Assembly: GCF_036365525.1 (NCBI RefSeq)
Contig: NC_090399.1
Span: 66,768,862 to 66,832,861 of the forward strand
DNA: 64,000 nucleotides
Direction: 5' to 3'
DNA from: Heterodontus francisci
Lineage: Eukaryota
Shown in pieces: positions 1 through 64,000 of this stretch. Under the pieces are notes generated by a model, which worked only from the letters and a program-made list of their open reading frames with translations, had not been told where the DNA came from and made no database searches. Made by a program: the position numbers and the translations under genes. The stretch's first letter is position 1, and the number at the start of each line of letters is the position of its first letter.

Positions 1-3000
1 TCCAGTCTCACTACAGGAGGGAGGGAGGGTCAGTGTTGAGCTGTGTGAGTATCCAGTCTCACTGCAGGAGGGAGAGTCAGTGCTGAGCTGTGTGAGGATC
101 CAGTCTCACTACAGGAGGGAGGGAGGGTCAGTGCTGAGCTGTGTGAGGATCCAGTCTCACTGCAGGAGGGAGAGTCAGTGTTGAGCTGTGTGAGGATCCA
201 GTCTCACTACAGGAGGGAGGGTCAGTGCTGAGCTGTGCGAGGATCCAGTCTCACTGCAGGAGGGAGGGAGCGTCAGTGCGAAGCTATGTGAGGATCCAGT
301 CTCACTACAGGAGGGAGGGAGGGTCAGTGCTGAACTGAGTGAGGATCCAGTCTCACTAGAGGAGGGAGAGTCAGTGCTGAGCTGTCTGAGGATCCAGTCT
401 CACTACAAGAGGGAGGGTCAGTGCTGAGCTCTGTGAGGATCCAGGCTCACTACAGGAGGCAGGGAGGGTCACTGCTGAGCTGTGTGTGGATCCAGTCTCA
501 CTACAAGACGGAGGGTCAGTGCTGAGCTGTGTGAGGATCCAGTCTCACTACAGGAGGGAGGGAGGGTCTGTGCTGAGCTGTGTGAGGATCCAGGATCACC
601 ACAGGAGGGAGGGACGGTCAGTGCTGAGCTGTGTGAGGATCCAGTCTCACGACAGGAGGGAGGGTCAGTGCTGAGCTGTGTGAGGATCCAGTCTCACGAC
701 AGGAGGGAGGGTCAGTGCTGAGCTGTGTGAGGATCCAGTCTCACTACAGGAGCGAGGGAGGGTCAGTGCTGAGCTGTGTGAGGATCCAGTCTCACGACAG
801 GAGGGAGGGTCAGTGCTGAGCAGTGTGAGGTTCCAGTCTCACTACAGGAGGGAGGGAGGGTCAGTGCTGAGCTGTGTGAAGATCCATTCTCACTAAAGGA
901 GGGAGGGTCAGTGCTGAGCTGCGTGAGGATCCGGTCTCACTACAGGAGGGTGGGTCAGTGCTGAGCTGTGTGAGGATCCAGTTTCACTACAGGAGGGAGG
1001 ATCAGTGCTGAGCTGTGTGAGGATCCAGTCTGACTACAGGAGGGAGGGTCAGTGCTGAGCTGTGTGAGGATCCAGTCTCACTACAGGAGGGAGGGTCAGT
1101 GCTGAGCTGTGTGAGGATCCAGTCTCACTCCAGGAGGGAGGGTCAGTGCTGAGCTGTGAGACGATCCAGTCTCACTACAGGAGGGAGGGTCAGTGCTGAG
1201 CTGTGTGAGGATCCAGTCTGACTACAGGAGGGAGGGTCAGTGCTGAGCTGTGTGAGGATCCAGTCTCACTACAGGAGGGAGGGTCAGTGCTGAGCTGTAT
1301 GAGGATCCAGTCTCACTACAGGAGGGAGGGTCAGTGTAGGGCTGTGTGAGGATCCAGTCTCACTACAGGAGGGAGGGAGGGTCAGTGCTGAGCTGTGTGA
1401 GGATCCAGTCTCACTACAGGAGGGAGGGAGGGTCAGTGCTGAGCTGTGTGAGGATCCAGTCTCACTACAGGAGGGCGGGTCAATGCTGAGCTGTGTGAGG
1501 ATCCAGTCTCACGACAGGAGGGAGGGAGGGTCAGTGCTGAGCTGTGTGAGGATCCAGTCTCAATACAGGAGGGAGCGTCAGTGCTGAGCTGTGTGAGGAT
1601 CCAGTTTCACTGCAGGAGGGAGGGTCAGTGCTGAGCTGTGTGAGGATCCAGTCTCACCGCAGGAGGGAGAGTCAGTGCTGAGCTGTGTGAGGATCCAGTC
1701 TCACTGCAGGAGGGAGGGTCAGTGCTGAGCTGTGTGAGGATCCAGTCTCACTACAGGAGGCAGGGTCAGTGCTGAGCTGTGTGAGGATCCAGTCTCACTA
1801 CAGAAGGGAGGGAGGGTCAGTGCTGAGCTGTGTGAGGATCCAGTCTCACTACAGGAGGGCGGGTCAGTGCTGAGCTGTGTGAGGATCCAGTCTCACTACA
1901 GGAGGCAGGGTCAGTGCTGAGCTGTGTGAGGATCCAGTCTCTCTACAGGAGGGAGGGAGGGTCAGTGCTGAGCTGTGTGAGGATCCAGTCTCACGACAGG
2001 AGGGAGAGAGGGTCAGTGCTGAGCTGTGTGAGGATCCAGTCTCACTACAGGAGGGAGGGTCAGTGCTGAGCTGTGTGAGGATCCAGTCTCACTCCAGGAG
2101 GGAGGGAGGGTCAGTGCTGAGCTGTGTGAGGATCCAGTCTCACTGCAGGAGGGAGGGTCAGTGCTGAGCTGTGTGAGGATCCAGTCTCACTACAGCAGAG
2201 AGGGTCAGTGCTGAGCTGTGTGAGGATCCACTCTCACTACAGGAGGGAGAGTCAGTGCTGAGCTGTGTGAGGATCCAGTCTCACCGCAGGAGGGAGGGTC
2301 AGTGCTGAGCTGTGTGAGGATCCAGTCTCACCGCAGGAGGGAGGGTCAGTGCTGAGCTGTGTGAGGATCCAGTCTCACCGCAGGAGGGAGAGTCAGTGCT
2401 GAGCTGTGTGAGGATCCAGTCTCACCGCAGGAGGGAGAGTCAGTGCTGAGCTGTGTGAGGATCCAGTCTCACGACAGGAGGGAGGGAGGGTCAGTGCTGA
2501 GCTGTGTGAGGATCCAGTCTCACTGCAGGAGGGAGAGTGAGTGCTGAGCTGTGTGAGGATCCAGTCTCACTACAGGAGGGAGGGAGGGTCAGTGCTGAGA
2601 TGTGTGAGGATCCAGTCTGACTCCAGGAGGGAGGGAGAGTCAGTGCTGAGCTGTGTGAGGATCCAGTTTCACTGCAGGAGGGAGGGTCAGTGCTGAGCTG
2701 TGCGAGGATCCACTCTCACTACAGGAGGAAGGGTCAGTGCTGAGCTGTGTGAGGATCCAGTCTCACTACAGGAGGGAGGGAGGGTCAGTGTTGAGCTGTG
2801 TGAGGATCCAGTCTCACTGCAGGAGGGAGAGTCAGTGCTGAGCTGTGTGAGGATCCAGTCTCACTACAGGAGGGAGGGAGGGTCAGTGCTGAGATGTGTG
2901 AGGATCCAGTCTGACTCCAGGAGGGAGGGAGAGTCAGTGCTGAGCTGTGTGAGGATCCAGTTTCACTGCAGGAGGGAGGGTCAGTGCTGAGCTGTGCGAG

Positions 3001-6000
3001 GATCCACTCTCACTACAGGAGGGAGGGTCAGTGCTGAGCTGTGTGAGGATCCAGTCTCACTACAGGAGGGAGGGAGGGTCAGTGTTGAGCTGTGTGAGTA
3101 TCCAGTCTCACTGCAGGAGGGAGAGTCAGTGCTGAGCTGTGTGAGGATCCAGTCTCACTACAGGAGGGAGGGAGGGTCAGTGCTGAGCTGTGTGAGGATC
3201 CAGTCTCACTGCAGGAGGGAGAGTCAGTGTTGAGCTGTGTGAGGATCCAGTCTCACTACAGGAGGGAGGGTCAGTGCTGAGCTGTGCGAGGATCCAGTCT
3301 CACTGCAGGAGGGAGGGAGCGTCAGTGCGAAGCTATGTGAGGATCCAGTCTCACTACAGGAGGGAGGGAGGGTCAGTGCTGAACTGAGTGAGGATCCAGT
3401 CTCACTAGAGGAGGGAGAGTCAGTGCTGAGCTGTCTGAGGATCCAGTCTCACTACAAGAGGGAGGGTCAGTGCTGAGCTCTGTGAGGATACAGGCTCACT
3501 ACAGGAGGCAGGGAGGGTCACTGCTGAGCTGTGTGTGGATCCAGTCTCACTACAAGACGGAGGGTCAGTGCTGAGCTGTGTGAGGATCCAGTCTCACTAC
3601 AGGAGGGAGGGAGGGTCTGTGCTGAGCTGTGTGAGGATCCAGGATCACCACAGGAGGGAGGGACGGTCAGTGCTGAGCTGTGTGAGGATCCAGTCTCACG
3701 ACAGGAGGGAGGGTCAGTGCTGAGCTGTGTGAGGATCCAGTCTCACGACAGGAGGGAGGGTCAGTGCTGAGCTGTGTGAGGATCCAGTCTCACTACAGGA
3801 GCGAGGGAGGGTCAGTGCTGAGCTGTGTGAGGATCCAGTCTCACGACAGGAGGGAGGGTCAGTGCTGAGCAGTGTGAGGTTCCAGTCTCACTACAGGAGG
3901 GAGGGAGGGTCAGTGCTGAGCTGTGTGAAGATCCATTCTCACTACAGGAGGGAGGGTCAGTGCTGAGCTGCGTGAGGATCCGGTCTCACTACAGGAGGGT
4001 GGGTCAGTGCTGAGCTGTGTGAGGATCCAGTTTCACTACAGGAGGGAGGATCAGTGCTGAGCTGTGTGAGGATCCAGTCTGACTACAGGAGGGAGGGTCA
4101 GTGCTGAGCTGTGTGAGGATCCAGTCTCACTACAGGAGGGAGGGTCAGTGCTGAGCTGTGTGAGGATCCAGTCTCACTCCAGGAGGGAGGGTCAGTGCTG
4201 AGCTGTGAGACGATCCAGTCTCACTACAGGAGGGAGGGTCAGTGCTGAGCTGTGTGAGGATCCAGTCTGACTACAGGAGGGAGGGTCAGTGCTGAGCTGT
4301 GTGAGGATCCAGTCTCACTACAGGAGGGAGGGTCAGTGCTGAGCTGTATGAGGATCCAGTCTCACTACAGGAGGGAGGGTCAGTGTAGGGCTGTGTGAGG
4401 ATCCAGTCTCACTACAGGAGGGAGGGAGGGTCAGTGCTGAGCTGTGTGAGGATCCAGTCTCACTACAGGAGGGAGGGAGGGTCAGTGCTGAGCTGTGTGA
4501 GGATCCAGTCTCACTACAGGAGGGCGGGTCAATGCTGAGCTGTGTGAGGATCCAGTCTCACGACAGGAGGGAGGGAGGGTCAGTGCTGAGCTGTGTGAGG
4601 ATCCAGTCTCAATACAGGAGGGAGCGTCAGTGCTGAGCTGTGTGAGGATCCAGTTTCACTGCAGGAGGGAGGGTCAGTGCTGAGCTGTGTGAGGATCCAG
4701 TCTCACCGCAGGAGGGAGAGTCAGTGCTGAGCTGTGTGAGGATCCAGTCTCACTGCAGGAGGGAGGGTCAGTGCTGAGCTGTGTGAGGATCCAGTTTCAC
4801 TGCAGGAGGGAGGGTCAGTGCTGAGCTGTGTGAGGATCCAGTCTCACTGCAGGAGGGAGGGTCAGTGCTGAGCTGTGTGAGGATCCAGTCTCACTACAGC
4901 AGGGAGGGTCAGTGCTGAGCTGTGTGAGGATCCACTCTCACTACAGGAGGGAGAGTCAGTGCTGAGCTGTGTGAGGATCCAGTCTCACCGCAGGAGGGAG
5001 GGTCAGTGCTGAGCTGTGTGAGGATCCAGTCTCACCGCAGGAGGGAGGGTCAGTGCTGAGCTGTGTGAGGATCCAGTCTCACCGCAGGAGGGAGAGTCAG
5101 TGCTGAGCTGTGTGAGGATCCAGTCTCACGACAGGAGGGAGGGAGGGTCAGTGCTGAGCTGTGTGAGGATCCAGTCTCACTGCAGGAGGGAGAGTGAGTG
5201 CTGAGCTGTGTGAGGATCCAGTCTCACTACAGGAGGGAGGGAGGGTCAGTGCTGAGATGTGTGAGGATCCAGTCTGACTCCAGGAGGGAGGGAGAGTCAG
5301 TGCTGAGCTGTGTGAGGATCCAGTTTCACTGCAGGAGGGAGGGTCAGTGCTGAGCTGTGCGAGGATCCACTCTCACTACAGGAGGGAGGGTCAGTGCTGA
5401 GCTGTGTGAGGATCCATCTCACTACAGGAGGGAGGGAGGGTCAGTGTTGAGCTGTGTGAGGATCCAGTCTCACTGCAGGAGGGAGAGTCAGTGCTGAGCT
5501 GTGTGAGGATCCAGTCTCACTACAGGAGGGAGGGAGGGTCAGTGCTGAGCTGTGTGAGGATCCAGTCTCACTGCAGGAAGGAGAGTCAGTGTTGAGCTGT
5601 GTGAGGATCCAGTCTCACTACAGGAGGGAGGGTCAGTGCTGAGCTGTGCGAGGATCCAGTCTCACTGCAGGAGGGAGGGAGAGTCAGTGCGAAGCTATGT
5701 GAGGATCCAGTCTCACTACAGGAGGGAGGGAGGGTCAGTGCTGAACTGAGTGAGGATCCAGTCTCACTACAAGAGGGAGGGTCAGTGCTGATCTGTCTGA
5801 GGATCCAGTCTCACTACAAGAGGGAGGGTCAGTGCTGAGCTCTGTGAGGATCCAGGCTCACTACAGGAGGCAGGGAGGGTCACTGCTGAGCTGTGTGAGG
5901 ATCCAGTCTCACTACAGGAGGGAGGGTCAGTGCTGAGCTGTCTGAGGATCCAGTCTCACTACAAGAGGGAGGGTCAGTGCTGAGCTCTGTGAGGATCCAG

Positions 6001-9000
6001 TCTCACTACAGGAGGGAGGGAGGGTCTGTGCTGAGCTGTGTGAGGATCCAGGATCACTACAGGAGGGAGGGAGGGTCTGTGCTGAGCTGTGTGAGGATCC
6101 AGGATCACCACAGGAGGGAGGGACGGTCAGTGCTGAGCTGTGTGAGGATCCAGTCTCACGACAGGAGGGAGGGTCAGTGCTGAGCTGTGTGAGGATCCAG
6201 TCTCACGACAGGAGGGAGGGTCAGTGCTGAGCTGTGTGAGGATCCAGTCTCACTACAGGAGCGAGGGAGCGTCAGTGCTGAGCTGTGTGAGGATCCAGTC
6301 TCACGACAGGAGGGAGGGTCAGTGCTGAGCAGTGTGAGGTTCCAGTCTCACTACAGGAGGGAGGGAGGGTCAGTGCTGAGCTGTGTGAAGATCCATTCTC
6401 ACTACAGGAGGGAGGGTCAGTGCTGAGCTGCGTGAGGATCCGGTCTCACTACAGGAGGGTGGGTCAGTGCTGAGCTGTGTGAGGATCCAGTTTCACTACA
6501 GGAGGGAGGATCAGTGCTGAGCTGTGTGAGGATCCAGTCTGACTACAGGAGGGAGGGTCAGTGCTGAGCTGTGTGAGGATCCAGTCTCACTACAGGAGGG
6601 AGGGTCAGTGCTGAGCTGTGTGAGGATCCAGTCTCACTCCAGGAGGGAGGTTCAGAGCTGAGCTGTGTGAGGATCCAGTCTGACTACAGGAGGGAGGGTC
6701 AGTGCTGAGCTGTGTGAGGATCCAGTCTCACTACAGGAGGGAGGGTCAGTGCTGAGCTGTGTGAGGATCCAGTCTCACTACAGGAGGGAGGGTCAGTGTA
6801 GGGCTGTGTGAGGATCCAGTCTCACTACAGGAGGGAGGGAGGGTCAGTGCTGAGCTGTGTGAGGATCCAGTCTCACTACAGGAGGGCGGGTCAATGCTGA
6901 GCTGTGTGAGGATCCAGTCTCTCTACAGGAGGGAGGGAGGGTCAGTGCTGAGCTTTGTGAGGATCCAGTCTCACTACAGGAGGGAGGGAGTGTCAGTGCT
7001 GAGCGGTGTGAGGATCCAGTCTCACGACAGGAGGGAGGGAGGGTCAGTGCTGAGCTGTGTGTGGATCCAGTCTCACTACAGGAGGGAGGGTCAGTGCTGA
7101 GCTGTGTGAAGATCCATTCTCACTTCAGGAGGGAGGGTCAGTGCTGAGCTGCGTGAGGATCCAGTCTCACGACAGGAGGGAGGGAGGGTCAGTGCAGAGC
7201 TGTGTGAGGATCCAGTTTCACTGCAGGAGGGAGGATCAGTGCTGAGCTGTGTGAGGATCCAGTCTGACTACAGGAGGGAGGGTCAGTGCTGAGCTGTGTG
7301 AGGATCCATTCTCACTACAGGAGGGAGGGTCAGTGCTGAGCTGTGTGAGGATCCAGTCTCACTCCAGGAGGGAGGGTCAGTGCTGAGCTGTGTGAGGATC
7401 CAGTCTGACTACAGGAGGGAGGGTCAGTGCTGAGCTGTGTGAGGATCCAGTCTCACTACAGGAGGGAGGGTCAGTGCTGAGCTGTGTGAGGATCCAGTCT
7501 CACTACAGGAGGGAGGGTCAGTGCTGGGCTGTGTGAGGATCCAGTCTCACTACAGGAGGGAGGGAGGGTCAGTGCTGAGCTGTGCGAGGATCCAGTCTCA
7601 CTACAGGAGGGAGGGTCAGTGCTGAGCTGTGTGAGGATCCAGTCTCACTACAGGAGGGAGGATCAGTGCTGAGCTGTGTGACGATCCAGTCTCACTACAG
7701 GAGGGAGGGTCAGTGCTGAGCTGTGTGAGGATCCAGTCTCACTACAGGAGGGAGGGTCAGTGCTGAGCTGTGTGAGGATCCAGTCTGACTACAGGAGGGA
7801 GGGAGGGTCAGTGTTGAGCTGTGTGAGGATCCAGTCTCACTACAGGAGGGAGGGTCAGTGCTGAGCTATGTGAGGATCCAGTCTCACTACAGGAGGGAGG
7901 GTCAGTGCTGAGCTGTGTGAGGTTCCAGTCTCTCTCCAGGAGGGAGCGAGGGTCAGTGCTGAGCTGTGTGAGGATCCAGTCTCACTCCAGGAGGGAGGGT
8001 CAGTGCTGAGCTGTGTGACGATCCATTCTCACTACAGGAGGGAGGGTCAGTGCTGAGCTGTGTGAGGATCCAGTCTCACTGCAGGAGGGAGGGTCAGTGC
8101 TGAGCTGTGTGACGATCCAGTCTCACTACAGGAGGGAGGGTCAGTGCTGAGCTGTGTGAGGATCCAGTCTCACTGCAGGAGGGAGGGTCAGTGCTGAGCT
8201 GTGTGACGATCCAGTCTCACTACAGGAGGGAGGGTCAGTGCTGAGCTGTGTGACGATCCAGTCTCACTACAGGAGGGAGGGTCAGTGCTGAGCTGTGTGA
8301 GGTTCCAGTCTCACTACAGGAGGGAGGGTCAGTGCTGAGCTGTGTGAGGATCCAGTCTGACTACAGGAGGGAGGGAGGGTCAGTGTTGAGCAGTGTGAGG
8401 ATCCAGTCTCACGACAGGAGGGAGGGTCAGTGCTGAGCAGTGTGAGGATCCAGTCTCACTACAGGAGGGAGGGAGGGTCAGTGCTGAGCTGTGAGAAGAT
8501 CCATTCTCACTACAGGAGGGAGGGTCAGTGCTGAGCTGCGTGAGGATCCAGTCTCACTACAGGAGGGAGGATCAGTGCTGAGCTGTGTGAGGATCCAGTC
8601 TCACTACAGGAGGGAGGGTCTGTGCTGAGCTGTGTGAGGATCCAGTCTCACTACAGGAGGGAGGGTCAGTGCTGGGCTGTGTGAGGATCCAGTCTCACTA
8701 CAGGAGGGAGGGAGGGTCAGTGCTGAGCTGTGTGAGGATCCAGTCTCACTACAGGAGGGCGGGTCAGTGCTGAGCTGTGTGAGGATCCAGTCTCACTACA
8801 GGAGGCAGGGTCAGTGCTGAACTGAGTGAGGATCCAGTCTCACTAGAGGAGGGAGAGTCAGTGCTGAGCTGTCTGAGGATCCAGTCTCACTACAAGAGGG
8901 AGGGTCAGTGCTGAGCTCTGTGAGGATCCAGGCTCACTACAGGAGGCAGGGAGGGTCACTGCTGAGCTGTGTGTGGATCCAGTCTCACTACAAGACGGAG

Positions 9001-12000
9001 GGTCAGTGCTGAGCTGTGTGAGGATCCAGTCTCACTACAGGAGGGAGGGAGGGTCTGTGCTGAGCTGTGTGAGGATCCAGGATCACCACAGGAGGGAGGG
9101 ACGGTCAGTGCTGAGCTGTGTGAGGATCCAGTCTCACGACAGGAGGGAGGGTCAGTGCTGAGCTGTGTGAGGATCCAGTCTCACTACAGGAGCGAGGGAT
9201 TGTCAGTGCTGAGCTGTGTGAGGATCCAGTCTCACGACAGGAGGGAGGGTCAGTGCTGAGCAGTGTGAGGTTCCAGTCTCACTACAGGAGGGAGGGAGGG
9301 TCAGTGCTGAGCTGTGTGAAGATCCATTCTCACTACAGGGGGGAGGGTCAGTGCTGAGCTGCGTGAGGATCCGGTCTCACTACAGGAGGGTGGGTCAGTG
9401 CTGAGCTGTGTGAGGATCCAGTTTCACTACAGGAGGGAGGATCAGTGCTGAGCTGTGTGAGGATCCAGTCTGACTACAGGAGGGAGGGTCAGTGCTGAGC
9501 TGTGTGAGGATCCAGTCTCACTACAGGAGGGAGGGTCAGTGCTGAGCTGTGTGAGGATCCAGTCTCACTCCAGGAGGGAGGGTCAGTGCTGAGCTGTGTG
9601 AGGATCCAGTCTGACTACAGGAGGGAGGGTCAGTGCTGAGCTGTGTGAGGATCCAGTCTCACTACAGGAGGGAGGGTCAGTGCTGAGCTGTGTGAGGATC
9701 CAGTCTCACTACAGGAGGGAGGGTCAGTGTAGGGCTGTGTGAGGATCCAGTCTCACTACAGGAGGGAGGGAGGGTCAGTGCTGAGCTGTGTGAGGATCCA
9801 GTTTCACTACAGGAGGGCGGGTCAATGCTGAGCTGTGTGAGGATCCAGTCTCTCTACAGGAGGGAGGGAGGGTCAGTGCTGAGCTTTGTGAGGATCCAGT
9901 CTCACTACAGGAGGGAGGGAGTGTCAGTGCTGAGCGGTGTGAGGATCCAGTCTCACGACAGGAGGGAGGGAGGGTCAGTGCTGAGCTGTGTGTGGATCCA
10001 GTCTCACTACAGGAGGGAGGGTCAGTGCTGAGCTGTGTGAGGATCCAGTCTCACTACAGGAGGGAGGGTCAGTGCTGAGCTGTGTGAAGATCCATTCTCA
10101 CTTCAGGAGGGAGGGTCAGTGCTGAGCTGCGTGAGGATCCAGTCTCACGACAGGAGGGAGGGAGGGTCAGTGCAGAGCTGTGTGAGGATCCAGTTTCACT
10201 GCAGGAGGGAGGATCAGTGCTGAGCTGTGTGAGGATCCAGTCTGACTACAGGAGGGAGGGTCAGTGCTGAGCTGTGTGAGGATCCAGTCTCACTACAGGA
10301 GGGAGGGTCAGTGCTGAGCTGTGTGAGGATCCAGTCTCACTCCAGGAGGGAGGGTCAGTGCTGAGCTGTGTGAGGATCCAGTCTGACTACAGGAGGGAGG
10401 GTCAGTGCTGAGCTGTGTGAGGATCCAGTCTCACTACAGGAGGGAGGGTCAGTGCTGAGCTGTGTGAGGATCCAGTCTCACTACAGGAGGGAGGGTCAGT
10501 GCTGGGCTGTGTGAGGATCCAGTCTCACTACAGGAGGGAGGGAGGGTCAGTGCTGAGCTGTGCGAGGATCCAGTCTCACTACAGGAGGGAGGGTCAGTGC
10601 TGAGCTGTGTGAGGATCCAGTCTCACTACAGGAGGGAGGATCAGTGCTGAGCTGTGTGACGATCCAGTCTCACTACAGGAGGGAGGGTCAGTGCTGAGCT
10701 GTGTGAGGATCCAGTCTCACTACAGGAGGGAGGGTCAGTGCTGAGCTGTGTGAGGATCCAGTCTGACTACAGGAGGGAGGGAGGGTCAGTGTTGAGCTGT
10801 GTGAGGATCCAGTCTCACTACAGGAGGGAGGGTCAGTGCTGAGCTATGTGAGGATCCAGTCTCACTACAGGAGGGAGGGTCAGTGCTGAGCTGTGTGAGG
10901 TTCCAGTCTCTCTCCAGGAGGGAGCGAGGGTCAGTGCTGAGCTGTGTGAGGATCCAGTCTCACTCCAGGAGGGAGGGTCAGTGCTGAGCTGTGTGACGAT
11001 CCATTCTCACTGCAGGAGGGAGGGTCAGTGCTGAGCTGTGTGAGGATCCAGTCTCACTGCAGGAGGGAGGGTCAGTGCTGAGCTGTGTGACGATCCAGTC
11101 TCACTACAGGAGGGAGGGTCAGTGCTGAGCTGTGTGAGGATCCAGTCTCACTGCAGGAGGGAGGGTCAGTGCTGAGCTGTGTGACGATCCAGTCTCACTA
11201 CAGGAGGGAGGGTCAGTGCTGAGCTGTGTGACGATCCAGTCTCACTACAGGAGGGAGGGTCAGTGCTGAGCTGTGTGAGGTTCCAGTCTCACTACAGGAG
11301 GGAGGGTCAGTGCTGAGCTGTGTGAGGATCCAGTCTGACTACAGGAGGGAGGGAGGGTCAGTGTTCAGCAGTGTGAGGATCCAGTCTCACGACAGGAGGG
11401 AGGGTCAGTGCTGAGCTGTGTGAGGATCCAGTCTCACTACAGGAGCGAGGGAGGGTCAGTGCAGAGCTGTGTGAGGATCCAGTCTCACTACAGGAGGGAG
11501 GGTCAGTGCTGAGCAGTGTGAGGATCCAGTCTCACTACAGGAGGGAGGGAGGGTCAGTGCTGAGCTGTGTGAAGATCCATTCTCACTACAGGAGGGAGGG
11601 TCAGTGCTGAGCTGCGTGAGGATCCAGTCTCACTACAGGAGGGAGGATCAGTGCTGAGCTGTGTGAGGATCCAGTCTCACTACAGGAGGGAGGGTCTGTG
11701 CTGAGCTGTGTGAGGATCCAGTCTCACTACAGGAGGGAGGGTCAGTGCTGGGCTGTGTGAGGATCCAGTCTCACTACAGGAGGGAGGGAGGGTCAGTGCT
11801 GAGCTGTGTGAGGATCCAGTCTCACTACAGGAGGGCGGGTCAGTGCTGAGCTGTGTGAGGATCCAGTCTCACTACAGGAGGCAGGGTCAGTGCTGAGCTG
11901 TGTGAGGATCCAGTCTCTCTACAGGAGGGAGGGAGGGTCAGTGCTGAGCTGTGTGAGGATCCAGTCTCACGACAGGTGGTAGAGAGGGTCAGTGCTGAGC

Positions 12001-15000
12001 TGTGTGAGCATCCAGTCTCAATACAGGAGGGAGGTCAGTGCTGAGCTGTGTGAGGATCCAGTCTCACTGCAGGAGGGAGGGTCAGTGCTGAGCTGTGTGA
12101 GGATCCAGTCTCACGACAGGAGGGAGGGTCAGTGCTGAGCTGTGTGAGGATCCAGTCTCACTGCAGGAGGGAGGGTCAGTGCTGAGCTATGTGAGGATCC
12201 AGTCTCACTACAGGAGGGAGGGTCAGTGCTGAGCTGTGTGAGGTTCCAGTCTCACTCCAGGAGGGAGCGAGGGTCAGTGCTGAGCTGTGTGAGGATCCAG
12301 TCTCACTCCAGGAGGGAGGGTCAGTGCTGAGCTGTGTGACGATCCATTCTCACTACAGGAGGGAGGGTCAGTGCTGAGCTGTGTGAGGATCCAGTCTCAC
12401 TGCAGGAGGGAGGGTCAGTGCTGAGCTGTGTGACGATCCAGTCTCACTACAGGAGGGAGGGTCAGTGCTGAGCTGTGTGAGGATCCAGTCTCACTGCAGG
12501 AGGGAGGGTCAGTGCTGAGCTGTGTGACGATCCAGTCTCACTACAGGAGGGAGGGTCAGTGCTGAGCTGTGTGACGATCCAGTCTCACTACAGGAGGGAG
12601 GGTCAGTGCTGAGCTGTGTGAGGTTCCAGTCTCACTACAGGAGGGAGGGTCTGTGCTGAGCTGTGTGAGGATCCAGTCTCACTACAGGAGGGAGGGTCAG
12701 TGCTGGGCTGTGTGAGGATCCAGTCTCACTACAGGAGGGAGGGAGGGTCAGTGCTGAGCTGTGTGAGGATCCAGTCTCACTACAGGAGGGCGGGTCAGTG
12801 CTGAGCTGTGTGAGGATCCAGTCTCACTACAGGAGGCAGGGCCGGTGCTGAGCTGTGTGAGGATCCAGTCTCTCTACAGGAGGGAGGGAGGGTCAGTGCT
12901 GAGCTGTGTGAGGATCCAGTCTCACGACAGGAGGTAGAGAGGGTCAGTGCTGAGCTGTGTGAGGATCCAGTCTCAATACAGGAGGGAGGTCAGTGCTGAG
13001 CTGTGTGAGGATCCAGTCTCACTGCAGGAGGGAGGGTCAGTGCTGAGCTGTGTGAGGATCCAGTCTCACGACAGGAGATAGGGTCAGTGCTGAGCTGTGT
13101 GAGGATCCAGTCTCACTGCAGGGCGGAGGGTCAGTGCTGAGCTGTGTGAGGATCCAGTCTCACAACAGGAGGCAGGGAGAGTCAGTGCTGAGCTGTGTGA
13201 GGATCCAGTCTCACTACAGGAGGGAGGGTCACTGCTGAGCTGTGTGAGGATCCAGTCTCACTCCAGGAGGGAGGGAGGGTCAGTGCTGAGCTGTGTGAGG
13301 ATCCAGTCTCACTACAGCAGGGAGGGTCAGTGCTGAGCTGTGTGAGGATCCACTCTCCCTACAGGAGGGAGAGTCAGTGCTGAGCTGTGTGAGGATCCAG
13401 TCTCACCGCAGGAGGGAGGGTCAGTGCTGAGCTGTGTGAGGATCCAGTCTCACCGCAGGAGGGAGGGTCAGTGCTGAGCTGTGTGAGGATCCAGTCTCAC
13501 CGCAGGAGGGAGAGTCAGTGCTGAGCTGTGTGAGGATCCAGTCTCACCGCAGGAGGGAGAGTCAGTGCTGAGCTGTGTGAGGATCCAGTCTCACGACAGG
13601 AGGGAGGGAGGGTCAGTGCTGAGCTGTGTGAGGATCCAGTCTCACTGCAGGAGGGAGAGTGAGTGCTGAGCTGTGTGAGGATCCAGTCTCACTACAGGAG
13701 GGAGGGAGGGTCAGTGCTGAGATGTGTGAGGATCCAGTCTGACTCCAGGAGGGAGGGAGCGTCGGTGCTGAGCTGTGTGAGGATCCAGTCTCACTGCAGG
13801 AGGGAGAGTGAGTGCTGAGCTGTGTGAGGATCCAGTCTCACTACAGGAGGGAGGGAGAGTCAGTGCTGAGCTGTGTGAGGATCCAGTTTCACTGCAGGAG
13901 GGAGGGTCAGTGCTGAGCTGTGCGAGGATCCACTCTCACTACAGGAGGGAGGGTCAGTGCTGAGCTGTGTGAGGATCCAGTCTCACTACAGGAGGGAGGG
14001 AGGGTCAGTGTTGAGCTGTGTGAGGATCCAGTCTCACTACAGGAGGGAGGGAGGGTCAGTGCTGAGCTGTGTGAGGATCCAGTCTCACTACAGGAGGGCG
14101 GGTCAATGCTGAGCTGTGTGAGGATCCAGTCTCACTACAGGAGGGAGGGAGGGTCAGTGCTGAGCTGTGTGAGGATCCAGTCTCACTACAGGAGGGAGGG
14201 AGTGTCAGTGCTGAGCTGTGTGAGGGTCCAGTCTCACGACAGGAGGGAGGGAGGGTCAGTGCTGAGCTGTGTGAGGATCCAGTCTCACTACAGGAGGGAG
14301 GGTCAGTGCTGAGCTGTGTGAGGATCCAGTCTCACTACAGGAGGGAGGGTCAGTGCTGAGCTGTGTGAGGATCCAGTCTCACTACAGGAGGGAGGGTCAG
14401 TGCTGAGCTGTGTGAAGATCCATTCTCACTTCAGGAGGGAGGGTCAGTGCTGAGCTGCGTGAGGATCCAGTCTCACTACAGGAGGGAGGGTCAGTGCTGA
14501 GCTGTGTGAGGATCCAGTCTCACTCCAGGAGGGAGGGTCAGTGCTGAGCTGTGTGAGGATCCAGTCTGACTACAGGAGGGAGGGTCAGTGCTGAGCTGTG
14601 TGAGGATCCAGTCTCACTACAGGAGGGAGGGTGAGTGCTGAGCTGTGTGAGGATCCAGTCTCACTACAGGAGGGAGGGTCAGTGCTGGGCTGTGTGAGGA
14701 TCCAGTCTCACTACAGGAGGGAGGGAGGGTCAGTGCTGAGCTGTGTGAGGATCCAGTCTCACTACAGGAGGGCGGGTCAATGCTGAGCTGCGTGAGGATC
14801 CAGTCTCTCTACAGGAGGGAGGGAGGGTCAGTGCTGAGCTGTGTGCGGATCCAGTCTCACTACAGGAGGGAGGGAGTGTCAGTGCTGAGCTGTGTGAGGA
14901 TCCAGTCTCACGACAGGAGGGAGGGAGGGTCAGTGCTGAGCTGTGTGAGGATCCAGTCTCACTACAGGAGGGAGGGTCAGTGCTGAGCTGTGTGAGGATC

Positions 15001-18000
15001 CAGTCTCACTGCAGGAGGGAGGGTCAGTGCTGAGCTGTGTGAGGATCCAGTCCACCACAGGAGGGAGGGTCAGTGCTGAGCTGTGTGAGGATCCAGTCTC
15101 ACTACAGGAGGGAGGGTCAGTGCTGAGCTGTGTGAGGATCCAGTCTCACTACAGGAGGCAGGGAGGGTCAGTGCTGAGCTGTGTGAGGATCCAGTCTCAC
15201 TACAGGGGGGAGGGTCAGTGCTGAGCTGGGTGAGGATCCAGTCTCACTGCAGGAGGGAGGGTCTGTGCTGAGCTGTGTGAGGATCCAGTCTCACTACAGG
15301 AGGGAGGATCAGTGCTGAGCTGTGTGAGGATCCTGTCTCACTACAGGAGGGAGGGTCAGTGTTGAGCTGTGTGAGGATCCAGTCTCACTACAGGAGGGAG
15401 GGAGGGTCAGTGCTGAGCTGTGTGAGGATCCAGTCTCACAACAGGAGGGCGGGTCAATGCTGAGCTGTGTGAGGATCCAGTCTCACTGCAGGAGGGAGGG
15501 AGGGTCAGTGCTGAGCTGTGTGAGGATCCAGTCTCACTACAGGAGGGAGGGAGTGTCAGTGCTGAGCTGTGTGAGGATCCAGTCTCACGACAGGAGGGAG
15601 GGTCAGTGCTGAGCTGTGTGAGGATCCAGTCTCACTACAGGAGGGAGGGTCAGTGCTGAGCTGTGTGAAGATCCATTCTCACTACAGGAGGGAGGGTCAG
15701 TGCTGAGCTGTGTGAGAATCCAGTCTCACTACAGGAGGGAGGGTCAGTGCTGAGCTGTGTGAAGATCCATTCTCACTACAGGAGGGAGGGTCAGTGCTGA
15801 GCTGTGTGAGGATCCAGTCTCACTACAGGAGGGTGGGTCAGTGCTGAGCTGTGTGAGGATCCAGTTTCACTACAGGAGGGAGGATCAGTGCTGAGCTGTG
15901 TGAGGATCCAGTCTGACTCCAGGAGGGAGGGTCAGTGCTGAGCTGTGTGAGGATCCAGTCTCACTACAGGAGGGAGGGTCAGTGCTGAGCTGTGTGAGGA
16001 TCCAGTCTCACTCCAGGAGGGAGGGTCAGTGCTGAGCTGTGTGAGGATCCAGTCTGACTACAGGAGGGAGGGTCATTGCTGAGCTGTGTGAGGATCCAGT
16101 CTCACTACAGGAGGGAGGGTCAGTGCTGAGCTGTGTGAGGATCCAGTCTCACTACAGGAGGGAGGGTCAGTGCTGGGCTGTGTGAGGATCCAGTCTCACT
16201 ACAGGAGGGAGGGAGGGTCAGTGCTGAGCTGTGTGAGGATCCAGTCTCACTACAGGAGGGAGGGAGGGTCAGTGCTGAGCTGTGTGAGGATCCAGTCTCA
16301 CTACAGGAGGGAGGGAGTGTCAGTGCTGAGCTGTGTGAGGATCCAGTCTCACGACAGGAGGGAGGGAGGGTCAGTGCTGAGCTGTGTGAGGATCCAGTCT
16401 CACTACAGGAGGGAGGGTCAGTGCTGAGCTGTGTGAGGATCCAGTCTCACTGCTGGAGGGTGGGTCAGTGCTGAGCTGTGTGAGGATCCAGTCCACCACA
16501 GGAGGGAGGGTCAGTGCTGAGCTGTGTGAGGATCCAGTCTCACTACAGGAGGCAGGGAGGGTCAGTGCTGAGCTGTGTGAGGATCCAGTCTCACTACAGG
16601 GGGGAGGGTCAGTGCTGAGCTGGGTGAGGATCCAGTCTCACTGCAGGAGGGAGGGTCTGTGCTGAGCTGTGTGAGGATCCAGTCTCACTACAGGAGGGAG
16701 GATCAGTGCTGAGCTGTGTGAGGATCCTGTCTCACTACAGGAGGGAGGGTCAGTGTTGAGCTGTGTGAGGATCCAGTCTCACTACAGGAGGGAGGGAGGG
16801 TCAGTGCTGAGCTGTGTGAGGATCCAGTCTCACAACAGGAGGGCGGGTCAATGCTGAGCTGTGTGAGGATCCAGTCTCACTGCAGGAGGGAGGGAGGGTC
16901 AGTGCTGAGCTGTGTGAGGATCCAGTCTCACTACAGGAGGGAGGGAGTGTCAGTGCTGAGCTGTGTGAGGATCCAGTCTCACGACAGGAGGGAGGGAGAG
17001 TCAGTGCTGAGCTGTGTGAGGATCCAGTCTCACTACAGGAGGGAGGGTCAGTGCTGAGCTGTGTGAGGATCCAGTCTCACTACAGGAGGGAGGGTCAGTG
17101 CTGAGCAGTGTGAAGATCCATTCTCACTACAGGAGGGAGGGTCAGTGCTGAGCTGTGTGAGGATCCAGTCTCACTACAGGAGGGTGGGTCAGTGCTGAGC
17201 TGTGTGAGGATCCAGTTTCACTACAGGAGGGAGGATCAGTGCTGAGCTGTGTGAGGATCCAGTCTGACTCCAGGAGGGAGGGTCAGTGCTGAGCTGTGTG
17301 AGGATCCAGTCTCACTACAGGAGGGAGGGTCAGTGCTGAGCTGTGTGAGGATCCAGTCTCACTCCAGGAGGGAGGGTCAGTGCTGAGCTGTGTGAGGATC
17401 CAGTCTGACTACAGGAGGGAGGGTCATTGCTGAGCTGTGTGAGGATCCAGTCTCACTACAGGAGGGAGGGTCAGTGCTGAGCTGTGTGAGGATCCAGTCT
17501 CACTACAGGAGGGAGGGTCAGTGCTGAGCTGTGTGAGGATCCAGTCTCACTACAGGAGGCAGGGAGGGACAGTGCTGAGCTGTGTGAGGATCCAGTCTGA
17601 CTACAGGAGGGAGGGTCAGTGCTGAGCTGGGTGAGGATCCAGTCTCACTACAGGAGGGAGGGTCAGTGCTGAGCTGTGTGAGGATCCAGTCTCACTACAG
17701 GAGGGAGGGTCAGTGCTGGGCTGTGTGAGGATCCAGTCTCACTACAGGAGGGAGGGAGGGTCAGTGCTGAGCTGTGTGAGGATCCAGTCTCACTACAGGA
17801 GGGCGGGTCAATGCTGAGCTGCGTGAGGATCCAGTCTCTCTACAGGAGGGAGGGAGGGTCAGTGCTGAGCTGTGTGAGGATCCAGTCTCACTACAGGAGG
17901 GAGGGAGTGTCAGTGCTGAGCTGTGTGAGGATCCAGTCTCACGACAGGAGGGAGGGAGGGTCAGTGCTGAGCTGTGTGAGGATCCAGTCTCACTACAGGA

Positions 18001-21000
18001 GGGAGGATCAGTGCTGAGCTGTGTGAGGATCCAGTCTCACTACAGGAGGGAGGGTCAGTGCTGAGCTGTGTGAGGATCCAGTCTCACTACAGGAGGGAGG
18101 GTCAGTGCTGAGCTGTGTGAGGATCCAGTCTCACTACAGGAGGGAGGGACAGTGCAGGGCTGTGTGAGGATCCAGTCTCACTACAGGAGGGAGGGAGGGT
18201 CAGTGCTGAGCTGTGTGAGGATCCAGTCTCACAACAGGAGGGCGGGTCAATGCTGAGCTGTGTGAGGATCCAGTCTCACTGCAGGAGGGAGGGTCAGTGC
18301 TGAGCTGTGTGAGGATCCAGTCTCACTACAGGAGGGAGGGAGTGTCAGTGCTGAGCTGTGTGAGGATCCAGTCTCACGACAGGAGGGAGGGAGAGTCAGT
18401 GCTGAGCTGTGTGAGGATCCAGTCTCACTACAGGAGGGAGGGTCAGTGCTGAGCTGTGTGAGGATCCAGTCTCACTACAGGAGGGAGGGAGGGTCAGTGC
18501 TGAGCTGTGTGAGGATCCAGTCTCACTACAGGAGGGAGGGAGGGTCAGTGCTGAGCTGTGTGAGGATCCAGTCTCACTACAGGAGGGAGGGAGTGTCAGT
18601 GCTGAGCTGTGTGAGGATCCAGTCTCACGAAAGGAGGGAGTGAGGGTCAGTGCTGAGCTGTGTGAGGATCCAGTCTCACTACAGGAGGGAGGGTCAGTGC
18701 TGAGCTGTGTGAGGATCCAGTCTCACTGCAGGAGGGAGGGTCAGTGCTGAGCTGTGTGAGGATCCAGTCTCACGACAGGAGGGAGGGTCAGTGCTGAGCT
18801 GTGTGAGGATCCAGTCTCACTACAGGAGGGAGGGTCAGTGCTGAGCTGTGTGAGGATCCAGTCTCACTACAGGAGGCAGGGAGGGTCAGTGCTGAGCTGT
18901 GTGAGGATCCAGTCTGACTACAGGAGGGAGGGTCAGTGCTGAGCTGGGTGAGGATCCAGTCTCACTACAGGAGGGAGGGTCAGTGCTGAGCTGTGTGAGG
19001 ATCCAGTCTCACTACAGGAGGGAGGGTCAGTGCTGGGCTGTGTGAGGATCCAGTCTCACTACAGGAGGGAGGGAGGGTCAGTGCTGAGCTGTGTGAGGAT
19101 CCAGTCTCACTACAGGAGGGCGGGTCAATGCTGAGCTGCGTGAGGATCCAGTCTCTCTACAGGAGGGAGGGAGGGTCAGTGCTGAGCTGTGTGAGGATCC
19201 AGTCTCACTACAGGAGGGAGGGAGTGTCAGTGCTGAGCTGTGTGAGGATCCAGTCTCACGACAGGAGGGAGGGAGGGTCAGTGCTGAGCTGTGTGAGGAT
19301 CCAGTCTCACTACAGGAGGGAGGGAGGGTCAGTGCTGAGCTGTGTGAGGATCCAGTCTCACAACAGGAGGGCGGGTCAATGCTGAGCTGTGTGAGGATCC
19401 AGTCTCACTGCAGGAGGGAGGGAGGGTCAGTGCTGAGCTGTGTGAGGATCCAGTCTCACTACAGGAGGGAGGGAGTGTCAGTGCTGAGCTGTGTGAGGAT
19501 CCAGTCTCACGACAGGAGGGAGGGAGAGTCAGTGCTGAGCTGTGTGAGGATCCAGTCTCACTACAGGAGGGAGGGTCAGTGCTGAGCTGTGTGAGGATCC
19601 AGTCTCACTACAGGAGGGAGGGTCAGTGCTGAGCAGTGTGAAGATCCATTCTCACTACAGGAGGGAGGGTCAGTGCTGAGCTGTGTGAGGATCCAGTCTC
19701 ACTACAGGAGGGTGGGTCAGTGCTGAGCTGTGTGAGGATCCAGTTTCACTACAGGAGGGAGGATCAGTGCTGAGCTGTGTGAGGATCCAGTCTGACTCCA
19801 GGAGGGAGGGTCAGTGCTGAGCTGTGTGAGGATCCAGTCTCACTACAGGAGGGAGGGTCAGTGCTGAGCTGTGTGAGGATCCAGTCTCACTCCAGGAGGG
19901 AGGGTCAGTGCTGAGCTGTGTGAGGATCCAGTCTGACTACAGGAGGGAGGGTCATTGCTGAGCTGTGTGAGGATCCAGTCTCACTACAGGAGGGAGGGTC
20001 AGTGCTGAGCTGTGTGAGGATCCAGTCTCACTACAGGAGGGAGGGTCAGTGCTGAGCTGTGTGAGGATCCAGTCTCACTACAGGAGGCAGGGAGGGACAG
20101 TGCTGAGCTGTGTGAGGATCCAGTCTGACTACAGGAGGGAGGGTCAGTGCTGAGCTGGGTGAGGATCCAGTCTCACTACAGGAGGGAGGGTCAGTGCTGA
20201 GCTGTGTGAGGATCCAGTCTCACTACAGGAGGGAGGGTCAGTGCTGGGCTGTGTGAGGATCCAGTCTCACTACAGGAGGGAGGGAGGGTCAGTGCTGAGC
20301 TGTGTGAGGATCCAGTCTCACTACAGGAGGGCGGGTCAATGCTGAGCTGCGTGAGGATCCAGTCTCTCTACAGGAGGGAGGGAGGGTCAGTGCTGAGCTG
20401 TGTGAGGATCCAGTCTCACTACAGGAGGGAGGGAGTGTCAGTGCTGAGCTGTGTGAGGATCCAGTCTCACGACAGGAGGGAGGGAGGGTCAGTGCTGAGC
20501 TGTGTGAGGATCCAGTCTCACTACAGGAGGGAGGATCAGTGCTGAGCTGTGTGAGGATCCAGTCTCACTACAGGAGGGAGGGTCAGTGCTGAGCTGTGTG
20601 AGGATCCAGTCTCACTACAGGAGGGAGGGTCAGTGCTGAGCTGTGTGAGGATCCAGTCTCACTACAGGAGGGAGGGACAGTGCAGGGCTGTGTGAGGATC
20701 CAGTCTCACTACAGGAGGGAGGGAGGGTCAGTGCTGAGCTGTGTGAGGATCCAGTCTCACAACAGGAGGGCGGGTCAATGCTGAGCTGTGTGAGGATCCA
20801 GTCTCACTGCAGGAGGGAGGGTCAGTGCTGAGCTGTGTGAGGATCCAGTCTCACTACAGGAGGGAGGGAGTGTCAGTGCTGAGCTGTGTGAGGATCCAGT
20901 CTCACGACAGGAGGGAGGGAGAGTCAGTGCTGAGCTGTGTGAGGATCCAGTCTCACTACAGGAGGGAGGGTCAGTGCTGAGCTGTGTGAGGATCCAGTCT

Positions 21001-24000
21001 CACTACAGGAGGGAGGGAGGGTCAGTGCTGAGCTGTGTGAGGATCCAGTCTCACTACAGGAGGGAGGGAGGGTCAGTGCTGAGCTGTGTGAGGATCCAGT
21101 CTCACTACAGGAGGGAGGGAGTGTCAGTGCTGAGCTGTGTGAGGATCCAGTCTCACGAAAGGAGGGAGTGAGGGTCAGTGCTGAGCTGTGTGAGGATCCA
21201 GTCTCACTACAGGAGGGAGGGTCAGTGCTGAGCTGTGTGAGGATCCAGTCTCACTGCAGGAGGGAGGGTCAGTGCTGAGCTGTGTGAGGATCCAGTCTCA
21301 CGACAGGAGGGAGGGTCAGTGCTGAGCTGTGTGAGGATCCAGTCTCACTACAGGAGGGAGGGTCAGTGCTGAGCTGTGTGAGGATCCAGTCTCACTACAG
21401 GAGGCAGGGAGGGTCAGTGCTGAGCTGTGTGAGGATCCAGTCTGACTACAGGAGGGAGGGTCAGTGCTGAGCTGGGTGAGGATCCAGTCTCACTACAGGA
21501 GGGAGGGTCAGTGCTGAGCTGTGTGAGGATCCAGTCTCACTACAGGAGGGAGGGTCAGTGCTGGGCTGTGTGAGGATCCAGTCTCACTACAGGAGGGAGG
21601 GAGGGTCAGTGCTGAGCTGTGTGAGGATCCAGTCTCACTACAGGAGGGCGGGTCAATGCTGAGCTGCGTGAGGATCCAGTCTCTCTACAGGAGGGAGGGA
21701 GGGTCAGTGCTGAGCTGTGTGAGGATCCAGTCTCACTACAGGAGGGAGGGAGTGTCAGTGCTGAGCTGTGTGAGGATCCAGTCTCACGACAGGAGGGAGG
21801 GAGGGTCAGTGCTGAGCTGTGTGAGGATCCAGTCTCACTACAGGAGGGAGGGAGGGTCAGTGCTGAGCTGTGTGAGGATCCAGTCTCACTACAGGAGGGA
21901 GGGAGTGTCAGTGCTGAGCTGTGTGAGGATCCAGTCTCACGAAAGGAGGGAGTGAGGGTCAGTGCTGAGCTGTGTGAGGATCCAGTCTCACTACAGGAGG
22001 GAGGGTCAGTGCTGAGCTGTGTGAGGATCCAGTCTCACTGCAGGAGGGAGGGTCAGTGCTGAGCTGTGTGAGGATCCAGTCTCACGACAGGAGGGAGGGT
22101 CAGTGCTGAGCTGTGTGAGGATCCAGTCTCACTACAGGAGGGAGGGTCAGTGCTGAGCTGTGTGAGGATCCAGTCTCACTACAGGAGGCAGGGAGGGTCA
22201 GTGCTGAGCTGTGTGAGGATCCAGTCTGACTACAGGAGGGAGGGTCAGTGCTGAGCTGGGTGAGGATCCAGTCTCACTACAGGAGGGAGGGTCAGTGCTG
22301 AGCTGTGTGAGGATCCAGTCTCACTACAGGAGGGAGGGTCAGTGCTGGGCTGTGTGAGGATCCAGTCTCACTACAGGAGGGAGGGAGGGTCAGTGCTGAG
22401 CTGTGTGAGGATCCAGTCTCACTACAGGAGGGCGGGTCAATGCTGAGCTGCGTGAGGATCCAGTCTCTCTACAGGAGGGAGGGAGGGTCAGTGCTGAGCT
22501 GTGTGAGGATCCAGTCTCACTACAGGAGGGAGGGAGTGTCAGTGCTGAGCTGTGTGAGGATCCAGTCTCACGACAGGAGGGAGGGAGGGTCAGTGCTGAG
22601 CTGTGTGAGGATCCAGTCTCACTACAGGAGGGAGGGTCAGTGCTGAGCTGTGTGAGGATCCAGTCTCACTGCAGGAGGGAGGGTCAGTGCTGAGCTGTGT
22701 GAGGATCCAGTCTCACGACAGGAGGGAGGGTCAGTGCTGAGCTGTGTGAGGATCCAGTCTCACTACAGGAGGGAGGGTCAGTGCTGAGCTGTGTGAGGAT
22801 CCAGTCTCACTACAGGAGGCAGGGAGGGTCAGTGCTGAGCTGTGTGAGGATCCAGTCTCACTACAGGGGGGAGGGTCAGTGCTGAGCTGGGTGAGGATCC
22901 AGTCTCACTGCAGGAGGGAGGGTCAGTGCTGAGCTGTGTGAGGATCCAGTCTCACTACAGGAGGGAGGATCAGTGCTGAGCTGTGTGAGGATCCTGTCTC
23001 ACTACAGGAGGGAGGGTCAGTGTTGAGCTGTGTGAGGATCCAGTCTCACTACAGGAGGGAGGATCAGTGCTGAGCTGTGTGAGGATCCAGTCTCACTACA
23101 GGAGGGAGGGTCAGTGTTGAGCTGTGTGAGGATCCAGTCTCACTACAGGAGGGAGGGTCAGTGCTGAGCTGTGTGAGGATCCAGTCTCACTACAGGAGGG
23201 AGGGTCAGTGCTGAGCTGTGTGAGGATCCAGTCTCACTACAGGAGGGAGGGACAGTGTAGGGCTGTGTGAGGATCCAGTCTCACTACAGGAGGGAGGGAG
23301 GGTCAGTGCTGAGCTGTGTGAGGATCCAGTCTCACAACAGGAGGGCGGGTCAATGCTGAGCTGTGTGAGGATCCAGTCTCACTGCAGGAGGGAGGGAGGG
23401 TCAGTGCTGAGCTGTGTGAGGATCCAGTCTCACTACAGGAGGGAGGGAGTGTCAGTGCTGAGCTGTGTGAGGATCCAGTCTCACGACAGGAGGGAGGGAG
23501 AGTCAGTGCTGAGCTGTGTGAGGATCCAGTCTCACTACAGGAGGGAGGGTCAGTGCTGAGCTGTGTGAGGATCCAGTCTCACTACAGGAGGGAGGGTCAG
23601 TGCTGAGCTGTGTGAAGATCCATTCTCACTACAGGAGGGAGGGTCAGTGCTGAGCTGCGTGAGGATCCAGTCTCACTACAGGAGGGTGGGTCAGTGCTGA
23701 GCTGTGTGAGGATCCAGTTTCACTACAGGAGGGAGGATCAGTGCTGAGCTGTGTGAGGATCCAGTCTGACTCCAGGAGGGAGGGTCAGTGCTGAGCTGTG
23801 TGAGGATCCAGTCTCACTACAGGAGGGAGGGTCAGTGCTGAGCTGTGTGAGGATCCAGTCTCACTCCAGGAGGGAGGGTCAGTGCTGAGCTGTGTGAGGA
23901 TCCAGTCTGACTACAGGAGGGAGGGTCATTGCTGAGCTGTGTGAGGATCCAGTCTCACTCCAGGAGGGAGGGTCAGTGCTGAGCTGTGTGAGGATCCAGT

Positions 24001-27000
24001 CTCACTACAGGAGGGAGGGTCAGTGCTGGGCTGTGTGAGGATCCAGTCTCACTACAGGAGGGAGGGAGGGTCAGTGCTGAGCTGTGTGAGGATCCAGTCT
24101 CACTACAGGAGGGAGGGAGGGTCAGTGCTGAGCTGTGTGAGGATCCAGTCTCACTACAGGAGGGAGGGTCAGTGCTGAGCTGTGTGAGGATCCAGTCTCA
24201 CTGCAGGAGGGAGGGTCAGTGCTGAGCTGTGTGAGGATCCAGTCTCACGACAGGAGGGAGGGTCAGTGCTGAGCTGTGTGAGGATCCAGTCTCACTACAG
24301 GAGGGAGGGTCAGTGCTGAGCTGTGTGAGGATCCAGTCTCACTACAGGAGGCAGGGAGGGTCAGTGCTGAGCTGTGTGAGGATCCAGTCTCACTACAGGG
24401 GGGAGGGTCAGTGCTGAGCTGGGTGAGGATCCAGTCTCACTGCAGGAGGGAGGGTCAGTGCTGAGCTGTGTGAGGATCCAGTCTCACTACAGGAGGGAGG
24501 ATCAGTGCTGAGCTGTGTGAGGATCCTGTCTCACTACAGGAGGGAGGGTCAGTGTTGAGCTGTGTGAGGATCCAGTCTCACTACAGGAGGGAGGATCAGT
24601 GCTGAGCTGTGTGAGGATCCAGTCTCACTACAGGAGGGAGCGTCAGTGTTGAGCTGTGTGAGGATCCAGTCTCACTACAGGAGGGAGGGTCAGTGCTGAG
24701 CTGTGTGAGGATCCAGTCTCACTACAGGAGGGAGGGTCAGTGCTGAGCTGTGTGAGGATCCAGTCTCACTACAGGAGGGAGGGACAGTGTAGGGCTGTGT
24801 GAGGATCCAGTCTCACTACAGGAGGGAGGGAGGGTCAGTGCTGAGCTGTGTGAGGATCCAGTCTCACAACAGGAGGGCGGGTCAATGCTGAGCTGTGTGA
24901 GGATCCAGTCTCACTGCAGGAGGGAGGGAGGGTCAGTGCTGAGCTGTGTGAGGATCCAGTCTCACTACAGGAGGGAGGGAGTGTCAGTGCTGAGCTGTGT
25001 GAGGATCCAGTCTCACGACAGGAGGGAGGGAGAGTCAGTGCTGAGCTGTGTGAGGATCCAGTCTCACTACAGGAGGGAGGGTCAGTGCTGAGCTGTGTGA
25101 GGATCCAGTCTCACTACAGGAGGGAGGGTCAGTGCTGAGCTGTGTGAAGATCCATTCTCACTACAGGAGGGAGGGTCAGTGCTGAGCTGCGTGAGGATCC
25201 AGTCTCACTACAGGAGGGTGGGTCAGTGCTGAGCTGTGTGAGGATCCAGTTTCACTACAGGAGGGAGGATCAGTGCTGCGCTGTGTGAGGATCCAGTCTG
25301 ACTCCAGGAGGGAGGGTCAGTGCTGAGCTGTGTGAGGATCCAGTCTCACTACAGGAGGGAGGGTCAGTGCTGAGCTGTGTGAGGATCCAGTCTCACTCCA
25401 GGAGGGAGGGTCAGTGCTGAGCTGTGTGAGGATCCAGTCTGACTACAGGAGGGAGGGTCATTGCTGAGCTGTGTGAGGATCCAGTCTCACTCCAGGAGGG
25501 AGGGTCAGTGCTGAGCTGTGTGAGGATCCAGTCTCACTACAGGAGGGAGGGTCAGTGCTGGGCTGTGTGAGGATCCAGTCTCACTACAGGAGGGAGGGAG
25601 GGTCAGTGCTGAGCTGTGTGAGGATCCAGTCTCACTACAGGAGGGAGGGAGGGTCAGTGCTGAGCTGTGTGAGGATCCAGTCTCACTACAGGAGGGAGGG
25701 TCAGTGCTGAGCTGTGTGAGGATCCAGTCTCACTGCAGGAGGGAGGGTCAGTGCTGAGCTGTGTGAGGATCCAGTCTCACGACAGGAGGGAGGGTCAGTG
25801 CTGAGCTGTGTGAGGATCCAGTCTCACTACAGGAGGGAGGGTCAGTGCTGAGCTGTGTGAGGATCCAGTCTCACTACAGGAGGCAGGGAGGGTCAGTGCT
25901 GAGCTGTGTGAGGATCCAGTCTCACTACAGGGGGGAGGGTCAGTGCTGAGCTGGGTGAGGATCCAGTCTCACTGCAGGAGGGAGGGTCAGTGCTGAGCTG
26001 TGTGAGGATCCAGTCTCACTACAGGAGGGAGGATCAGTGCTGAGCTGTGTGAGGATCCTGTCTCACTACAGGAGGGAGGGTCAGTGTTGAGCTGTGTGAG
26101 GATCCAGTCTCACTACAGGAGGGAGGATCAGTGCTGAGCTGTGTGAGGATCCAGTCTCACTACAGGAGGGAGGGTCAGTGTTGAGCTGTGTGAGGATCCA
26201 GTATCACTACAGGAGGGAGGGTCAGTGCTGAGCTGTGTGAGGATCCAGTCTCACTACAGGAGGGAGGGTCAGTGCTGAGCTGTGTGAGGATCCAGTCTCA
26301 CTACAGGAGGGAGGGACAGTGTAGGGCTGTGTGAGGATCCAGTCTCACTACAGGAGGGAGGGAGAGTCAGTGCTGAGCTGTGTGAGGATCCAGTCTCACA
26401 ACAGGAGGGCGGGTCAATGCTGAGCTGTGTGAGGATCCAGTCTCACTGCAGGAGGGAGGGAGGGTCAGTGCTGAGCTGTGTGAGGATCCAGTCTCACTAC
26501 AGGAGGGAGGGAGTGTCAGTGCTGAGCTGTGTGAGGATCCAGTCTCACGACAGGAGGGAGGGAGAGTCAGTGCTGAGCTGTGTGAGGATCCAGTCTCACT
26601 ACAGGAGGGAGGGTCAGTGCTGGGCTGTGTGAGGATCCAGTCTCACTACAGGAGGGAGGGAGGGTCAGTGCTGAGCTGTGTGAGGATCCAGTCTCACTAC
26701 AGGAGGGAGGGAGTGTCAGTGCTGAGCTGTGTGAGGATCCAGTCTCACGACAGGAGGGAGTGAGGGTCAGTGCTGAGCTGTGTGAGGATCCAGTCTCACT
26801 ACAGGAGGGAGGGTCAGTGCTGAGCTGTGTGAGGATCCAGTCTCACTGCAGGAGGGAGGGTCAGTGCTGAGCTGTGTGAGGATCCAGTCTCACGACAGGA
26901 GGGAGTGTCAGTGCTGAGCTGTGTGAGGATCCAGTCTCACGACAGGAGGGAGTGAGGGTCAGTGCTGAGCTGTGTGAGGATCCAGTCTCACTACAGGAGG

Positions 27001-28020
27001 GAGGGTCAGTGCTGAGCTGTGTGAGGATCCAGTCTCACTGCAGGAGGGAGGGTCAGTGCTGAGCTGTGTGAGGATCCAGTCTCACGACAGGAGGGAGGGT
27101 CAGTGCTGAGCTGTGTGAGGATCCAGTCTCACTACAGGAGGGAGGGTCAGTGCTGAGCTGTGTGAGGATCCAGTCTCACTACAGGAAGCAGGGAGGGTCA
27201 GTGCTGAGCTGTGTGAGGATCCAGTCTCACTACAGGAGGGAGGGTCAGTGCTGAGCTGGGTGAGGATCCAGTCTCACTGCAGGAGGGAGGGTCAGTGCTG
27301 AGCTGTGTGAGGATCCAGTCTCACTACAGGAGGGAGGATCAGTGCTGAGCTGTGTGAGGATCCAGTCTCACTACAGGAGGGAGGGTCAGTGTTGAGCTGT
27401 GTGAGGATCCAGTCTCACTACAGGAGGGAGGATCAGTGCTGAGCTGTGTGAGGATCCAGTCTCACTACAGGAGGGAGGGTCAGTGTTGAGCTGTGTGAGG
27501 ATCCAGTCTCACTACAGGAGGGAGGGTCAGTGCTGAGCTGTGTGAGGATCCAGTCTCACTACAGGAGGGAGGGTCAGTGCTGAGCTGTGTGAGGATCCAG
27601 TCTCCACTGCAGGAGGGAGGGTCAGTGCTGAGCTGTGTGAGGATCCAGTCTCACTACAGGAGGGAGGGTCAATGCTGAGCTGTGTGAGGATCCAGTCTCA
27701 CTACAGGAGGGAGGGTCAGTGCTGAGCTGTTTGAGGATCCAGTCTCCACTGAAGGAGGGAGGGTCAATGCTGAGCTGTGTGAGGATCCAGTCTCTCTACA
27801 GGAGGGAGGGAGGGTCAGTGCTGAGCTGTGTGAGGATCCAGTCTCACGACAGGAGGGAGGGAGTGTCAGTGCTGAGCTGTGTGAGGATCCAGTCTCACGA
27901 CAGGAGGGAGGGAGGGTCAGTGCTGAGCTGTGTGAGGATCCAGTCTCACTACAGGAGGGAGGGTCAGTGCTGAGCTGTGTGAGGATCCAGTCTCACTCCA
28001 GGAGGGAGGGGGGGTCAGTG
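1..28020. repeat. Satellite/minisatellite array with a 47-bp monomer (51-bp variant with extra GGGA), roughly 580 copies, running off the 5' end of the window
   Basis: Consensus GGGTCAGTGCTGAGCTGTGTGAGGATCCAGTCTCACTACAGGAGGGA repeats head-to-tail without interruption, with a GGATCC (BamHI) site in most monomers. Copy number is length divided by about 48. Confidence 0.99.
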
Positions 28021-28134
28021 TGTCCCGGGATATTACAGCGCGGTGGGGCTCTGTGTGTCCTCTCTCTCTCTCTCTCTGCCTGTGTCTGTTCCCTGATGTC
28101 TAATTCACGCTCTCTCTCTGGTTCTATTTGTCAG

Positions 28135-28239
28135 AACGGAAGTCTGTCTCCCTGCTCCCCATTATTGTCGGTGTTCTGGTTGCTTTTGTTCTGCTGATCA
28201 TCGCTGTCATCGTGGGTGTCGTCTTCTTCAAAAAGAAAG
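28135..28239 (+). CDS. UAA: MHC class I heavy chain, connecting peptide/transmembrane exon (exon 5 equivalent)
   Basis: CTAAT branch-like site, pyrimidine tract and TCAG acceptor at 28131-34; GTAGGA donor at 28240. The 105-bp phase 1-1 exon encodes (E)RKSVSLLPIIVGVLVAFVLLIIAVIVGVVFFKKK, a hydrophobic helix plus basic stop-transfer, and joins the downstream exons in frame. UAA lineage is inferred from recalled tail similarity only. Confidence 0.88.
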
Positions 28240-28320
28240 GTAGGAATTGGAGAGAAAAAGGGCAGATGCTCACTGGGGCCGTGCGGACTCTGGGTGATGT
28301 AAGTTTGGGGAAGGGGGACA

Positions 28321-30780
28321 GGGGTGTGTTTGGGGGCCCAGTGCGGGCTGGGATTGCTGGTGGGTGAGGAATGGTGACCCAGGGTGGAGTGGGGGGGTGT
28401 TTGGTGGCCCAGGGTGGGGGTGGGATTGCCAGTGTGTGGGGAATGGTGACTCGGGGTGGAGTGGGGGGAGTGTTTGGGGGCCCAGGGTGGGGGTGGGATT
28501 GCCAGTGGGTGGGGAATGGTGACCCGGGATGGAGTGGGGGGAATGTTTGGTGACCCAGGGTGGGGGTGGGATTGCTGGTGGGTGGGGAATGGTGACCCAG
28601 GGTGGAGTGGGGGGCTGTTTGGTGGCCCAGGGTGGGGGTGGGATTGCCAGTGTGTGGGGAATGGTGACTCGGGGTGGAGTGGGGGGAGTGTTTGGGGGCC
28701 CAGGGTGGGGGTGGGATTGCCAGTGGGTGGGGAATGGTGACCCGGGATGGAGTGGGGGGAATGTTTGGGGGCCCCGGTTGGGGGTGGGATTGCCAGTGGG
28801 TGGGGAATAATGACTCGGGGTGGAGTGGGGGAGTGTTTGGGGGCCCAGGGTGGGGGTGGGATTGCTGGTGGGTGGGGAATGGTGACTCGGGGTGGAGTGG
28901 GGAAGTGTTTGGGGGCCCAGGGTGGGGGTGGGATTGCTGGTGGGTGGGGATTGGTGACACGGGGTGGAGTGGGGGGAGTGTTTGGGGGCCCAGGGTGGGG
29001 GTGGGATTGCCAGTGTGTGGGGAATGGTGACCCGGGATGGAGTGGGGGGAGTGTTTGGGGCCCAGGGTGGGGGTGGGATTGCTGGTGGGTGGGGAATGGT
29101 GACCCAGGGTGGAGTGGAGGAGTGTTTGGGAGCCCAGGGTGTGGGTGGGATTGCTGGTGGGTGGGGATTGGTGACTCGGGGTGGAGTGGGGGAGTGTTTG
29201 GGGGCCCAGGGTGGGGGTGGGATTGCCAGTGTGTGGGGAATGGTGACCCGGGATGGAGTGGGGGGAGTGTTTGGGGCCCAGGGTGGGGGTGGGAATGCTG
29301 GTGGGTGGGGAATGGTGACCCAGGGTGGAGTGGGGGGGTGTTTGGTGGCCCAGGGTGGGGGTGGGATTGCTGGTGGGTGGGGAATGGTGACCCAGGGTGG
29401 AGTGGGGGGGTGTTTGGTGGCCCAGGGTGGGGGTGGGATTTCCAGTGTGTGCGGAATGGTGACTCGGGGTGGAGTGGGGGAGTGTTTGGGAGCCCAGGGT
29501 GGGGGTGAGATTGCCAGTGGGTGGGGAATGGTGACTCGGGGTGGAGTGGGGGGGTGTTTGGGGGCCCAGGGTGGGGGTGGGATTGCCAGTGGGTGGGGAA
29601 TGGTGACTCGGGGTGGAGTGTGGGAGTGTTTGGGGCACAGGGTGGGGGTGGGATTGCTGGTGAGTGGGGAATGGTGACCCGGGGTGGAGTGGAGGAGTGT
29701 TTGGGAGCCCAGGGTGTGGGTGGGATTGCCAGTGGGTGGGGAATGGTGACTCGGGGTGGAGTGGGGGAGTGTTTGGGAGCCCAAGGTGGGGGTGGGATTG
29801 CTGGTGTGTGGGGAATGGTGACCTGGGATGGAGTGGAGGAGTGTTTGGGGGCCCAGGGTGTGGGTGGGATTGCCAATGGGTGGGGAATGGTGACTCGGGG
29901 TGGAGTGGGGGAGTATTTGGGGGCCCAGGGTGGGGGTGGGATTGCTGGTGGGTGGGGAATGGTGACTCGGGGTGGAGTGGGGGGGTGTTTGGGGAACCAG
30001 GGTGGGGGTGGGATTGCCAGTGGGTGGGGAATGGTGACTCGGGGTGGAGTGGGGGGGGTGTTTGGGGGCCCAGGGTGGGGGTGGGATTGCTGGTGGATGG
30101 TGAATGGTGACTCGGGGTGGAGTGGGGGGGTGTTTGGGGACCCAGGGTGGGGGTGGGATTGCTGGTGGGTGGGGAATGGTGACTCGGGGTGGAGTGGGGG
30201 AGTGTTTGGGGGCCCAGGGTGGGGGTGGGATTGCCAGTGGGTGGGGTATGGTGACTCGGGGTGGAGTGGGGGGAGTGTTTGGGGGCCCAGGGTGGGGGTG
30301 GGATTGCTGGTGGGTGGGGAATGGTGACTCGGGGTGGAGTGGGGGGTGTTTGGGGGCCCAGGGTGGGGGTGGGATTGCCAGTGGGTGGGGAATAATGACT
30401 CTGGGTGGAGTGGGGGAGTGTTTGGGGGCCCAGAGTGGGGGTGGGATTGCTGGTGGGTGGCGAATGGTGACTCGGGGTGGAGTGGAGGAGTGTTTGGGGG
30501 CCCAGGGTGGGGGTGGGATTGCCAGTGGGTGGGGAATGGTGACTCGGGGTGGAGTGGGGCAGTGTTTGGGGGCCCAGGGTGGGGGTGGGATTGCTGGTGG
30601 GTGGGGATTGGTGACTCGGGGTGGAGTGGGGGAGTGTTTGGGGGCTCAGGGTGGGGGTGGGATTGCCAGTGTGTGGGGAATGGTGACCCGGGATGGAGTG
30701 GGGGGAGTGTTTGGGGGCCCAGGGTGGGGTTGGGATTGCCAGTGTGTGGGGAATGGTGACCCGGGGTGGGGTGTGGGGTG
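28321..30780. repeat. G-rich minisatellite, ~72-bp unit (71-73), about 33-34 copies
   Basis: Tandem unit GGGTGGGGGTGGGATTGCCAGTGGGTGGGGAATGGTGACTCGGGGTGGAGTGGGGGAGTGTTTGGGGGCCCA, with GCCAG/GCTGG variants. Confidence 0.97.
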
Positions 30781-31517
30781 GCTCCGGGTCTGAAGATGGT
30801 GAACAAGGAAATGTCGACACTGGGTCCAGTGAGCGGAGGAGAGGATGTTCTTTCGGAACCACAAATAAAGGCAAAACTAAACGATGTGAAGTAATTAAAC
30901 CAGGAGAGGGATAGAAATGGGAAATGTGTGAGTAAAATATTCGAACAGAATGACAGTGTTAGTGTTTGTGTCCCAAGTCAGCATTATTTATACAAACACA
31001 TAGAGTATCAGGAACAAGTTCCATGAATTGCAGACTTGAATTCAATCTGGAGGCTATGACAAGGCAGCCATTAAGGAGACAGGGATGGAAGATGGGGAGG
31101 AGTGGGAATGAAATATACCAGGTTATCCGGTCCACAGGAAAGATCGGAAAAATGGTGAAGGAGGAACAGTTACCTTAGTGATGAAAGATGAAATCACTTC
31201 AGTGGGAAGAGAGGATATAACCAGAGTTCAGCAGGCAGTGGAGAACTTATGGGTCGTATTAAGAAATTGAGAAGTATTTAAGACGAGCGGGAGTGCTGTA
31301 TAGACCCCCGGGTAGTAGCTGTGAAGCTGTAACTTGTATAAAGTTTAGATAAGCAAGTAGTCAAACCGGAATGGTTTTAATAAGGGATTTTAACTTTCAT
31401 TATAGACTGGGATAAGCAGACTACCACACATCAGAAAGGTAGTGAATTTCTAGAGTGTGTCCAGGATAGTTTTCAGAAACGTCCCAGAACCAACAAGGAG
31501 ACATGCTCTATTAGATT

Positions 31518-33543
31518 CTTTTTTTTTCTTTTGGGCCTCCTTATCTCGAGAGACAATGGATACGCGCCTGGAGGTGGTCAGTGGTTTGTGAAGCAGCGCC
31601 TGGAGTGGCTATGAAGGCCAATTCTGGAGTGACAGGCTCTTCCACAGGTGCTGCAGAGAAATTTGTTTGTTGGGGCTGTTGCACAGTTGGCTCTCCCCTT
31701 GCGCCTCTGTCTTTTTTCCTGCCAACTACTAAGTCTCTTCGACTCGCCACAATTTAGCCCTGTCTTTATGGCTGCCCGCCAGCTCTGGCGAATGCTGGCA
31801 ACTGACTCCCACGACTTGTGATCAATGTCACACGATTTCATGTCGCGTTTGCAGACGTCTTTATAACGAAGACATGGACGGCCGGTGGGTCTGATACCAG
31901 TGGCGAGCTCGCTGTACAATGTGTCTTTGGGGATCCTGCCATCTTCCATGCGGCTCACATGGCCAAGCCATCTCAAGCGCCGCTGACTCAGTAGTGTGTA
32001 TAAGCTGGGGGTGTTGGCCGCTTCAAGGACTTCTGTGTTGGAGATATAGTCCTGCCACCTGATGCCAAGTATTCTCCGAAGGCAGCGAAGATGGAATGAA
32101 TTGAGACGTCGCTCTTGGCTGGCATACGCTGTCCAGGCCTCGCTGCCGTAGAGCAAGGTACTGAGGACACAGGCCTGATACACTCGGACTTTTGTGTTCC
32201 GTGTCAGTGCGCCATTTTCCCACACTCTCTTGGCCAGTCTGGACATAGCAGTGGAAGCCTTACCCATGCGCTTGTTGATTTCTGCATCTAGAGACAGGTT
32301 ATTGGTGATAGTTGAGCCTAGGTAGGTGAACTCTTGAACCACTTCCAGAGCGTGGTCGCCAATATTGATGGATGGAGCATTTCTGACATCCTGCCCCATG
32401 ATGTTCGTTTTCTTGAGGCTGATGGTTAGGCCAAATTCATTGCAGGCAGACGCAAACCTGTCGATGAGACTCTGCAGGCATTCTTCAGTGTGAGATGTTA
32501 AAGCAGCATCGTCAGCAAAGAGGAGTTCTCTGATGAGGACTTTCCGTACTTTGGACTTCGCTCTTAGACGGGCAAGGTTGAACAACCTGCCCCCTGATCT
32601 TGTGTGGAGGAAAATTCCTTCTTCAGAGGATTTGAACGCATGTGAAAGCAGCAGGGAGAAGAAAATCCCAAAAAGTGTGGGTGCGAGAACACAGCCCTGT
32701 TTCACACCACTCAGGATAGGAAAGGGCTCTGATGAGGAGCCACCATGTTGAATTGTGCCTTTCATATTGTCATGGAATGAGGTGATGATACTTAGTAGCT
32801 TTGGTGGACATCCGATCTTTTCTAGTAGTCTGAAGAGACCACGTCTGCTGACGAGGTCAAAGGCTTTGATGAGATCAATGAAAGCAATGTAGAGGGGCAT
32901 CTGTTGTTCACGGCATTTCTCCTGTATCTGACGAAGGGAGAACAGCATGTCAATAGTCGATCTCTCTGCACGAAAGCCACACTGTGCCTCAGGGTAGACG
33001 CGCTCGGCCAGCTTCTGGAGCCTGTTCAGAGCGGCTCGAGCAAAGACTTTCCCCACTATGCTGAGCAGGGAGATTCCACGGTAGTTGTTGCAGTCACCGC
33101 GGTCACCTTTGTTTTTATAGAGGGTGATGATGTTGGCATCGCGCATGTCCTGGGGTACTGCTCCCTCGTCCCAGCACAGGCATAGCAGTTCATGTAGTGC
33201 TGAGAGTATAGCAGGCTTGGCACTCTTGATTATTTCAGGGGTAATGCTGTCCTTCCCAGGGGCTTTTCCGCTGGCTAGGGAATCAATGGCATCACTGAGT
33301 TCCGATTTGGTTGGCTGTATGTCCAGCTCATCCATGACTGGTAGAGGCTGGGCTGCATTGAGGGCAGTCTCAGTGACAGCATTCTCCCTGGAGTACAGTT
33401 CTAGGTAGTGCTCAACCCAGCGGTCCATCTGTTTGCGTTGGTCAGTGATTATGTCCCCCGATTTAGATTTGAGGGGGGTGATCTTCTTGATGGTTGGCCC
33501 AAGAGCTCTCTTCATGCCATCATACATTCCTCTGATGTTTCAA
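31518..33543 (-). mobile_element. 5'-truncated RTE (BovB-like) non-LTR retrotransposon, young
   Basis: 10-bp TSD CTATTAGATT at 31508-31517 and 33544-33553, A-rich 3' tail on the minus strand, and an intact RT ORF. Confidence 0.92.
31578..33527 (-). CDS. RTE-clade reverse transcriptase with C-terminal C2H2-type motif (endonuclease lost by truncation)
   Basis: 649 aa without stops. Motifs KAPGKD, NYRGISLL, QCGFR, DLIKAFD, GVKQGCVLAP, LFADD, FTYLGS, RRLRWLGHV and CSTCGRACHSRIGLHSH. Confidence 0.9.
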   Translation of the reverse strand: MYDGMKRALGPTIKKITPLKSKSGDIITDQRKQMDRWVEHYLELYSRENAVTETALNAAQPLPVMDELDIQPTKSELSDAIDSLASGKAPGKDSITPEIIKSAKPAILSALHELLCLCWDEGAVPQDMRDANIITLYKNKGDRGDCNNYRGISLLSIVGKVFARAALNRLQKLAERVYPEAQCGFRAERSTIDMLFSLRQIQEKCREQQMPLYIAFIDLIKAFDLVSRRGLFRLLEKIGCPPKLLSIITSFHDNMKGTIQHGGSSSEPFPILSGVKQGCVLAPTLFGIFFSLLLSHAFKSSEEGIFLHTRSGGRLFNLARLRAKSKVRKVLIRELLFADDAALTSHTEECLQSLIDRFASACNEFGLTISLKKTNIMGQDVRNAPSINIGDHALEVVQEFTYLGSTITNNLSLDAEINKRMGKASTAMSRLAKRVWENGALTRNTKVRVYQACVLSTLLYGSEAWTAYASQERRLNSFHLRCLRRILGIRWQDYISNTEVLEAANTPSLYTLLSQRRLRWLGHVSRMEDGRIPKDTLYSELATGIRPTGRPCLRYKDVCKRDMKSCDIDHKSWESVASIRQSWRAAIKTGLNCGESKRLSSWQEKRQRRKGRANCATAPTNKFLCSTCGRACHSRIGLHSHSRRCFTNH

Positions 33544-34401
33544 CTATTAGATTAATAATGAGTAATAAGACCGATTTAGTTAGCACCCTAACAGTGGGAG
33601 AACATTGATCAAATAGTGATCATAATATGATTGAGTTCTCGTAGTGTTGAAATGGAGAAACATGAAACAGCCACTCAGATTCTAGAATTAGGTAATGCTG
33701 ATTTTAACAGGATAAGACACAGATTGTCCAGAGTAAACTGGACAAATCTATTAATGAGTAAAACAGAAGATCAGTGGGAGGTGTTCAAAAGAGAATTTAA
33801 AGTGATCCAAAAGCCGTTTATATCACTAAAGGGCAAGTGTTCTACCTGCCAAAAAAGACAGCTATGGGCAATTAAAAAGGTCAGAAATAACAAACTGTAA
33901 AAAACATACAGAAATGTAAAAAATAGCACAGATCCTGGTGAATGAGGAAGGTGCAAAGAACAGCAAAGGATGACACAGCAGATAGTAAGGGTTACAAGAA
34001 GAAGTACGAAAAGAAACTTGCAAGGGTGATCAAAATCAACACAAAGAACTTAGTTACATTCGGAAAAAGAGGGTCAGAAGCAAAGCAGTCCCTTTGAAAA
34101 CTGATGATGGTGATGTTGTCAATGAGAAGGAAATGGTGGACATGTTGAATAATTAATTTGTGTCAATATTTACAGTGGAGGAAGAGAAAAGAATGACAGA
34201 CTTCCCAAGGAAACTATTATTGGATCAGAGACAGGAACTTAATAAAATTAACATCAGTAATGTAACAGTAATGGAGAAATTAATGACACTAAAAAGTGAT
34301 AAATCCCCAGGATCAGATGGTTCTATCCCAGAGTTTGAAAGGAAGGAGGTGAGAACAGTGCAGATCCCTAACTATAATCTTCTCTCAGGTCTAACCCCGA
34401 C

Positions 34402-36213
34402 ATGGTCATCAAACCTGCAGACAAGGGTGGTGCTGTTGTTGTATGGCGTACCGACCTCTACCTTGCAGAAGCTCAACGCCAACTCACAGACACCTCTTCC
34501 TACCTCCCTCTGGACCATGACCCCACCACCGAACATCAAGCCACCGTCCAAAGGACTGTCACTGACCTCATCTCCTCTGGAGATCTTCCCTCTACAGCTT
34601 CCAACCTCATAGTCCCGCAACCCCGGACAGCCCGCTTCTATCTCCTTCCCAAAATCCACAAACGGGACTGTCCCGGCAGACCCATTGTGTCAGCCTGCTC
34701 CTGCCCAACTGAACTTATTTCTTCCTATCTAGACTCTATCTTTTCTCCGCTGGTCCAGTCTCTTCCCACCTACATCCGTGACTCTTCTGACGCCCTACGT
34801 CATTTTGACAATTTCCAGTTTCCTGGTCCCAACCGCCTCCTCTTCACTATGGACGTCCAATCGCTCTCCACCTCCATCCCCCACCAGGATGGTTTGAGGG
34901 CTCTCCGCTTCTTCCTGGAACAGAGGCCCAACCAGTCCCCATCCACCACCACCCTCCTCCGCCTGGCTGAACTTGTTCTCACATTGAACAACTTCTCCTT
35001 CAACTCCACGCACTTCCTTCAAGTAAAAGGTGTCGCTATGGGTACCCGCATGGGTCCTAGTTATGCCTGTCTTTTTGTGGGATATGTCGAGCATTCTTTG
35101 TTCCAGTCCTACTCAGGCCCCCTCCCCCAACTCTTTTTCCGGTACATTGATGACTGTATCGGTGCCGTTTCCTGCTCCCGCCCCGAACTCGAAAACTTTA
35201 TCAACTTTGCTTCCAATTTCCACCCTTCTCTCACCTTTACATGGTCCATCTCTGACACTTCCCTTCCCTTCCTCGACTTCTCTGTCTCCATCTCTGGGGA
35301 TAGGTTGTCTACCAATATCCATTATAAGCCCACTGACTCCCACAGCCACCTCGACTACACTTCTTCACACCCTACCTCCTGTAAGGACTCCATTCCATTC
35401 TCTCAGTTTCTCCGTCTCCGACGCATCTGCTCTGATGATGCTACCTTCCATGACGGTGCTTCTGATATGACCTCCTTTTTCCTCAACCGAGGATTTCCCC
35501 CCACTGTGGTTGACAGGGCCCTCAACCGTGTCCGACCCATTCCCCGCACCTCTACCCTCACCCCTTCCCCTCCCTCCCAGAACCGTGACAGGGTTCCCCT
35601 TGTCCTCACTTTTCATCCCACCAGCCTCCATATCCAAAGGATCATCCTCCGCCATTTTCGCCACCTCCAGCGTGATGCCACTACCAGTCGCATCTTCCCC
35701 TCCCTTCCCCTGTCAGCATTCCGAAGGGATCGTTCCCTCCGCGACACCCTGGTCCACTCCTCCATTACCCCCACCACCTCGTCCCCGTCCCAGGGCACCT
35801 TCCCTTGCAATCGCAGGAGGTGTAATACCTGCCCATTTACCTCCTCTCTCCTCACTATCCCAGGCCCCAAACACTCCTTTCAGGTGAAGCAGCGATTTAC
35901 TTGTACTTCTTTCAATGTAGTATACTGTATTCGCTGCTCACAGTGTGGTCTCCTCTACATTGGGGAGACCAAGCGCAGACTGGGTGACCGCTTTGCGGAA
36001 CATCTCCGCTCAGTCCGCAAGCAGGACCCTGAGCTTCCGGTTGCTTGCCATTTCAACACTCCCCCCTGCTCTCATGCTCACATCTCTGTCCTGGGATTGC
36101 TGCAGTGTTCCAGTGAACATCAACGCAAGCTCGAGGAACAGCATCTCATCTACCGATTAGGCACACTACAGCCTGCCGGACTGAACATTGAGTTCAATAA
36201 TTTCAGAGCATGA
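34402..36213 (+). CDS. Penelope-type reverse transcriptase plus GIY-YIG endonuclease
   Basis: 603 aa uninterrupted. Motifs IKPADKGG, LPKIHK, GRPIVS, DVQSL, GVAMG, RYIDD, FLD, CNRRRCNTC, VVYCIRC...YIGET, HFN and GLN. Confidence 0.92.
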   Translation: MVIKPADKGGAVVVWRTDLYLAEAQRQLTDTSSYLPLDHDPTTEHQATVQRTVTDLISSGDLPSTASNLIVPQPRTARFYLLPKIHKRDCPGRPIVSACSCPTELISSYLDSIFSPLVQSLPTYIRDSSDALRHFDNFQFPGPNRLLFTMDVQSLSTSIPHQDGLRALRFFLEQRPNQSPSTTTLLRLAELVLTLNNFSFNSTHFLQVKGVAMGTRMGPSYACLFVGYVEHSLFQSYSGPLPQLFFRYIDDCIGAVSCSRPELENFINFASNFHPSLTFTWSISDTSLPFLDFSVSISGDRLSTNIHYKPTDSHSHLDYTSSHPTSCKDSIPFSQFLRLRRICSDDATFHDGASDMTSFFLNRGFPPTVVDRALNRVRPIPRTSTLTPSPPSQNRDRVPLVLTFHPTSLHIQRIILRHFRHLQRDATTSRIFPSLPLSAFRRDRSLRDTLVHSSITPTTSSPSQGTFPCNRRRCNTCPFTSSLLTIPGPKHSFQVKQRFTCTSFNVVYCIRCSQCGLLYIGETKRRLGDRFAEHLRSVRKQDPELPVACHFNTPPCSHAHISVLGLLQCSSEHQRKLEEQHLIYRLGTLQPAGLNIEFNNFRA

Positions 36214-36581
36214 CAGCCCCCCACTTTACTTTCATTTTTAGTCATTTTTAGTTATTTTTTCTTCCTTTTTTTTGCATTCCTTTTTACATTTTTTGCATTT
36301 ATTTCATTTCATCTTAGTTTGTTCAGTTTGCTTCCCCACTGTTTTTTTCAGGTTGTTTTTCTTCAAGTTTGCACTTGCTGATGTTCTATGTTCAGTATAT
36401 TCACACCTAATCTGTACTAATGCTTTGTCTTTCAAAACACCATTAACATATTGTTTGCCTTTGCTCCGTGACCTTTTGGTCAGCTATGTGGCCTGGTCCA
36501 ATCTGCACCTTCTCCTTTGTTATCTCTTGCCCAACCCCCACCTCACTTGTTTATAATCTGTGACTTTTCTAATATTTGTCC

Positions 36582-36616
36582 GTTCCGAAGAAGGGTCACT
36601 GACCCGAAACGTTAAC
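36582..36616 (+). ncRNA. Minimal type I hammerhead ribozyme-like motif in the PLE 3' end (variant core CCGAAGA)
   Basis: GTT-CCGAAGA-A-GGGTC-ACT-GACCC-GAAA-CGTT-AAC: stem I GTT/AAC, 5-bp stem II, GAAA and a loopless palindromic stem III. Confidence 0.6.
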
Positions 36617-36975
36617 TCTGCTTCTCTTTCCACAGATGCTGCCAGACCTGCTGAGTGAATCCAGCATTTCTTGTTTTTGTTATAATCTTCTGAAGTTTGC
36701 TTGATTCAGGAACTGTTCCTTAAGATTGGAAAATTGTGCCTGTCAGTCTGCTATTGAAGGAAGGTGGAAATTATCGACCAGTTAGCTTAACATCTGTTAT
36801 CAGAAAATTACTAGAGACAATAATTTAATAGGGAAATTCAGCACCTTGAACATTGTCAGCTGATCATAGAAAACCAGCATGGATTTGATATTGAATTGTT
36901 TGAAGAGGTGATTAAAGGAATAGGGGAATGTCTATGGATGTTATTTTTATGGTCTTCCAGAAGGCATTTGATAAA

Positions 36976-37421
36976 TCACAGAATCACAGAATAATACAGT
37001 GCAGAAGAGGCCCTTCGGCCCATCGAGTTAGCACCGATGCATTAAAGACACCTGACCTGTCTACCTAATCCCATTTGCCAGCACTTGGCCCATAGCCTTG
37101 AATGTTATAACGTGCCAAGTGCTCATCCAGGTACTTTTTAAAGGATGTGAGGCAACCTGCCTCTACCACCCTCCCAGGCAGTGCATTCCAGACCGTCACC
37201 ACCCTCTGGGTAAAGAAGTTCTTCCTCAAATCCCCCTTAAACCTCCCACCCCTCACCTGAAACTTGTGACCTCTCGTAACTGACCCTTCAACTTAGGGGA
37301 ACAGCTGCTCCCTATCCACCCTGTCCATGTCCCTCATAATCTTGTACACCTCAATCAGGTCACCCCTCAGTCTTCTCTGCTCCACCGAAAACAACCCAAG
37401 CCTATCCAACCTCTCTTCACA
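36976..37421 (-). mobile_element. CR1 LINE 3' fragment inserted into the older CR1
   Basis: Minus strand reads RGGRFKGDLRKNFFTQRVVTVWNALP, with an (ATTCTGTG)2 tail. TSD GATAAA at 36970-75 and 37422-27; removing the insert restores the host KAFDKVP. Confidence 0.9.
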
Positions 37422-37912
37422 GATAAAGTTCCTCAAAAGAGACTGTTTAGTTAAAGGTGAAGCTCAGGGAATTGAAGATAAATTATTGACCTGTTAGGAA
37501 GTTAGCTGAGTGACAGGAGACGGAGAGTAGGGATAATGGACAGGTAGTGTAATTGTCAGGATGTGATTAGTCATGTCCCACAAGGATCTGTGTTGGAGTC
37601 TCAACTATTCACTGTATTTATTAACAAACAATGAGATAGAAAATCACATATCCAGATTTGTAGACGACACAATAATAGACAGTACTGTAGGCAGTGTAGA
37701 TGGAAGCATAAAATTACAAAGAGATTAATTGAAGAGATAAAATTGATAGATTAAGTGAATGGGAAAAACTATGGCAAATGGATTTCAATGTAGGCAAATG
37801 TGACATCATCCACTTTGGACCTATGAAAGGTAAACCAGAGTACTTTCTGAATGGTGAAATACTAGAAACAGTGGTGGTCCAGGTTCTAGGTACGCAGATC
37901 ATTAAAACGTCA

Positions 37913-38232
37913 GCCTCACAACTCCAGGGACCCGGGTTCGATTCCGGGTACTGCCTGTGTGGAGTTTGCAAGTTCTCCCTGTGTCTGCGTGGGTTTTCTC
38001 TGGGTGCTCCGGTTTCATCCCACATGCCAAAGACTTGCAGGTTGATAGGTTAATTGGCCATTATAAATTGCCCCTAGTATAGGTAGGTGGTAGGGAAATA
38101 TAGGGACAGGTGGGAATGTGGTAGGAATATGGGATTAGTGCAGGATTAGTATAAAATGGGTGGTTTATGGTCGGCACAGACTCGGTGGGCCGAAGGGCCT
38201 GTTTCAGTGCTGTATCTCTAAACTAAACTAAA
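37913..38232 (+). mobile_element. tRNA-derived SINE, HE1/V-SINE type (5' end truncated)
   Basis: B-box GGTTCGATTCC at 37935-45, V-domain-like core TGTGTGGAGTTTGCA..TTCTCCCTGTGTCTGCGTGGGTTT, CR1-like 3' end GGGCCGAAGGGCCTGTTTC and a (CTAAA)n tail. Confidence 0.8.
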
Positions 38233-38579
38233 ATATTGTGGAATCTTGCCTTACTCTTGATAACAATGGCACTTAACAAGGAGACAAAGTATTTGTTCTG
38301 ACAAACTACTTAATATCCGTATAGTTTGGGTAGAAGGTAAATACTCACTATACTGCTAGTTGGTAACCTCGCGTGTAAGAGTTCGTCCTCCAGTAGTCGG
38401 TTCGCTGAATGAGTTCTCTTCACATCTGTAGTGACTGACTAGGTCACTCTTCCCAACTGCAGCAACAATATCCTTGAGGGCTGTGGCTTTCTCCCCCTTT
38501 CTGACCCTGGTCCTGTGATATAATGAGTAATGTCTCAAATTGGGTCATCCGATTGGGTTTCAGTGCCTTATCAATCCCA

Positions 38580-40077
38580 TGATTGAGGCCATGGCGAGGC
38601 AATGTTCTTTGGGAACTGGGCTGACCGATCCCTTGTCCCCTTCACCATCAGGTCAGATTACCTGAAGGTGCTGGGGATATGGTTCGGAAGGGCCGGGGCA
38701 TGCACCCAAACCTGGGAGGAGCGAGTAGCCAAGGTACAACACAAGTTGAGCATGTGGGGGCAGTGATCTCTCTCCATTGTGGGTAAGAACCTGGTCATCA
38801 GTTGCGAGGCGCTCACGTTGTTGCTGTTCGTGGCGCAGGTCTGGCCCATACCCCACTCCTGCACTGTGGCGGTCACCCAAGCCATTTTCCGCTTCATCTG
38901 GGGATCTAAAATGGACCGGATCCGGAGGGACACGATGTTCAAACCTCTGGATAAGGGCGGAAAAAATGTATCCAACGTGGCCCTCATCCTGATGACCACC
39001 TTCGTGTGCGGCTGCATCAAGCTGTGTGTAGATCTCCAGTACGTAAACTCCAAGTGTCACTACGTGCTGAGGTTCTGTCTGTCCCCGGTGTTGCGAAGGA
39101 TGGGCCTGGTCACATTGCTGTGGAACGCTCCATGCAGTTGGACCGTGCCGTACCACCTATCCTTCGTGGAGCAGTTTCTGCGGGAAAACACCTTTGACCA
39201 CTGATCCATCAGCAGTGGTCTGCACGGAATGTCCTCAAGGCCCTACGGGAAAAGGAGACGGTGGATCCTGTTGGATGGTTCCCCGAGCAGACCGTCAAAG
39301 TCATTTGGCGGAATGCCTCATCACCAGAACTTTCAAACAAGCACCAAGACGTAGCTTGGCTGGTGGTGAGAAGGGCGCTCCCCGTCAGATCCTTCCTGCA
39401 CGCCCGAAGTCTCGCCCCCTCCGCACAATGCCCCTGCGGTGGCTGTGGTGGGGAAGAGACGGTCGCCCACCTCCTCCTGGAATGTGCCTTTGCAAAGCAG
39501 GTGTGGAAAGAGATGCAGTGGTTTTTGTCGAGGTTCATCCCAAGCAGCTCTGTAACACAGGAGTCTGTGCTCTATGGGCTGTTCCCAGGGACACACACTG
39601 AGACAAACATCAACTGCTGCTGGAGGACTATCAATTTGGTGAAAGACGCCCTTTGGTCTGCCCGAAACTTTCTGTCTTCCAGCGCAAAGAGTTGTCCACG
39701 ACCGAATGTTGCAGACTGGCACATTCCAAGGTCCAGGACTAGGTGCTGAGGGACGCACTAAAGCTTGGGGCAGCCGCAGCAAAGGCTCAATGGGGAAAGA
39801 CCACAGTGTAAGGTCCCCCCACCAAGCTGAACTGAGGGGCTGGACCCATGGAAAACCCCTCGAACTGTATCGGGAAAATTTTGTGTGCTGTAAAATGCAA
39901 AAATGTATGTGGCATGAAAATGAAATGGAAGGGTTGTGAGGCAACTCATGATTGTATAGAAGGAAACTGATCATCTTTGCACTGGTTGTATTTTTTGACG
40001 ATGCTGTTTTAAACTGTTTGGGAATGTAATTTTTGCAGATTTTTATGAATAAAGTATATTTTGGAAAATAAAAAAAA
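38580..40077 (+). mobile_element. Tx1/L1-clade LINE 3' fragment (degenerate ORF2 C-terminus)
   Basis: Motifs YLKVLGIWF, FRFIWG, GG..V.N and a CCHC zinc knuckle (CPCGGCGGEETVAHLLLEC). AATAAA plus poly(A) tail. 18-bp TSD AGTGCCTTATCAATCCCA at 38562-79 and 40078-95. Confidence 0.9.
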
Positions 40078-40905
40078 AGTGCCTTATCAATCCCACCATG
40101 GCTATGCAAGACCACCTACATGTGGTCATATCCTGCTCTCAGCAGGTGGGAGGGGGTGGGTTTGGGTCCATACCAGCAATGATGTGATATGTACATCTTA
40201 ATAAGGCAGGAGGAAATCATTCACACATAGTCTGAGAGGTCATTGTCTGAGAACTGTTGTAGACAATGTTTGATGTTGTAATAGTCTGAGACGACCACCT
40301 TAATGACATGTCCTGACTCGGGTGTGTGTCGGGTTTCTGTGTGTGTCCTTGTTCAGTTAAACTGTCTTTATTTTTAACAAGTCCAATATAAGCCCCAATG
40401 ATGAGGTCTTTGGTCGGAATTCCTCTTCTCCCTATGTCCCGATGTCCTCCGCACTCCATGTTTTTACCAGCCTTTGTCAAACTCTGCACATGAAAGCACA
40501 TTAAATCACCAAGTCCCAGTTTATATCTGTAACAAGATATTGTTACAATTTGTCAGAACAGTTAAAACACAAACTGAAATTCAGCAAAAACTGTTACAAT
40601 CAGATAGCTGAATAAAAACATGGCATAAAAATACATTCCCCTCGCAGCACGTACAGAAAATAATCTAAAAGACTAATGAAATGCTGACCTTTATATCTAG
40701 AGGTCCAGGATATAAGGGGGTAGAAGTCACACCTCAGCTATACAAAGCCCTGGTTAGCCTGGAGTTCCTGTGAACAGTTCTGGATACCAGGATGAATATA
40801 TAGGTCTTGGAGGGAGTGCAGCACGGATTTACCAGAATGATGAAATGAGAACAGAAAGTGCCGGAAATACTCAGCAGGTGTGGCAGCATCTGTGGAGAGA
40901 GAAAC

Positions 40906-40946
40906 ACAGTTAACTTTTTAAGTCTGTGACCCTTCATCAGAACTGT
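40906..40946 (-). ncRNA. Degenerate hammerhead-like motif in the second PLE
   Basis: Minus strand reads ACAGTT-CTGATGA-A-GGGTC-ACA-GACTT-AAAAA-GTT-AACTGT: canonical CUGAUGA, 6-bp stem I, GAAAC box mutated. Confidence 0.5.
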
Positions 40947-41314
40947 CAAAGGTTAGAAATGTAACAGTCTTTGAGCAAGTGGAGGAGGGGAGGGGGTGAA
41001 GTAGAACAAGAAGGACAGACTGTGATCGGACGGAGGGGGAGATGTTAAATGAGAGATGTCATGGAATATAATTGTAAATGAAGTGCTAAATAGTTACAGC
41101 AAAAGACAAAGCACAGTCCAGAGAGAGTGTTAAAGGCAGAATAATGAACAGGTTTGTACGAAAACAAAAACATGAAAAATAAGTTTGAGACTAACACATG
41201 GTTAAAAAATAAATAAATAAATCTGAAATATATATTTAAAATAAATACACAAAAAAAATGGGGCTCATGTTCTGAAATTATTGATCTTAATATTGAGTCC
41301 AGAAGGATGTAGAG

Positions 41315-42405
41315 TGCTTGAAGTCTTACTTCAATTGTATAGAACGTCAGTTAGACCGCACCTGGAGTACTGTGTGCAATTTTGGTTCCCTTACCTTAGG
41401 AAGGATATTATTGCCACAGAGAGAGTGCAACAAAGGTTCACTGGACTTGTTCCCAAGATGGCAGTTCTGGTCACCTCATTACAGAAAGGATGTAATTGCA
41501 CCAGAGAGGGTACAGAGGAGGTTTACAAGGATGTTGCCAGGACTGGAAAATGCAGCTATGAGGAAAGATTGGATAGGCTGGGGTTGTTCTCTTTCGAACA
41601 GAGAAGGCTGAGGGGAGATCTGATTGAAATGTATACAATTTTGAGGGGCTTGGATAGAGTGGAGGTGAAGGGTCTATTCACCTTAGCAGAGAGGTCAGTG
41701 ACGAGGGGGAATCGATTTAAAGTGATTGGTACAAAATTAGAGGGGAGATGAGGAAAAACTTGTTCACCCAGAGGGTGGTGGGAGTCTGGAACTCACTGCC
41801 TGAAAGGGTAGTTGAGGCAGAAACCCTCAACTCGTTCAAAAGGAGTCTGGATATACACCTCAAGTGCTGTAATCTGCAGGGCTACGGACCAAATGCTGGA
41901 AGGTGGGATTAGAATAGGTGGATCGTTTTTTGGCCGGCAGGGGCATGATGGGCCAAGTGGCCTCTTTCTGTGCCTTAAACCTTCTATGATTCTATGTCGG
42001 GACTGTCCTATGAAGAGAGATTGGGGAAACTGGGCCTGTATTGTCTAGAGTTTCGAAGAATGTGAGGTGATCTCTTTTAAACCTACAAAATACTTAAAAG
42101 GATAGACAGAGTAGATGCAGGCAGCTACAGGTGATCTGTTCAACAAATCATTTCCTCAATCCAGCAACAGTTCAAAATTAAAGTTCATATGACAAAACAA
42201 ATGTGCCTCGTTCTTGGCAGGTGGGGGCTTACATGAACATGTTTAAAGCAGAGATTGACAGATTTCTAAGTACAAATGACATAAGGGGATATGGGGATAG
42301 TGTGGGGGAAAAAGGCATTGAAGTGGATGATCAGCCATGATCATATTGAATGGCAGAGCAGACTCGATGGGCTGAATGGCCTACTCCTCCTGCTCCTATG
42401 TTCCT
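41315..42405 (+). mobile_element. Two nested CR1 3' fragments (inner copy ~41461-41995 inside an outer copy)
   Basis: LQLYRTSVRPHLEYCVQFW followed by a second QFWSPHYRKD...RFTRMLPGL ending in a CTATGATTCTAT tail. The outer copy resumes (GLSYEER-like) and ends with CCTATGTTCCT. Confidence 0.8.
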
Positions 42406-44664
42406 AGTCAAAAAATGAGGTGCTGTTCCTCGAGCTTGCGTTGATGTTCACTGGAACACTGCTACAGACCAAGAACAGAAATATGGGTATGAGAGCAGGA
42501 AGGAGAATTAAAATTGCAAGCAACCGGAAGCTCAGGATCATGCTTGCAGTCCGAGCAGAGGTGTTCTGCAAAGTGGTCGCCCAGTCTGCGTTTGGTCTCC
42601 CCAATGTAGAGGAGACTGCACTGTGAGCAGTGAATTGAAAGAAGTACAAGTAAATCACTGCTTCACCTGGAGGAAGTGTTTGGGAACTTGGATAGTGAGG
42701 AGAGAGGAGGTAAAAGGGTAGGTATTACACCTGGGATTGCAGGGGAAGGTGTCGTGGAAAAGGGAAGGTGTCGGGGGTAATGGAGGAGTGGACCAGGGTG
42801 TCACTGAGATTATTGATCCTTTCGGAATGCTGACAGGGGAGGGGAGGAGAAGCTGTATTCGGCATCACATTGGAGGTGGTGGAAATGGCGGAGGATGATC
42901 CTTTGGATGTGGAGGCTGGTGGGGTGGAAAGTGAGGACAAGGGGAACCCTGTCACGGTTCTGGGAGGGAGGGGAAGGGGTGAGGGAAGAGGTGCAGGAAA
43001 TGGGCCGGACACGTTTGAGGGCCCTGTCAACCACAGTTGGGGGAGGTATCCTTGGTTGAGGAAAAAGGAAGACCTATCAGAAACGCTGTTGTGGAAGGTG
43101 GCATCATCAGAGCAGATGCGTTGGAGACGGAGAATGTGAGGAAGTGTAGTCAAGGTAGCCGGGGGAGTTGGTGGCTTATAATAAATACTAGTGGACAGCC
43201 TATTCCCAGAGATGGAGACAGAGAAGTCGAGGAGGGGAAGTGTCAGAGATGGATTATGTGAGGGTGGGAGAAGGGTGAAATTTGGAAGTAAAGTTGATAA
43301 AGTTTTCCAGTTCGGGGCGGGAGCAGGAAACGGCATCAATACAGTCATCAATGTACCGGAAAAAGAGTTGGGGGAGGGGGCCTGAGTAGGACTGGAACAA
43401 GGAATGTTCGACATATCCCACAAAAAGACAGGCATAACTAGGACCCATAGCAACATCTTTTATTTGAAGGAAGTGAGTGGAGTTGAAGGAGAAGTTGTTC
43501 AATGTGAGAACAGGTTCAGCCAGGCGGAGGAGGGTGGTGGTGGATGGGGACTGGTTGGGCCTCTGTTCCAGGAAGAAGCGGAGAGCCCTCAAACCATCCT
43601 GGTGGGGGATGGAAGTGTAGAGAGATTAGACGTCCGGAGTGAAGAGGAGGCGGTTAGGGCCAGGAAACTGGGAACTATCAAAATGACGTAGGGAGTTGGA
43701 AGAGTCACGGATGTAGGTGGGAAGAGATTGGACAAGGGGAGAAAAAATAGAATCAAGATAGGAGGCAGTAAGTTCAGTGGGGCAGGAACAGGCTGAAGTG
43801 ATGGGTCTACTGGGACAGTCCTGTTTGTGGATTTTAGGACGGAGATAGAAGCAATCTGTTCGGAGTTGTGAGACTGAGGTGGGAAGCTGTAGAGGGAAGA
43901 TCTCCCGAGGAGATGAGGTCATTGATAGTCCTGGATATGGTAGCTTGATGTTTGGTGATGGTGTCATGGCCCGGGGGAGGTAGGAAGAAGTGTCTGTGAT
44001 TTGGCACTCAGCCTCTGCAATGTAGAGGTCGGTCCACCAGACAACAGCAGCACCAGCCTTGTCAGCAGGTTTGATAACAATATCAGGGTTAGAATTGTAT
44101 TCCATTGAATTTTGCTCTTAATTTACCAGAATAATACCTGGACTCCAAGGGTTAAGCTATGAGGAGAGAATACACAAACTAGGATTGTATTGCATTGAAT
44201 TTAGGTGAAGGGGTGATTTGATGGCCGTTTTTAAGATATTAATGGAGATAGAGAGAAACTTTTTCCACTGTTTGGGGAGTGTAGGACTCGGAGCATTGTC
44301 GAGAAATTAGAGCCAGACCTTTCAGCAGTGAAATTAGGTGATGCTTCTCACAAGGGTGGTAGAAGTTTGGAATTCTCTTCCACAACAGCAACAGTTAATT
44401 TTAAAATGAAGTAGTAGTTTTTTTGTTAGCCAAAGGTATGAAGGGATATGAGGCAAAGGTGGGTCGATGGAATTAGATTGCAGATCAGTCATGAACTCAT
44501 TGAATGAGTAAATGGCCTACTCCTGTTCCTATGTACTTATCTTCCTATGAGTGGTGGTCCCAGGGGGAAGGTGACTGGGAATGATAAAGTTGTCACTATC
44601 TTCCGTCTCTCTCCTCTCTGACTGTCAGTGTCTGGTCACTAACTGAGAATTCCTTGTTTTACAG

Positions 44665-44697
44665 CGGGGGAGAAGACCGGCTATAATCAAGCGAAGA
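44665..44697 (+). CDS. UAA: MHC class I cytoplasmic exon 1 (exon 6 equivalent)
   Basis: CACTAAC branch point, TTGTTTTACAG acceptor and GTAAGT donor. 33 bp, phase 1-1, encoding AGEKTGYNQAK with the Y-x-x-A motif of classical class I tails. Same length as HLA class I exon 6. Confidence 0.9.
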
Positions 44698-44971
44698 GTA
44701 AGTTTACCTCAAACTACAACTGGATCTTCAACTAACTGTGTGAAGAGCAGGAATTGCTGCTAATAGTGTCTGTACAGTGAACAGTTTATTGCTCTGTCTT
44801 CATCTGTGTGTGGTATCTTCCTCTCTGTGTGTATTCCCCTGCCCCCAACAGCATCCCCCTCCCCTCCTACTCCCCCCACCCCACCGCCCGGTCTTTGTGT
44901 GTGTTACCCCCTGTCTGTCTCTCTGTCTCTAATAGTGAACAGATTTTTAATACTTGTCCTTCTATTAACAG

Positions 44972-45018
44972 CTTCTGATAGGGGGGAATCCTCATCAAAC
45001 TCCTCTGCCAATGCCTGA
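44972..45018 (+). CDS. UAA: MHC class I cytoplasmic exon 2 (exon 7 equivalent) with stop codon
   Basis: CTTCTATTAACAG acceptor. Encodes TSDRGESSSNSSANA* (TGA at 45016-18). The exon ends at 45019 before GTATGA and is 48 bp, like HLA exon 7, with an SD/Ser-rich tail. Confidence 0.9.
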
Positions 45019-45384
45019 GGTATGAATATTTCAATAGTATATTCTTCACTGGTCTTCTAACTGGGCTATTACAGTTGGTGTTTCCTGTACAATCTCCTGG
45101 GTGGAATTTGAGTGCAGTGTCTCTCTCTATACACATCAAAGGCTAGATCATACAATTCAACACTCAGCTTTGAGAATGGCCGACTGGAGATGCTGGTCCT
45201 GTTCAGTCTGAGACTGGAGATATGAGTGTTGGGGAGTGATAAAGACTTCTCATAACATTTCCTGTCAGGACGTGGCCTCCTGTCAGCCTCTCAGTTTCAT
45301 CTAAAGGAGGCAGGTTTTCTTCAAATTGTTCACTGGGGTTTCGTGTCGTCTCTCCCCGAGGATTCAGTGTCACTAGTTTTTGGA

Positions 45385-45645
45385 GAGTGAATGGTCTAAT
45401 GAGTTTTGCTGCTGGTGTTCGGATGGGTCTGATGGTGTTTCGAGGGCATCTTGGTTTTGCTGCTGATGTTTGGGGGTGGCAATTGATGGGTTTTGGTGCT
45501 GGTGTTTGGTTGGGTCTGGTGGGTTTTGCTGATATTTGGGTGGGCTTTATGGGTTTTTCTGGTATTTGGATGCATTGATGGGTTCTGTTGAAGTTTGGGT
45601 GGTTCTGGTGGGTTTTGCTGCTGGTGTTTGGTTGGCTCTGATGGA
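45385..45645. repeat. GT-rich degenerate low-complexity repeat in the last intron
   Basis: Recurring GGTTTTGCTGCTGGTGTTTGG and GGTCTG[A/G]TGGG motifs. Confidence 0.6.
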
Positions 45646-45687
45646 TTTGCCTCTCTCTCTAACCATGTATTTATTTCTCTTCCCCAG

Positions 45688-46440
45688 TGGTCTCCCGTGT
45701 CCCGCTGAAATTCCAGGGAGTTCAGTGCACAGTCAGCGGGATGAATTGCTGAATCAGGGAGGGTGGTTTATCATCGAGGTGATGGCGAGTGACTGATCAT
45801 AGCTCTACATCTGTGACTCTGTTTAATTGTAACTGGGGGGGGGGGTTGTTGATTCTGAATGTCTGTACTCTCTGATCATTTTGAACTTTGACCTGTATGG
45901 TTTACTCTGCATATGCTCTGGGAATGTTGAATCATTCACTGATTTCAATGGGGGGGCTTGTTTACACTTTTGCTTTTTAAATGTTAACTGTCTTTGAATC
46001 CTTTTCCTTCATCAAGAATAATTAATGAGCGTGACCCTGATCATCTCCTCACCCTCACTCAGTTTCTGGTTAAATTGTCCGATGTACTAACTGGGAGTGG
46101 AGATACACTCACACTCCGTCCAAGTGGCCCTTGACCAACTGGAACCCACAGGGACTGGTCCCTGGGGCGGGGGAGGGGGGCCTAATCCCCAAGACCATCA
46201 ATCCTGATGGAGGTTGTAGATGGGGTGGGAGAGTGAGGTGGTCCTGCTCTGCGTGACAGTCCCGGGACATGGGAATGTGTTGATCATTGGGAGATCGGGG
46301 AGTGTGATCAGATTTATTTTTTGCTGGGGTTTATGGGGGGAGGGGAGTGGTGGGGCATGTGCTTTGTGAGAGGGGGCTCTGTAATGCAATTTTGTATTCC
46401 CTAAATTCCAATAATAAATGAGGTTTGGACTCCACTTCCT
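45688..46440 (+). other. Probable non-coding terminal exon (3' UTR) of the MHC class I gene
   Basis: CTCTAAC branch point and TTTCTCTTCCCCAG acceptor ending at 45687. AATAAA at 46413-46418 is followed by a T/GT-rich tract. The 3' end is approximate. Confidence 0.65.
46413..46418 (+). terminator. Candidate polyadenylation signal of the MHC class I gene
   Basis: AATAAA about 725 bp into the putative last exon, with a CCTGTCTCTGTCT downstream element, just before TE sequence resumes. Confidence 0.55.
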
Positions 46441-46504
46441 GTCTCTGTCTAATGTATCTAATGGTGGAGAATGTTCAAATCTAACAATGAAAATCCCAGG
46501 TAAC

Positions 46505-48659
46505 TGTTATAACTGAGGTGGACGGAGAATTCTGTTTATTCCAGTTCCACTTCTCTACAAATCACAACATATATATAAATTTTCCCACTTACCGATACGG
46601 TCAATCACAGACTCTATTTTTCCCAGAATAAAACACACCAACCAGGTTTCTTTAATCAACAACAAAATTATCAGTTTATTATAAAACAAGTCTTAACCAG
46701 TAATGGAGTAAAGCATAAACACACAGATTGAAATATTAAAGTTCCCTTTTTACCTTAGACCCCAACATACTCTCTCACACACACACATACACCAATTAAC
46801 CGGGGAAAAAAAAGGGATTTTTATTTTTAGAGCTCTTCTGCAGACCAAAAAAAACACTTGGGCTGAACACTTGTTCATTATTGAAGAAACAGCAGATGAT
46901 ATATGTTGTGTTCCTAAACTGGCATACAGACTGCCTGCCAAGCACACATAGGCAGGTCACTGGGATCTTTTAGAATAGTTCTTTTCAGGCGGAGTTGAGA
47001 ATTAATTTAGCAGGCTTTTGTTCAAAGACAGGAGACAAGGTGAGGTGAGAGTGACTGCCCTTGACATCAAGGCAGCATTTGTACAAATATGACATCAAAG
47101 AACACAAGCAAAAAACTGGAGTCAATGGGAATCGGGGGGAAAAAAAACTCTCTGCTGGTTGGAGTCATACCCAGCACAAAGGAGGATGGTTGTGGTTGTT
47201 GGAGGTCAATCATCTGAGCTCCAGGAGTTCCTCAGGGTTGTGTCCAAGACCCAACCATCTTCAGCTGCTTCATCAATGACCTTCCTTCAATCATAAGGTC
47301 AGAAGTGGGATGTTCGCTGATGATTGCACAATGTTCAGCACCATTCGCAACTCCTCAGATACTGAAACAGTCCGTGTAGAAATGCAGCAAGACCTGACAA
47401 TATCAAGGTTTGGCCTGATATGTGGCAAGTAACATTCGCGCCACACAAATGCAAGGCAATCAGTGTCTCCCAACAAGAGAGAATCTAACCATCTCCCCTT
47501 GACATTCAATGGCATTACAATTGCCGATTCCCCCACCATCAACATCTTGGGGATTACCATTGGCCCGAAATGGAACTGGAGTAGCCGTATAAATACCGTG
47601 GCTACAAAAGCAGGTCAGAGGCTAGGAATCCCCTGGCAATTAACACACCTCCTGACTCCCTAAAGCCTGTCCACCATCTACAAGCACAAGTCAGGAGTGT
47701 GATGGAATACTCTCCACTTGCCTGGAGGGTACAGCTCCAACAACACTCAAGAGGCTCGACACCATCCAGGACAAAGCAGTCTGCTTGATTGGCACCCCGT
47801 CCACAATCATTCCCTCCACCACTGATGCACAGTGGCAGCACTGTGTACCATCTACACGATGCACTGCAGCAATGCACCAATGCTTCATAGGCATCACCTT
47901 CCAAACCCACAATCTCTACCAACTGGAAAGACAAGGGTAGCAGATGCATGGGAACATCACCACCTGCAAGTTCCCCTCCAAGCCACACACCATCCTGACT
48001 TGGAACTATATCGATGTTCTTTGTCGTTGGGTCAAAATCCTGGAACTTCCTTCCTAAAAGTACTGTGGGTGTACCTACCCCAAATGGACTGCAGCCCAAG
48101 TACTGCAAGTGGATCAAGAAGGCAGCTCACCATCACTTTCTCAAGGGAAATTAGAGATGGGTAATAAATGTTGGCATAGTCAGTGACGCCCGTATCCCAT
48201 GAATGAATAAAAGAAAAACAGTAGACTTCTGAGTCTTTTAAGAGGTGCTGGAAAGTGGAGCTGGGTTATGGTCTCTCCTTCCTTGGGAATTCTCTTCTTG
48301 GAAGTTCTCTCCTTGGAGGTTCTCTCCCTTTTTGTACAGTTCAACCCCAACTCAAAACAATTCGAAAGCGAAACTGATAACTGGAGGTCAACCTTTTGAC
48401 CTCGATCAATCTTGACCTGTCACTTCTTTGCAAACAACTTCTCCAAGTGTCCAAAGTTCTCTGTTTATTGAGCTGGAAGTCAGGTGGTTTCCTGGAAAGG
48501 CTTGTTTTCCTCACAAAACCTCTGAGCTTGACTGTTTTTCAACGTCAAGTGGCCTTTACATGACCCCATTTGGAAACCACAAAGTTTAACATTTCTTCAA
48601 TCTTTCAAAAATGAATCCTCAAAAAATATATTTAATAAAACAGAGGCACTTTCGTAACA
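46505..48659 (-). mobile_element. Probable solo LTR (TG...CA) interrupted by a LINE
   Basis: Begins TGTTATAA and ends TTCGTAACA (short terminal inverted repeat), non-coding, with minus-strand AATAAA motifs. No TSD is evident. Confidence 0.5.
47040..48219 (+). mobile_element. L2/CR1-group LINE 3' fragment
   Basis: Remnants of ALDIKAAF, GVPQG, FADD and QVRSVMEYS, with a CCCATGAATGAATAAAAGAAAAA tail. Confidence 0.8.
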
Positions 48660-48719
48660 TCTGCCTGTCGAGCAAATTATTATAAATCAATTAATAAACA
48701 GGCCACAGAGATTTCCAAA

Positions 48720-50335
48720 AGGAAGATGCTTCTCAAAACTCCTGGAATTCTTTGAGGAGGTATAGACATGGTGATGAAGGAAATGTGGTGAATGTAGTGT
48801 ACATGGACTTTTGAAAAGCCTTTGACAAGCTGACATAGAGATGACTAAATGAGCACTTTACATCTGCCTTCACAAAAGGAGAGGATGCTGCCAATATCAC
48901 AGTAAAGTAGGATATGATGAACAGAATAGAAATAAAGAGGAGATTATTAAATAGTTGGTCGGGCACAAAGTAGAAAAGTCTGCTGGTCTAGATGGAATGC
49001 ATGATGGATTATTGAGGGAAGTAAGGTTGGAAATTGAGGATGTTCTGACCACAATCTTCCAATCCTCTTCGGATATGGGAGTGATGCCAGAGGACTGGAG
49101 AATTATAAATGTTACATCCCTATTCAAAATGATGAGAGGGATAAACCTGGTAACTACAAACCAGTCAGTTTAGCTTTAGTGATGTGGAAACATCTTGATA
49201 TGATAATGAAAGAAAAAATATAGTCACTTACAAAATATATAATAAATGACATCCAGCTATTGTGTGTATGAACTTTCAAAGGGCCACATAATTTTAATTA
49301 GCAAGATTGAAGCCCATGGGATTAAAAGGACAGAGACTGCATGGAGATGAAATTGGCTAAGAGAAAAGGTGGAATAGTGCTGAACGCTTGTTAGAAGATT
49401 GGAACAGACTTCAGGAGGATCTAGACTGGTAAAATGGACAGATACATGGAGCTGAAATTCAATTCAGATGTGTGAGATGTTACATTTTGGTCGGAAGACT
49501 GAGGAAAACATCCTGGGAGTTGCCATTGACCAGAAACTTAACTGGAGCAGCCATATAAGTGCCTACAAGAGCAGGTCAGAGGCTGGGAATTCAGTGGTGA
49601 GTAACTCACTTCCTGACTCCCCAAAGCCTGTCCACAAGGCACAAGTCAGGAGTGTGATGGAATACTCTCCACTTTCCTGGATGGGTGCAGCTCCAACAAC
49701 ACTCAAGAAGCTCAGCACCATCCAGGACAAAGCAGCCAGCTTGATTGGCACCCCATCGACAAACATTCACTCCCTCCACCACCGACGCACAGTGGAAGCA
49801 GTGTGTACCATCTACAAGATGCACTGCAGCAACTCACCAAGACTCTTCCGACAGCACTTTCCAAACCTGCGATCTCTACTACCAAGAAGAACAAAGGCAT
49901 AAAATCACCACCTCCAAGTCACACACTATCCTGACTTTGAACAATATCGCTGTTCCTCGCTGTCACTGAATCAAAATCCTGGAACTCCCTTCCAAACAGC
50001 ACTGTGGGTGCACCTACCCCACACAGACTGCAGTGGTTCAAGAAGGCACCTCACCACCACCTTCTCAAGGGCAATTAGGGATGGGCAATAAATGCTGTCC
50101 TGGTCAGTGACGCCCACATCCCATGAATGAATAAAAAACAGCAATATGAACGAAAAGGTACAATTTTAAAGGGGCTGCAGGTACAGAGACCTGGGGTACA
50201 AATCTTTGAAGATGGCAGGACAAGTTGATCAGGCTGTTTTTAACAAATGTTTATGTGATCCTGGGCTTTATAAACAGAGGCATAGACTCCAAAATCAATC
50301 AAGTTCTGTTAAACCTTTATAAACTACTGGTTCAG
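48720..50335 (+). mobile_element. Heavily degraded CR1 fragments
   Basis: Remnants of VYMDF.KAFDK, KSAGLDGMH, MPEDWRIINVTSLFK and KC..LHFG-like motifs, partly out of order. Confidence 0.65.
49508..50138 (+). mobile_element. Second copy of the L2/CR1-group LINE 3' end
   Basis: Homologous to ~47540-48219 (AQVRSVMEYSPLSWMGA, IQDKAA) with the same ATGAATGAATAAAAAA tail. Confidence 0.82.
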
Positions 50336-50430
50336 CAAATTACAGGCTTCCCTTGTGTCAGGGGTGTTCAGACCGAGGTCACCCATCAATGATTCATCTT
50401 GACAATCCCAATTGGGTTTGACAAGCTTTT

Positions 50431-53400
50431 AGAGTCATAGAGTTATACAACACAGAAACAGGTTCTTCGGCCCATCATGTCTGTGCCAGCCATCAAGCAC
50501 CGAACTGTTCTAATTCCATTTTCCAGCACTTGGCCCGTAGCCTTGTATGCTGTGATGTTTCAAGTGCTCATCTAACTACTTCTTAAATGTTGTGAGGGTT
50601 CCTGCCTCTAACACCTCTTCAGGCAGTGGGTTCCAGATTCCAACCACCCTCTGGGTGAAATTTTTTTCCTCCAATCCCCTCTAAACCTCCTGCACCTTAC
50701 CTTAAATCTATGCCCCCTGGTTATTGATCCCGCCGCTAAGGGAAAAAGTCTCTTCCTATCTAACCTATCAATGCCCCTCAAAATTTTGTAGACCGCAATC
50801 ATGTCCCTCCTCAGCCTTCTCTGCTCTAAGGAAAACAACCCTAGCCTATTCAGTCTCTCTTCATAGCTGAAATGCTCCAGCCCAGGTAACATCCTGGTGA
50901 ATCTCCTCTGCACCCTCTCCAGTGCCATCACATCCTTCCCATAGTGTGGTGACCAGAACTGTACACAGTACTCCAGCTGTGGCCTAACTAGCATTTCATA
51001 CAGCTCCATCACAACCTCCCTGCTCTTATATTCTATGCCTCGGCTAATAAAGGCAAGTATCCCATATGTCTTCCTAACCACCTTATCTACCTGTGCTGCT
51101 GCCTTCAGTGATCTATGGAAAAGTACAGCAAGGTCCCTCTGACCCTCTGTACTTCCTACGGTCCTACCATCCATTGTCTATTCCCTTGCCTTGTTAGTCC
51201 TTCCAAAATGTATCACCTCACACTTCTCAGGATTAAATTCCATTTGCCACTGCTCCGCCCATCTTCCCAGCCCATCAATATCGTCCTGTAATCTAAGGCT
51301 TTCCTCCTCACTATTTACAACACCACCAATTTTCGTGTCATCTGTGAACTTACTGATCATACTTCCTATATCCACGACTAAATCATTAATGTACACTACA
51401 AACAGCAAGGGTCCCAGCACCGATCCCTGTGGTACTCCACTGGTCACAGGCTTCCACTCGCAAAAACAAGTCTCGACCATTACCCTCTGCCTCCTGCCAC
51501 TAAGCCCATTTTGGATCCAATTTGCCAAATTGCCTTGGATCCCATGGGCTCTAACCTTCTTAACCAATCTCCTATGCGGGATCTTATCAAAAGCCTTACT
51601 GAAGTCCATGTAGACTACATCAACTGCTTTACCCTCATCTACACATCTAGTCACTGTCTCAAAAAATTCAATCAAGTTAGTTAGACATGATCTCCCCCTG
51701 ACAATGCCGTGTTGACTATCCCTGATTAATTCCTGCCTCTCCAAGTGGAGATTAATCCTGCCCCTCAGAATTTTTCTGATAGTTTCCTGACTTTAATGTT
51801 AGACTCAATGGCCTGTAATTACCTGGTTTATTCCTGCTACCCTTCTTGGATAATGGTACCACATTCGCTGTCCTCCAGTCCTCTGGCATCTCTCCTGTGG
51901 TCAGAGAGGATTTGAAAATTTGTGTCAGAACCCCTGCTAGCTCCTCCCTTGCTTCACATAACAGCCTGGGATACATCTCATCTGGGCTTGGGGATTTATC
52001 TAATTTAAGCCCGCTAAAACAGCTAATACTTCCTCCCTTTCAATGCTAATATGTTCAAGTATATCACAATCCCCCTCCCTGATCTCCACACCAACATCGT
52101 CCTTCTCCATAGTGAACACAGATGAAAAGTAATCATTTAAAACCTCACCGATATCCTCCGGCTCTACGCACACATTGCCACTTTGGTCTCTAATGGGCCC
52201 TACTCTTTCCCTGCTTATCCTCTTGCCCTTGAGCAAGAGAGTAACCAGGGAAAGGGTTGGGCCACTTAAGAACACAGGAGGGAATCTATGTGTGGAGCCA
52301 GAGGAAATGGGCGAGGTACTAAATGAGTACTTTGCATCAGTATTCACCAAAGAAAATGACTTGGTGGATGATGAGTCTAGGGAAGGGAGTGTAGATAGTC
52401 TGGGTCATGTCGTTATCAAAACGGAGGAGGTGTTGGGTGTCTTGCAAAGCCTTAAGGTAGATAAGTCCCCAGGGCCTGATGGGATTTACCCCAGAATACT
52501 GAGGTAGGCAAGGGAAGAAATTGCCGGGGTCTTAACAGAAATTTTGGTATCCTCATTGGCTACAGATGAGGTCCCAGAGGACTGGAGAATAGCCAAAGTT
52601 GTTCCTTTGTTTAAGAAGGGTAGCAAGGATAATCCAGGAAATTATAGGCCGGTGAGCTTTACGTCAGTGGTCGGGAAATTATTAGAGAGGATTCGTCGGG
52701 ACAGGATTTACTCCCATTTGGAAACAAACGAACTTATTAGCGAGATGCAGCACAGTTTTGTGAAGGGGAGGTCGTGTCTCACTAACTTGATTGAGTTTTT
52801 TGAGGAAGTGACGAAGATGATTGATGAAGGAAGGGCAGTGGATGCTGTCTATATGGACTTCAGTAAAGCCTTTGACAAGGTCCCTCATGGCAGACTGGTA
52901 CAAAAGGTGAAGTCACACGGGATCAGAGGTGAGCTGGCAAGATGGATACAGAACTGGCTCGGTCATAGAAAACAGAGGGTAGCAGTGGAAGGGTGCTTTT
53001 CTGAATGGAGGGCTGTGACTAGTGGTGTTCTGCAGGGATCAGTGCTGGGATCTTTGCTGTTTGTAGTATATATAAATGATTTGGAGGAAAATGTAGCTGG
53101 TCTGATTAGTAAGTTTGCGGACGACACAAAGGTTGATGGAGTTGCGGATCGTGATGAGGATTGTTAGAGGATACAGCAGGATATAGATCGGTTGGAGACT
53201 TGGGTGGAGAAATGGCAGATGGAGTTTAATCCGGACAAATGTGAGGTAATGCATTTTGGAAGATCTAATACAGATGGAAGTATACAGTAAATGGTAGAAC
53301 CCTTAGGAGTATTGACAGGCAGAGAGATCTGGGCGTACAGGTTCACAGGTCACTGAAAGTGGCAACGCAGGTGGATAAGGTAGTCAAGAAGGCATACGTC

Positions 53401-54125
53401 ATGCTTGCCTTCATCGGTCGGGGCACAGAGTATAAAAATTGGCAAGTCATGCTGCAGCTGTACAGAATTTTAGTTAGGCCACTTAGAATATTGCGTGCAA
53501 TTCTGGTCGCCACACTGCCAGAAGGACGTGGAGGCTTTGGAGAGGGTACAGAAGAGGTTTACCAGGATGTTGCCTGGTCTGGAGGGCATTAGCTATGAGG
53601 AGAGGTTGGATAAACTCAGATTGTTTTCACTGGAACGATGGAGGTGGAGGGGTGACGTGATAGAGGTTTACAAAGTTATGAGCGGAATGGACAGAGTGGA
53701 GAGTCATAAGCTTTTTCCCAGGGTGGAAGAGTCAGTTACTAGGGGACATAGGTTTAAGGTGCGAGGGGCAAAGTTTATGGGGGATGTGCGAGGCAAGTTT
53801 TTTACACAGAGGGTGGTGAGTGACTGGAACTTGCTGCCGGGGAAGGTGGTGGAAGCAGGTATGATAATGACGTTGAAGAGGCATCTTGACAAATACATGA
53901 ATAGGATGGGATTAGAGGGATATGGATCCCGGAAGTGCAGAATGTTTTAGTTTAGAAAGGCATCAAGATCGGCGCAGGCTTGGAGGGCCAAATGGCCTGT
54001 TACTGTGCTGTACTGTTCTTTGTTAAGATTTATAAAACGCCTTAGGACTTTCCTTTATCTTACCCGCCAGTGTTTTCTTATGTCCCCTCTTCGCTCTTCT
54101 AATTACTATTTGAAGTGCCCCTTTA
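50431..54125 (-). mobile_element. CR1 LINE (RT region to 3' tail; segments 50431-52230 and 54025-54125) interrupted by a + strand CR1
   Basis: ORFs 51178-51744 (QHG, DFSKAFD, GVPQGSVLGP, FTDD) and 50608-51174 (VRPQLEYCVQFW). The segment at 54025-54100 reads IRRAKRGHKKTLAGKIKESPKAFYK on the minus strand, collinear with KGKRISRER at 52230. Confidence 0.9.
52231..54024 (+). mobile_element. CR1 LINE, 5'-truncated, from a different subfamily
   Basis: Motifs KSPGPDGIYPRIL, NYRPVS, DFSKAFDKVPH, QGSVLG, FADDTK and FFTQRVVSDWN, with a TGTTCTTTGTT tail and several stops/frameshifts. Confidence 0.92.
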
Positions 54126-54187
54126 TTATAACATTGGCAGATTCAATCATGCAGACAGTATTCAAGAAAAAATTAAGAGAAGAAATA

Positions 54188-54920
54188 GGCTGGAATTTTA
54201 TGTTGGGGTGGTGGCCTCACTCACTGACTAAAAAGCCGGGCCTGGAAGCCACAGATCAATTTTACATGGCCCAGGTCCTTAATTGGCCTCGGTCAGGATC
54301 TCTGCACCTCTGAGGCAGGATGACCCGCCTCCTAGATCTGACGGCCAATTAGAAGGCTGGCAGCTCTTTGGTCCCGGGAGCGGTGGCCACTGCTGGGGCT
54401 GCACCAAGCCAGAAGAGGACGATGGACATCACCCTTCAGGAAGCTAAGAAGGTCTCGGACCTCGCTGGGGACAATCAGCTGGGCCCAGGCGAGGGTGGAG
54501 GGAGTCCACGAGCACCGCAGGCGGTGAAGTGGAGGGGGGGGGGTGGCGGGTGAGCAAGTATTAAAGGGGAAGGTCGGGGCTTTTGGGGATTGGGGGAGGG
54601 CCCTCCATGGGGCACAGGATGCCCGATCAGGAGGGCCACAACCCCCCACCTTGCCTGCAAGGAGGTTGCCAGGTATTACTGGGTGACCTCCTCAGGTTCC
54701 GAAGTGCCCGTCTGCCGCTGGTAATATACCAGCAGCAGTGGATGAAGGCCCTTAGGTGGCTGTTTACCACCTTTCCTGCTGCTGGTAAAATAGCAGTGGG
54801 AGCAGGTAGGTGACGGACACTGCGCCCTCCACCTCCAGCTTGATTTTGCGCTCCCCCCATCATCACCACCTCCTCGCCCATTCCTGGGGGTTGGTGGGGA
54901 GGGTGCTTAAAATTTCAGCC
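54188..54920. mobile_element. Non-autonomous DNA transposon (MITE-like; possibly PIF/Harbinger)
   Basis: Terminal inverted repeats GGCTGGAATTTTA (54188-54200) and TAAAATTTCAGCC (54908-20), 12/13 match, around a GC-rich non-coding interior. Confidence 0.6.
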
Positions 54921-54923
54921 CTA

Positions 54924-54990
54924 GAAACAGAAAAAGCTGGAAATATACAACAGGTCTGGCAGCATCTGTGGAGAGAGAAACAGAGTTAAC
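54924..54990 (-). mobile_element. PLE extreme 3'-end fragment
   Basis: GGTCTGGCAGCATCTGTGGAGAGAGAAACAGAGTTAAC matches the reverse complement of ~36611-36650. Confidence 0.8.
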
Positions 54991-55430
54991 TGTTATGAAC
55001 TCACAGGACCACACTTGCTTGTACTGTGTCTTTATTGAACTGAACTTGTGATGGCTGCCTGTCGTGAGTGCCTCATGGTAGAGGTCACATGACTAAGGCA
55101 AGCCAGGAGGCACATTAGTACAGTATTGCATTTCTAACCCAAACATCTCCCTTTTCATACTAAAAAAACCAAAAAATTGCCCAAGTTACCCACAATGCAC
55201 ACAACTGTTCTCATGCATTACAGTTCGTCATTCTTGGCGGTCTCTGCACATGCATCGCACCCCTAGTCAGTACATTGTGTCGGTCTGTTAATGGTGCACG
55301 TGCCCGTTGTCATTCGGCTGTTCATCTGGTTGATTTTCCTTCTCCAGCGAGTGTCATTCCCTTGTCACTTGTTGCCACGGTAACTGTTGTTGTTTCATTT
55401 CTCTTGAAAAGGTGGACTGTTTCTCAGCTG
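54991..55430 (-). mobile_element. Gypsy-like LTR retrotransposon 3' end: 155-bp LTR (54991-55145), polypurine tract and a short internal remnant
   Basis: On the minus strand, PPT AAAAGGGAGA (55146-55) abuts TGTTTGGG...CATAACA, with AATAAA inside the LTR. An upstream RPPRMTNL*-like sequence resembles an integrase C-terminus. Confidence 0.6.
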
Positions 55431-56258
55431 GTATTGACGCGATGGGCCAAGTGGCCTCTTTCTGTGCCTTAAACTTTCTATGATGCTATGAAATTGAAAT
55501 TGGAGTTTTTGTAGCTCAGGATGATTGGTTGAAGCTGCCCTGTGGCCAGGCTGGGATTCTGTAGCTGTGGAATTGTGACCTTTGCTCCCACTGCTCTTTG
55601 CCTGCCCGAGTTTGAAAGTCCAGTTCTTATCGCAATGTTGCTGAGAGTCTGAGCTGTGCTTCTGTCATCTCAAGCCTTCATTTCACCAACACTGTGAGAA
55701 CAGAATTTTTAAGAACAGAATTTTATGGGAACATTTAAGATGAAATAATTAATCAATCATGTATTGCTAACAAACTAACTTTTAGAGCATCAGCAGGCAG
55801 CTTATCAGAAATTAATCGTAGCTCTTTCAGTGCTGTAGGGACAGCTTATCAGTAGGAGTAGAAGGAGTAGACTAGCAAGCAAGATTCACAGGACAGCTGT
55901 AAGCTTCTTCATAAAAGCCTATATTGTACTACAGTTCAAAAACAGATAAGAGCCATGAGAAAATGAAGTAAGAAGTTAAAAACACATTGACAAGGCAGGA
56001 CCCCAATCAGGCCCTGACACCAAGAAACTGCAGAGTTTGTAAACCAATTGGGAACTTAAAGGGGGTGTCACTGATGTGTATGAAGAACTATAAGAAAAGC
56101 TTGATTTCCTTGCACCACCACGGAGGAGAAAGGTGGAGGCAAAGGTGTTGTTGCAATTTGCTTTGCTGATGATGTAACCAAGAAGTACTGCAATAAAGTT
56201 TCTTAAAGCTACAGTCGGACTTCGTCTCTCTTTGTGCAACTAATGGGATCCAACAACT

Positions 56259-56276
56259 CGGCGTAGTCGGCAGGAT
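56259..56276 (+). promoter_or_regulatory. Primer-binding site complementary to the tRNA-Ser 3' end
   Basis: CGGCGTAGTCGGCAGGAT versus the expected TGGCGTAGTCGGCAGGAT (17/18), 3 nt after the LTR-terminal CA. Confidence 0.85.
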
Positions 56277-58347
56277 CGCTGGAGGATAAAGACCGAAGCA
56301 ACAGAGATCGGACCTATATTGGCACCCCAGAGGTAAGGACTCCTCTTTATGTTCAACGTCCTTGGTCGTTGTCTAAATTTCGGTTACCTGCCACGCGATC
56401 CCGAACTTGGCAGCATTTGACGGAAATACCCTTTCTTGTGCGGCTCGAGAACCCCTTTCTAGACGTCTAACTTGGCGGTATTTGACGAAATACCTACTTG
56501 GCGAAAAACCTGACCGCTCGAGACCTAATTCCTTACCTGAATGGATAAAATGACAGACGAAGGCAACCGACAGTTACCAACTGCTGACAAAGGTGGGTGG
56601 GCCCCACCTGATGTTCCCGAAGATGAAATACTTCGGCAGTTGAAAGAATATGTAGAGCAACAGTTTAATTTGGCTAAAACATACACTGAAATTGAACAAA
56701 AATATGGCACCTCCACGGGACAGTGGTCCCTGGAAGATATAAAGAGAGTTTGGGTAAGGATAAAGAACGGACCCAATGGTCCTTGGCTACTAAAAGGCAG
56801 AAGGCTCCATGACAAAGTTTATGGCAGAGTGATATAAAAGACTATGTTTTAGAGTAAAAACAAGTTACTGTGTCTTTGATTTGAATGTGTGAATGTTGGA
56901 AGCTTCCACGAATGAATTGAATGTCTGGGATGTACAGCTTGTGTTCTGTACAACTTGTGTTCTGTAGAACCGACTGTCGTTAACTCTTTGTTGTCTGGCT
57001 TTAATGTTGAAAGCATGGATATTTTAAGTTAAAGTTTTAATTTTATTTTAAAAGTTGGTTTTGCAACCAACTTTGTGAAAAGGCAAGGAAAAATTTCCTA
57101 AGAGATAAGCTTCAGCCTTGAAGGTCTGAAGGTGTCTGGCAAAAATCCAATTTGAAGTTTAAAACACTGCTTTAATTGGAAACTCTGCTATTGCTTTATT
57201 TTGCAGTCTAAAATTGAAGACATATTTTACTGACTGTATTTAAGTAGCAAATGTCAGGAATTGGATATTGGTTCAAGGGAGAGAAGGATAAACAAAGGAA
57301 ATATAGGAAAGATTCTGTCTGTTTAAAGTTTGTGTAAGGAGTTGGTGTTAAATCATTTGTGTTAAGAATGTTAAATAACTTTTCCTTTAGTTTTTGGTTT
57401 TATTACAGGCATTTGAAAAGGAGCCTGAAGAACAAGGAAAACAAAGCACATGCTATTCTGTTCTGTGTATAGTTAATAAGTATTGCAAGTTAATCAGTCT
57501 GTGTTAAGTTTATACGATTAAGGTTAATTGACCTGTTAAGTTGAAAAACTGGAAATTTCATTTGTGACCACAATGAACTTTCAAGTTTATTATGTCATGT
57601 TTTGGAGGAGTCTTCAATTCCGGACACAAGACTCGTTCATATAACATTGGCAGTTTTGATTTTTAAATATTTATTGCAGTGAATTGGAATTTGGAAGCAT
57701 CTTTGTTATAAAAAAAAATCCTGGCATTAGGAACCTCTTAGAAAAGATGCTAAAAATTTGTAAACAATTGCAGTTTGATCTAAAATGCTGTCTTTCCTGA
57801 TGGAGATGCTTTCCTTTGAAGTTGATAATGTTACTAATGATTTTGTTGTTTTCAAACCCTAAGGATACCAAAAGGATTGAAAACAGTTGAAAATGGAGTA
57901 GTTCTTTTCGATCAGGAAAAAAGGTTACGTAAAGTGACGCAGCTGATAACAGATATAAGTGGACAAATTAACCCATTGGGCTCAGGGGCAGAGCCACAAT
58001 GGATTCTTTGTGTTTTTTTAAGCAGGTGACGGCAGGTTCCAAGGCCATGTGAGAACTGATGCCACAGCAAGAGATACAGCAGCTTTGAGAATTTAAGAAC
58101 TGAATTGTAGACATCAAATGCCACAGCATCTTTATCAATGAGCCAAAGTGCTTGAGAAGGAGAGATAGTTGCAAACACTTCTGTCTTTAACGTACAAAAA
58201 GTACAACCAAGTCTGGGCATAAGAAATTGGAATCAATAAACAAAATTTAATTGATATGAGTAGTTATTTAAAGCACTCAAAGGGAAATTTATCTGATATT
58301 TAAGAGGACAATCCCAAAGTTTTAGAAAGTAAAAAACAAAACAGTCT

Positions 58348-58670
58348 AAGTGGTTTACTGTGTTGGATATTAGCAATGGGTTCTGGTCCATACCGCTGGC
58401 ACAAGAGTGTCAAAATAAATTTGCGATTACGTTCCAGGGACAACAGTACATCTGGACGTGTCTCTCCCAGGGATTTTATAATAATTGATCGATATTCCGC
58501 CTTCCTCCAGAAGGTCAGAGTGAAAGTTAAGCTGAAAAAGGCACAGATAATGAAGGAAAAGGTTTCTTATTTGGGAATAGTAGTAACACAGGGAAAGCAT
58601 GAGTCAGAGCAAAAGTGAGTGCAGCCAATCCTCGAACTCCCCCTAGCGCAAGATATTAAAGCTCTAAGAT
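58348..58670 (+). pseudogene. Retroviral pol (RT) fragment with the YXDD region deleted
   Basis: Manual translation gives KWFTVLDISNGFWSIPLAQECQNKFAITFQGQQYIWTCLSQGFYNN*, then KVKLKKAQIMKEKVSYLGIVV in another frame. Confidence 0.82.
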
Positions 58671-59469
58671 AAAAAAGGACTGCACACGAAAGGGATCTGA
58701 AATCGTGGGATGTTGCTGTGTCCAGTTGTTGAAAGGTCAGAGGTGAGGCTGGCGGCAGAGATGGGAAGCTGGCAGCAGCTGTGCATGAGAGTCTGAAACT
58801 ATGAGTCAGACAGAAGCCCAGGGAAGAGAGAGAGAGAGAGACACACACACAGGCCAGTGACTGCTGTGAGCGGTGTGGGAGAACTTGACAGTAGTGGCAG
58901 CTCTTGAAGGATGGGGATGGAGGAGGGGGTGTGTGATCCAGGCCAGTGTCTGTGACCTGGCCAGAAGTAGCGAGCTGTTAATGGATTATTCAGCTGTCCA
59001 GAGTAGGAAGGCCCTGCACCCTGTCCTGTGTCTGTGCTTAGTTTAACCGAGCTCTGCAAGGGCCCCCAGTCGGCTTCATTGTCCAAATGAGCTAATGAGT
59101 GGAAAGGTCAGTCAGAGTTTCTGCTCCTGAATTGCTGTCTAGTGAATTCTACTGGGACGTGCACAGAGGTACAGGTTCCTGTGTGTGCATGCATGCTCGG
59201 CCAGCTTTTGGGCAGAGGGATCGCGAAGCGTGATCACCCTGTGCCCTGGTCCCTTTGAGGCAGGTAGTGTATAAACCAGTGCTGCCTCCCTATTTCAATG
59301 ATTTCAGTGTGCAGCCTTTGGCAGAACGCACTAATGACTGGCTGTACACTCAATGGGGGTGGGTGGGGGCGGCGGCAGCCTGTTCCTCTTAAAGGGGAGC
59401 TGCAGTCATTATACAGAAGTTGCTTTAGTCTGTGTGTGGAAGGCTTGGGTAGAAGGAGAATCACAGCAA

Positions 59470-59625
59470 ATGGAGCAACAGGCAAGAGAGATGGCTCCTA
59501 GAATTTCCGCCGCGGTGCTGGAGGAACTAGTCCAGGAGGTGAAAGGGAGCAGAAAGCCACTGTCTTCATAGGGAGCCAGGAGACCCTCTGAGCACGCCCT
59601 GAGTAGCGAATGGGAGCAGTGGTCA
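59470..59625 (+). pseudogene. Degenerate Myb/SANT-like DNA-binding ORF start, typical of PIF/Harbinger transposons
   Basis: MEQQAREMAPRISAAVLEELVQEVKGSRKPL* followed by EWEQ resembles the R.PRF...ELE.LV.EV...W pattern. Confidence 0.5.
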
Positions 59626-59953
59626 GGGAGGACAATTCACGAGTCTGGCTCCTGAGGGCCTGGCTGCATGTGGGCCCAGCCAGCTGCCATCCAGGTTCAG
59701 ACTGCTGACATCATGTCTGTGGGTACCAGTGCTCAAAGGGGCACACAGACTCTCAGAGCAGTGCAGCAATCTCTCCTCCAGCAGATTCCTCGGAATGGTG
59801 AGGTGCCACCCTGTGGGATGGCAGTGACAGACACCAGCTATCCTCTCTCTGCAGGACAGCATTCGTCTTCCCAGCACTGCCACTTTCAGCCAGCCAACCC
59901 AGACTGCTGCTGCCCATGCTGAGGTGGTACAGCCTGATTTCAGGCCTGTGTGT

Positions 59954-60380
59954 GTGCCAGCTGTGGCTCAGTGGGTAATGCTCTTTCTTCTGTCTCAGAA
60001 TGTTGTGGGTTCAAACCCCACCCCAGGATTTGAATGCAAGATCCAGGCTGGGAGTCCTGCACTGTCACAGGTGCTGTCTTTCCAATGAGGTGTTAAACTG
60101 AGACCTGGCCTGTTCTCTCAGGAGGATGTAAAAGATCCCGTGGTGTTAATCTGAAGAAGATTAAGGAAGTTCTCCCCAGTGTCCTGGTCAATATTTATCC
60201 CTCAATCAACATCACAAGAACAGATTATCACATCATTTTAACATCGCTATTTTTGGGATCTTGCTGTGCACATACTGGTTGCTGTCTTTCCAACATTGGT
60301 GACTACTCCAAAAATACTTCATTGGCAGTAAAACGCTTTGAGCTGTACTGAGGTAGTGATAGGTACTACATAAATGTAAG
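59954..60380 (+). mobile_element. tRNA-derived Deu-domain SINE (SacSINE1-like)
   Basis: A-box TGGCTCAGTGG, B-box GGTTCAAACC, Deu core GTGCTGTCTTTC..ATGAG..GTTAAAC.GAG...GTAAAAGATCCC and an L2-type 3' end AAACGCTTTG...ATAAATGTAAG. Confidence 0.8.
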
Positions 60381-60514
60381 CTGTACTGTTCTATATTGAT
60401 CGGTGGGACATGATGGAATAACTGTGATGTCCGGGTGATATTTTAGAGAAAGTGGACTCTCAGAATCTGCTCCTGTACGGCCCATCAGGACAGAGGTCCT
60501 GGATACTTCCAACC

Positions 60515-63250
60515 ACTGCCTCTTCCTGCCTCCTCCCCCACCTACCTCCTCTTCCCCTTACTTCCCCCCTCCTCCTCCTCCTCGTCCTCCTACCTCCTCC
60601 TCTTACTGCCTCCTCGTCTACCTACCTCCTCTTCCCCTTCCTCCCCCACATCCTTCTCTACCACCACCTCCTCCCCCCCTGCCTCCTTGTCTACCTACCT
60701 CCTCTTCCCGTTCCTCCCCGCCACACCCTCCACCTCTTCTCCTCCTCCTCTCCTCCTCCTCTTCCAGCCTCCTCCTCCACTTCCTCCTCCTCATCCTGCC
60801 ACCTCCTCTTCCTGCCACCTTCTCCTCTTCCTTCCTGCCTCCTCCTCTTCCTTCCTTCTCCTCTTCTCCTCCTCCTTTTCTTACCATCTTATCTTCCTGC
60901 CTCCTCCTCGTCCTGCCTCCTCCATTTGTCCTCCTCCTCTTCCTGCCTCCTCCATTTCTCCTCCTCCTCTTCACCTCCACCTCTTTCTGCCTCCTCCTCC
61001 ACTTCCTGCCTCCTCCTCCTCTTCCTGACTCCTGTGGTTCTCCCCCTCCTCTTCCTAACTCCTCCAATTCCGACCTCCTCCTCGTCTTCTAGGATGCTAC
61101 CTCATCTTCCTGCCTCCTCCTCGCCTCCTCCACCTCCTGCCTCTTCCCCCTCTTCCTACCTCCTCTTTTTCCTACTCCTCTTTGCCTCCTCCACTTCCTG
61201 CCTCCTCCCATTTCTGCCTCATCCTCATCCCCTCCTCCTCCTTTTCCGGCCTCCTCCTCCTCTTCCTGCCTCCTCTACTCCTCCTCCTCTTCCTACCTCC
61301 TCATCTTCATGCCTCGTCTACCTGCCTCCACCTCTTCTTCCTCTTCCTCCTCTTTGCCTCCTCCACTTCCTGCCTCCTAATCCTCCTCTTCCTACCTCCT
61401 CCTCCTTCTGCCTCCACATCTTCGTCTCTTTCTCTTCCTGCCTCCTCCTCTTCATGCTTCCTCCTCATCCTGCCTCCTCCTCTTCCTGCCTGCTCCTTCT
61501 GCCTCCTCCTCCTTTTCCTACCTCCTCCTCTTGCTGCCTCTTCTTCTTCCTCCTCCTCCTCTTCCTACCTCCTCCTCTTGCTGCCTCTTCTTCTTCCTCC
61601 TCCTCTTCACCTCCTCCTCTTCCTGCCTCCTCTTATGCTCCTCCTCATCTCCTCCTCCTCCTCTTCCTTCCTCCTACTGCTCTTCTCTCCTCTTCCTGCC
61701 TCTTCTTCTCCCGACCTCCTCCTCTTCCTGCCGCCCCCTCTTTCCTCTTCCTTCCTCCTCCTCCTCTTCTTGCCTACTCCTCTTCTCCCCTACTCTTCCT
61801 GCCTCCTCCTCTTCCTGCCTCCTCCCCTTCTCCTCCTCCTCCTCTTCTCCTCCTCATTCCTCCTCTTCCTCTTATTCCTCCTCCTCTTCTCCTCCTCCTC
61901 TCCTCTTCTTGTTCCAACCTCCCCCTCATCCGGCCACCTCCTCTTCCTGCCTCCTGCTTTGTCCTCCTCCTCTTCCTGCCTCTCTTCCTCTCCTCCTTCT
62001 CCTGACCTCCTCCTCTTTATCCCCCTCCTCTTCCTGCCTCCTCCTCCTCCTCTTCTTGCCTCCTTCTCTTCTCCCTGCCTCCTCCTCTTCTCCTCTTCCT
62101 GCCTCGTCCTCCTCTTGACCAGCTCCTCTTCCTGCCTCTCCTCTCCTTCCTTCTCCTCTTCTTCACCTCTTTTCCTGACACCTCCTCTTCTTCTTCCTCC
62201 TCCTCCTCCTCTTATTCCTCCTCCTCTCCTCTTCTTCTTCCTGCCTCCCCCTCATCCGGCCTCCTCCTCTTCCTGCCTCCTGCTTTGTCCTCCTCCTCTT
62301 CCTTCCTCCTCCTATACCTCCTCCTCCTGCCTCCTCCTATACCTCCTCCTCCTCTTCCTGCCTCCTCCTCCTCTTCCTGCCTCCCCCTCATCCTGCCTCC
62401 TCTTCTCCTCCTCCTCTTCCTGCCTCCTCCTCCTCTTCTTTCCTGCCTCCTCTTCCTTCCTGCCTCATCTTCTTCCTGCCTCCTCCTCTTTTCCCTGCCT
62501 CCTCCTCTTCTCCCTGCCTCCTCCTCTTCTCCCTGCCTCCCCCTCCTCTTCCTGCACTCTGCACTTCCTGCCTCCTCCTCTTCCTGCCTCCTCCTCTTCC
62601 TGCCTCCTCATCTTTCTGCCTCATCTTCTCCTCCTCTTCTCCTCTTCCTGCCTCCGCCTCTTCTCCTCCTCCTCCTGCCTCGTCCTCTTCTGCTCCTCCT
62701 CATCTCCTCCTCCTCCTCCTCTCCTTCCTCCTCCTCTTCTTCCTCCCCCCTCCTCTTCTTCCCCCTCTTCCTGCCTACTCCACTTCCTGCCTCCTCCTCT
62801 TCTCCTCCTACCCTTCCTGTCTCCTGCTCTTCTTCCACCTCCTCTCACTGACTTCTCATCTTCTTCCTCCCCTCTTCCTGCCTGATCCTCTTCCACTTCC
62901 TCCCACTCTTCCTGCCTCCTCTTCATCCTCCGCCTCTTCCTGCCTCCTCCCCTTCCTGCCTCCTCCCCTTCTCCTCCTCCTCTTCTCCTCCTTCTCTTCT
63001 TGCCTCCTCCCCTTCCTGCCTCCTCCTCTTCTCCTCCACCTCTTCCTGTCTCATCTTCCTGCATCCTCCTCTTCCTTCCTCCTCCTCTTCCTCTCCTCCT
63101 ACTACCTCCCCCTCTTCTTCCCCCTCCTCCTTTTTGCCTCCTCCTCATCCTGTCTCCTCCTCTTCTCCTCCTCCTCTTCCTGCTTCCTCCTCCTTCGCTT
63201 CCTGCCTCCTCCTCTATTTCCTCCTCCTCCTCATCCTGCCTCCTCACCAT
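60515..63250. repeat. 2.7-kb pyrimidine-rich (CCT)n / CCTCTTCCTG low-complexity tract
   Basis: The top strand is almost entirely C/T, with recurring CCTCCTCTTCCTGCCT. Confidence 0.97.
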
Positions 63251-63254
63251 CCCC

Positions 63255-64000
63255 ACAATAACACCACTGTCTGCCCCTCACCCACTTTCAGTCCTGCTCC
63301 CTGCACTCACTTGCCGACTCTCAGCACCCCCACTCCCCACTCACTCACTCTCAGTTCCCCTCCCTCCCACTCTCAGTTCCCCCCACTCACCCACTCTCAG
63401 TTCCCCCATCCACTCACCGACTCTCAATCCTGCCCCCCGCCCTCAATTGCCAACTCTCAATACCTCCACTCCATACTCACTCACCTACTCTCAGTTCTGC
63501 CCCTCACTCACCCACTCTCATCCCCCCCGCCCACTCATCCACTCTCAGCCCTCTCCCTGCCCTCACCTGCCAACTCTCAGTACCCCCACTCACTCACTCA
63601 CTCTCAATCCTGCCCCCCCACCCTCACTTGCCGACTCTCAGTGCCCCCACTCACTCACCCACTCTCAGGCCTGCTCCCCGCCCTCACCTGCCGACTCTCA
63701 GTGCCATCACTCCCCACTCACTCACCCACTCTCAGTCCTGTCCCTCGCCCTCACTTGCCGACTCTCAGTACCCTCACTCACTCACCCACTCTCAGTCCCC
63801 CTGCCCACTCACCCACTTTCAGTCCTGCCCTCTCCGCCCTCACTCGCCGACTCTTAGTGCCCCCACTCACTCACCCACTCTCAATCCTGCCCCCCCACCC
63901 TCACTTGCCGACTCTCAGTGCCCCCACTCACTCACCCACTCTCAGTCCTGCTCCCCGCCCTCACCTGCCGACTCTCAGTGCCATCACACCCCACTCACTC
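63255..64000. repeat. C-rich minisatellite, ~60-bp unit, running off the 3' end of the window
   Basis: Unit CCCCACTCACTCACCCACTCTCA[A/G]TCCTGCCCCCCACCCTCACTTGCCGACTCTCAGTGC. Confidence 0.9.

Follow-up and report, generated by a model that had tools for sequence, protein, structure and literature searches.

The transmembrane (TM) exon of an MHC class I gene from Heterodontus francisci, the horn shark, is directly preceded by a minisatellite array of at least 28 kb, which likely makes up nearly all of the intron between the alpha3 and TM exons. We consider it probable that this array is older than the local class I duplications, grew block by block, and is a near-neutral passenger that is removed by splicing. 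The window, i.e. the whole stretch of DNA analysed, has a length of 64 kb and is devoid of N letters. Its relevant features are as follows.

1 to 28020, plus strand: 47/51-bp minisatellite, about 580 monomers head-to-tail, 5' end open (from TRF, cutting at an anchor, and composition)
16757 to 21889, plus strand: exact tandem duplication of a 52-monomer block of 2,528 bp, 0 mismatches
28021 to 28134, plus strand: 3' end of the alpha3-TM intron, in unique sequence with branch motif, pyrimidine tract and AG acceptor; RNA-type contigs start at 28134
28135 to 28239, plus strand: TM exon, MHC class I, 105 nt, phase 1-1; XP_067865035.1 contains its translation
28321 to 30778, plus strand: second minisatellite, unrelated to the 47/51-bp one, 34 copies of a 72-bp unit, in the intron between the TM exon and the first cytoplasmic exon (TM-Cyt1 intron)
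44665 to 44697, plus strand: cytoplasmic exon 1; its start matches the loose RNA ends behind 28239
44972 to 45019, plus strand: cytoplasmic exon 2, with the stop codon
45688 to 46430, plus strand: likely 3' UTR exon (AG before 45688, AATAAA at 46413, probable end)

TRF reports one tandem array at 1-28010 (period 47, 580.5 copies), and likeness to the monomer persists to 28020, where it stops. When the array is cut at an anchor, 578 intervals result, with 391 of 47 nt and 180 of 51 nt; the others have 46 nt (4), 48 nt (2) and 97 nt (1, consisting of two monomers with the anchor between them missed). The monomers belong to 139 distinct types. Their mean identity is 0.96, with about 0.94-0.95 over the initial 6 kb and a rise to 0.97 at the 3' end. 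The preliminary description of this DNA had reported an uninterrupted array of at least 28 kb, and indeed no insert of non-monomer sequence was found within it. Its 5' end lies beyond the window, so that the length is a lower bound. The array is G-rich on the sense strand (GC skew +0.31 to +0.37, about +0.34) and CpG-poor (CpG o/e 0.08, with a monomer GC content of 58%). It contains neither AATAAA nor ATTAAA. Two donor-like motifs occur per monomer (539 GTRAG and 498 GTCAGT), whereas EcoRI, HindIII, EcoRV, XbaI, BglII, RsaI, TaqI and MseI do not cut the visible array at all. Minisatellites (VNTRs) have a unit of 10-100 bp, repeated head-to-tail with interspersed variants, and differ in copy number from allele to allele. 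Unit size, arrangement and variants of the array are those of a minisatellite. What had been called a satellite array is thus a genuine tandem array, whose unit size places it with the minisatellites and not with the classical satellites. The possibility that the array hides an exon or ORF was considered and rejected: the longest stop-free frame has 162 codons, all of them repeat, and there are no class I matches.

The array ends 114 nt upstream of a canonical acceptor (originally estimated as about 115 bp). This unique segment consists of 78% pyrimidines, lacks any AG between 28039 and 28132, and has a CTAAT branch motif at 28100-28104, 31 nt from the acceptor, so that branch point and pyrimidine tract are intact as described. 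The visible part of the alpha3-TM intron amounts to 28.1 kb, of which 99.6% is repeat. The TM exon and both cytoplasmic exons have AG/GT ends, and the translation of each is contained in XP_067865035.1, which is a full class I chain of Heterodontus francisci with 343 aa (P0001; signal peptide, alpha1, alpha2, alpha3, TM and cytoplasmic tail). When the full protein was compared to the window by tblastn, the TM and first cytoplasmic exons were found, together with five weak matches (E >=0.05), none of them in the array. Accordingly, the array carries no alpha3 exon, as had been claimed, and exons for alpha1-3 were not detected by this search anywhere in the 64-kb window.

When the TM exon is read in frame, it matches four class I proteins out of 122 candidates, each of them from Heterodontus francisci (best identity 97%). 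XP_067865035.1 has the domains of an MHC class I heavy chain, with alpha1-alpha2 (PF00129, E 2e-47) followed by a C1-set alpha3 (PF07654, E 6e-13), and its best PDB match is a nurse shark class I chain (6LUP, E 3e-109). A tree was computed from 39 of 120 fetched proteins (the best 120 of 238 matches, 188-601 aa). In this tree, XP_067865035.1 groups with XP_067865034.1, XP_067865029.1 and AAC60349.1 (support 100/99), apart from a 12-row clade which we take to be UBA. Classical class Ia genes are highly polymorphic, show high and broad expression and are linked to TAP/PSMB8/9, and their chains anchor the peptide termini through the conserved positions 7, 59, 84, 143, 146, 147, 159 and 171. While XP_067865029.1 retains every anchor residue, XP_067865035.1 retains seven of the eight; at position 84 it carries Q instead of the R present in 35 of the 39 aligned rows, and it thus lacks the complete anchor set of a classical class Ia chain. 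Because of this Q and its minor share of the RNA contigs (see below), the gene looks like a class Ia-like duplicate rather than the main classical gene. A TM-less form of XP_067865035.1 does not occur among the best 120 of 238 matches (188-601 aa), which is weak evidence.

The four proteins are nearly uniform in alpha3 (80-87 of 88 residues identical) and diverse in alpha1 (33-68 of 87). Clear domain discordance separates alpha1 from alpha2 and is not seen across alpha3-TM. The cDNA-derived protein AAC60349.1 resembles XP_067865034.1 in alpha1 (68/87), and matches XP_067865029.1 in alpha2 (78/91), alpha3 (87/88) and the tail (25/25); it may possibly be an alpha1 shuffle of the kind seen in salmonids. 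The tail of XP_067865034.1 is aberrant. The horn shark also has another class I group (P0067 and P0074), which clusters with Squalus Q8HWH7 (100/100) and is separate from the clade of the window's gene; P0067 carries the full anchor set.

Contigs from four of 18 listed runs were compared over 27960-28318. Three runs (X5, X6 and X7) are guessed to be RNA, and one (X1) is DNA. All four consist of contigs only, from one sample (36, 2, 123 and 17 records), and 26 of 185 pieces are listed; none of the contigs spans the array. No run is recorded as RNA, and those guessed as RNA (X5-X8) contain 0.21-0.44 of the words of 44600-46440. Loose ends before 28134 occur in 2, 1 and 7 contigs of X5, X6 and X7, and all of them are the end of alpha3 (agreement 1), while the loose ends behind 28239 are the first cytoplasmic exon. 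The RNA-type contigs thus carry the alpha3-TM and TM-Cyt1 junctions, mostly of the paralog type, with only four upstream letters from the window's own copy. Canonical exons and RNA-type junctions of the gene family together indicate that the TM and cytoplasmic exons are spliced to alpha3.

Nearly all of the contig depth has paralog letters, either of the XP_067865029.1 type or of a second variant, perhaps an allele of XP_067865029.1. The window's own TM variant is represented by one X5 contig, which matches over 81 nt with 0 differences and starts at the acceptor, preceded by four letters that are unlike the intron. Its depth is 67, compared to 16,000-18,000 (about 17,000) for the paralog-type contigs in X5, contig depth being a poor measure of expression. 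This variant is absent from the 2 X6 contigs and the 27 X7 contigs over position 28160. The DNA contigs of X1 do not include it either, and contigs can drop variants. Letters of the XP_067865034.1 type (28186 C, 28227 C) occur in none of the RNA-type contigs. No RNA-type contig covers 28020-28127, which is a gap in the contigs and proves nothing.

Two X1 DNA contigs connect class I exons to the repeat. In one, the end of alpha3 is followed by a GTAAGT donor, 12 further bases and then the monomer, which is thus reached 18 nt into the intron. As this contig reads V-F-Y, it may come from the window's copy or from XP_067865029.1, both of which fit. The other, of 467 nt, has TM letters of the XP_067865034.1 type and continues upstream of the TM exon into the monomer. 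A paralog thus seems to have the repeat at the same TM junction; a chimera of the assembly graph is possible. Among the pieces listed for 27960-28318, none joins the monomer to the TM acceptor. The RNA-type contigs include head-to-tail monomers (depth 8.9 and 111), but these may be pre-mRNA, DNA or other loci, and they were therefore not taken as evidence of transcription. The original placement of the array in the alpha3-TM intron is borne out by the complete class I model, by the monomer 18 nt past an alpha3 donor, and by the alpha3-TM junction in RNA-type contigs. For continuity to the alpha3 exon of the window's own copy, the support consists of the RefSeq model and one contig. Two points had escaped the preliminary description: the gene appears to be a minor duplicate of the class Ia-like kind, and the repeat seems to be common to a paralog.

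In the explanation which we favour, the 47/51-bp unit would have been amplified in the alpha3-TM intron before the local class I duplications. The array would then have grown via duplication of monomer blocks, by slippage or unequal exchange, and, as a nearly neutral passenger, would be transcribed and then removed by splicing. Tolerance of the array would follow from the splice signals being confined to the unique ends (18 nt and 114 nt) and from the lack of poly(A) signals within it. We infer that the donor-side contig stems from the window's copy and not from one of its paralogs, that the array runs without a break from its donor end to its acceptor end, that its age exceeds that of the local class I duplications, and that gene output is little affected by it. 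Repeated monomer blocks are found at offsets of 16, 27, 32, 52, 61, 62 and 64 monomers. When the array was cut again at another anchor, 292 of 570 monomers were within exact runs of at least 8 that occur elsewhere in the array, and certain variants are restricted to one half of it. Such a block pattern would be as expected of slippage or unequal exchange. The second, unrelated minisatellite in the next intron is counted in favour of the passenger reading, and so are the enlarged MHC genes of the nurse shark, with repeats in one class I gene (PMC1513397). The low contig depth of the window's copy counts against it, as a cis effect of the array predicts the same.

Such a cis effect is the alternative that survives best, even though we judge it unlikely. 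The long array might dampen transcription or splicing in cis, so that array length helps to make a duplicated class Ia gene a low-expression copy. The disparity in depth between the window's TM variant and the paralog type would fit, as would the XP_067865034.1-type letters, which are linked to the monomer in DNA and missing from the RNA-type contigs. Low expression is, however, usual in Ia-like duplicates and can be caused by the promoter, which counts against an effect of the array. In addition, the V-F-Y contig also fits XP_067865029.1, so that the abundant gene may carry the array as well, and no joint between monomer and TM exon is among the pieces listed. The two donor-like motifs per monomer speak for interference with splicing, and splicing of ABCA7 is affected by an intronic VNTR, according to the available part of PMC8744678. 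It is tempting to speculate that the array acts as a length-tuned dimmer, although this appears somewhat more doubtful still: the longest alpha3-TM arrays would turn paralogs or alleles down or cost them the TM exon, and the fast-mutating repeat, common to the duplicated class Ia-type genes, would decide which gene is the dominant classical one, while the others are pushed towards a non-classical role. Skipping of the 105-nt TM exon (phase 1-1) would stay in frame, and a soluble form via intronic polyadenylation would find no signal in the visible 28 kb.

It is rather improbable that arrays common to neighbouring class I paralogs are sites of unequal exchange or conversion, possibly similar to switch regions, at which ectodomains and TM/tail halves are swapped or gene number is changed. 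The apparent presence of the repeat at the same place in a paralog would be in line with this, and so would the near identity of alpha3 among the four proteins, compared to the diversity of alpha1. However, the clear domain discordance is at alpha1/alpha2, as in teleosts. Immunoglobulin switch regions are characterized by a G-rich non-template strand, dense WGCW/AGCT motifs, G4 motifs and a mutation footprint of the AID type. The array does have a G-rich non-template strand, and WGCW is more frequent in it than in the flanking DNA (41 versus 18 per kb, with 2 per monomer), but a shuffled monomer reaches the same WGCW/AGCT content in 7% of 20,000 trials. Three-tier G4 motifs do not occur in the array, and germline monomer variants are not in excess at WRC/GYW sites (mean of 5.2 carriers, compared to 10.4 at other G/C). 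Similarity to an Ig switch region is therefore not supported. The initial proposal that the array modulates expression, isoforms or recombination has not found support so far.

Even less probable is a genuine array whose length, or the join across which, is an assembly product, due to an inflated block or to a switch between paralogs or haplotypes inside a common repeat. The perfect 2,528-bp block may reflect either a recent expansion or an assembly duplication, and singleton monomers are absent from the region between about 17.2 and 22.8 kb. The monomer is seemingly common to paralogs, and class Ia models are listed as 'partial' for white shark and catshark in the tables seen of the supplement to PMC10751288. 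On the other hand, the array has 139 types of monomer, 8 of 10 bins contain singletons and some variants are restricted to certain regions, which is unlike a simple assembler copy, and the array still has about 25.5 kb after removal of the duplicate block. The alternative offered in the preliminary description, an orphan 3' gene fragment beside an intergenic satellite, has very little in its favour: although alpha1-3 exons are absent from the 64-kb window, a complete RefSeq model has this exact tail, splice signals and frame are intact, the contig with the window's own variant begins at the acceptor, and both the donor-side contig and the alpha3-TM junction argue against it.

The TM-Cyt1 intron is also swollen. 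It has a length of 16.4 kb and contains the 72-bp minisatellite and three reverse-transcriptase-related elements. The 72-bp array begins 81 nt past the TM donor, so that the TM exon has arrays on both sides; it has a GC skew of about +0.7 and 168 overlapping three-tier G4 motifs. The retroelement frames are located at 31578-33539 (minus strand), 34378-36213 (plus strand) and 38767-39749 (plus strand). Within this intron, an RVT_1 domain (E 8e-33) is found in an open frame of 653 codons and a weak one (E 5e-4) in a frame of 611 codons, which we take by eye to be Penelope-like; a zf-RVT domain is at 39198-39746. On the 3' side of the gene, a fragment of a LINE-type reverse transcriptase is encoded at 52508-53167 (plus strand, RVT_1 E 4e-25). 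The region of about 56250-58700 may represent remains of an LTR-type retroelement, judged by eye from a motif like a primer binding site and broken text resembling a reverse transcriptase. At 60519-64000, a CCT-rich pyrimidine tract of 2.7 kb is followed by a C-rich 27/121-bp compound repeat that continues past the end of the window.

Repeat-swollen MHC genes are already known from sharks. The sections consulted of PMC1513397 state, from Ohta et al. 2002, that nurse shark MHC genes have 3-5 times the size of mammalian ones and that a class I gene contains GC-rich simple repeats. The likeness consists in an enlarged shark MHC gene with repeats inside a class I gene. The nurse shark repeats have 70-80% GC and are given there without unit, length or intron, whereas the present array has a 47/51-bp unit, 58% GC, at least 28 kb and a position in the alpha3-TM intron. 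Some human VNTRs, that of ABCA7 among them, are likewise minisatellites that lie in an intron and have interspersed variants; as far as described in the part of PMC8744678 at hand, the ABCA7 VNTR spans 0.3-10 kb or somewhat more and its splicing effect has been demonstrated. In the Drosophila Y-loop genes kl-3 and kl-5 (PMC6508621, in part), an intron is almost wholly tandem repeat, but this is a megabase simple satellite in a germline-specific gene with dedicated RNA-binding proteins. The horn shark array has at least 28 kb (28.1 kb of intron visible). An intron of >10 kb is also found in classical class I genes of salmonids, cyprinids and medaka. According to the portion consulted of PMC6523485, exon shuffling in teleosts is placed in the alpha1-alpha2 intron. 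There, the long intron splits the two peptide-binding domains and recombinants are documented, whereas the horn shark intron is downstream of alpha3, so that an exchange would not alter the groove.

In the accessible text of PMC10751288, elasmobranch Ia-like genes are located near a single class Ia gene and resemble the gene described here in being closely related to a class I chain that keeps every anchor; partial Ia models are reported for white shark and catshark, Heterodontus is not included, and introns are not mentioned (0 matches). Elasmobranchs have abundant simple tandem repeats and show intron growth (PMC10620051; bioRxiv 10.1101/2025.06.08.657570; both in the parts available). The corresponding parts of PMC12863176, PMC10768021 and PMC2275976 hold nothing that bears on the array. 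The horn shark array itself was not found described in the literature covered, with most subscription papers outside this coverage.

If the array is neutral, it is a striking yet ordinary instance of shark introns growing by repeats. The frequent fragmentation of shark class Ia genes in assemblies would then likely be explained by it, as the partial models suggest, and it would be a candidate for a long VNTR marker within the MHC. If, instead, array length tracks expression, the array would provide a testable mechanism by which one class I gene is kept dominant after duplication, in the oldest lineage that bears an MHC.

What the first reader, a model, noticed from the sequence alone, without database searches (positions are those of the whole stretch)
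28135..46440. Hidden MHC class I gene: four small exons spread over 18 kb of repeats
Seen: three phase-1 exons with good splice signals join to ERKSVSLLPIIVGVLVAFVLLIIAVIVGVVFFKKK-AGEKTGYNQAK-TSDRGESSSNSSANA*. Known: 33- and 48-bp cytoplasmic exons and a Y-x-x-A motif are hallmarks of classical class I genes (HLA exons 6 and 7). Inference: this is a shark classical-type (UAA lineage) locus that keeps the mammalian exon sizes, with its stop 1 nt before a final intron (NMD-neutral). The ORF track never assembles it.
Basis: partly seen in the sequence, partly recalled or inferred. Interest (0 to 1): 0.8.

Follow-up and report, generated by a model that had tools for sequence, protein, structure and literature searches.

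The report
Tail exons of shark MHC-I gene
These four small exons are real and are spliced as predicted in RNA, but they are the ordinary tail end of a shark MHC class I gene whose main exons lie upstream of the window, not a hidden new gene.

Summary
There is a 105-nt membrane-anchor exon (28135-28239), a 33-nt exon (44665-44697) and a 48-nt exon (44972-45019). The 48-nt exon ends in TGA one base before its donor site. A 753-nt last exon (45688-46440) carries an AATAAA signal. All have AG/GT borders and are in phase 1.

RNA contigs from the same species cover the exons 100 to 10,000 times deeper than the introns. They show the 44697/44972 and 45019/45688 joints. One joint recurs in a second species. 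The long 28239/44665 joint is seen only indirectly. RNA ends at 44665 continue into a sequence that matches nothing in the window except the end of the 105-nt exon, with 2 mismatches. That points to an allele or sister gene.

Class I identity rests on exon architecture (33 + 48 nt, a Y-x-x-A tyrosine, the stop placement) and on genomic context. No sequence search could reach significance with such short pieces. The joined-peptide search was left out by rule.

This scan had already followed up the upstream part of the same gene in the overlapping window and called it expressed and annotated. So the gene is not hidden. The "classical UAA" label is unproven: one sample expresses at least four variants of the 33-nt exon. 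The finding is ordinary and of low interest.

The parts
1..28010 (.). 47-bp satellite array of about 580 copies. It fills the part of the intron upstream of the membrane-anchor (TM) exon that lies in the window. Context only, not part of the coding model.
   Evidence: Tandem Repeats Finder, (period 47, 580.5 copies, 90% matches). Sequence read.
28135..28239 (+). Connecting-peptide, transmembrane and stop-transfer exon, 105 nt, phase 1 at both ends. It reads (E)RKSVSLLPIIVGVLVAFVLLIIAVIVGVVFFKKK.
   Evidence: AG|..|GT borders. The RNA loose-end consensus before 44663 matches only 28215-28237, with 2 mismatches. There is a weak, non-significant match to the TM segment of PDB 7edo_A, 'MHC class I antigen' (E 0.35).
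28240..44664 (+). 16,425-nt intron. It holds a 72-bp G-rich minisatellite (28321-30778) and several retrotransposon copies: reverse-transcriptase ORFs at 31578-33527 (-) and 34402-36213 (+), a zf-RVT piece at 39261-39749, and a decayed inverted copy at 42725-44105 (-).
   Evidence: RVT_1 E 7.8e-33; zf-RVT E 1.1e-12.
44665..44697 (+). First cytoplasmic exon, 33 nt, phase 1. It reads (A)GEKTGYNQAK, with the tyrosine in a Y-x-x-A motif.
   Evidence: Exon bin depth 2.7e3-5.5e4 against 0-36 in flanking intron bins. Joint 44697->44972 GT..AG.
44972..45019 (+). Second cytoplasmic exon, 48 nt. It reads (T)SDRGESSSNSSANA and ends in stop TGA at 45016-45018, one base before the donor site.
   Evidence: Joints 44697->44972 and 45019->45688, the second also seen in organism B (X5).
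45688..46440 (+). Last exon, entirely 3'UTR in the main isoform, with AATAAA at 46413-46418. In a minor exon-skipping isoform it would supply a 21-residue alternative C-terminus, M + VSRVPLKFQGVQCTVSGMNC (the M is formed across the splice junction).
   Evidence: Depth is 8e3-5e5 across the exon and about 0 after 46400. Joint 44697->45688 in X1 (163) and X2 (181).

Best explanation
Window 28135-46440 is the 3' end of an expressed shark (reportedly horn shark) MHC class I heavy-chain gene. It holds the transmembrane exon, two short cytoplasmic exons and a 3'UTR exon. The leader and alpha1-alpha3 exons lie upstream of the window, beyond a satellite-filled intron of more than 28 kb.

The encoded tail works like other class I tails. 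This is inferred, not shown here.
- A 26-residue hydrophobic helix, flanked by RK and KKK, anchors the protein as a type I membrane protein.
- The membrane-proximal tyrosine in YNQA is the counterpart of the Tyr-320 YXXA endocytic and endolysosomal sorting signal.
- The serine-rich 48-nt exon is the counterpart of the regulatory exon 7, which carries phosphorylation sites in mammals.
- The stop codon sits one base before the last splice junction, so the final intron does not trigger nonsense-mediated decay.

Several closely related alleles or paralogues share this tail and are expressed together. Whether this copy is the classical (UAA) gene or a class Ib gene cannot be decided from the window.
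For: Shown:
- Exons, phases, splice sites, stop position and poly(A) signal.
- A very large exon-over-intron depth contrast and GT..AG joints at 44697/44972 and 45019/45688 in RNA contigs. One joint recurs in a second organism.
- The upstream partner of exon 44665 in RNA matches only the TM exon in the window.

Architecture:
- The literature places the conserved Tyr-320 (YXXA) in exon 6 and the conserved serines in exon 7 of class I genes. It describes separate small cytoplasmic exons (PMC3157908, PMC4950430, PMC12518231).
- The 33- and 48-nt sizes and the stop inside exon 7 of HLA-B are my own recollection of the HLA gene structure.

Weak sequence hint:
- The second-best PDB match of the TM exon, out of 177,635 sequences, is the TM segment of a chain named 'MHC class I antigen' (7edo_A, residues 308-333 of 362). 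E is 0.35, which is not significant.

Context, from unchecked scan notes:
- The overlapping upstream window holds class I exons of an expressed, annotated gene inside the same satellite.
- More class I parts lie 420 nt beyond the window's end.
Against: - No significant sequence match to any class I protein was obtained: Pfam, the 1.84-billion representative library, the word search and the PDB.
- The alpha-domain exons were not seen by me.
- The best-supported RNA ends shown at 44665 differ from the window's TM exon at 2 of 27 bases. The strong expression may therefore come mainly from an allele or a sister gene.
- The runs are recorded only as 'RNA?'. The exon/intron contrast and the joints argue strongly that they are RNA.
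Confidence: 0.8

Rival explanations
1. It is specifically the single classical (UAA, MHC-Ia) gene of this shark.
For: - The tail is very highly represented in RNA contigs, as expected for a broadly and strongly expressed classical gene.
- It has a complete tail with YXXA and a serine-rich exon.
- Sequence variation in the RNA could partly be classical-type allelic polymorphism.
Against: - At least four distinct versions of the 33-nt exon end occur in one sample (window-like GAAGA; AAATA; AACGA; and the GYNPAK form). If the sample is one diploid animal, that needs at least two loci.
- At 45912 the two variants are present at similar depth in X1 and X3, but only one is present in X2. All three runs come from the same sample. 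This looks more like different loci than like alleles.
- Scan notes put further class I parts, one called nonclassical with a nonsense codon, right beside the window. That resembles a multicopy Ib cluster, whereas elasmobranchs are reported to have a single Ia gene next to TAP and PSMB genes (PMC10751288).
- The YXXA motif is not restricted to classical genes (PMC4950430).
Confidence: 0.3
2. It is the tail of a nonclassical (class Ib, for example UBA- or UEA-type) multicopy class I gene.
For: - Several co-expressed variants share the tail.
- Neighbouring class I fragments or pseudogenes lie just beyond the window's end.
- Many class Ib genes are noted on the same chromosome piece.
- Multicopy Ib clusters are known in elasmobranchs (PMC10751288).
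Against: - Nothing in the window discriminates Ia from Ib.
- The very high apparent expression and the well-kept tail motifs would also suit a classical gene.
- All context comes from unchecked notes.
Confidence: 0.45
3. The window's copy is a silent or detached duplicate of the 3' end, and all the RNA comes from a paralogue elsewhere.
For: - The best-supported RNA ends joined to 44665 carry a TM-exon end with 2 mismatches to the window.
- Many laid contigs are only 90-99% identical to the window.
Against: - All four exons keep an open frame and canonical splice sites.
- Low-depth intron contigs lie on this locus with 0-1.2% differences. Examples are a 97-nt contig over 45619-45715 with no difference and a 250-nt contig over 44434-44683 with 3 differences. 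This looks like pre-mRNA of this locus or its allele.
- 77 to 542 of the laid contigs per run are at least 99% identical, though some of these lie on the flanking repeats.
- The window-like 44697/44972 joint has depth 6000 in X2.
- An earlier follow-up called the upstream gene expressed.
Confidence: 0.12
4. The exons belong to a non-MHC membrane protein of the immunoglobulin superfamily.
For: No significant homology to class I was obtained for any single exon. A transmembrane helix with a short tail is generic.
Against: - The combination fits class I: a phase-1 TM exon, a 33-nt exon with Y-x-x-A, a 48-nt serine-rich exon, and a stop at the end of that exon with an untranslated last exon.
- The locus is reported to be flanked on both sides by class I exons.
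- The only named full-length protein hit in the PDB for the TM exon is a class I chain.
Confidence: 0.05

Closest known systems
Mammalian classical MHC class I genes (HLA-A/-B/-C, H2-K), exons 5-8
   Same: - A single TM exon is followed by separate small cytoplasmic exons.
- The first cytoplasmic exon carries the single conserved tyrosine in a YXXA motif, and the second is serine-rich (PMC3157908, PMC4950430, PMC12518231).
- The sizes of 33 and 48 nt equal HLA exons 6 and 7. A stop inside the 48-nt exon with an untranslated last exon is as in HLA-B. Both points are my own knowledge and were not checked with a tool here.
   Different: - The TM exon is 105 nt.
- The serine-rich exon lacks an obvious counterpart of the mammalian S332/S335 context.
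- The introns are enormous: 16.4 kb between the TM exon and the first cytoplasmic exon, and more than 28 kb of satellite upstream. Mammalian class I introns are a few hundred bases.
- No significant residue-level similarity could be shown.
Exon 7-deleted (delta-7) splice variant of class I tails in mouse, cow and chicken
   Same: RNA contigs in two runs join the 33-nt exon directly to the last exon and skip the 48-nt exon (44697->45688). This is analogous to the natural delta-7 isoform (PMC3157908, PMC4950430).
   Different: - Skipping here removes the stop codon. It would add a 21-residue tail read from the usual 3'UTR exon.
- The contigs carry one mismatch (TGA for TGG at 45688-45690). They may therefore come from a paralogue that always skips, not from regulated alternative splicing.
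- The isoform is minor: depth 163-181 against thousands for the main form.
Elasmobranch class I lineages (UAA classical; UBA, UDA, UEA, UFA nonclassical)
   Same: The host group is a shark, and the location is reportedly within a chromosome region rich in class I genes. This fits the report that all elasmobranch class I genes map to the MHC (PMC10751288).
   Different: Lineage assignment needs the alpha1-alpha3 exons, which are outside the window. No reference tail sequences of these lineages could be obtained.

Membership tests
MHC class I heavy chain | alpha1/alpha2 peptide-binding superdomain (Pfam MHC_I) | not testable with these tools
   These exons are not in the window. Window 1-28010 is satellite, and no class I-like or Ig-like ORF was found elsewhere in it. 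Scan notes report such exons in the overlapping upstream window, but I could not read that DNA.
MHC class I heavy chain | alpha3 Ig C1-set domain exon spliced in phase 1 to the TM exon | not testable with these tools
   The acceptor at 28135 is in phase 1.
MHC class I heavy chain | 3' gene architecture: one TM exon, then separate short cytoplasmic exons (33 and 48 nt in HLA), then a last exon that is mostly or wholly untranslated | tested here: met
   The exons are 105, 33 and 48 nt plus a 753-nt last exon, all in phase 1, with the stop at 45016-45018. The joints are confirmed in RNA contigs. The HLA sizes come from my own knowledge.
MHC class I heavy chain | Single membrane-proximal tyrosine in a YXXA motif, encoded by the first cytoplasmic exon | tested here: met
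   The exon reads GEKTGYNQAK. The motif and its exon are described in PMC3157908, PMC4950430 and PMC12518231. An expressed variant in the same species keeps it (GYNPAK). The organism B contig reads Y-N-P-T instead.
MHC class I heavy chain | Conserved serine phosphorylation sites in the second cytoplasmic exon (S332/S335 in mammals) | tested here: inconclusive
   The exon is serine-rich (SDRGESSSNSSANA, 6 serines in 14 residues). No positional correspondence could be established without an alignment to reference tails.
MHC class I heavy chain | Significant sequence similarity of the TM and tail region to known class I proteins | tested here: inconclusive
   - Pfam gave generic TM hits only.
- The 1.84-billion representative library gave 0 hits.
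- The word search gave 0 hits among proteins of 48-152 aa.
- In the PDB, the TM segment of 7edo_A 'MHC class I antigen' was second best at E 0.35.
- The cytoplasmic exon read-throughs gave no hits.
- The pieces are too short for these tools. The joined search was left out by rule.
Classical MHC-Ia (shark UAA lineage) | Single locus, high polymorphism, conserved peptide-terminus anchoring residues, linkage to TAP1/2 and PSMB8/9 | not testable with these tools
   This needs the alpha1/alpha2 exons and the wider map. At least four tail variants in one sample, together with class I fragments next door, point to a multicopy setting. The criteria are taken from PMC10751288 and PMC4364491.

The most novel reading that the evidence does not exclude
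Sharks make a class I tail isoform by skipping the 48-nt serine-rich exon, the counterpart of mammalian exon 7. That would make delta-7-type tail regulation, known from mouse, cow and chicken, a feature of the jawed-vertebrate ancestor. Here the skipped form reads on into the usual 3'UTR exon and gains a 21-residue alternative C-terminus.
Probability: 0.25. Interest if true: 0.4.

Novelty: already known. Interest (0 to 1): 0.2.

Why it matters
The result confirms that the fine exon structure of the class I cytoplasmic tail is shared between a shark and mammals. The shared features are a 33-nt exon with the sorting tyrosine, a 48-nt serine-rich exon, and a stop at the last junction. That fits an origin of this tail design in the common ancestor of jawed vertebrates. 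This is in line with what the field already assumes, and the gene itself is reportedly annotated.

The practical value is for annotation. The 3' exons lie more than 28 kb of satellite and a further 16 kb of repeats away from the rest of the gene. Window-based or ORF-based scans will therefore split the gene.

Tried and rejected
- **Pfam on the TM exon:** only generic TM families, all below cut-off.
- **Word search on the 34-aa exon:** I repeated it with the 87-aa stop-free read-through 28104-28364, region 6-45. It gave 6 candidates and none scored. Only proteins of 48-152 aa were eligible, so full-length class I chains could not appear.
- **Representative-library search with the TM exon:** 0 hits at E <= 0.001. 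This is expected for 34 hydrophobic residues and is not evidence of absence.
- **PDB sequence search:** the TM exon gave only non-significant hits. The read-throughs around the two cytoplasmic exons gave nothing.
- **Full-text search for the tail peptides:** only false matches. A search for a paper stating the 33/48-bp exon sizes found none. A search for the PDB code 7EDO did not identify the source organism.
- **Other class I or Ig-like exons in the window:** pattern scans of six-frame translations found none.
- **Left out by rule:** the search with the joined (spliced) peptide.
Full report
**What is in the sequence**

| Exon | Coordinates | Length | Borders | Translation |
|---|---|---|---|---|
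| Membrane anchor (TM) | 28135-28239 | 105 nt | tttgtcag\|AACGGA ... AGAAAG\|gtaggaatt | RKSVSLLPIIVGVLVAFVLLIIAVIVGVVFFKKK |
| First cytoplasmic | 44665-44697 | 33 nt | ttttacag\| ... \|gtaagttta | GEKTGYNQAK |
| Second cytoplasmic | 44972-45019 | 48 nt | attaacag\| ... \|gtatgaata | SDRGESSSNSSANA* |
| Last | 45688-46440 | 753 nt | cttccccag\|TGGTCT | untranslated in the main form |

- The TM exon encodes a 26-residue hydrophobic segment flanked by RK and KKK.
- The TGA of the second cytoplasmic exon is at 45016-45018, one base before the donor site.
- The only AATAAA in the last exon is at 46413.
- All junctions are in phase 1.
- The introns are 16,425, 274 and 668 nt.
- Each exon is single-copy in the window. 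The window contains no N.

**Surroundings**

- Window 1-28010 is one 47-bp satellite of about 580 copies.
- The TM exon sits in a unique island of about 300 bp. On its other side is a 72-bp G-rich minisatellite (28321-30778, 34 copies).
- The rest of the 16.4-kb intron is retrotransposon debris. It holds an intact 649-aa reverse-transcriptase ORF at 31578-33527 (-), a 603-aa RT-bearing ORF at 34402-36213 (+), a zf-RVT piece, and a decayed inverted copy at 42725-44105.
- Downstream of the gene (46.5-64 kb) I found only more CR1-type RT fragments and a CT-rich low-complexity block. There was no class I-like or Ig-like ORF.
- The alpha-domain exons are therefore not in this window.

**RNA evidence**

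For the best holder the share of words held was 0.43, which equals the exon fraction of the query.

I laid X1, X2, X3 and X5 on 44300-46800. The runs are kept as Logan contigs and are recorded only as "RNA?". The pattern nevertheless shows they are RNA.

| Region | Summed depth (X1-X3) |
|---|---|
| 33-nt exon bin | 2.7e3 to 5.5e4 |
| 48-nt exon bin | 1.3e4 to 1.8e5 |
| Most of the last exon | 8e3 to 5e5, lower around the poly-G run and from 46148 on |
| Intron bins | 0-40 |
| After 46400 | about 0 |

The predicted joints are present with GT..AG ends:
- 44697->44972 appears in X2 (depth 6000) and X3.
- 45019->45688 appears in X3 (11 contigs), in X2, and in X5 from organism B. It is reported as 45017->45686 with the cut 2 places further right.

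**The long junction, 28239/44665**

The evidence is indirect. Contigs ending at 44663 continue upstream into ...CGTGGGTGTCGTCATCTACAAAAAGAA, in 3 to 9 contigs per run with agreement 0.99-1. A search of the whole window with up to 3 mismatches finds this string only at 28215-28237, the end of the TM exon, with 2 mismatches. Shuffled sequence gives none.

The exon spliced onto 44665 in the RNA is therefore the homologue of the window's TM exon. It encodes VVIYKKK in place of VVFFKKK, so it comes from another allele or a sister gene. A further 238 loose ends were not listed. The window's own variant may be among them.

**More than one gene shares this tail**

In the one sample (X1 = X2 = X3) the 3' end of the 33-nt exon occurs in at least four versions:
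- the window's GAAGA;
- AAATA;
- AACGA;
- a form reading ...GGCTACAATCCAGCAAAGA, which encodes GYNPAK (tables 5, 5c and 7).

If the sample is one diploid animal, this needs at least two expressed loci. At 45912 the two alternative letters are about equally deep in X1 and X3, but only one is present in X2. That also suggests different loci.

Low-depth intron contigs lie on this locus with few differences. One is a 97-nt contig over 45619-45715 with no difference. Another is a 250-nt contig over 44434-44683 with 3 differences. So this locus, or its allele, is probably transcribed itself.

**Is it MHC class I?**

No sequence tool could decide, because the pieces are 34, 10 and 14 residues long.
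- Pfam gave only generic TM families below cut-off.
- The word search refuses queries under 40 aa. With the 87-aa stop-free read-through it found nothing among proteins of 48-152 aa.
- The 1.84-billion representative library gave no hit.
- Against the PDB, the TM exon's second-best match of 177,635 sequences was the TM segment of 7edo_A, "MHC class I antigen" (residues 308-333 of 362). E was 0.35, which is not significant.
- The read-throughs around the cytoplasmic exons found nothing.

The case for class I therefore rests on architecture and context.

*Architecture.* The literature states the following about class I tails (PMC3157908, PMC4950430, PMC12518231):
- They are encoded by separate small exons.
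- Exon 6 carries the single conserved tyrosine (Y320) in a YXXA sorting motif.
- Exon 7 carries the conserved serines.

Here the first cytoplasmic exon reads ...GYNQAK and the second is serine-rich. That HLA exons 6 and 7 are 33 and 48 nt, and that HLA-B ends translation inside exon 7 with an untranslated exon 8, is my own recollection. I found no paper in the library that states the sizes.

*Context.* This comes from unchecked scan notes, so it is a lead and not proof.
- The overlapping upstream window was followed up as an expressed, already annotated horn shark class I gene. Three of its small exons sit in more than 60 kb of tandem repeats (s1-872915).
- The 28-kb satellite in my window was noted as filling the alpha3-TM intron (s1-874345). 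I confirmed the array itself.
- Class I parts lie 420 nt beyond the window's end (s1-872372, s1-872494).

**How it most likely works (inferred)**

- The hydrophobic helix, with positive charges on the cytoplasmic side, anchors a type I heavy chain.
- YNQA acts as the tyrosine-based endocytic and endolysosomal sorting signal needed for cross-presentation in mammals.
- The serine-rich exon acts as a negative regulatory, phosphorylatable module.
- The stop lies one base before the last exon junction. That is well inside the roughly 50-nt limit, so the last intron does not provoke nonsense-mediated decay.

**Classical or not**

The "UAA, classical" label is not supported by anything in the window. 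YXXA also occurs in nonclassical genes (PMC4950430). Elasmobranchs are reported to have a single MHC-Ia gene next to TAP and PSMB genes, plus multicopy Ib clusters (PMC10751288). This locus has co-expressed tail variants and class I fragments as neighbours, which leans toward a multicopy setting. I leave the lineage open.

**A small extra: an exon-skipping isoform**

Two runs contain contigs that join 44697 directly to the last exon and skip the 48-nt exon (depth 163 and 181). This resembles the natural exon 7-deleted isoform of mouse, cow and chicken (PMC3157908).

Here skipping removes the stop and would add a 21-residue tail: M, formed across the junction, followed by VSRVPLKFQGVQCTVSGMNC. 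The contigs carry one mismatch at the junction. They may therefore come from a paralogue that always skips, not from regulated splicing.

**Verdict**

- The class I reading is well supported by structure and context, but not by sequence homology.
- "Hidden" is wrong, because the scan had already followed up the same gene in the overlapping window.
- "Classical" is unproven.
- This is an ordinary, already known kind of gene end. Its only unusual trait is the extreme repeat-filled introns, which is the subject of another finding.

Noticed in passing
window 1-28010: Every 47-bp satellite unit carries an acceptor-like CACTACAG|G and a donor-like TGT|GTGAGG about 24 nt apart. That puts roughly 580 decoy splice-site pairs in the intron just upstream of the real TM acceptor. 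The long ORFs in the array (for example 13920-14312) are repeat artefacts.
   Followed up: partly
window 28321-30778: A 72-bp G-rich minisatellite (34 copies, period = 24 codons) stays open in several frames on both strands. It gives spurious ORFs of up to 916 aa (28124-30874, minus strand, P/T/H-rich) that overlap the TM exon antisense.
   Followed up: partly
window 31578-33527 (-) and 34402-36213 (+); 42725-44105 (-): The TM-cytoplasmic intron holds an uninterrupted 649-aa LINE reverse-transcriptase ORF (RVT_1 E 7.8e-33). It also holds a 603-aa RT-bearing ORF whose C-terminus looks like a GIY-YIG nuclease by eye, which would make it Penelope-like (not tested). A decayed inverted copy of the second element lies about 7 kb downstream.
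   Followed up: partly
window 45400-45640: A short tandem repeat (units like GGTTTTGCTGCTGGTGTTTGG) lies in the last intron and is length-polymorphic. One RNA-derived intron contig (X2) replaces 173 nt (45436-45608) with 25 other letters.
   Followed up: no
window 44300-44385 and 46568-46800: These two stretches flank the gene's 3' part and are covered at depths of about 1e3 to 2e4. The many contigs on them are 90-95% alike and have diverse loose ends. They are probably SINE-like repeats expressed from many loci and are not part of this gene.
   Followed up: no
window 45834-45846: A poly-G run in the 3'UTR breaks the RNA contigs. Some transcripts carry a 5-nt insertion (TGGCG) there. This is an allele or paralogue marker.
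   Followed up: no
window 44972-45837 (organism B contig, X5): A second organism has the same 45019/45688 joint and a 3'UTR about 95% identical. Its first cytoplasmic exon seems to be one codon longer and reads ...EKMTGYNPTR, so the alanine of Y-x-x-A is not kept there.
   Followed up: no
window 60400-63900: A CT-rich low-complexity block of about 3.5 kb gives long S/P/L-rich ORFs on the + strand and R/G/E-rich ORFs on the - strand. It is probably a degenerate simple repeat.
   Followed up: no
window 56541-56837 (+): A 98-aa ATG-started ORF (MDKMTDEGNRQLPTADKGG...) has no Pfam match. Its nature is unknown.
   Followed up: partly

Follow-up and report, generated by a model that had tools for sequence, protein, structure and literature searches.

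An antisense nest of two CR1-like LINEs forms a 3.6-kb imperfect palindrome mirrored around a TT dinucleotide

A CR1-like LINE lies in antisense orientation inside another CR1-like LINE in Heterodontus francisci, and the two form a real 3.6-kb imperfect palindrome whose arms are mirrored around a TT dinucleotide. The structure is a nested insertion of a 5′-truncated LINE, which is an already known kind. The truncated end of the insert falls at the base that mirrors the break in its host, or 2 nt away from it. We consider it probable that this is an ordinary nested insertion whose mirror register arose by chance; that homology in the flank set the truncation is possible but doubtful.

Two CR1-like elements in one nest

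The locus occupies 50431..54125 of the window, the whole stretch of 64,000 nt that was analysed, whose non-satellite part is a nest of LINEs. The left arm (50431..52230, minus strand) is the 3′ part of the host element and comprises the ORF2 linker, the reverse transcriptase (RT), the C-terminal region and the 3′ end. It was assigned by translation, by tblastn to P0001 aa ~379-941 at 48-65%, and by a contig that matches exactly over the 3′ end (50259-50453). A TT spacer without strand (52229..52230) separates the arms, as seen in the sequence, in a mirror scan and from the K/R found at this codon in insert-like proteins; it represents the AA of a host Lys codon and, on the left side, one copy of what may be a 2-bp target-site duplication. 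The right arm (52231..54022, plus strand) is the inserted element, a 5′-truncated member of another subfamily that ends in ...GTACTGTTCTTTG. It matches P0001 aa 381-941 at 58% in tblastn and the host arm at 70.7%, and its first 91 aa are 81% identical to P0002 and 78% identical to P0003. A second TT without strand (54023..54024) follows, and the sequence allows it to be the end of the insert tail, the right copy of the duplication, or both (3′ microhomology), so that its assignment is ambiguous. Beyond it lies the 5′ piece of the host, ~100 nt long (54025..54125, minus strand), which matches P0001 aa 348-376 at 72% and was also assigned by contigs with a joint 52230->54030, by host-type depth at 54077 and by an exact contig at 54068-54286. 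The host element's own 5′ end is at about 54115-54128.

P0001 is a 942-aa ORF2 protein with RT and endonuclease domains (PF00078, PF14529, PF03372), and both arms align by tblastn to its aa ~379-941, through the RT and C-terminal region. By ORF2 homology, both elements are thus classed as CR1-like LINEs, the type whose ORF2 carries an APE endonuclease and an RT. The label CR1 was given in the original prediction from motifs; for the arms we use the term "CR1-like". Named protein matches include Heterodontus and Scyliorhinus proteins, which puts cartilaginous fishes among the relatives. In a LINE of this type, short tandem repeats would be expected at the 3′ end in place of poly(A). The insert ends in ...GTACTGTTCTTTG(TT) and the host in ...CTATGACTCT, both without poly(A) and without a clear repeat run. 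The CpG count is 39 in the insert and 23 in the host, which fits weakly with the insert being the younger element.

Geometry of the palindrome

Alignment of the reverse complement of 50431-52228 with 52231-54024 gave 1255 identical columns out of 1774 (70.7%), and the arms stay collinear all the way from the junction to the two 3′ ends. Identity ranges from 59 to 77% across 100-column windows. In an ungapped scan of the first 30 nt, the mirror register 52228<->52231 scored 24/30 matches and 19 other mirror registers scored 6-13/30. Identity near the centre is not raised, as 20% of all 30-column windows do at least as well as the 24/30 of the first window. Gene conversion near the centre was rejected. 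Translation gave KGKRISRERVGP from 52230 downwards, SKRVTRERVGP from 52232 upwards and AKRGHKKTLAGKIKESPKAFYK at about 54115-54029, and both the coordinates and the translations of the original prediction were correct. It had also described the arms as meeting with a 2-nt loop. This holds as geometry in the mirror scan, but the minimum-energy DNA fold opens a loop of 6 nt because of a 52227/52232 mismatch; the 2-nt loop is therefore geometric only.

As the original prediction held, the arms belong to two distinct subfamilies and are no fold-back: they are 70.7% identical, their 3′ ends are unlike, and their depth profiles differ across four organisms. A fold-back duplication would give near-identical arms copied from one template, whereas only 1255 of 1774 columns are identical here. 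In the contig comparison described below, none among the 32 contig pieces listed crosses 52230/52231, so that the junction rests on the assembly, which leaves some room for an assembly chimera. However, both outer ends of the palindrome match exact contigs. With two separate subfamilies as arms and a host that picks up in register beyond the insert, an assembly artefact is unlikely, and we regard a chimera or a fold-back as the least probable of all the explanations considered.

Continuity of the host element

On P0001, the piece at 54115-54029 corresponds to aa 348-376, and the first codon of the left arm is the equivalent of aa 379; the host is therefore continuous apart from 2 codons. Of these 2 codons, 4 nt are present at the break if TT is duplicated and 6 nt if it is not. 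We also compared the contigs of four of the 22 listed runs (X1, X5, X6 and X8) with the window at 88% likeness, a level at which the comparison is flooded by paralogues. Among the joints listed, 52230->54030 occurs in at least 7 contigs from three of the four runs (4 in X1, 0 in X5, 2 in X6 and 1 in X8). The summed depths of these joints are 108, 25 and 43, against 8-9 for exact-locus contigs. Because of this depth, we read the contigs as paralogues that run straight across the site and not as an empty allele.

Depth also tells the two elements apart. In X1, X5, X6 and X8, respectively, it is 167,738, 61, 116 and 696 at 54077 in the host 5′ piece, 509,841, 66, 122 and 6,277 at 52087 in the host arm, and 885,408, 103,834, 286,475 and 4,452 at 52354 in the insert. 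The profile at 54077 tracks the host arm and not the insert, by which the piece at 54025 was rejected as part of the insert family. Contigs of organism A match with 0 differences at both outer ends (50259-50453 and 54068-54286); organisms B, C and D share 0.22-0.26 of words. The P0001 register, the contig joints and the depth at 54077 together support the earlier claim that the host resumes at 54025 as the same copy as 50431-52230, and the P0001 alignment and the contigs, which show the host continuous across the insert, bear out a nested antisense insertion. A sense insertion that was inverted later and a later arrival of the minus element were both rejected by reasoning, since each needs exact extra breakpoints.

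Anatomy of the junctions

The left junction reads ...CTTGCCC TT | GAGCAAG... and the right junction ...GTTCTTTG TT | AAGATTTATAAAAC.... The insert spans aa ~380 to the end of ORF2 plus the 3′ UTR, with its 5′ end truncated and its 3′ end intact, and its first base is the third of the codon that corresponds to the one at which the host is broken. Of 95 related proteins spanning the site, 83 have R, K or N just ahead of the junction and 1 has L; in the 13 that resemble the insert most, the residue is K in 9, R in 3 and N in 1. Because 12 of these 13 have K or R, the insert begins with the last base of a Lys/Arg codon, and the preceding TT is not insert sequence, so that the 5′ join is direct, with 0 microhomology. 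That TT belongs to a Leu codon of the insert itself was rejected (L in 1/95 proteins and in 0/13 insert-like ones).

TT stands at both ends of the insert (52229-52230 and 54023-54024). It is either a 2-bp target duplication accompanied by a 2-nt loss from the host, or a match of the tail to the target with blunt insertion. Under the duplication reading, the 2 nt missing from the host lie in an AT-rich stretch. If TT was duplicated, the last base of the cDNA (52231) exactly mirrors the 5′ base of the first nick (52228), with an offset of 0; if it was not, the truncation offset is 2 nt. Truncation at the mirror partner of the nick was thus found in one case, with an offset of 0 or 2 nt.

How often the mirror register is expected by chance

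We estimated chance with a null model whose exponential insert lengths (mean 400-1500 nt) are assumed rather than fitted to the present genome. Under this model, an offset of at most 2 nt has a probability of 0.0017-0.0062 per antisense nest, i.e. one per 161-588 nests, and of 3.5e-6 to 2.6e-4 (one per 3,846-285,714 nests) if the arms are also at least 1.5 kb long. Given a break ~1796 nt from the 3′ end, it is 1.4e-4 to 1.0e-3. By eye and tblastn, the ~30 kb of non-satellite DNA in the window contains 2 antisense CR1-in-CR1 nests. A tenth of this density in an assumed 3-Gb genome gives ~20,000 antisense nests, a total extrapolated from one unusually LINE-dense window, and among these 34-124 near-mirror nests are expected by chance, 0.07-5 of them with long arms.

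The window holds two other CR1-in-CR1 nests, both in older hosts, and these two are the only in-window controls. Neither lies on the diagonal on which the insert start equals the host break (0/2). The antisense nest at 36973-37422 is off by ~240 codons (host break after aa 595, insert from ~aa 835), and the sense nest at 41466-41996 by ~29 codons (host break ~aa 832, insert from aa 803). The latter is off the diagonal though its sense orientation gives the cDNA direct homology. The original prediction held that random truncation is unlikely to land at the mirror base. This is right per event (1.4e-4 to 1.0e-3) but not per genome, and 0/2 other nests lie on the diagonal.

An RT-motif pattern had 0 matches in viral contigs and 98 loci in metagenome contigs, and none of these 98 loci matched either arm above 120 bits in blastn. 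ORF2 matches on both strands were found at 1 of the 96 metagenome loci with ORF2 matches (L003), where the 5′ end of the insert lies beyond the contig. No relatives of P0005 were found in genome or viral contigs.

Origin of the mirror register

An ordinary nested insertion with a chance register is the explanation that we favour. The junctions suggest that the sense strand of the host would have been nicked by the endonuclease at TCTTAA/GGGC or TCTT/AAGG, that the insert tail would have paired via TT/AA and primed target-primed reverse transcription, that reverse transcription would have halted after ~1.8 kb, and that a direct join would have linked the cDNA end to a short overhang of the top strand. 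The truncation point would have landed at the mirror base by coincidence. The palindrome itself would be a by-product, as antisense nests of related LINEs always yield an inverted repeat; nests with a near-zero spacer would be rare, yet they are the ones that readers spot. Since many thousands of nests are expected per LINE-dense genome, a chance register is plausible. Host continuity, the 0/2 other nests on the diagonal and the central identity that is not raised count for this reading. Against it stand the low odds per event, an offset that may be zero and the direct join without microhomology. 5′-truncated LINEs ordinarily show short duplications and joins that are direct or made through microhomology, and zebrafish ZfL2-1 inserts carry microhomology or extra bases in all cases in DT40 cells and in most in HeLa cells (PMC4245944).

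The main competing idea is that flank homology sets 5′ truncation at the homologous base by mirror-register pairing with a retrotransposition intermediate, which we hold to be possible but doubtful. The antisense orientation limits such pairing to RNA with the top strand or cDNA with the bottom strand. In the former case, the flank would anneal to the RNA and a template jump, as in an abortive twin priming, would set where the insert begins. Cleavage of the second strand, followed by 5′ resection, would expose a host-antisense 3′ tail of the top strand, this tail would pair in mirror register with the RNA of the insert, down to the tail's final TT opposite AA, and the RT would displace the tail, reach the tethered 3′ end, jump and copy TT as AA. 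This course predicts a direct join with a 2-nt offset, exactly as seen, and a kept duplication, which the TT at both ends may be. The end of the top strand can pair with the RNA (24/30 of the first nt) and not with the cDNA, with 0 microhomology. Parts of the course have precedents: for L1, the reciprocal end has been proposed to be resected so that a 3′ overhang is left (bioRxiv 10.1101/2024.12.14.628481), and top-strand annealing to RNA and a jump onto the target 3′ end have each been described (PMC2912911, PMC2837659, PMC2718515). However, a jump from mid-template and its combination with annealing are our own proposal and correspond to no described step, there is one case only, and the inverted 5′ segment is at most 2 nt. 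Furthermore, ZfL2-1 with overhangs of ~5 nt gave no 5′ inversions (PMC4245944), and for R2 5′ junctions microhomology annealing is preferred to jumping as the explanation (PMC2718515). We regard annealing with a jump as unlikely. Classical twin priming, which had been offered as a model, does not apply: from 52228 on, the left arm is of the host type, so that at most TT (2 nt) could be an inverted insert-derived segment, and the duplication is 0-2 bp here rather than 10-20 bp; a zebrafish LINE of a related type with short overhangs likewise lacks inversions (PMC4245944).

In the latter case, which the original prediction named first, the nascent cDNA would pair next to the nick with the sense strand of the host, a flap nuclease would trim its unpaired 3′ part flush, and a direct or hairpin join would follow. 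If TT is duplicated, the cDNA ends flush with the 5′ base of the nick (52231 vs 52228), and the predicted cDNA-flank duplex has -20.9 kcal/mol over 30 nt and -53.2 kcal/mol over 100 nt. XPF-ERCC1 cuts 3′ flaps and was proposed to cut L1 intermediates (PMC10584689, PMC10760644). Against this, the cDNA must separate from its RNA and then enter a duplex to which it is only 65-77% identical, 5′ resection would probably remove the strand needed for cDNA pairing, and the nuclease did not nick the RNA-DNA hybrid in PMC10584689. We judge this course to be a little less credible still than annealing with a jump. Either of the two is more plausible than the hairpin ligation suggested in the original prediction. 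If TT is a duplication, the loop bases are host top-strand and not cDNA, which disfavours ligation as a hairpin; that proposal fits poorly under the duplication reading, as K/R and not L precedes SKRV in 12/13 proteins.

A later loss of the spacer was also considered, in which a longer insert extruded as an inverted repeat and its unpaired loop was excised. It would give a microhomology-free join as well. However, the host lost at most 2 nt, so that the loop deletion would have had to end exactly at the old junction, and arms of 70.7% identity without a central rise pair poorly. Rearrangements of palindromes add central asymmetry and are not known to remove it. Hairpin cleavage at L1-made ends has been proposed (bioRxiv 10.1101/2024.12.14.628481), but we find this course very improbable.

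Implications

No description of mirror-register antisense nests was found in the titles and abstract openings searched, which covered few subscription papers and no supplements; the insert tables in the supplements of PMC4245944 and bioRxiv 10.1101/2024.12.14.628481 may hold relevant cases. The cause of LINE 5′ truncation is still called unclear in PMC10760644. Homology-set truncation, if real, would be a new form of 5′ joining, in which 5′ truncation is partly set by target homology of the "wrong" polarity, and LINE-dense genomes would make long spacer-free imperfect palindromes out of their own repeats. Antisense LINE-in-LINE nests are a natural experiment on flank homology and the truncation point. 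An excess of such nests on the diagonal would point to a way in which repeats give rise to kilobase palindromes and double-stranded RNA, and it would bear on truncation in R2-type gene insertion tools. Without it, the present locus is an ordinary nest.

Comparison with known systems

Gilbert et al. reportedly described, in 2002 and 2005, chimeras of new L1 cDNA with resident L1, in sense orientation. Among nested LINEs, the locus resembles the 5′-truncated ZfL2-1/CR1-1_DR, Nimb-2_DR and L1 inserts of PMC4245944 in its 5′ truncation, its split host, its short or absent duplication and its short match between the 3′ tail and the target. It differs from them in that the target is an antisense related LINE and the 5′ end lies at the mirror base, and its direct join is a minority class for ZfL2-1. 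"Target analysis of nested transposons" is named in PMC2912911. As in L1 twin priming, an internal site of the RNA is complementary to the 3′ end of the top strand, and it is from this site that the non-inverted part runs (PMC2837659, PMC2912911, PMC10760644). Unlike in L1 twin priming, the inverted segment is at most 2 nt, the duplication is 0-2 bp instead of 10-20 bp, and the complementarity is provided by the long homeologous arm of an older element rather than by microhomology.

The locus also shares an inverted repeat and a small hairpin beside a LINE insertion with the L1-associated inverted duplications presented in bioRxiv 10.1101/2024.12.14.628481. The arms of L1 fold-backs are copies of one sequence, whereas the arms here are two subfamilies at 70.7% identity, and, unlike in the fold-backs, the host continues past the insert. 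In R1 and R2, the cDNA anneals to the upstream 28S target (PMC2718515). There, as in the L1 chimeras, the homology that element and flank share determines the 5′ junction, as homology-set truncation would do here. The cDNA in those systems pairs with the top strand in sense orientation, and this orientation is reversed at the present locus.

Other nested insertions and repeats in the window

At the main locus, a CR1-like LINE (52231-54024, plus strand) lies in an antisense CR1-like host (50431-52230 and 54025 to about 54125, minus strand). A second antisense CR1-in-CR1 nest served as its control, with a minus-strand insert at 36973-37422 in a plus-strand host at about 36679-37873. The break in the host lies within its KAFDK|VP motif, where 5-7 bp around GATAAA appear to be duplicated, and the 5' end of the insert is about 240 codons away from the diagonal, on which an insert begins at the position homologous to the host break on a shared ORF2 scale. 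In a sense nest (insert 41466-41996, host about 41311-42125, both plus), the 5' end of the insert maps about 29 codons upstream of where the host is interrupted, close to the diagonal but not on it; CAG is a possible 3-nt microhomology there.

The CR1 nest at 41311-42400 splits a minus-strand element (40853-41317 and 42399-44093), which, like a plus-strand copy at 34390-36220, we take to be Penelope-like; the two copies are 84% identical and inverted relative to each other. A presumably RTE-like LINE (about 31520-33545, minus), inserted into an old plus-strand CR1, has a single long open RT frame (33485-32112 by tblastn) and looks young.

A 47-bp satellite (580 copies, 90% matches) occupies 1-28010, followed by a G-rich 72-bp tandem repeat at 28321-30778 (34 copies), and C-rich repeats (60519-64000) end the window. 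Within a repeat to the right of the main locus is a 27-nt inverted repeat with a 37-nt spacer (54712-54802, 81% complementary).

Host and insert families elsewhere

In at least 12 contigs of sequencing run X1, compared with the window at 88% likeness, 50138 is joined to 50430. Such joints suggest that, away from this locus, the tail of the host family directly adjoins the neighbouring LINE's A-rich tail, possibly reflecting a tail-to-tail insertion preference. At the same likeness, the host subfamily (50431-52230) is plentiful in organisms A and D and scarce in B and C, and the insert subfamily (52231-54024) is plentiful in all four. If the insert arrived after the host, this pattern would require that the insert family was still active after that split.
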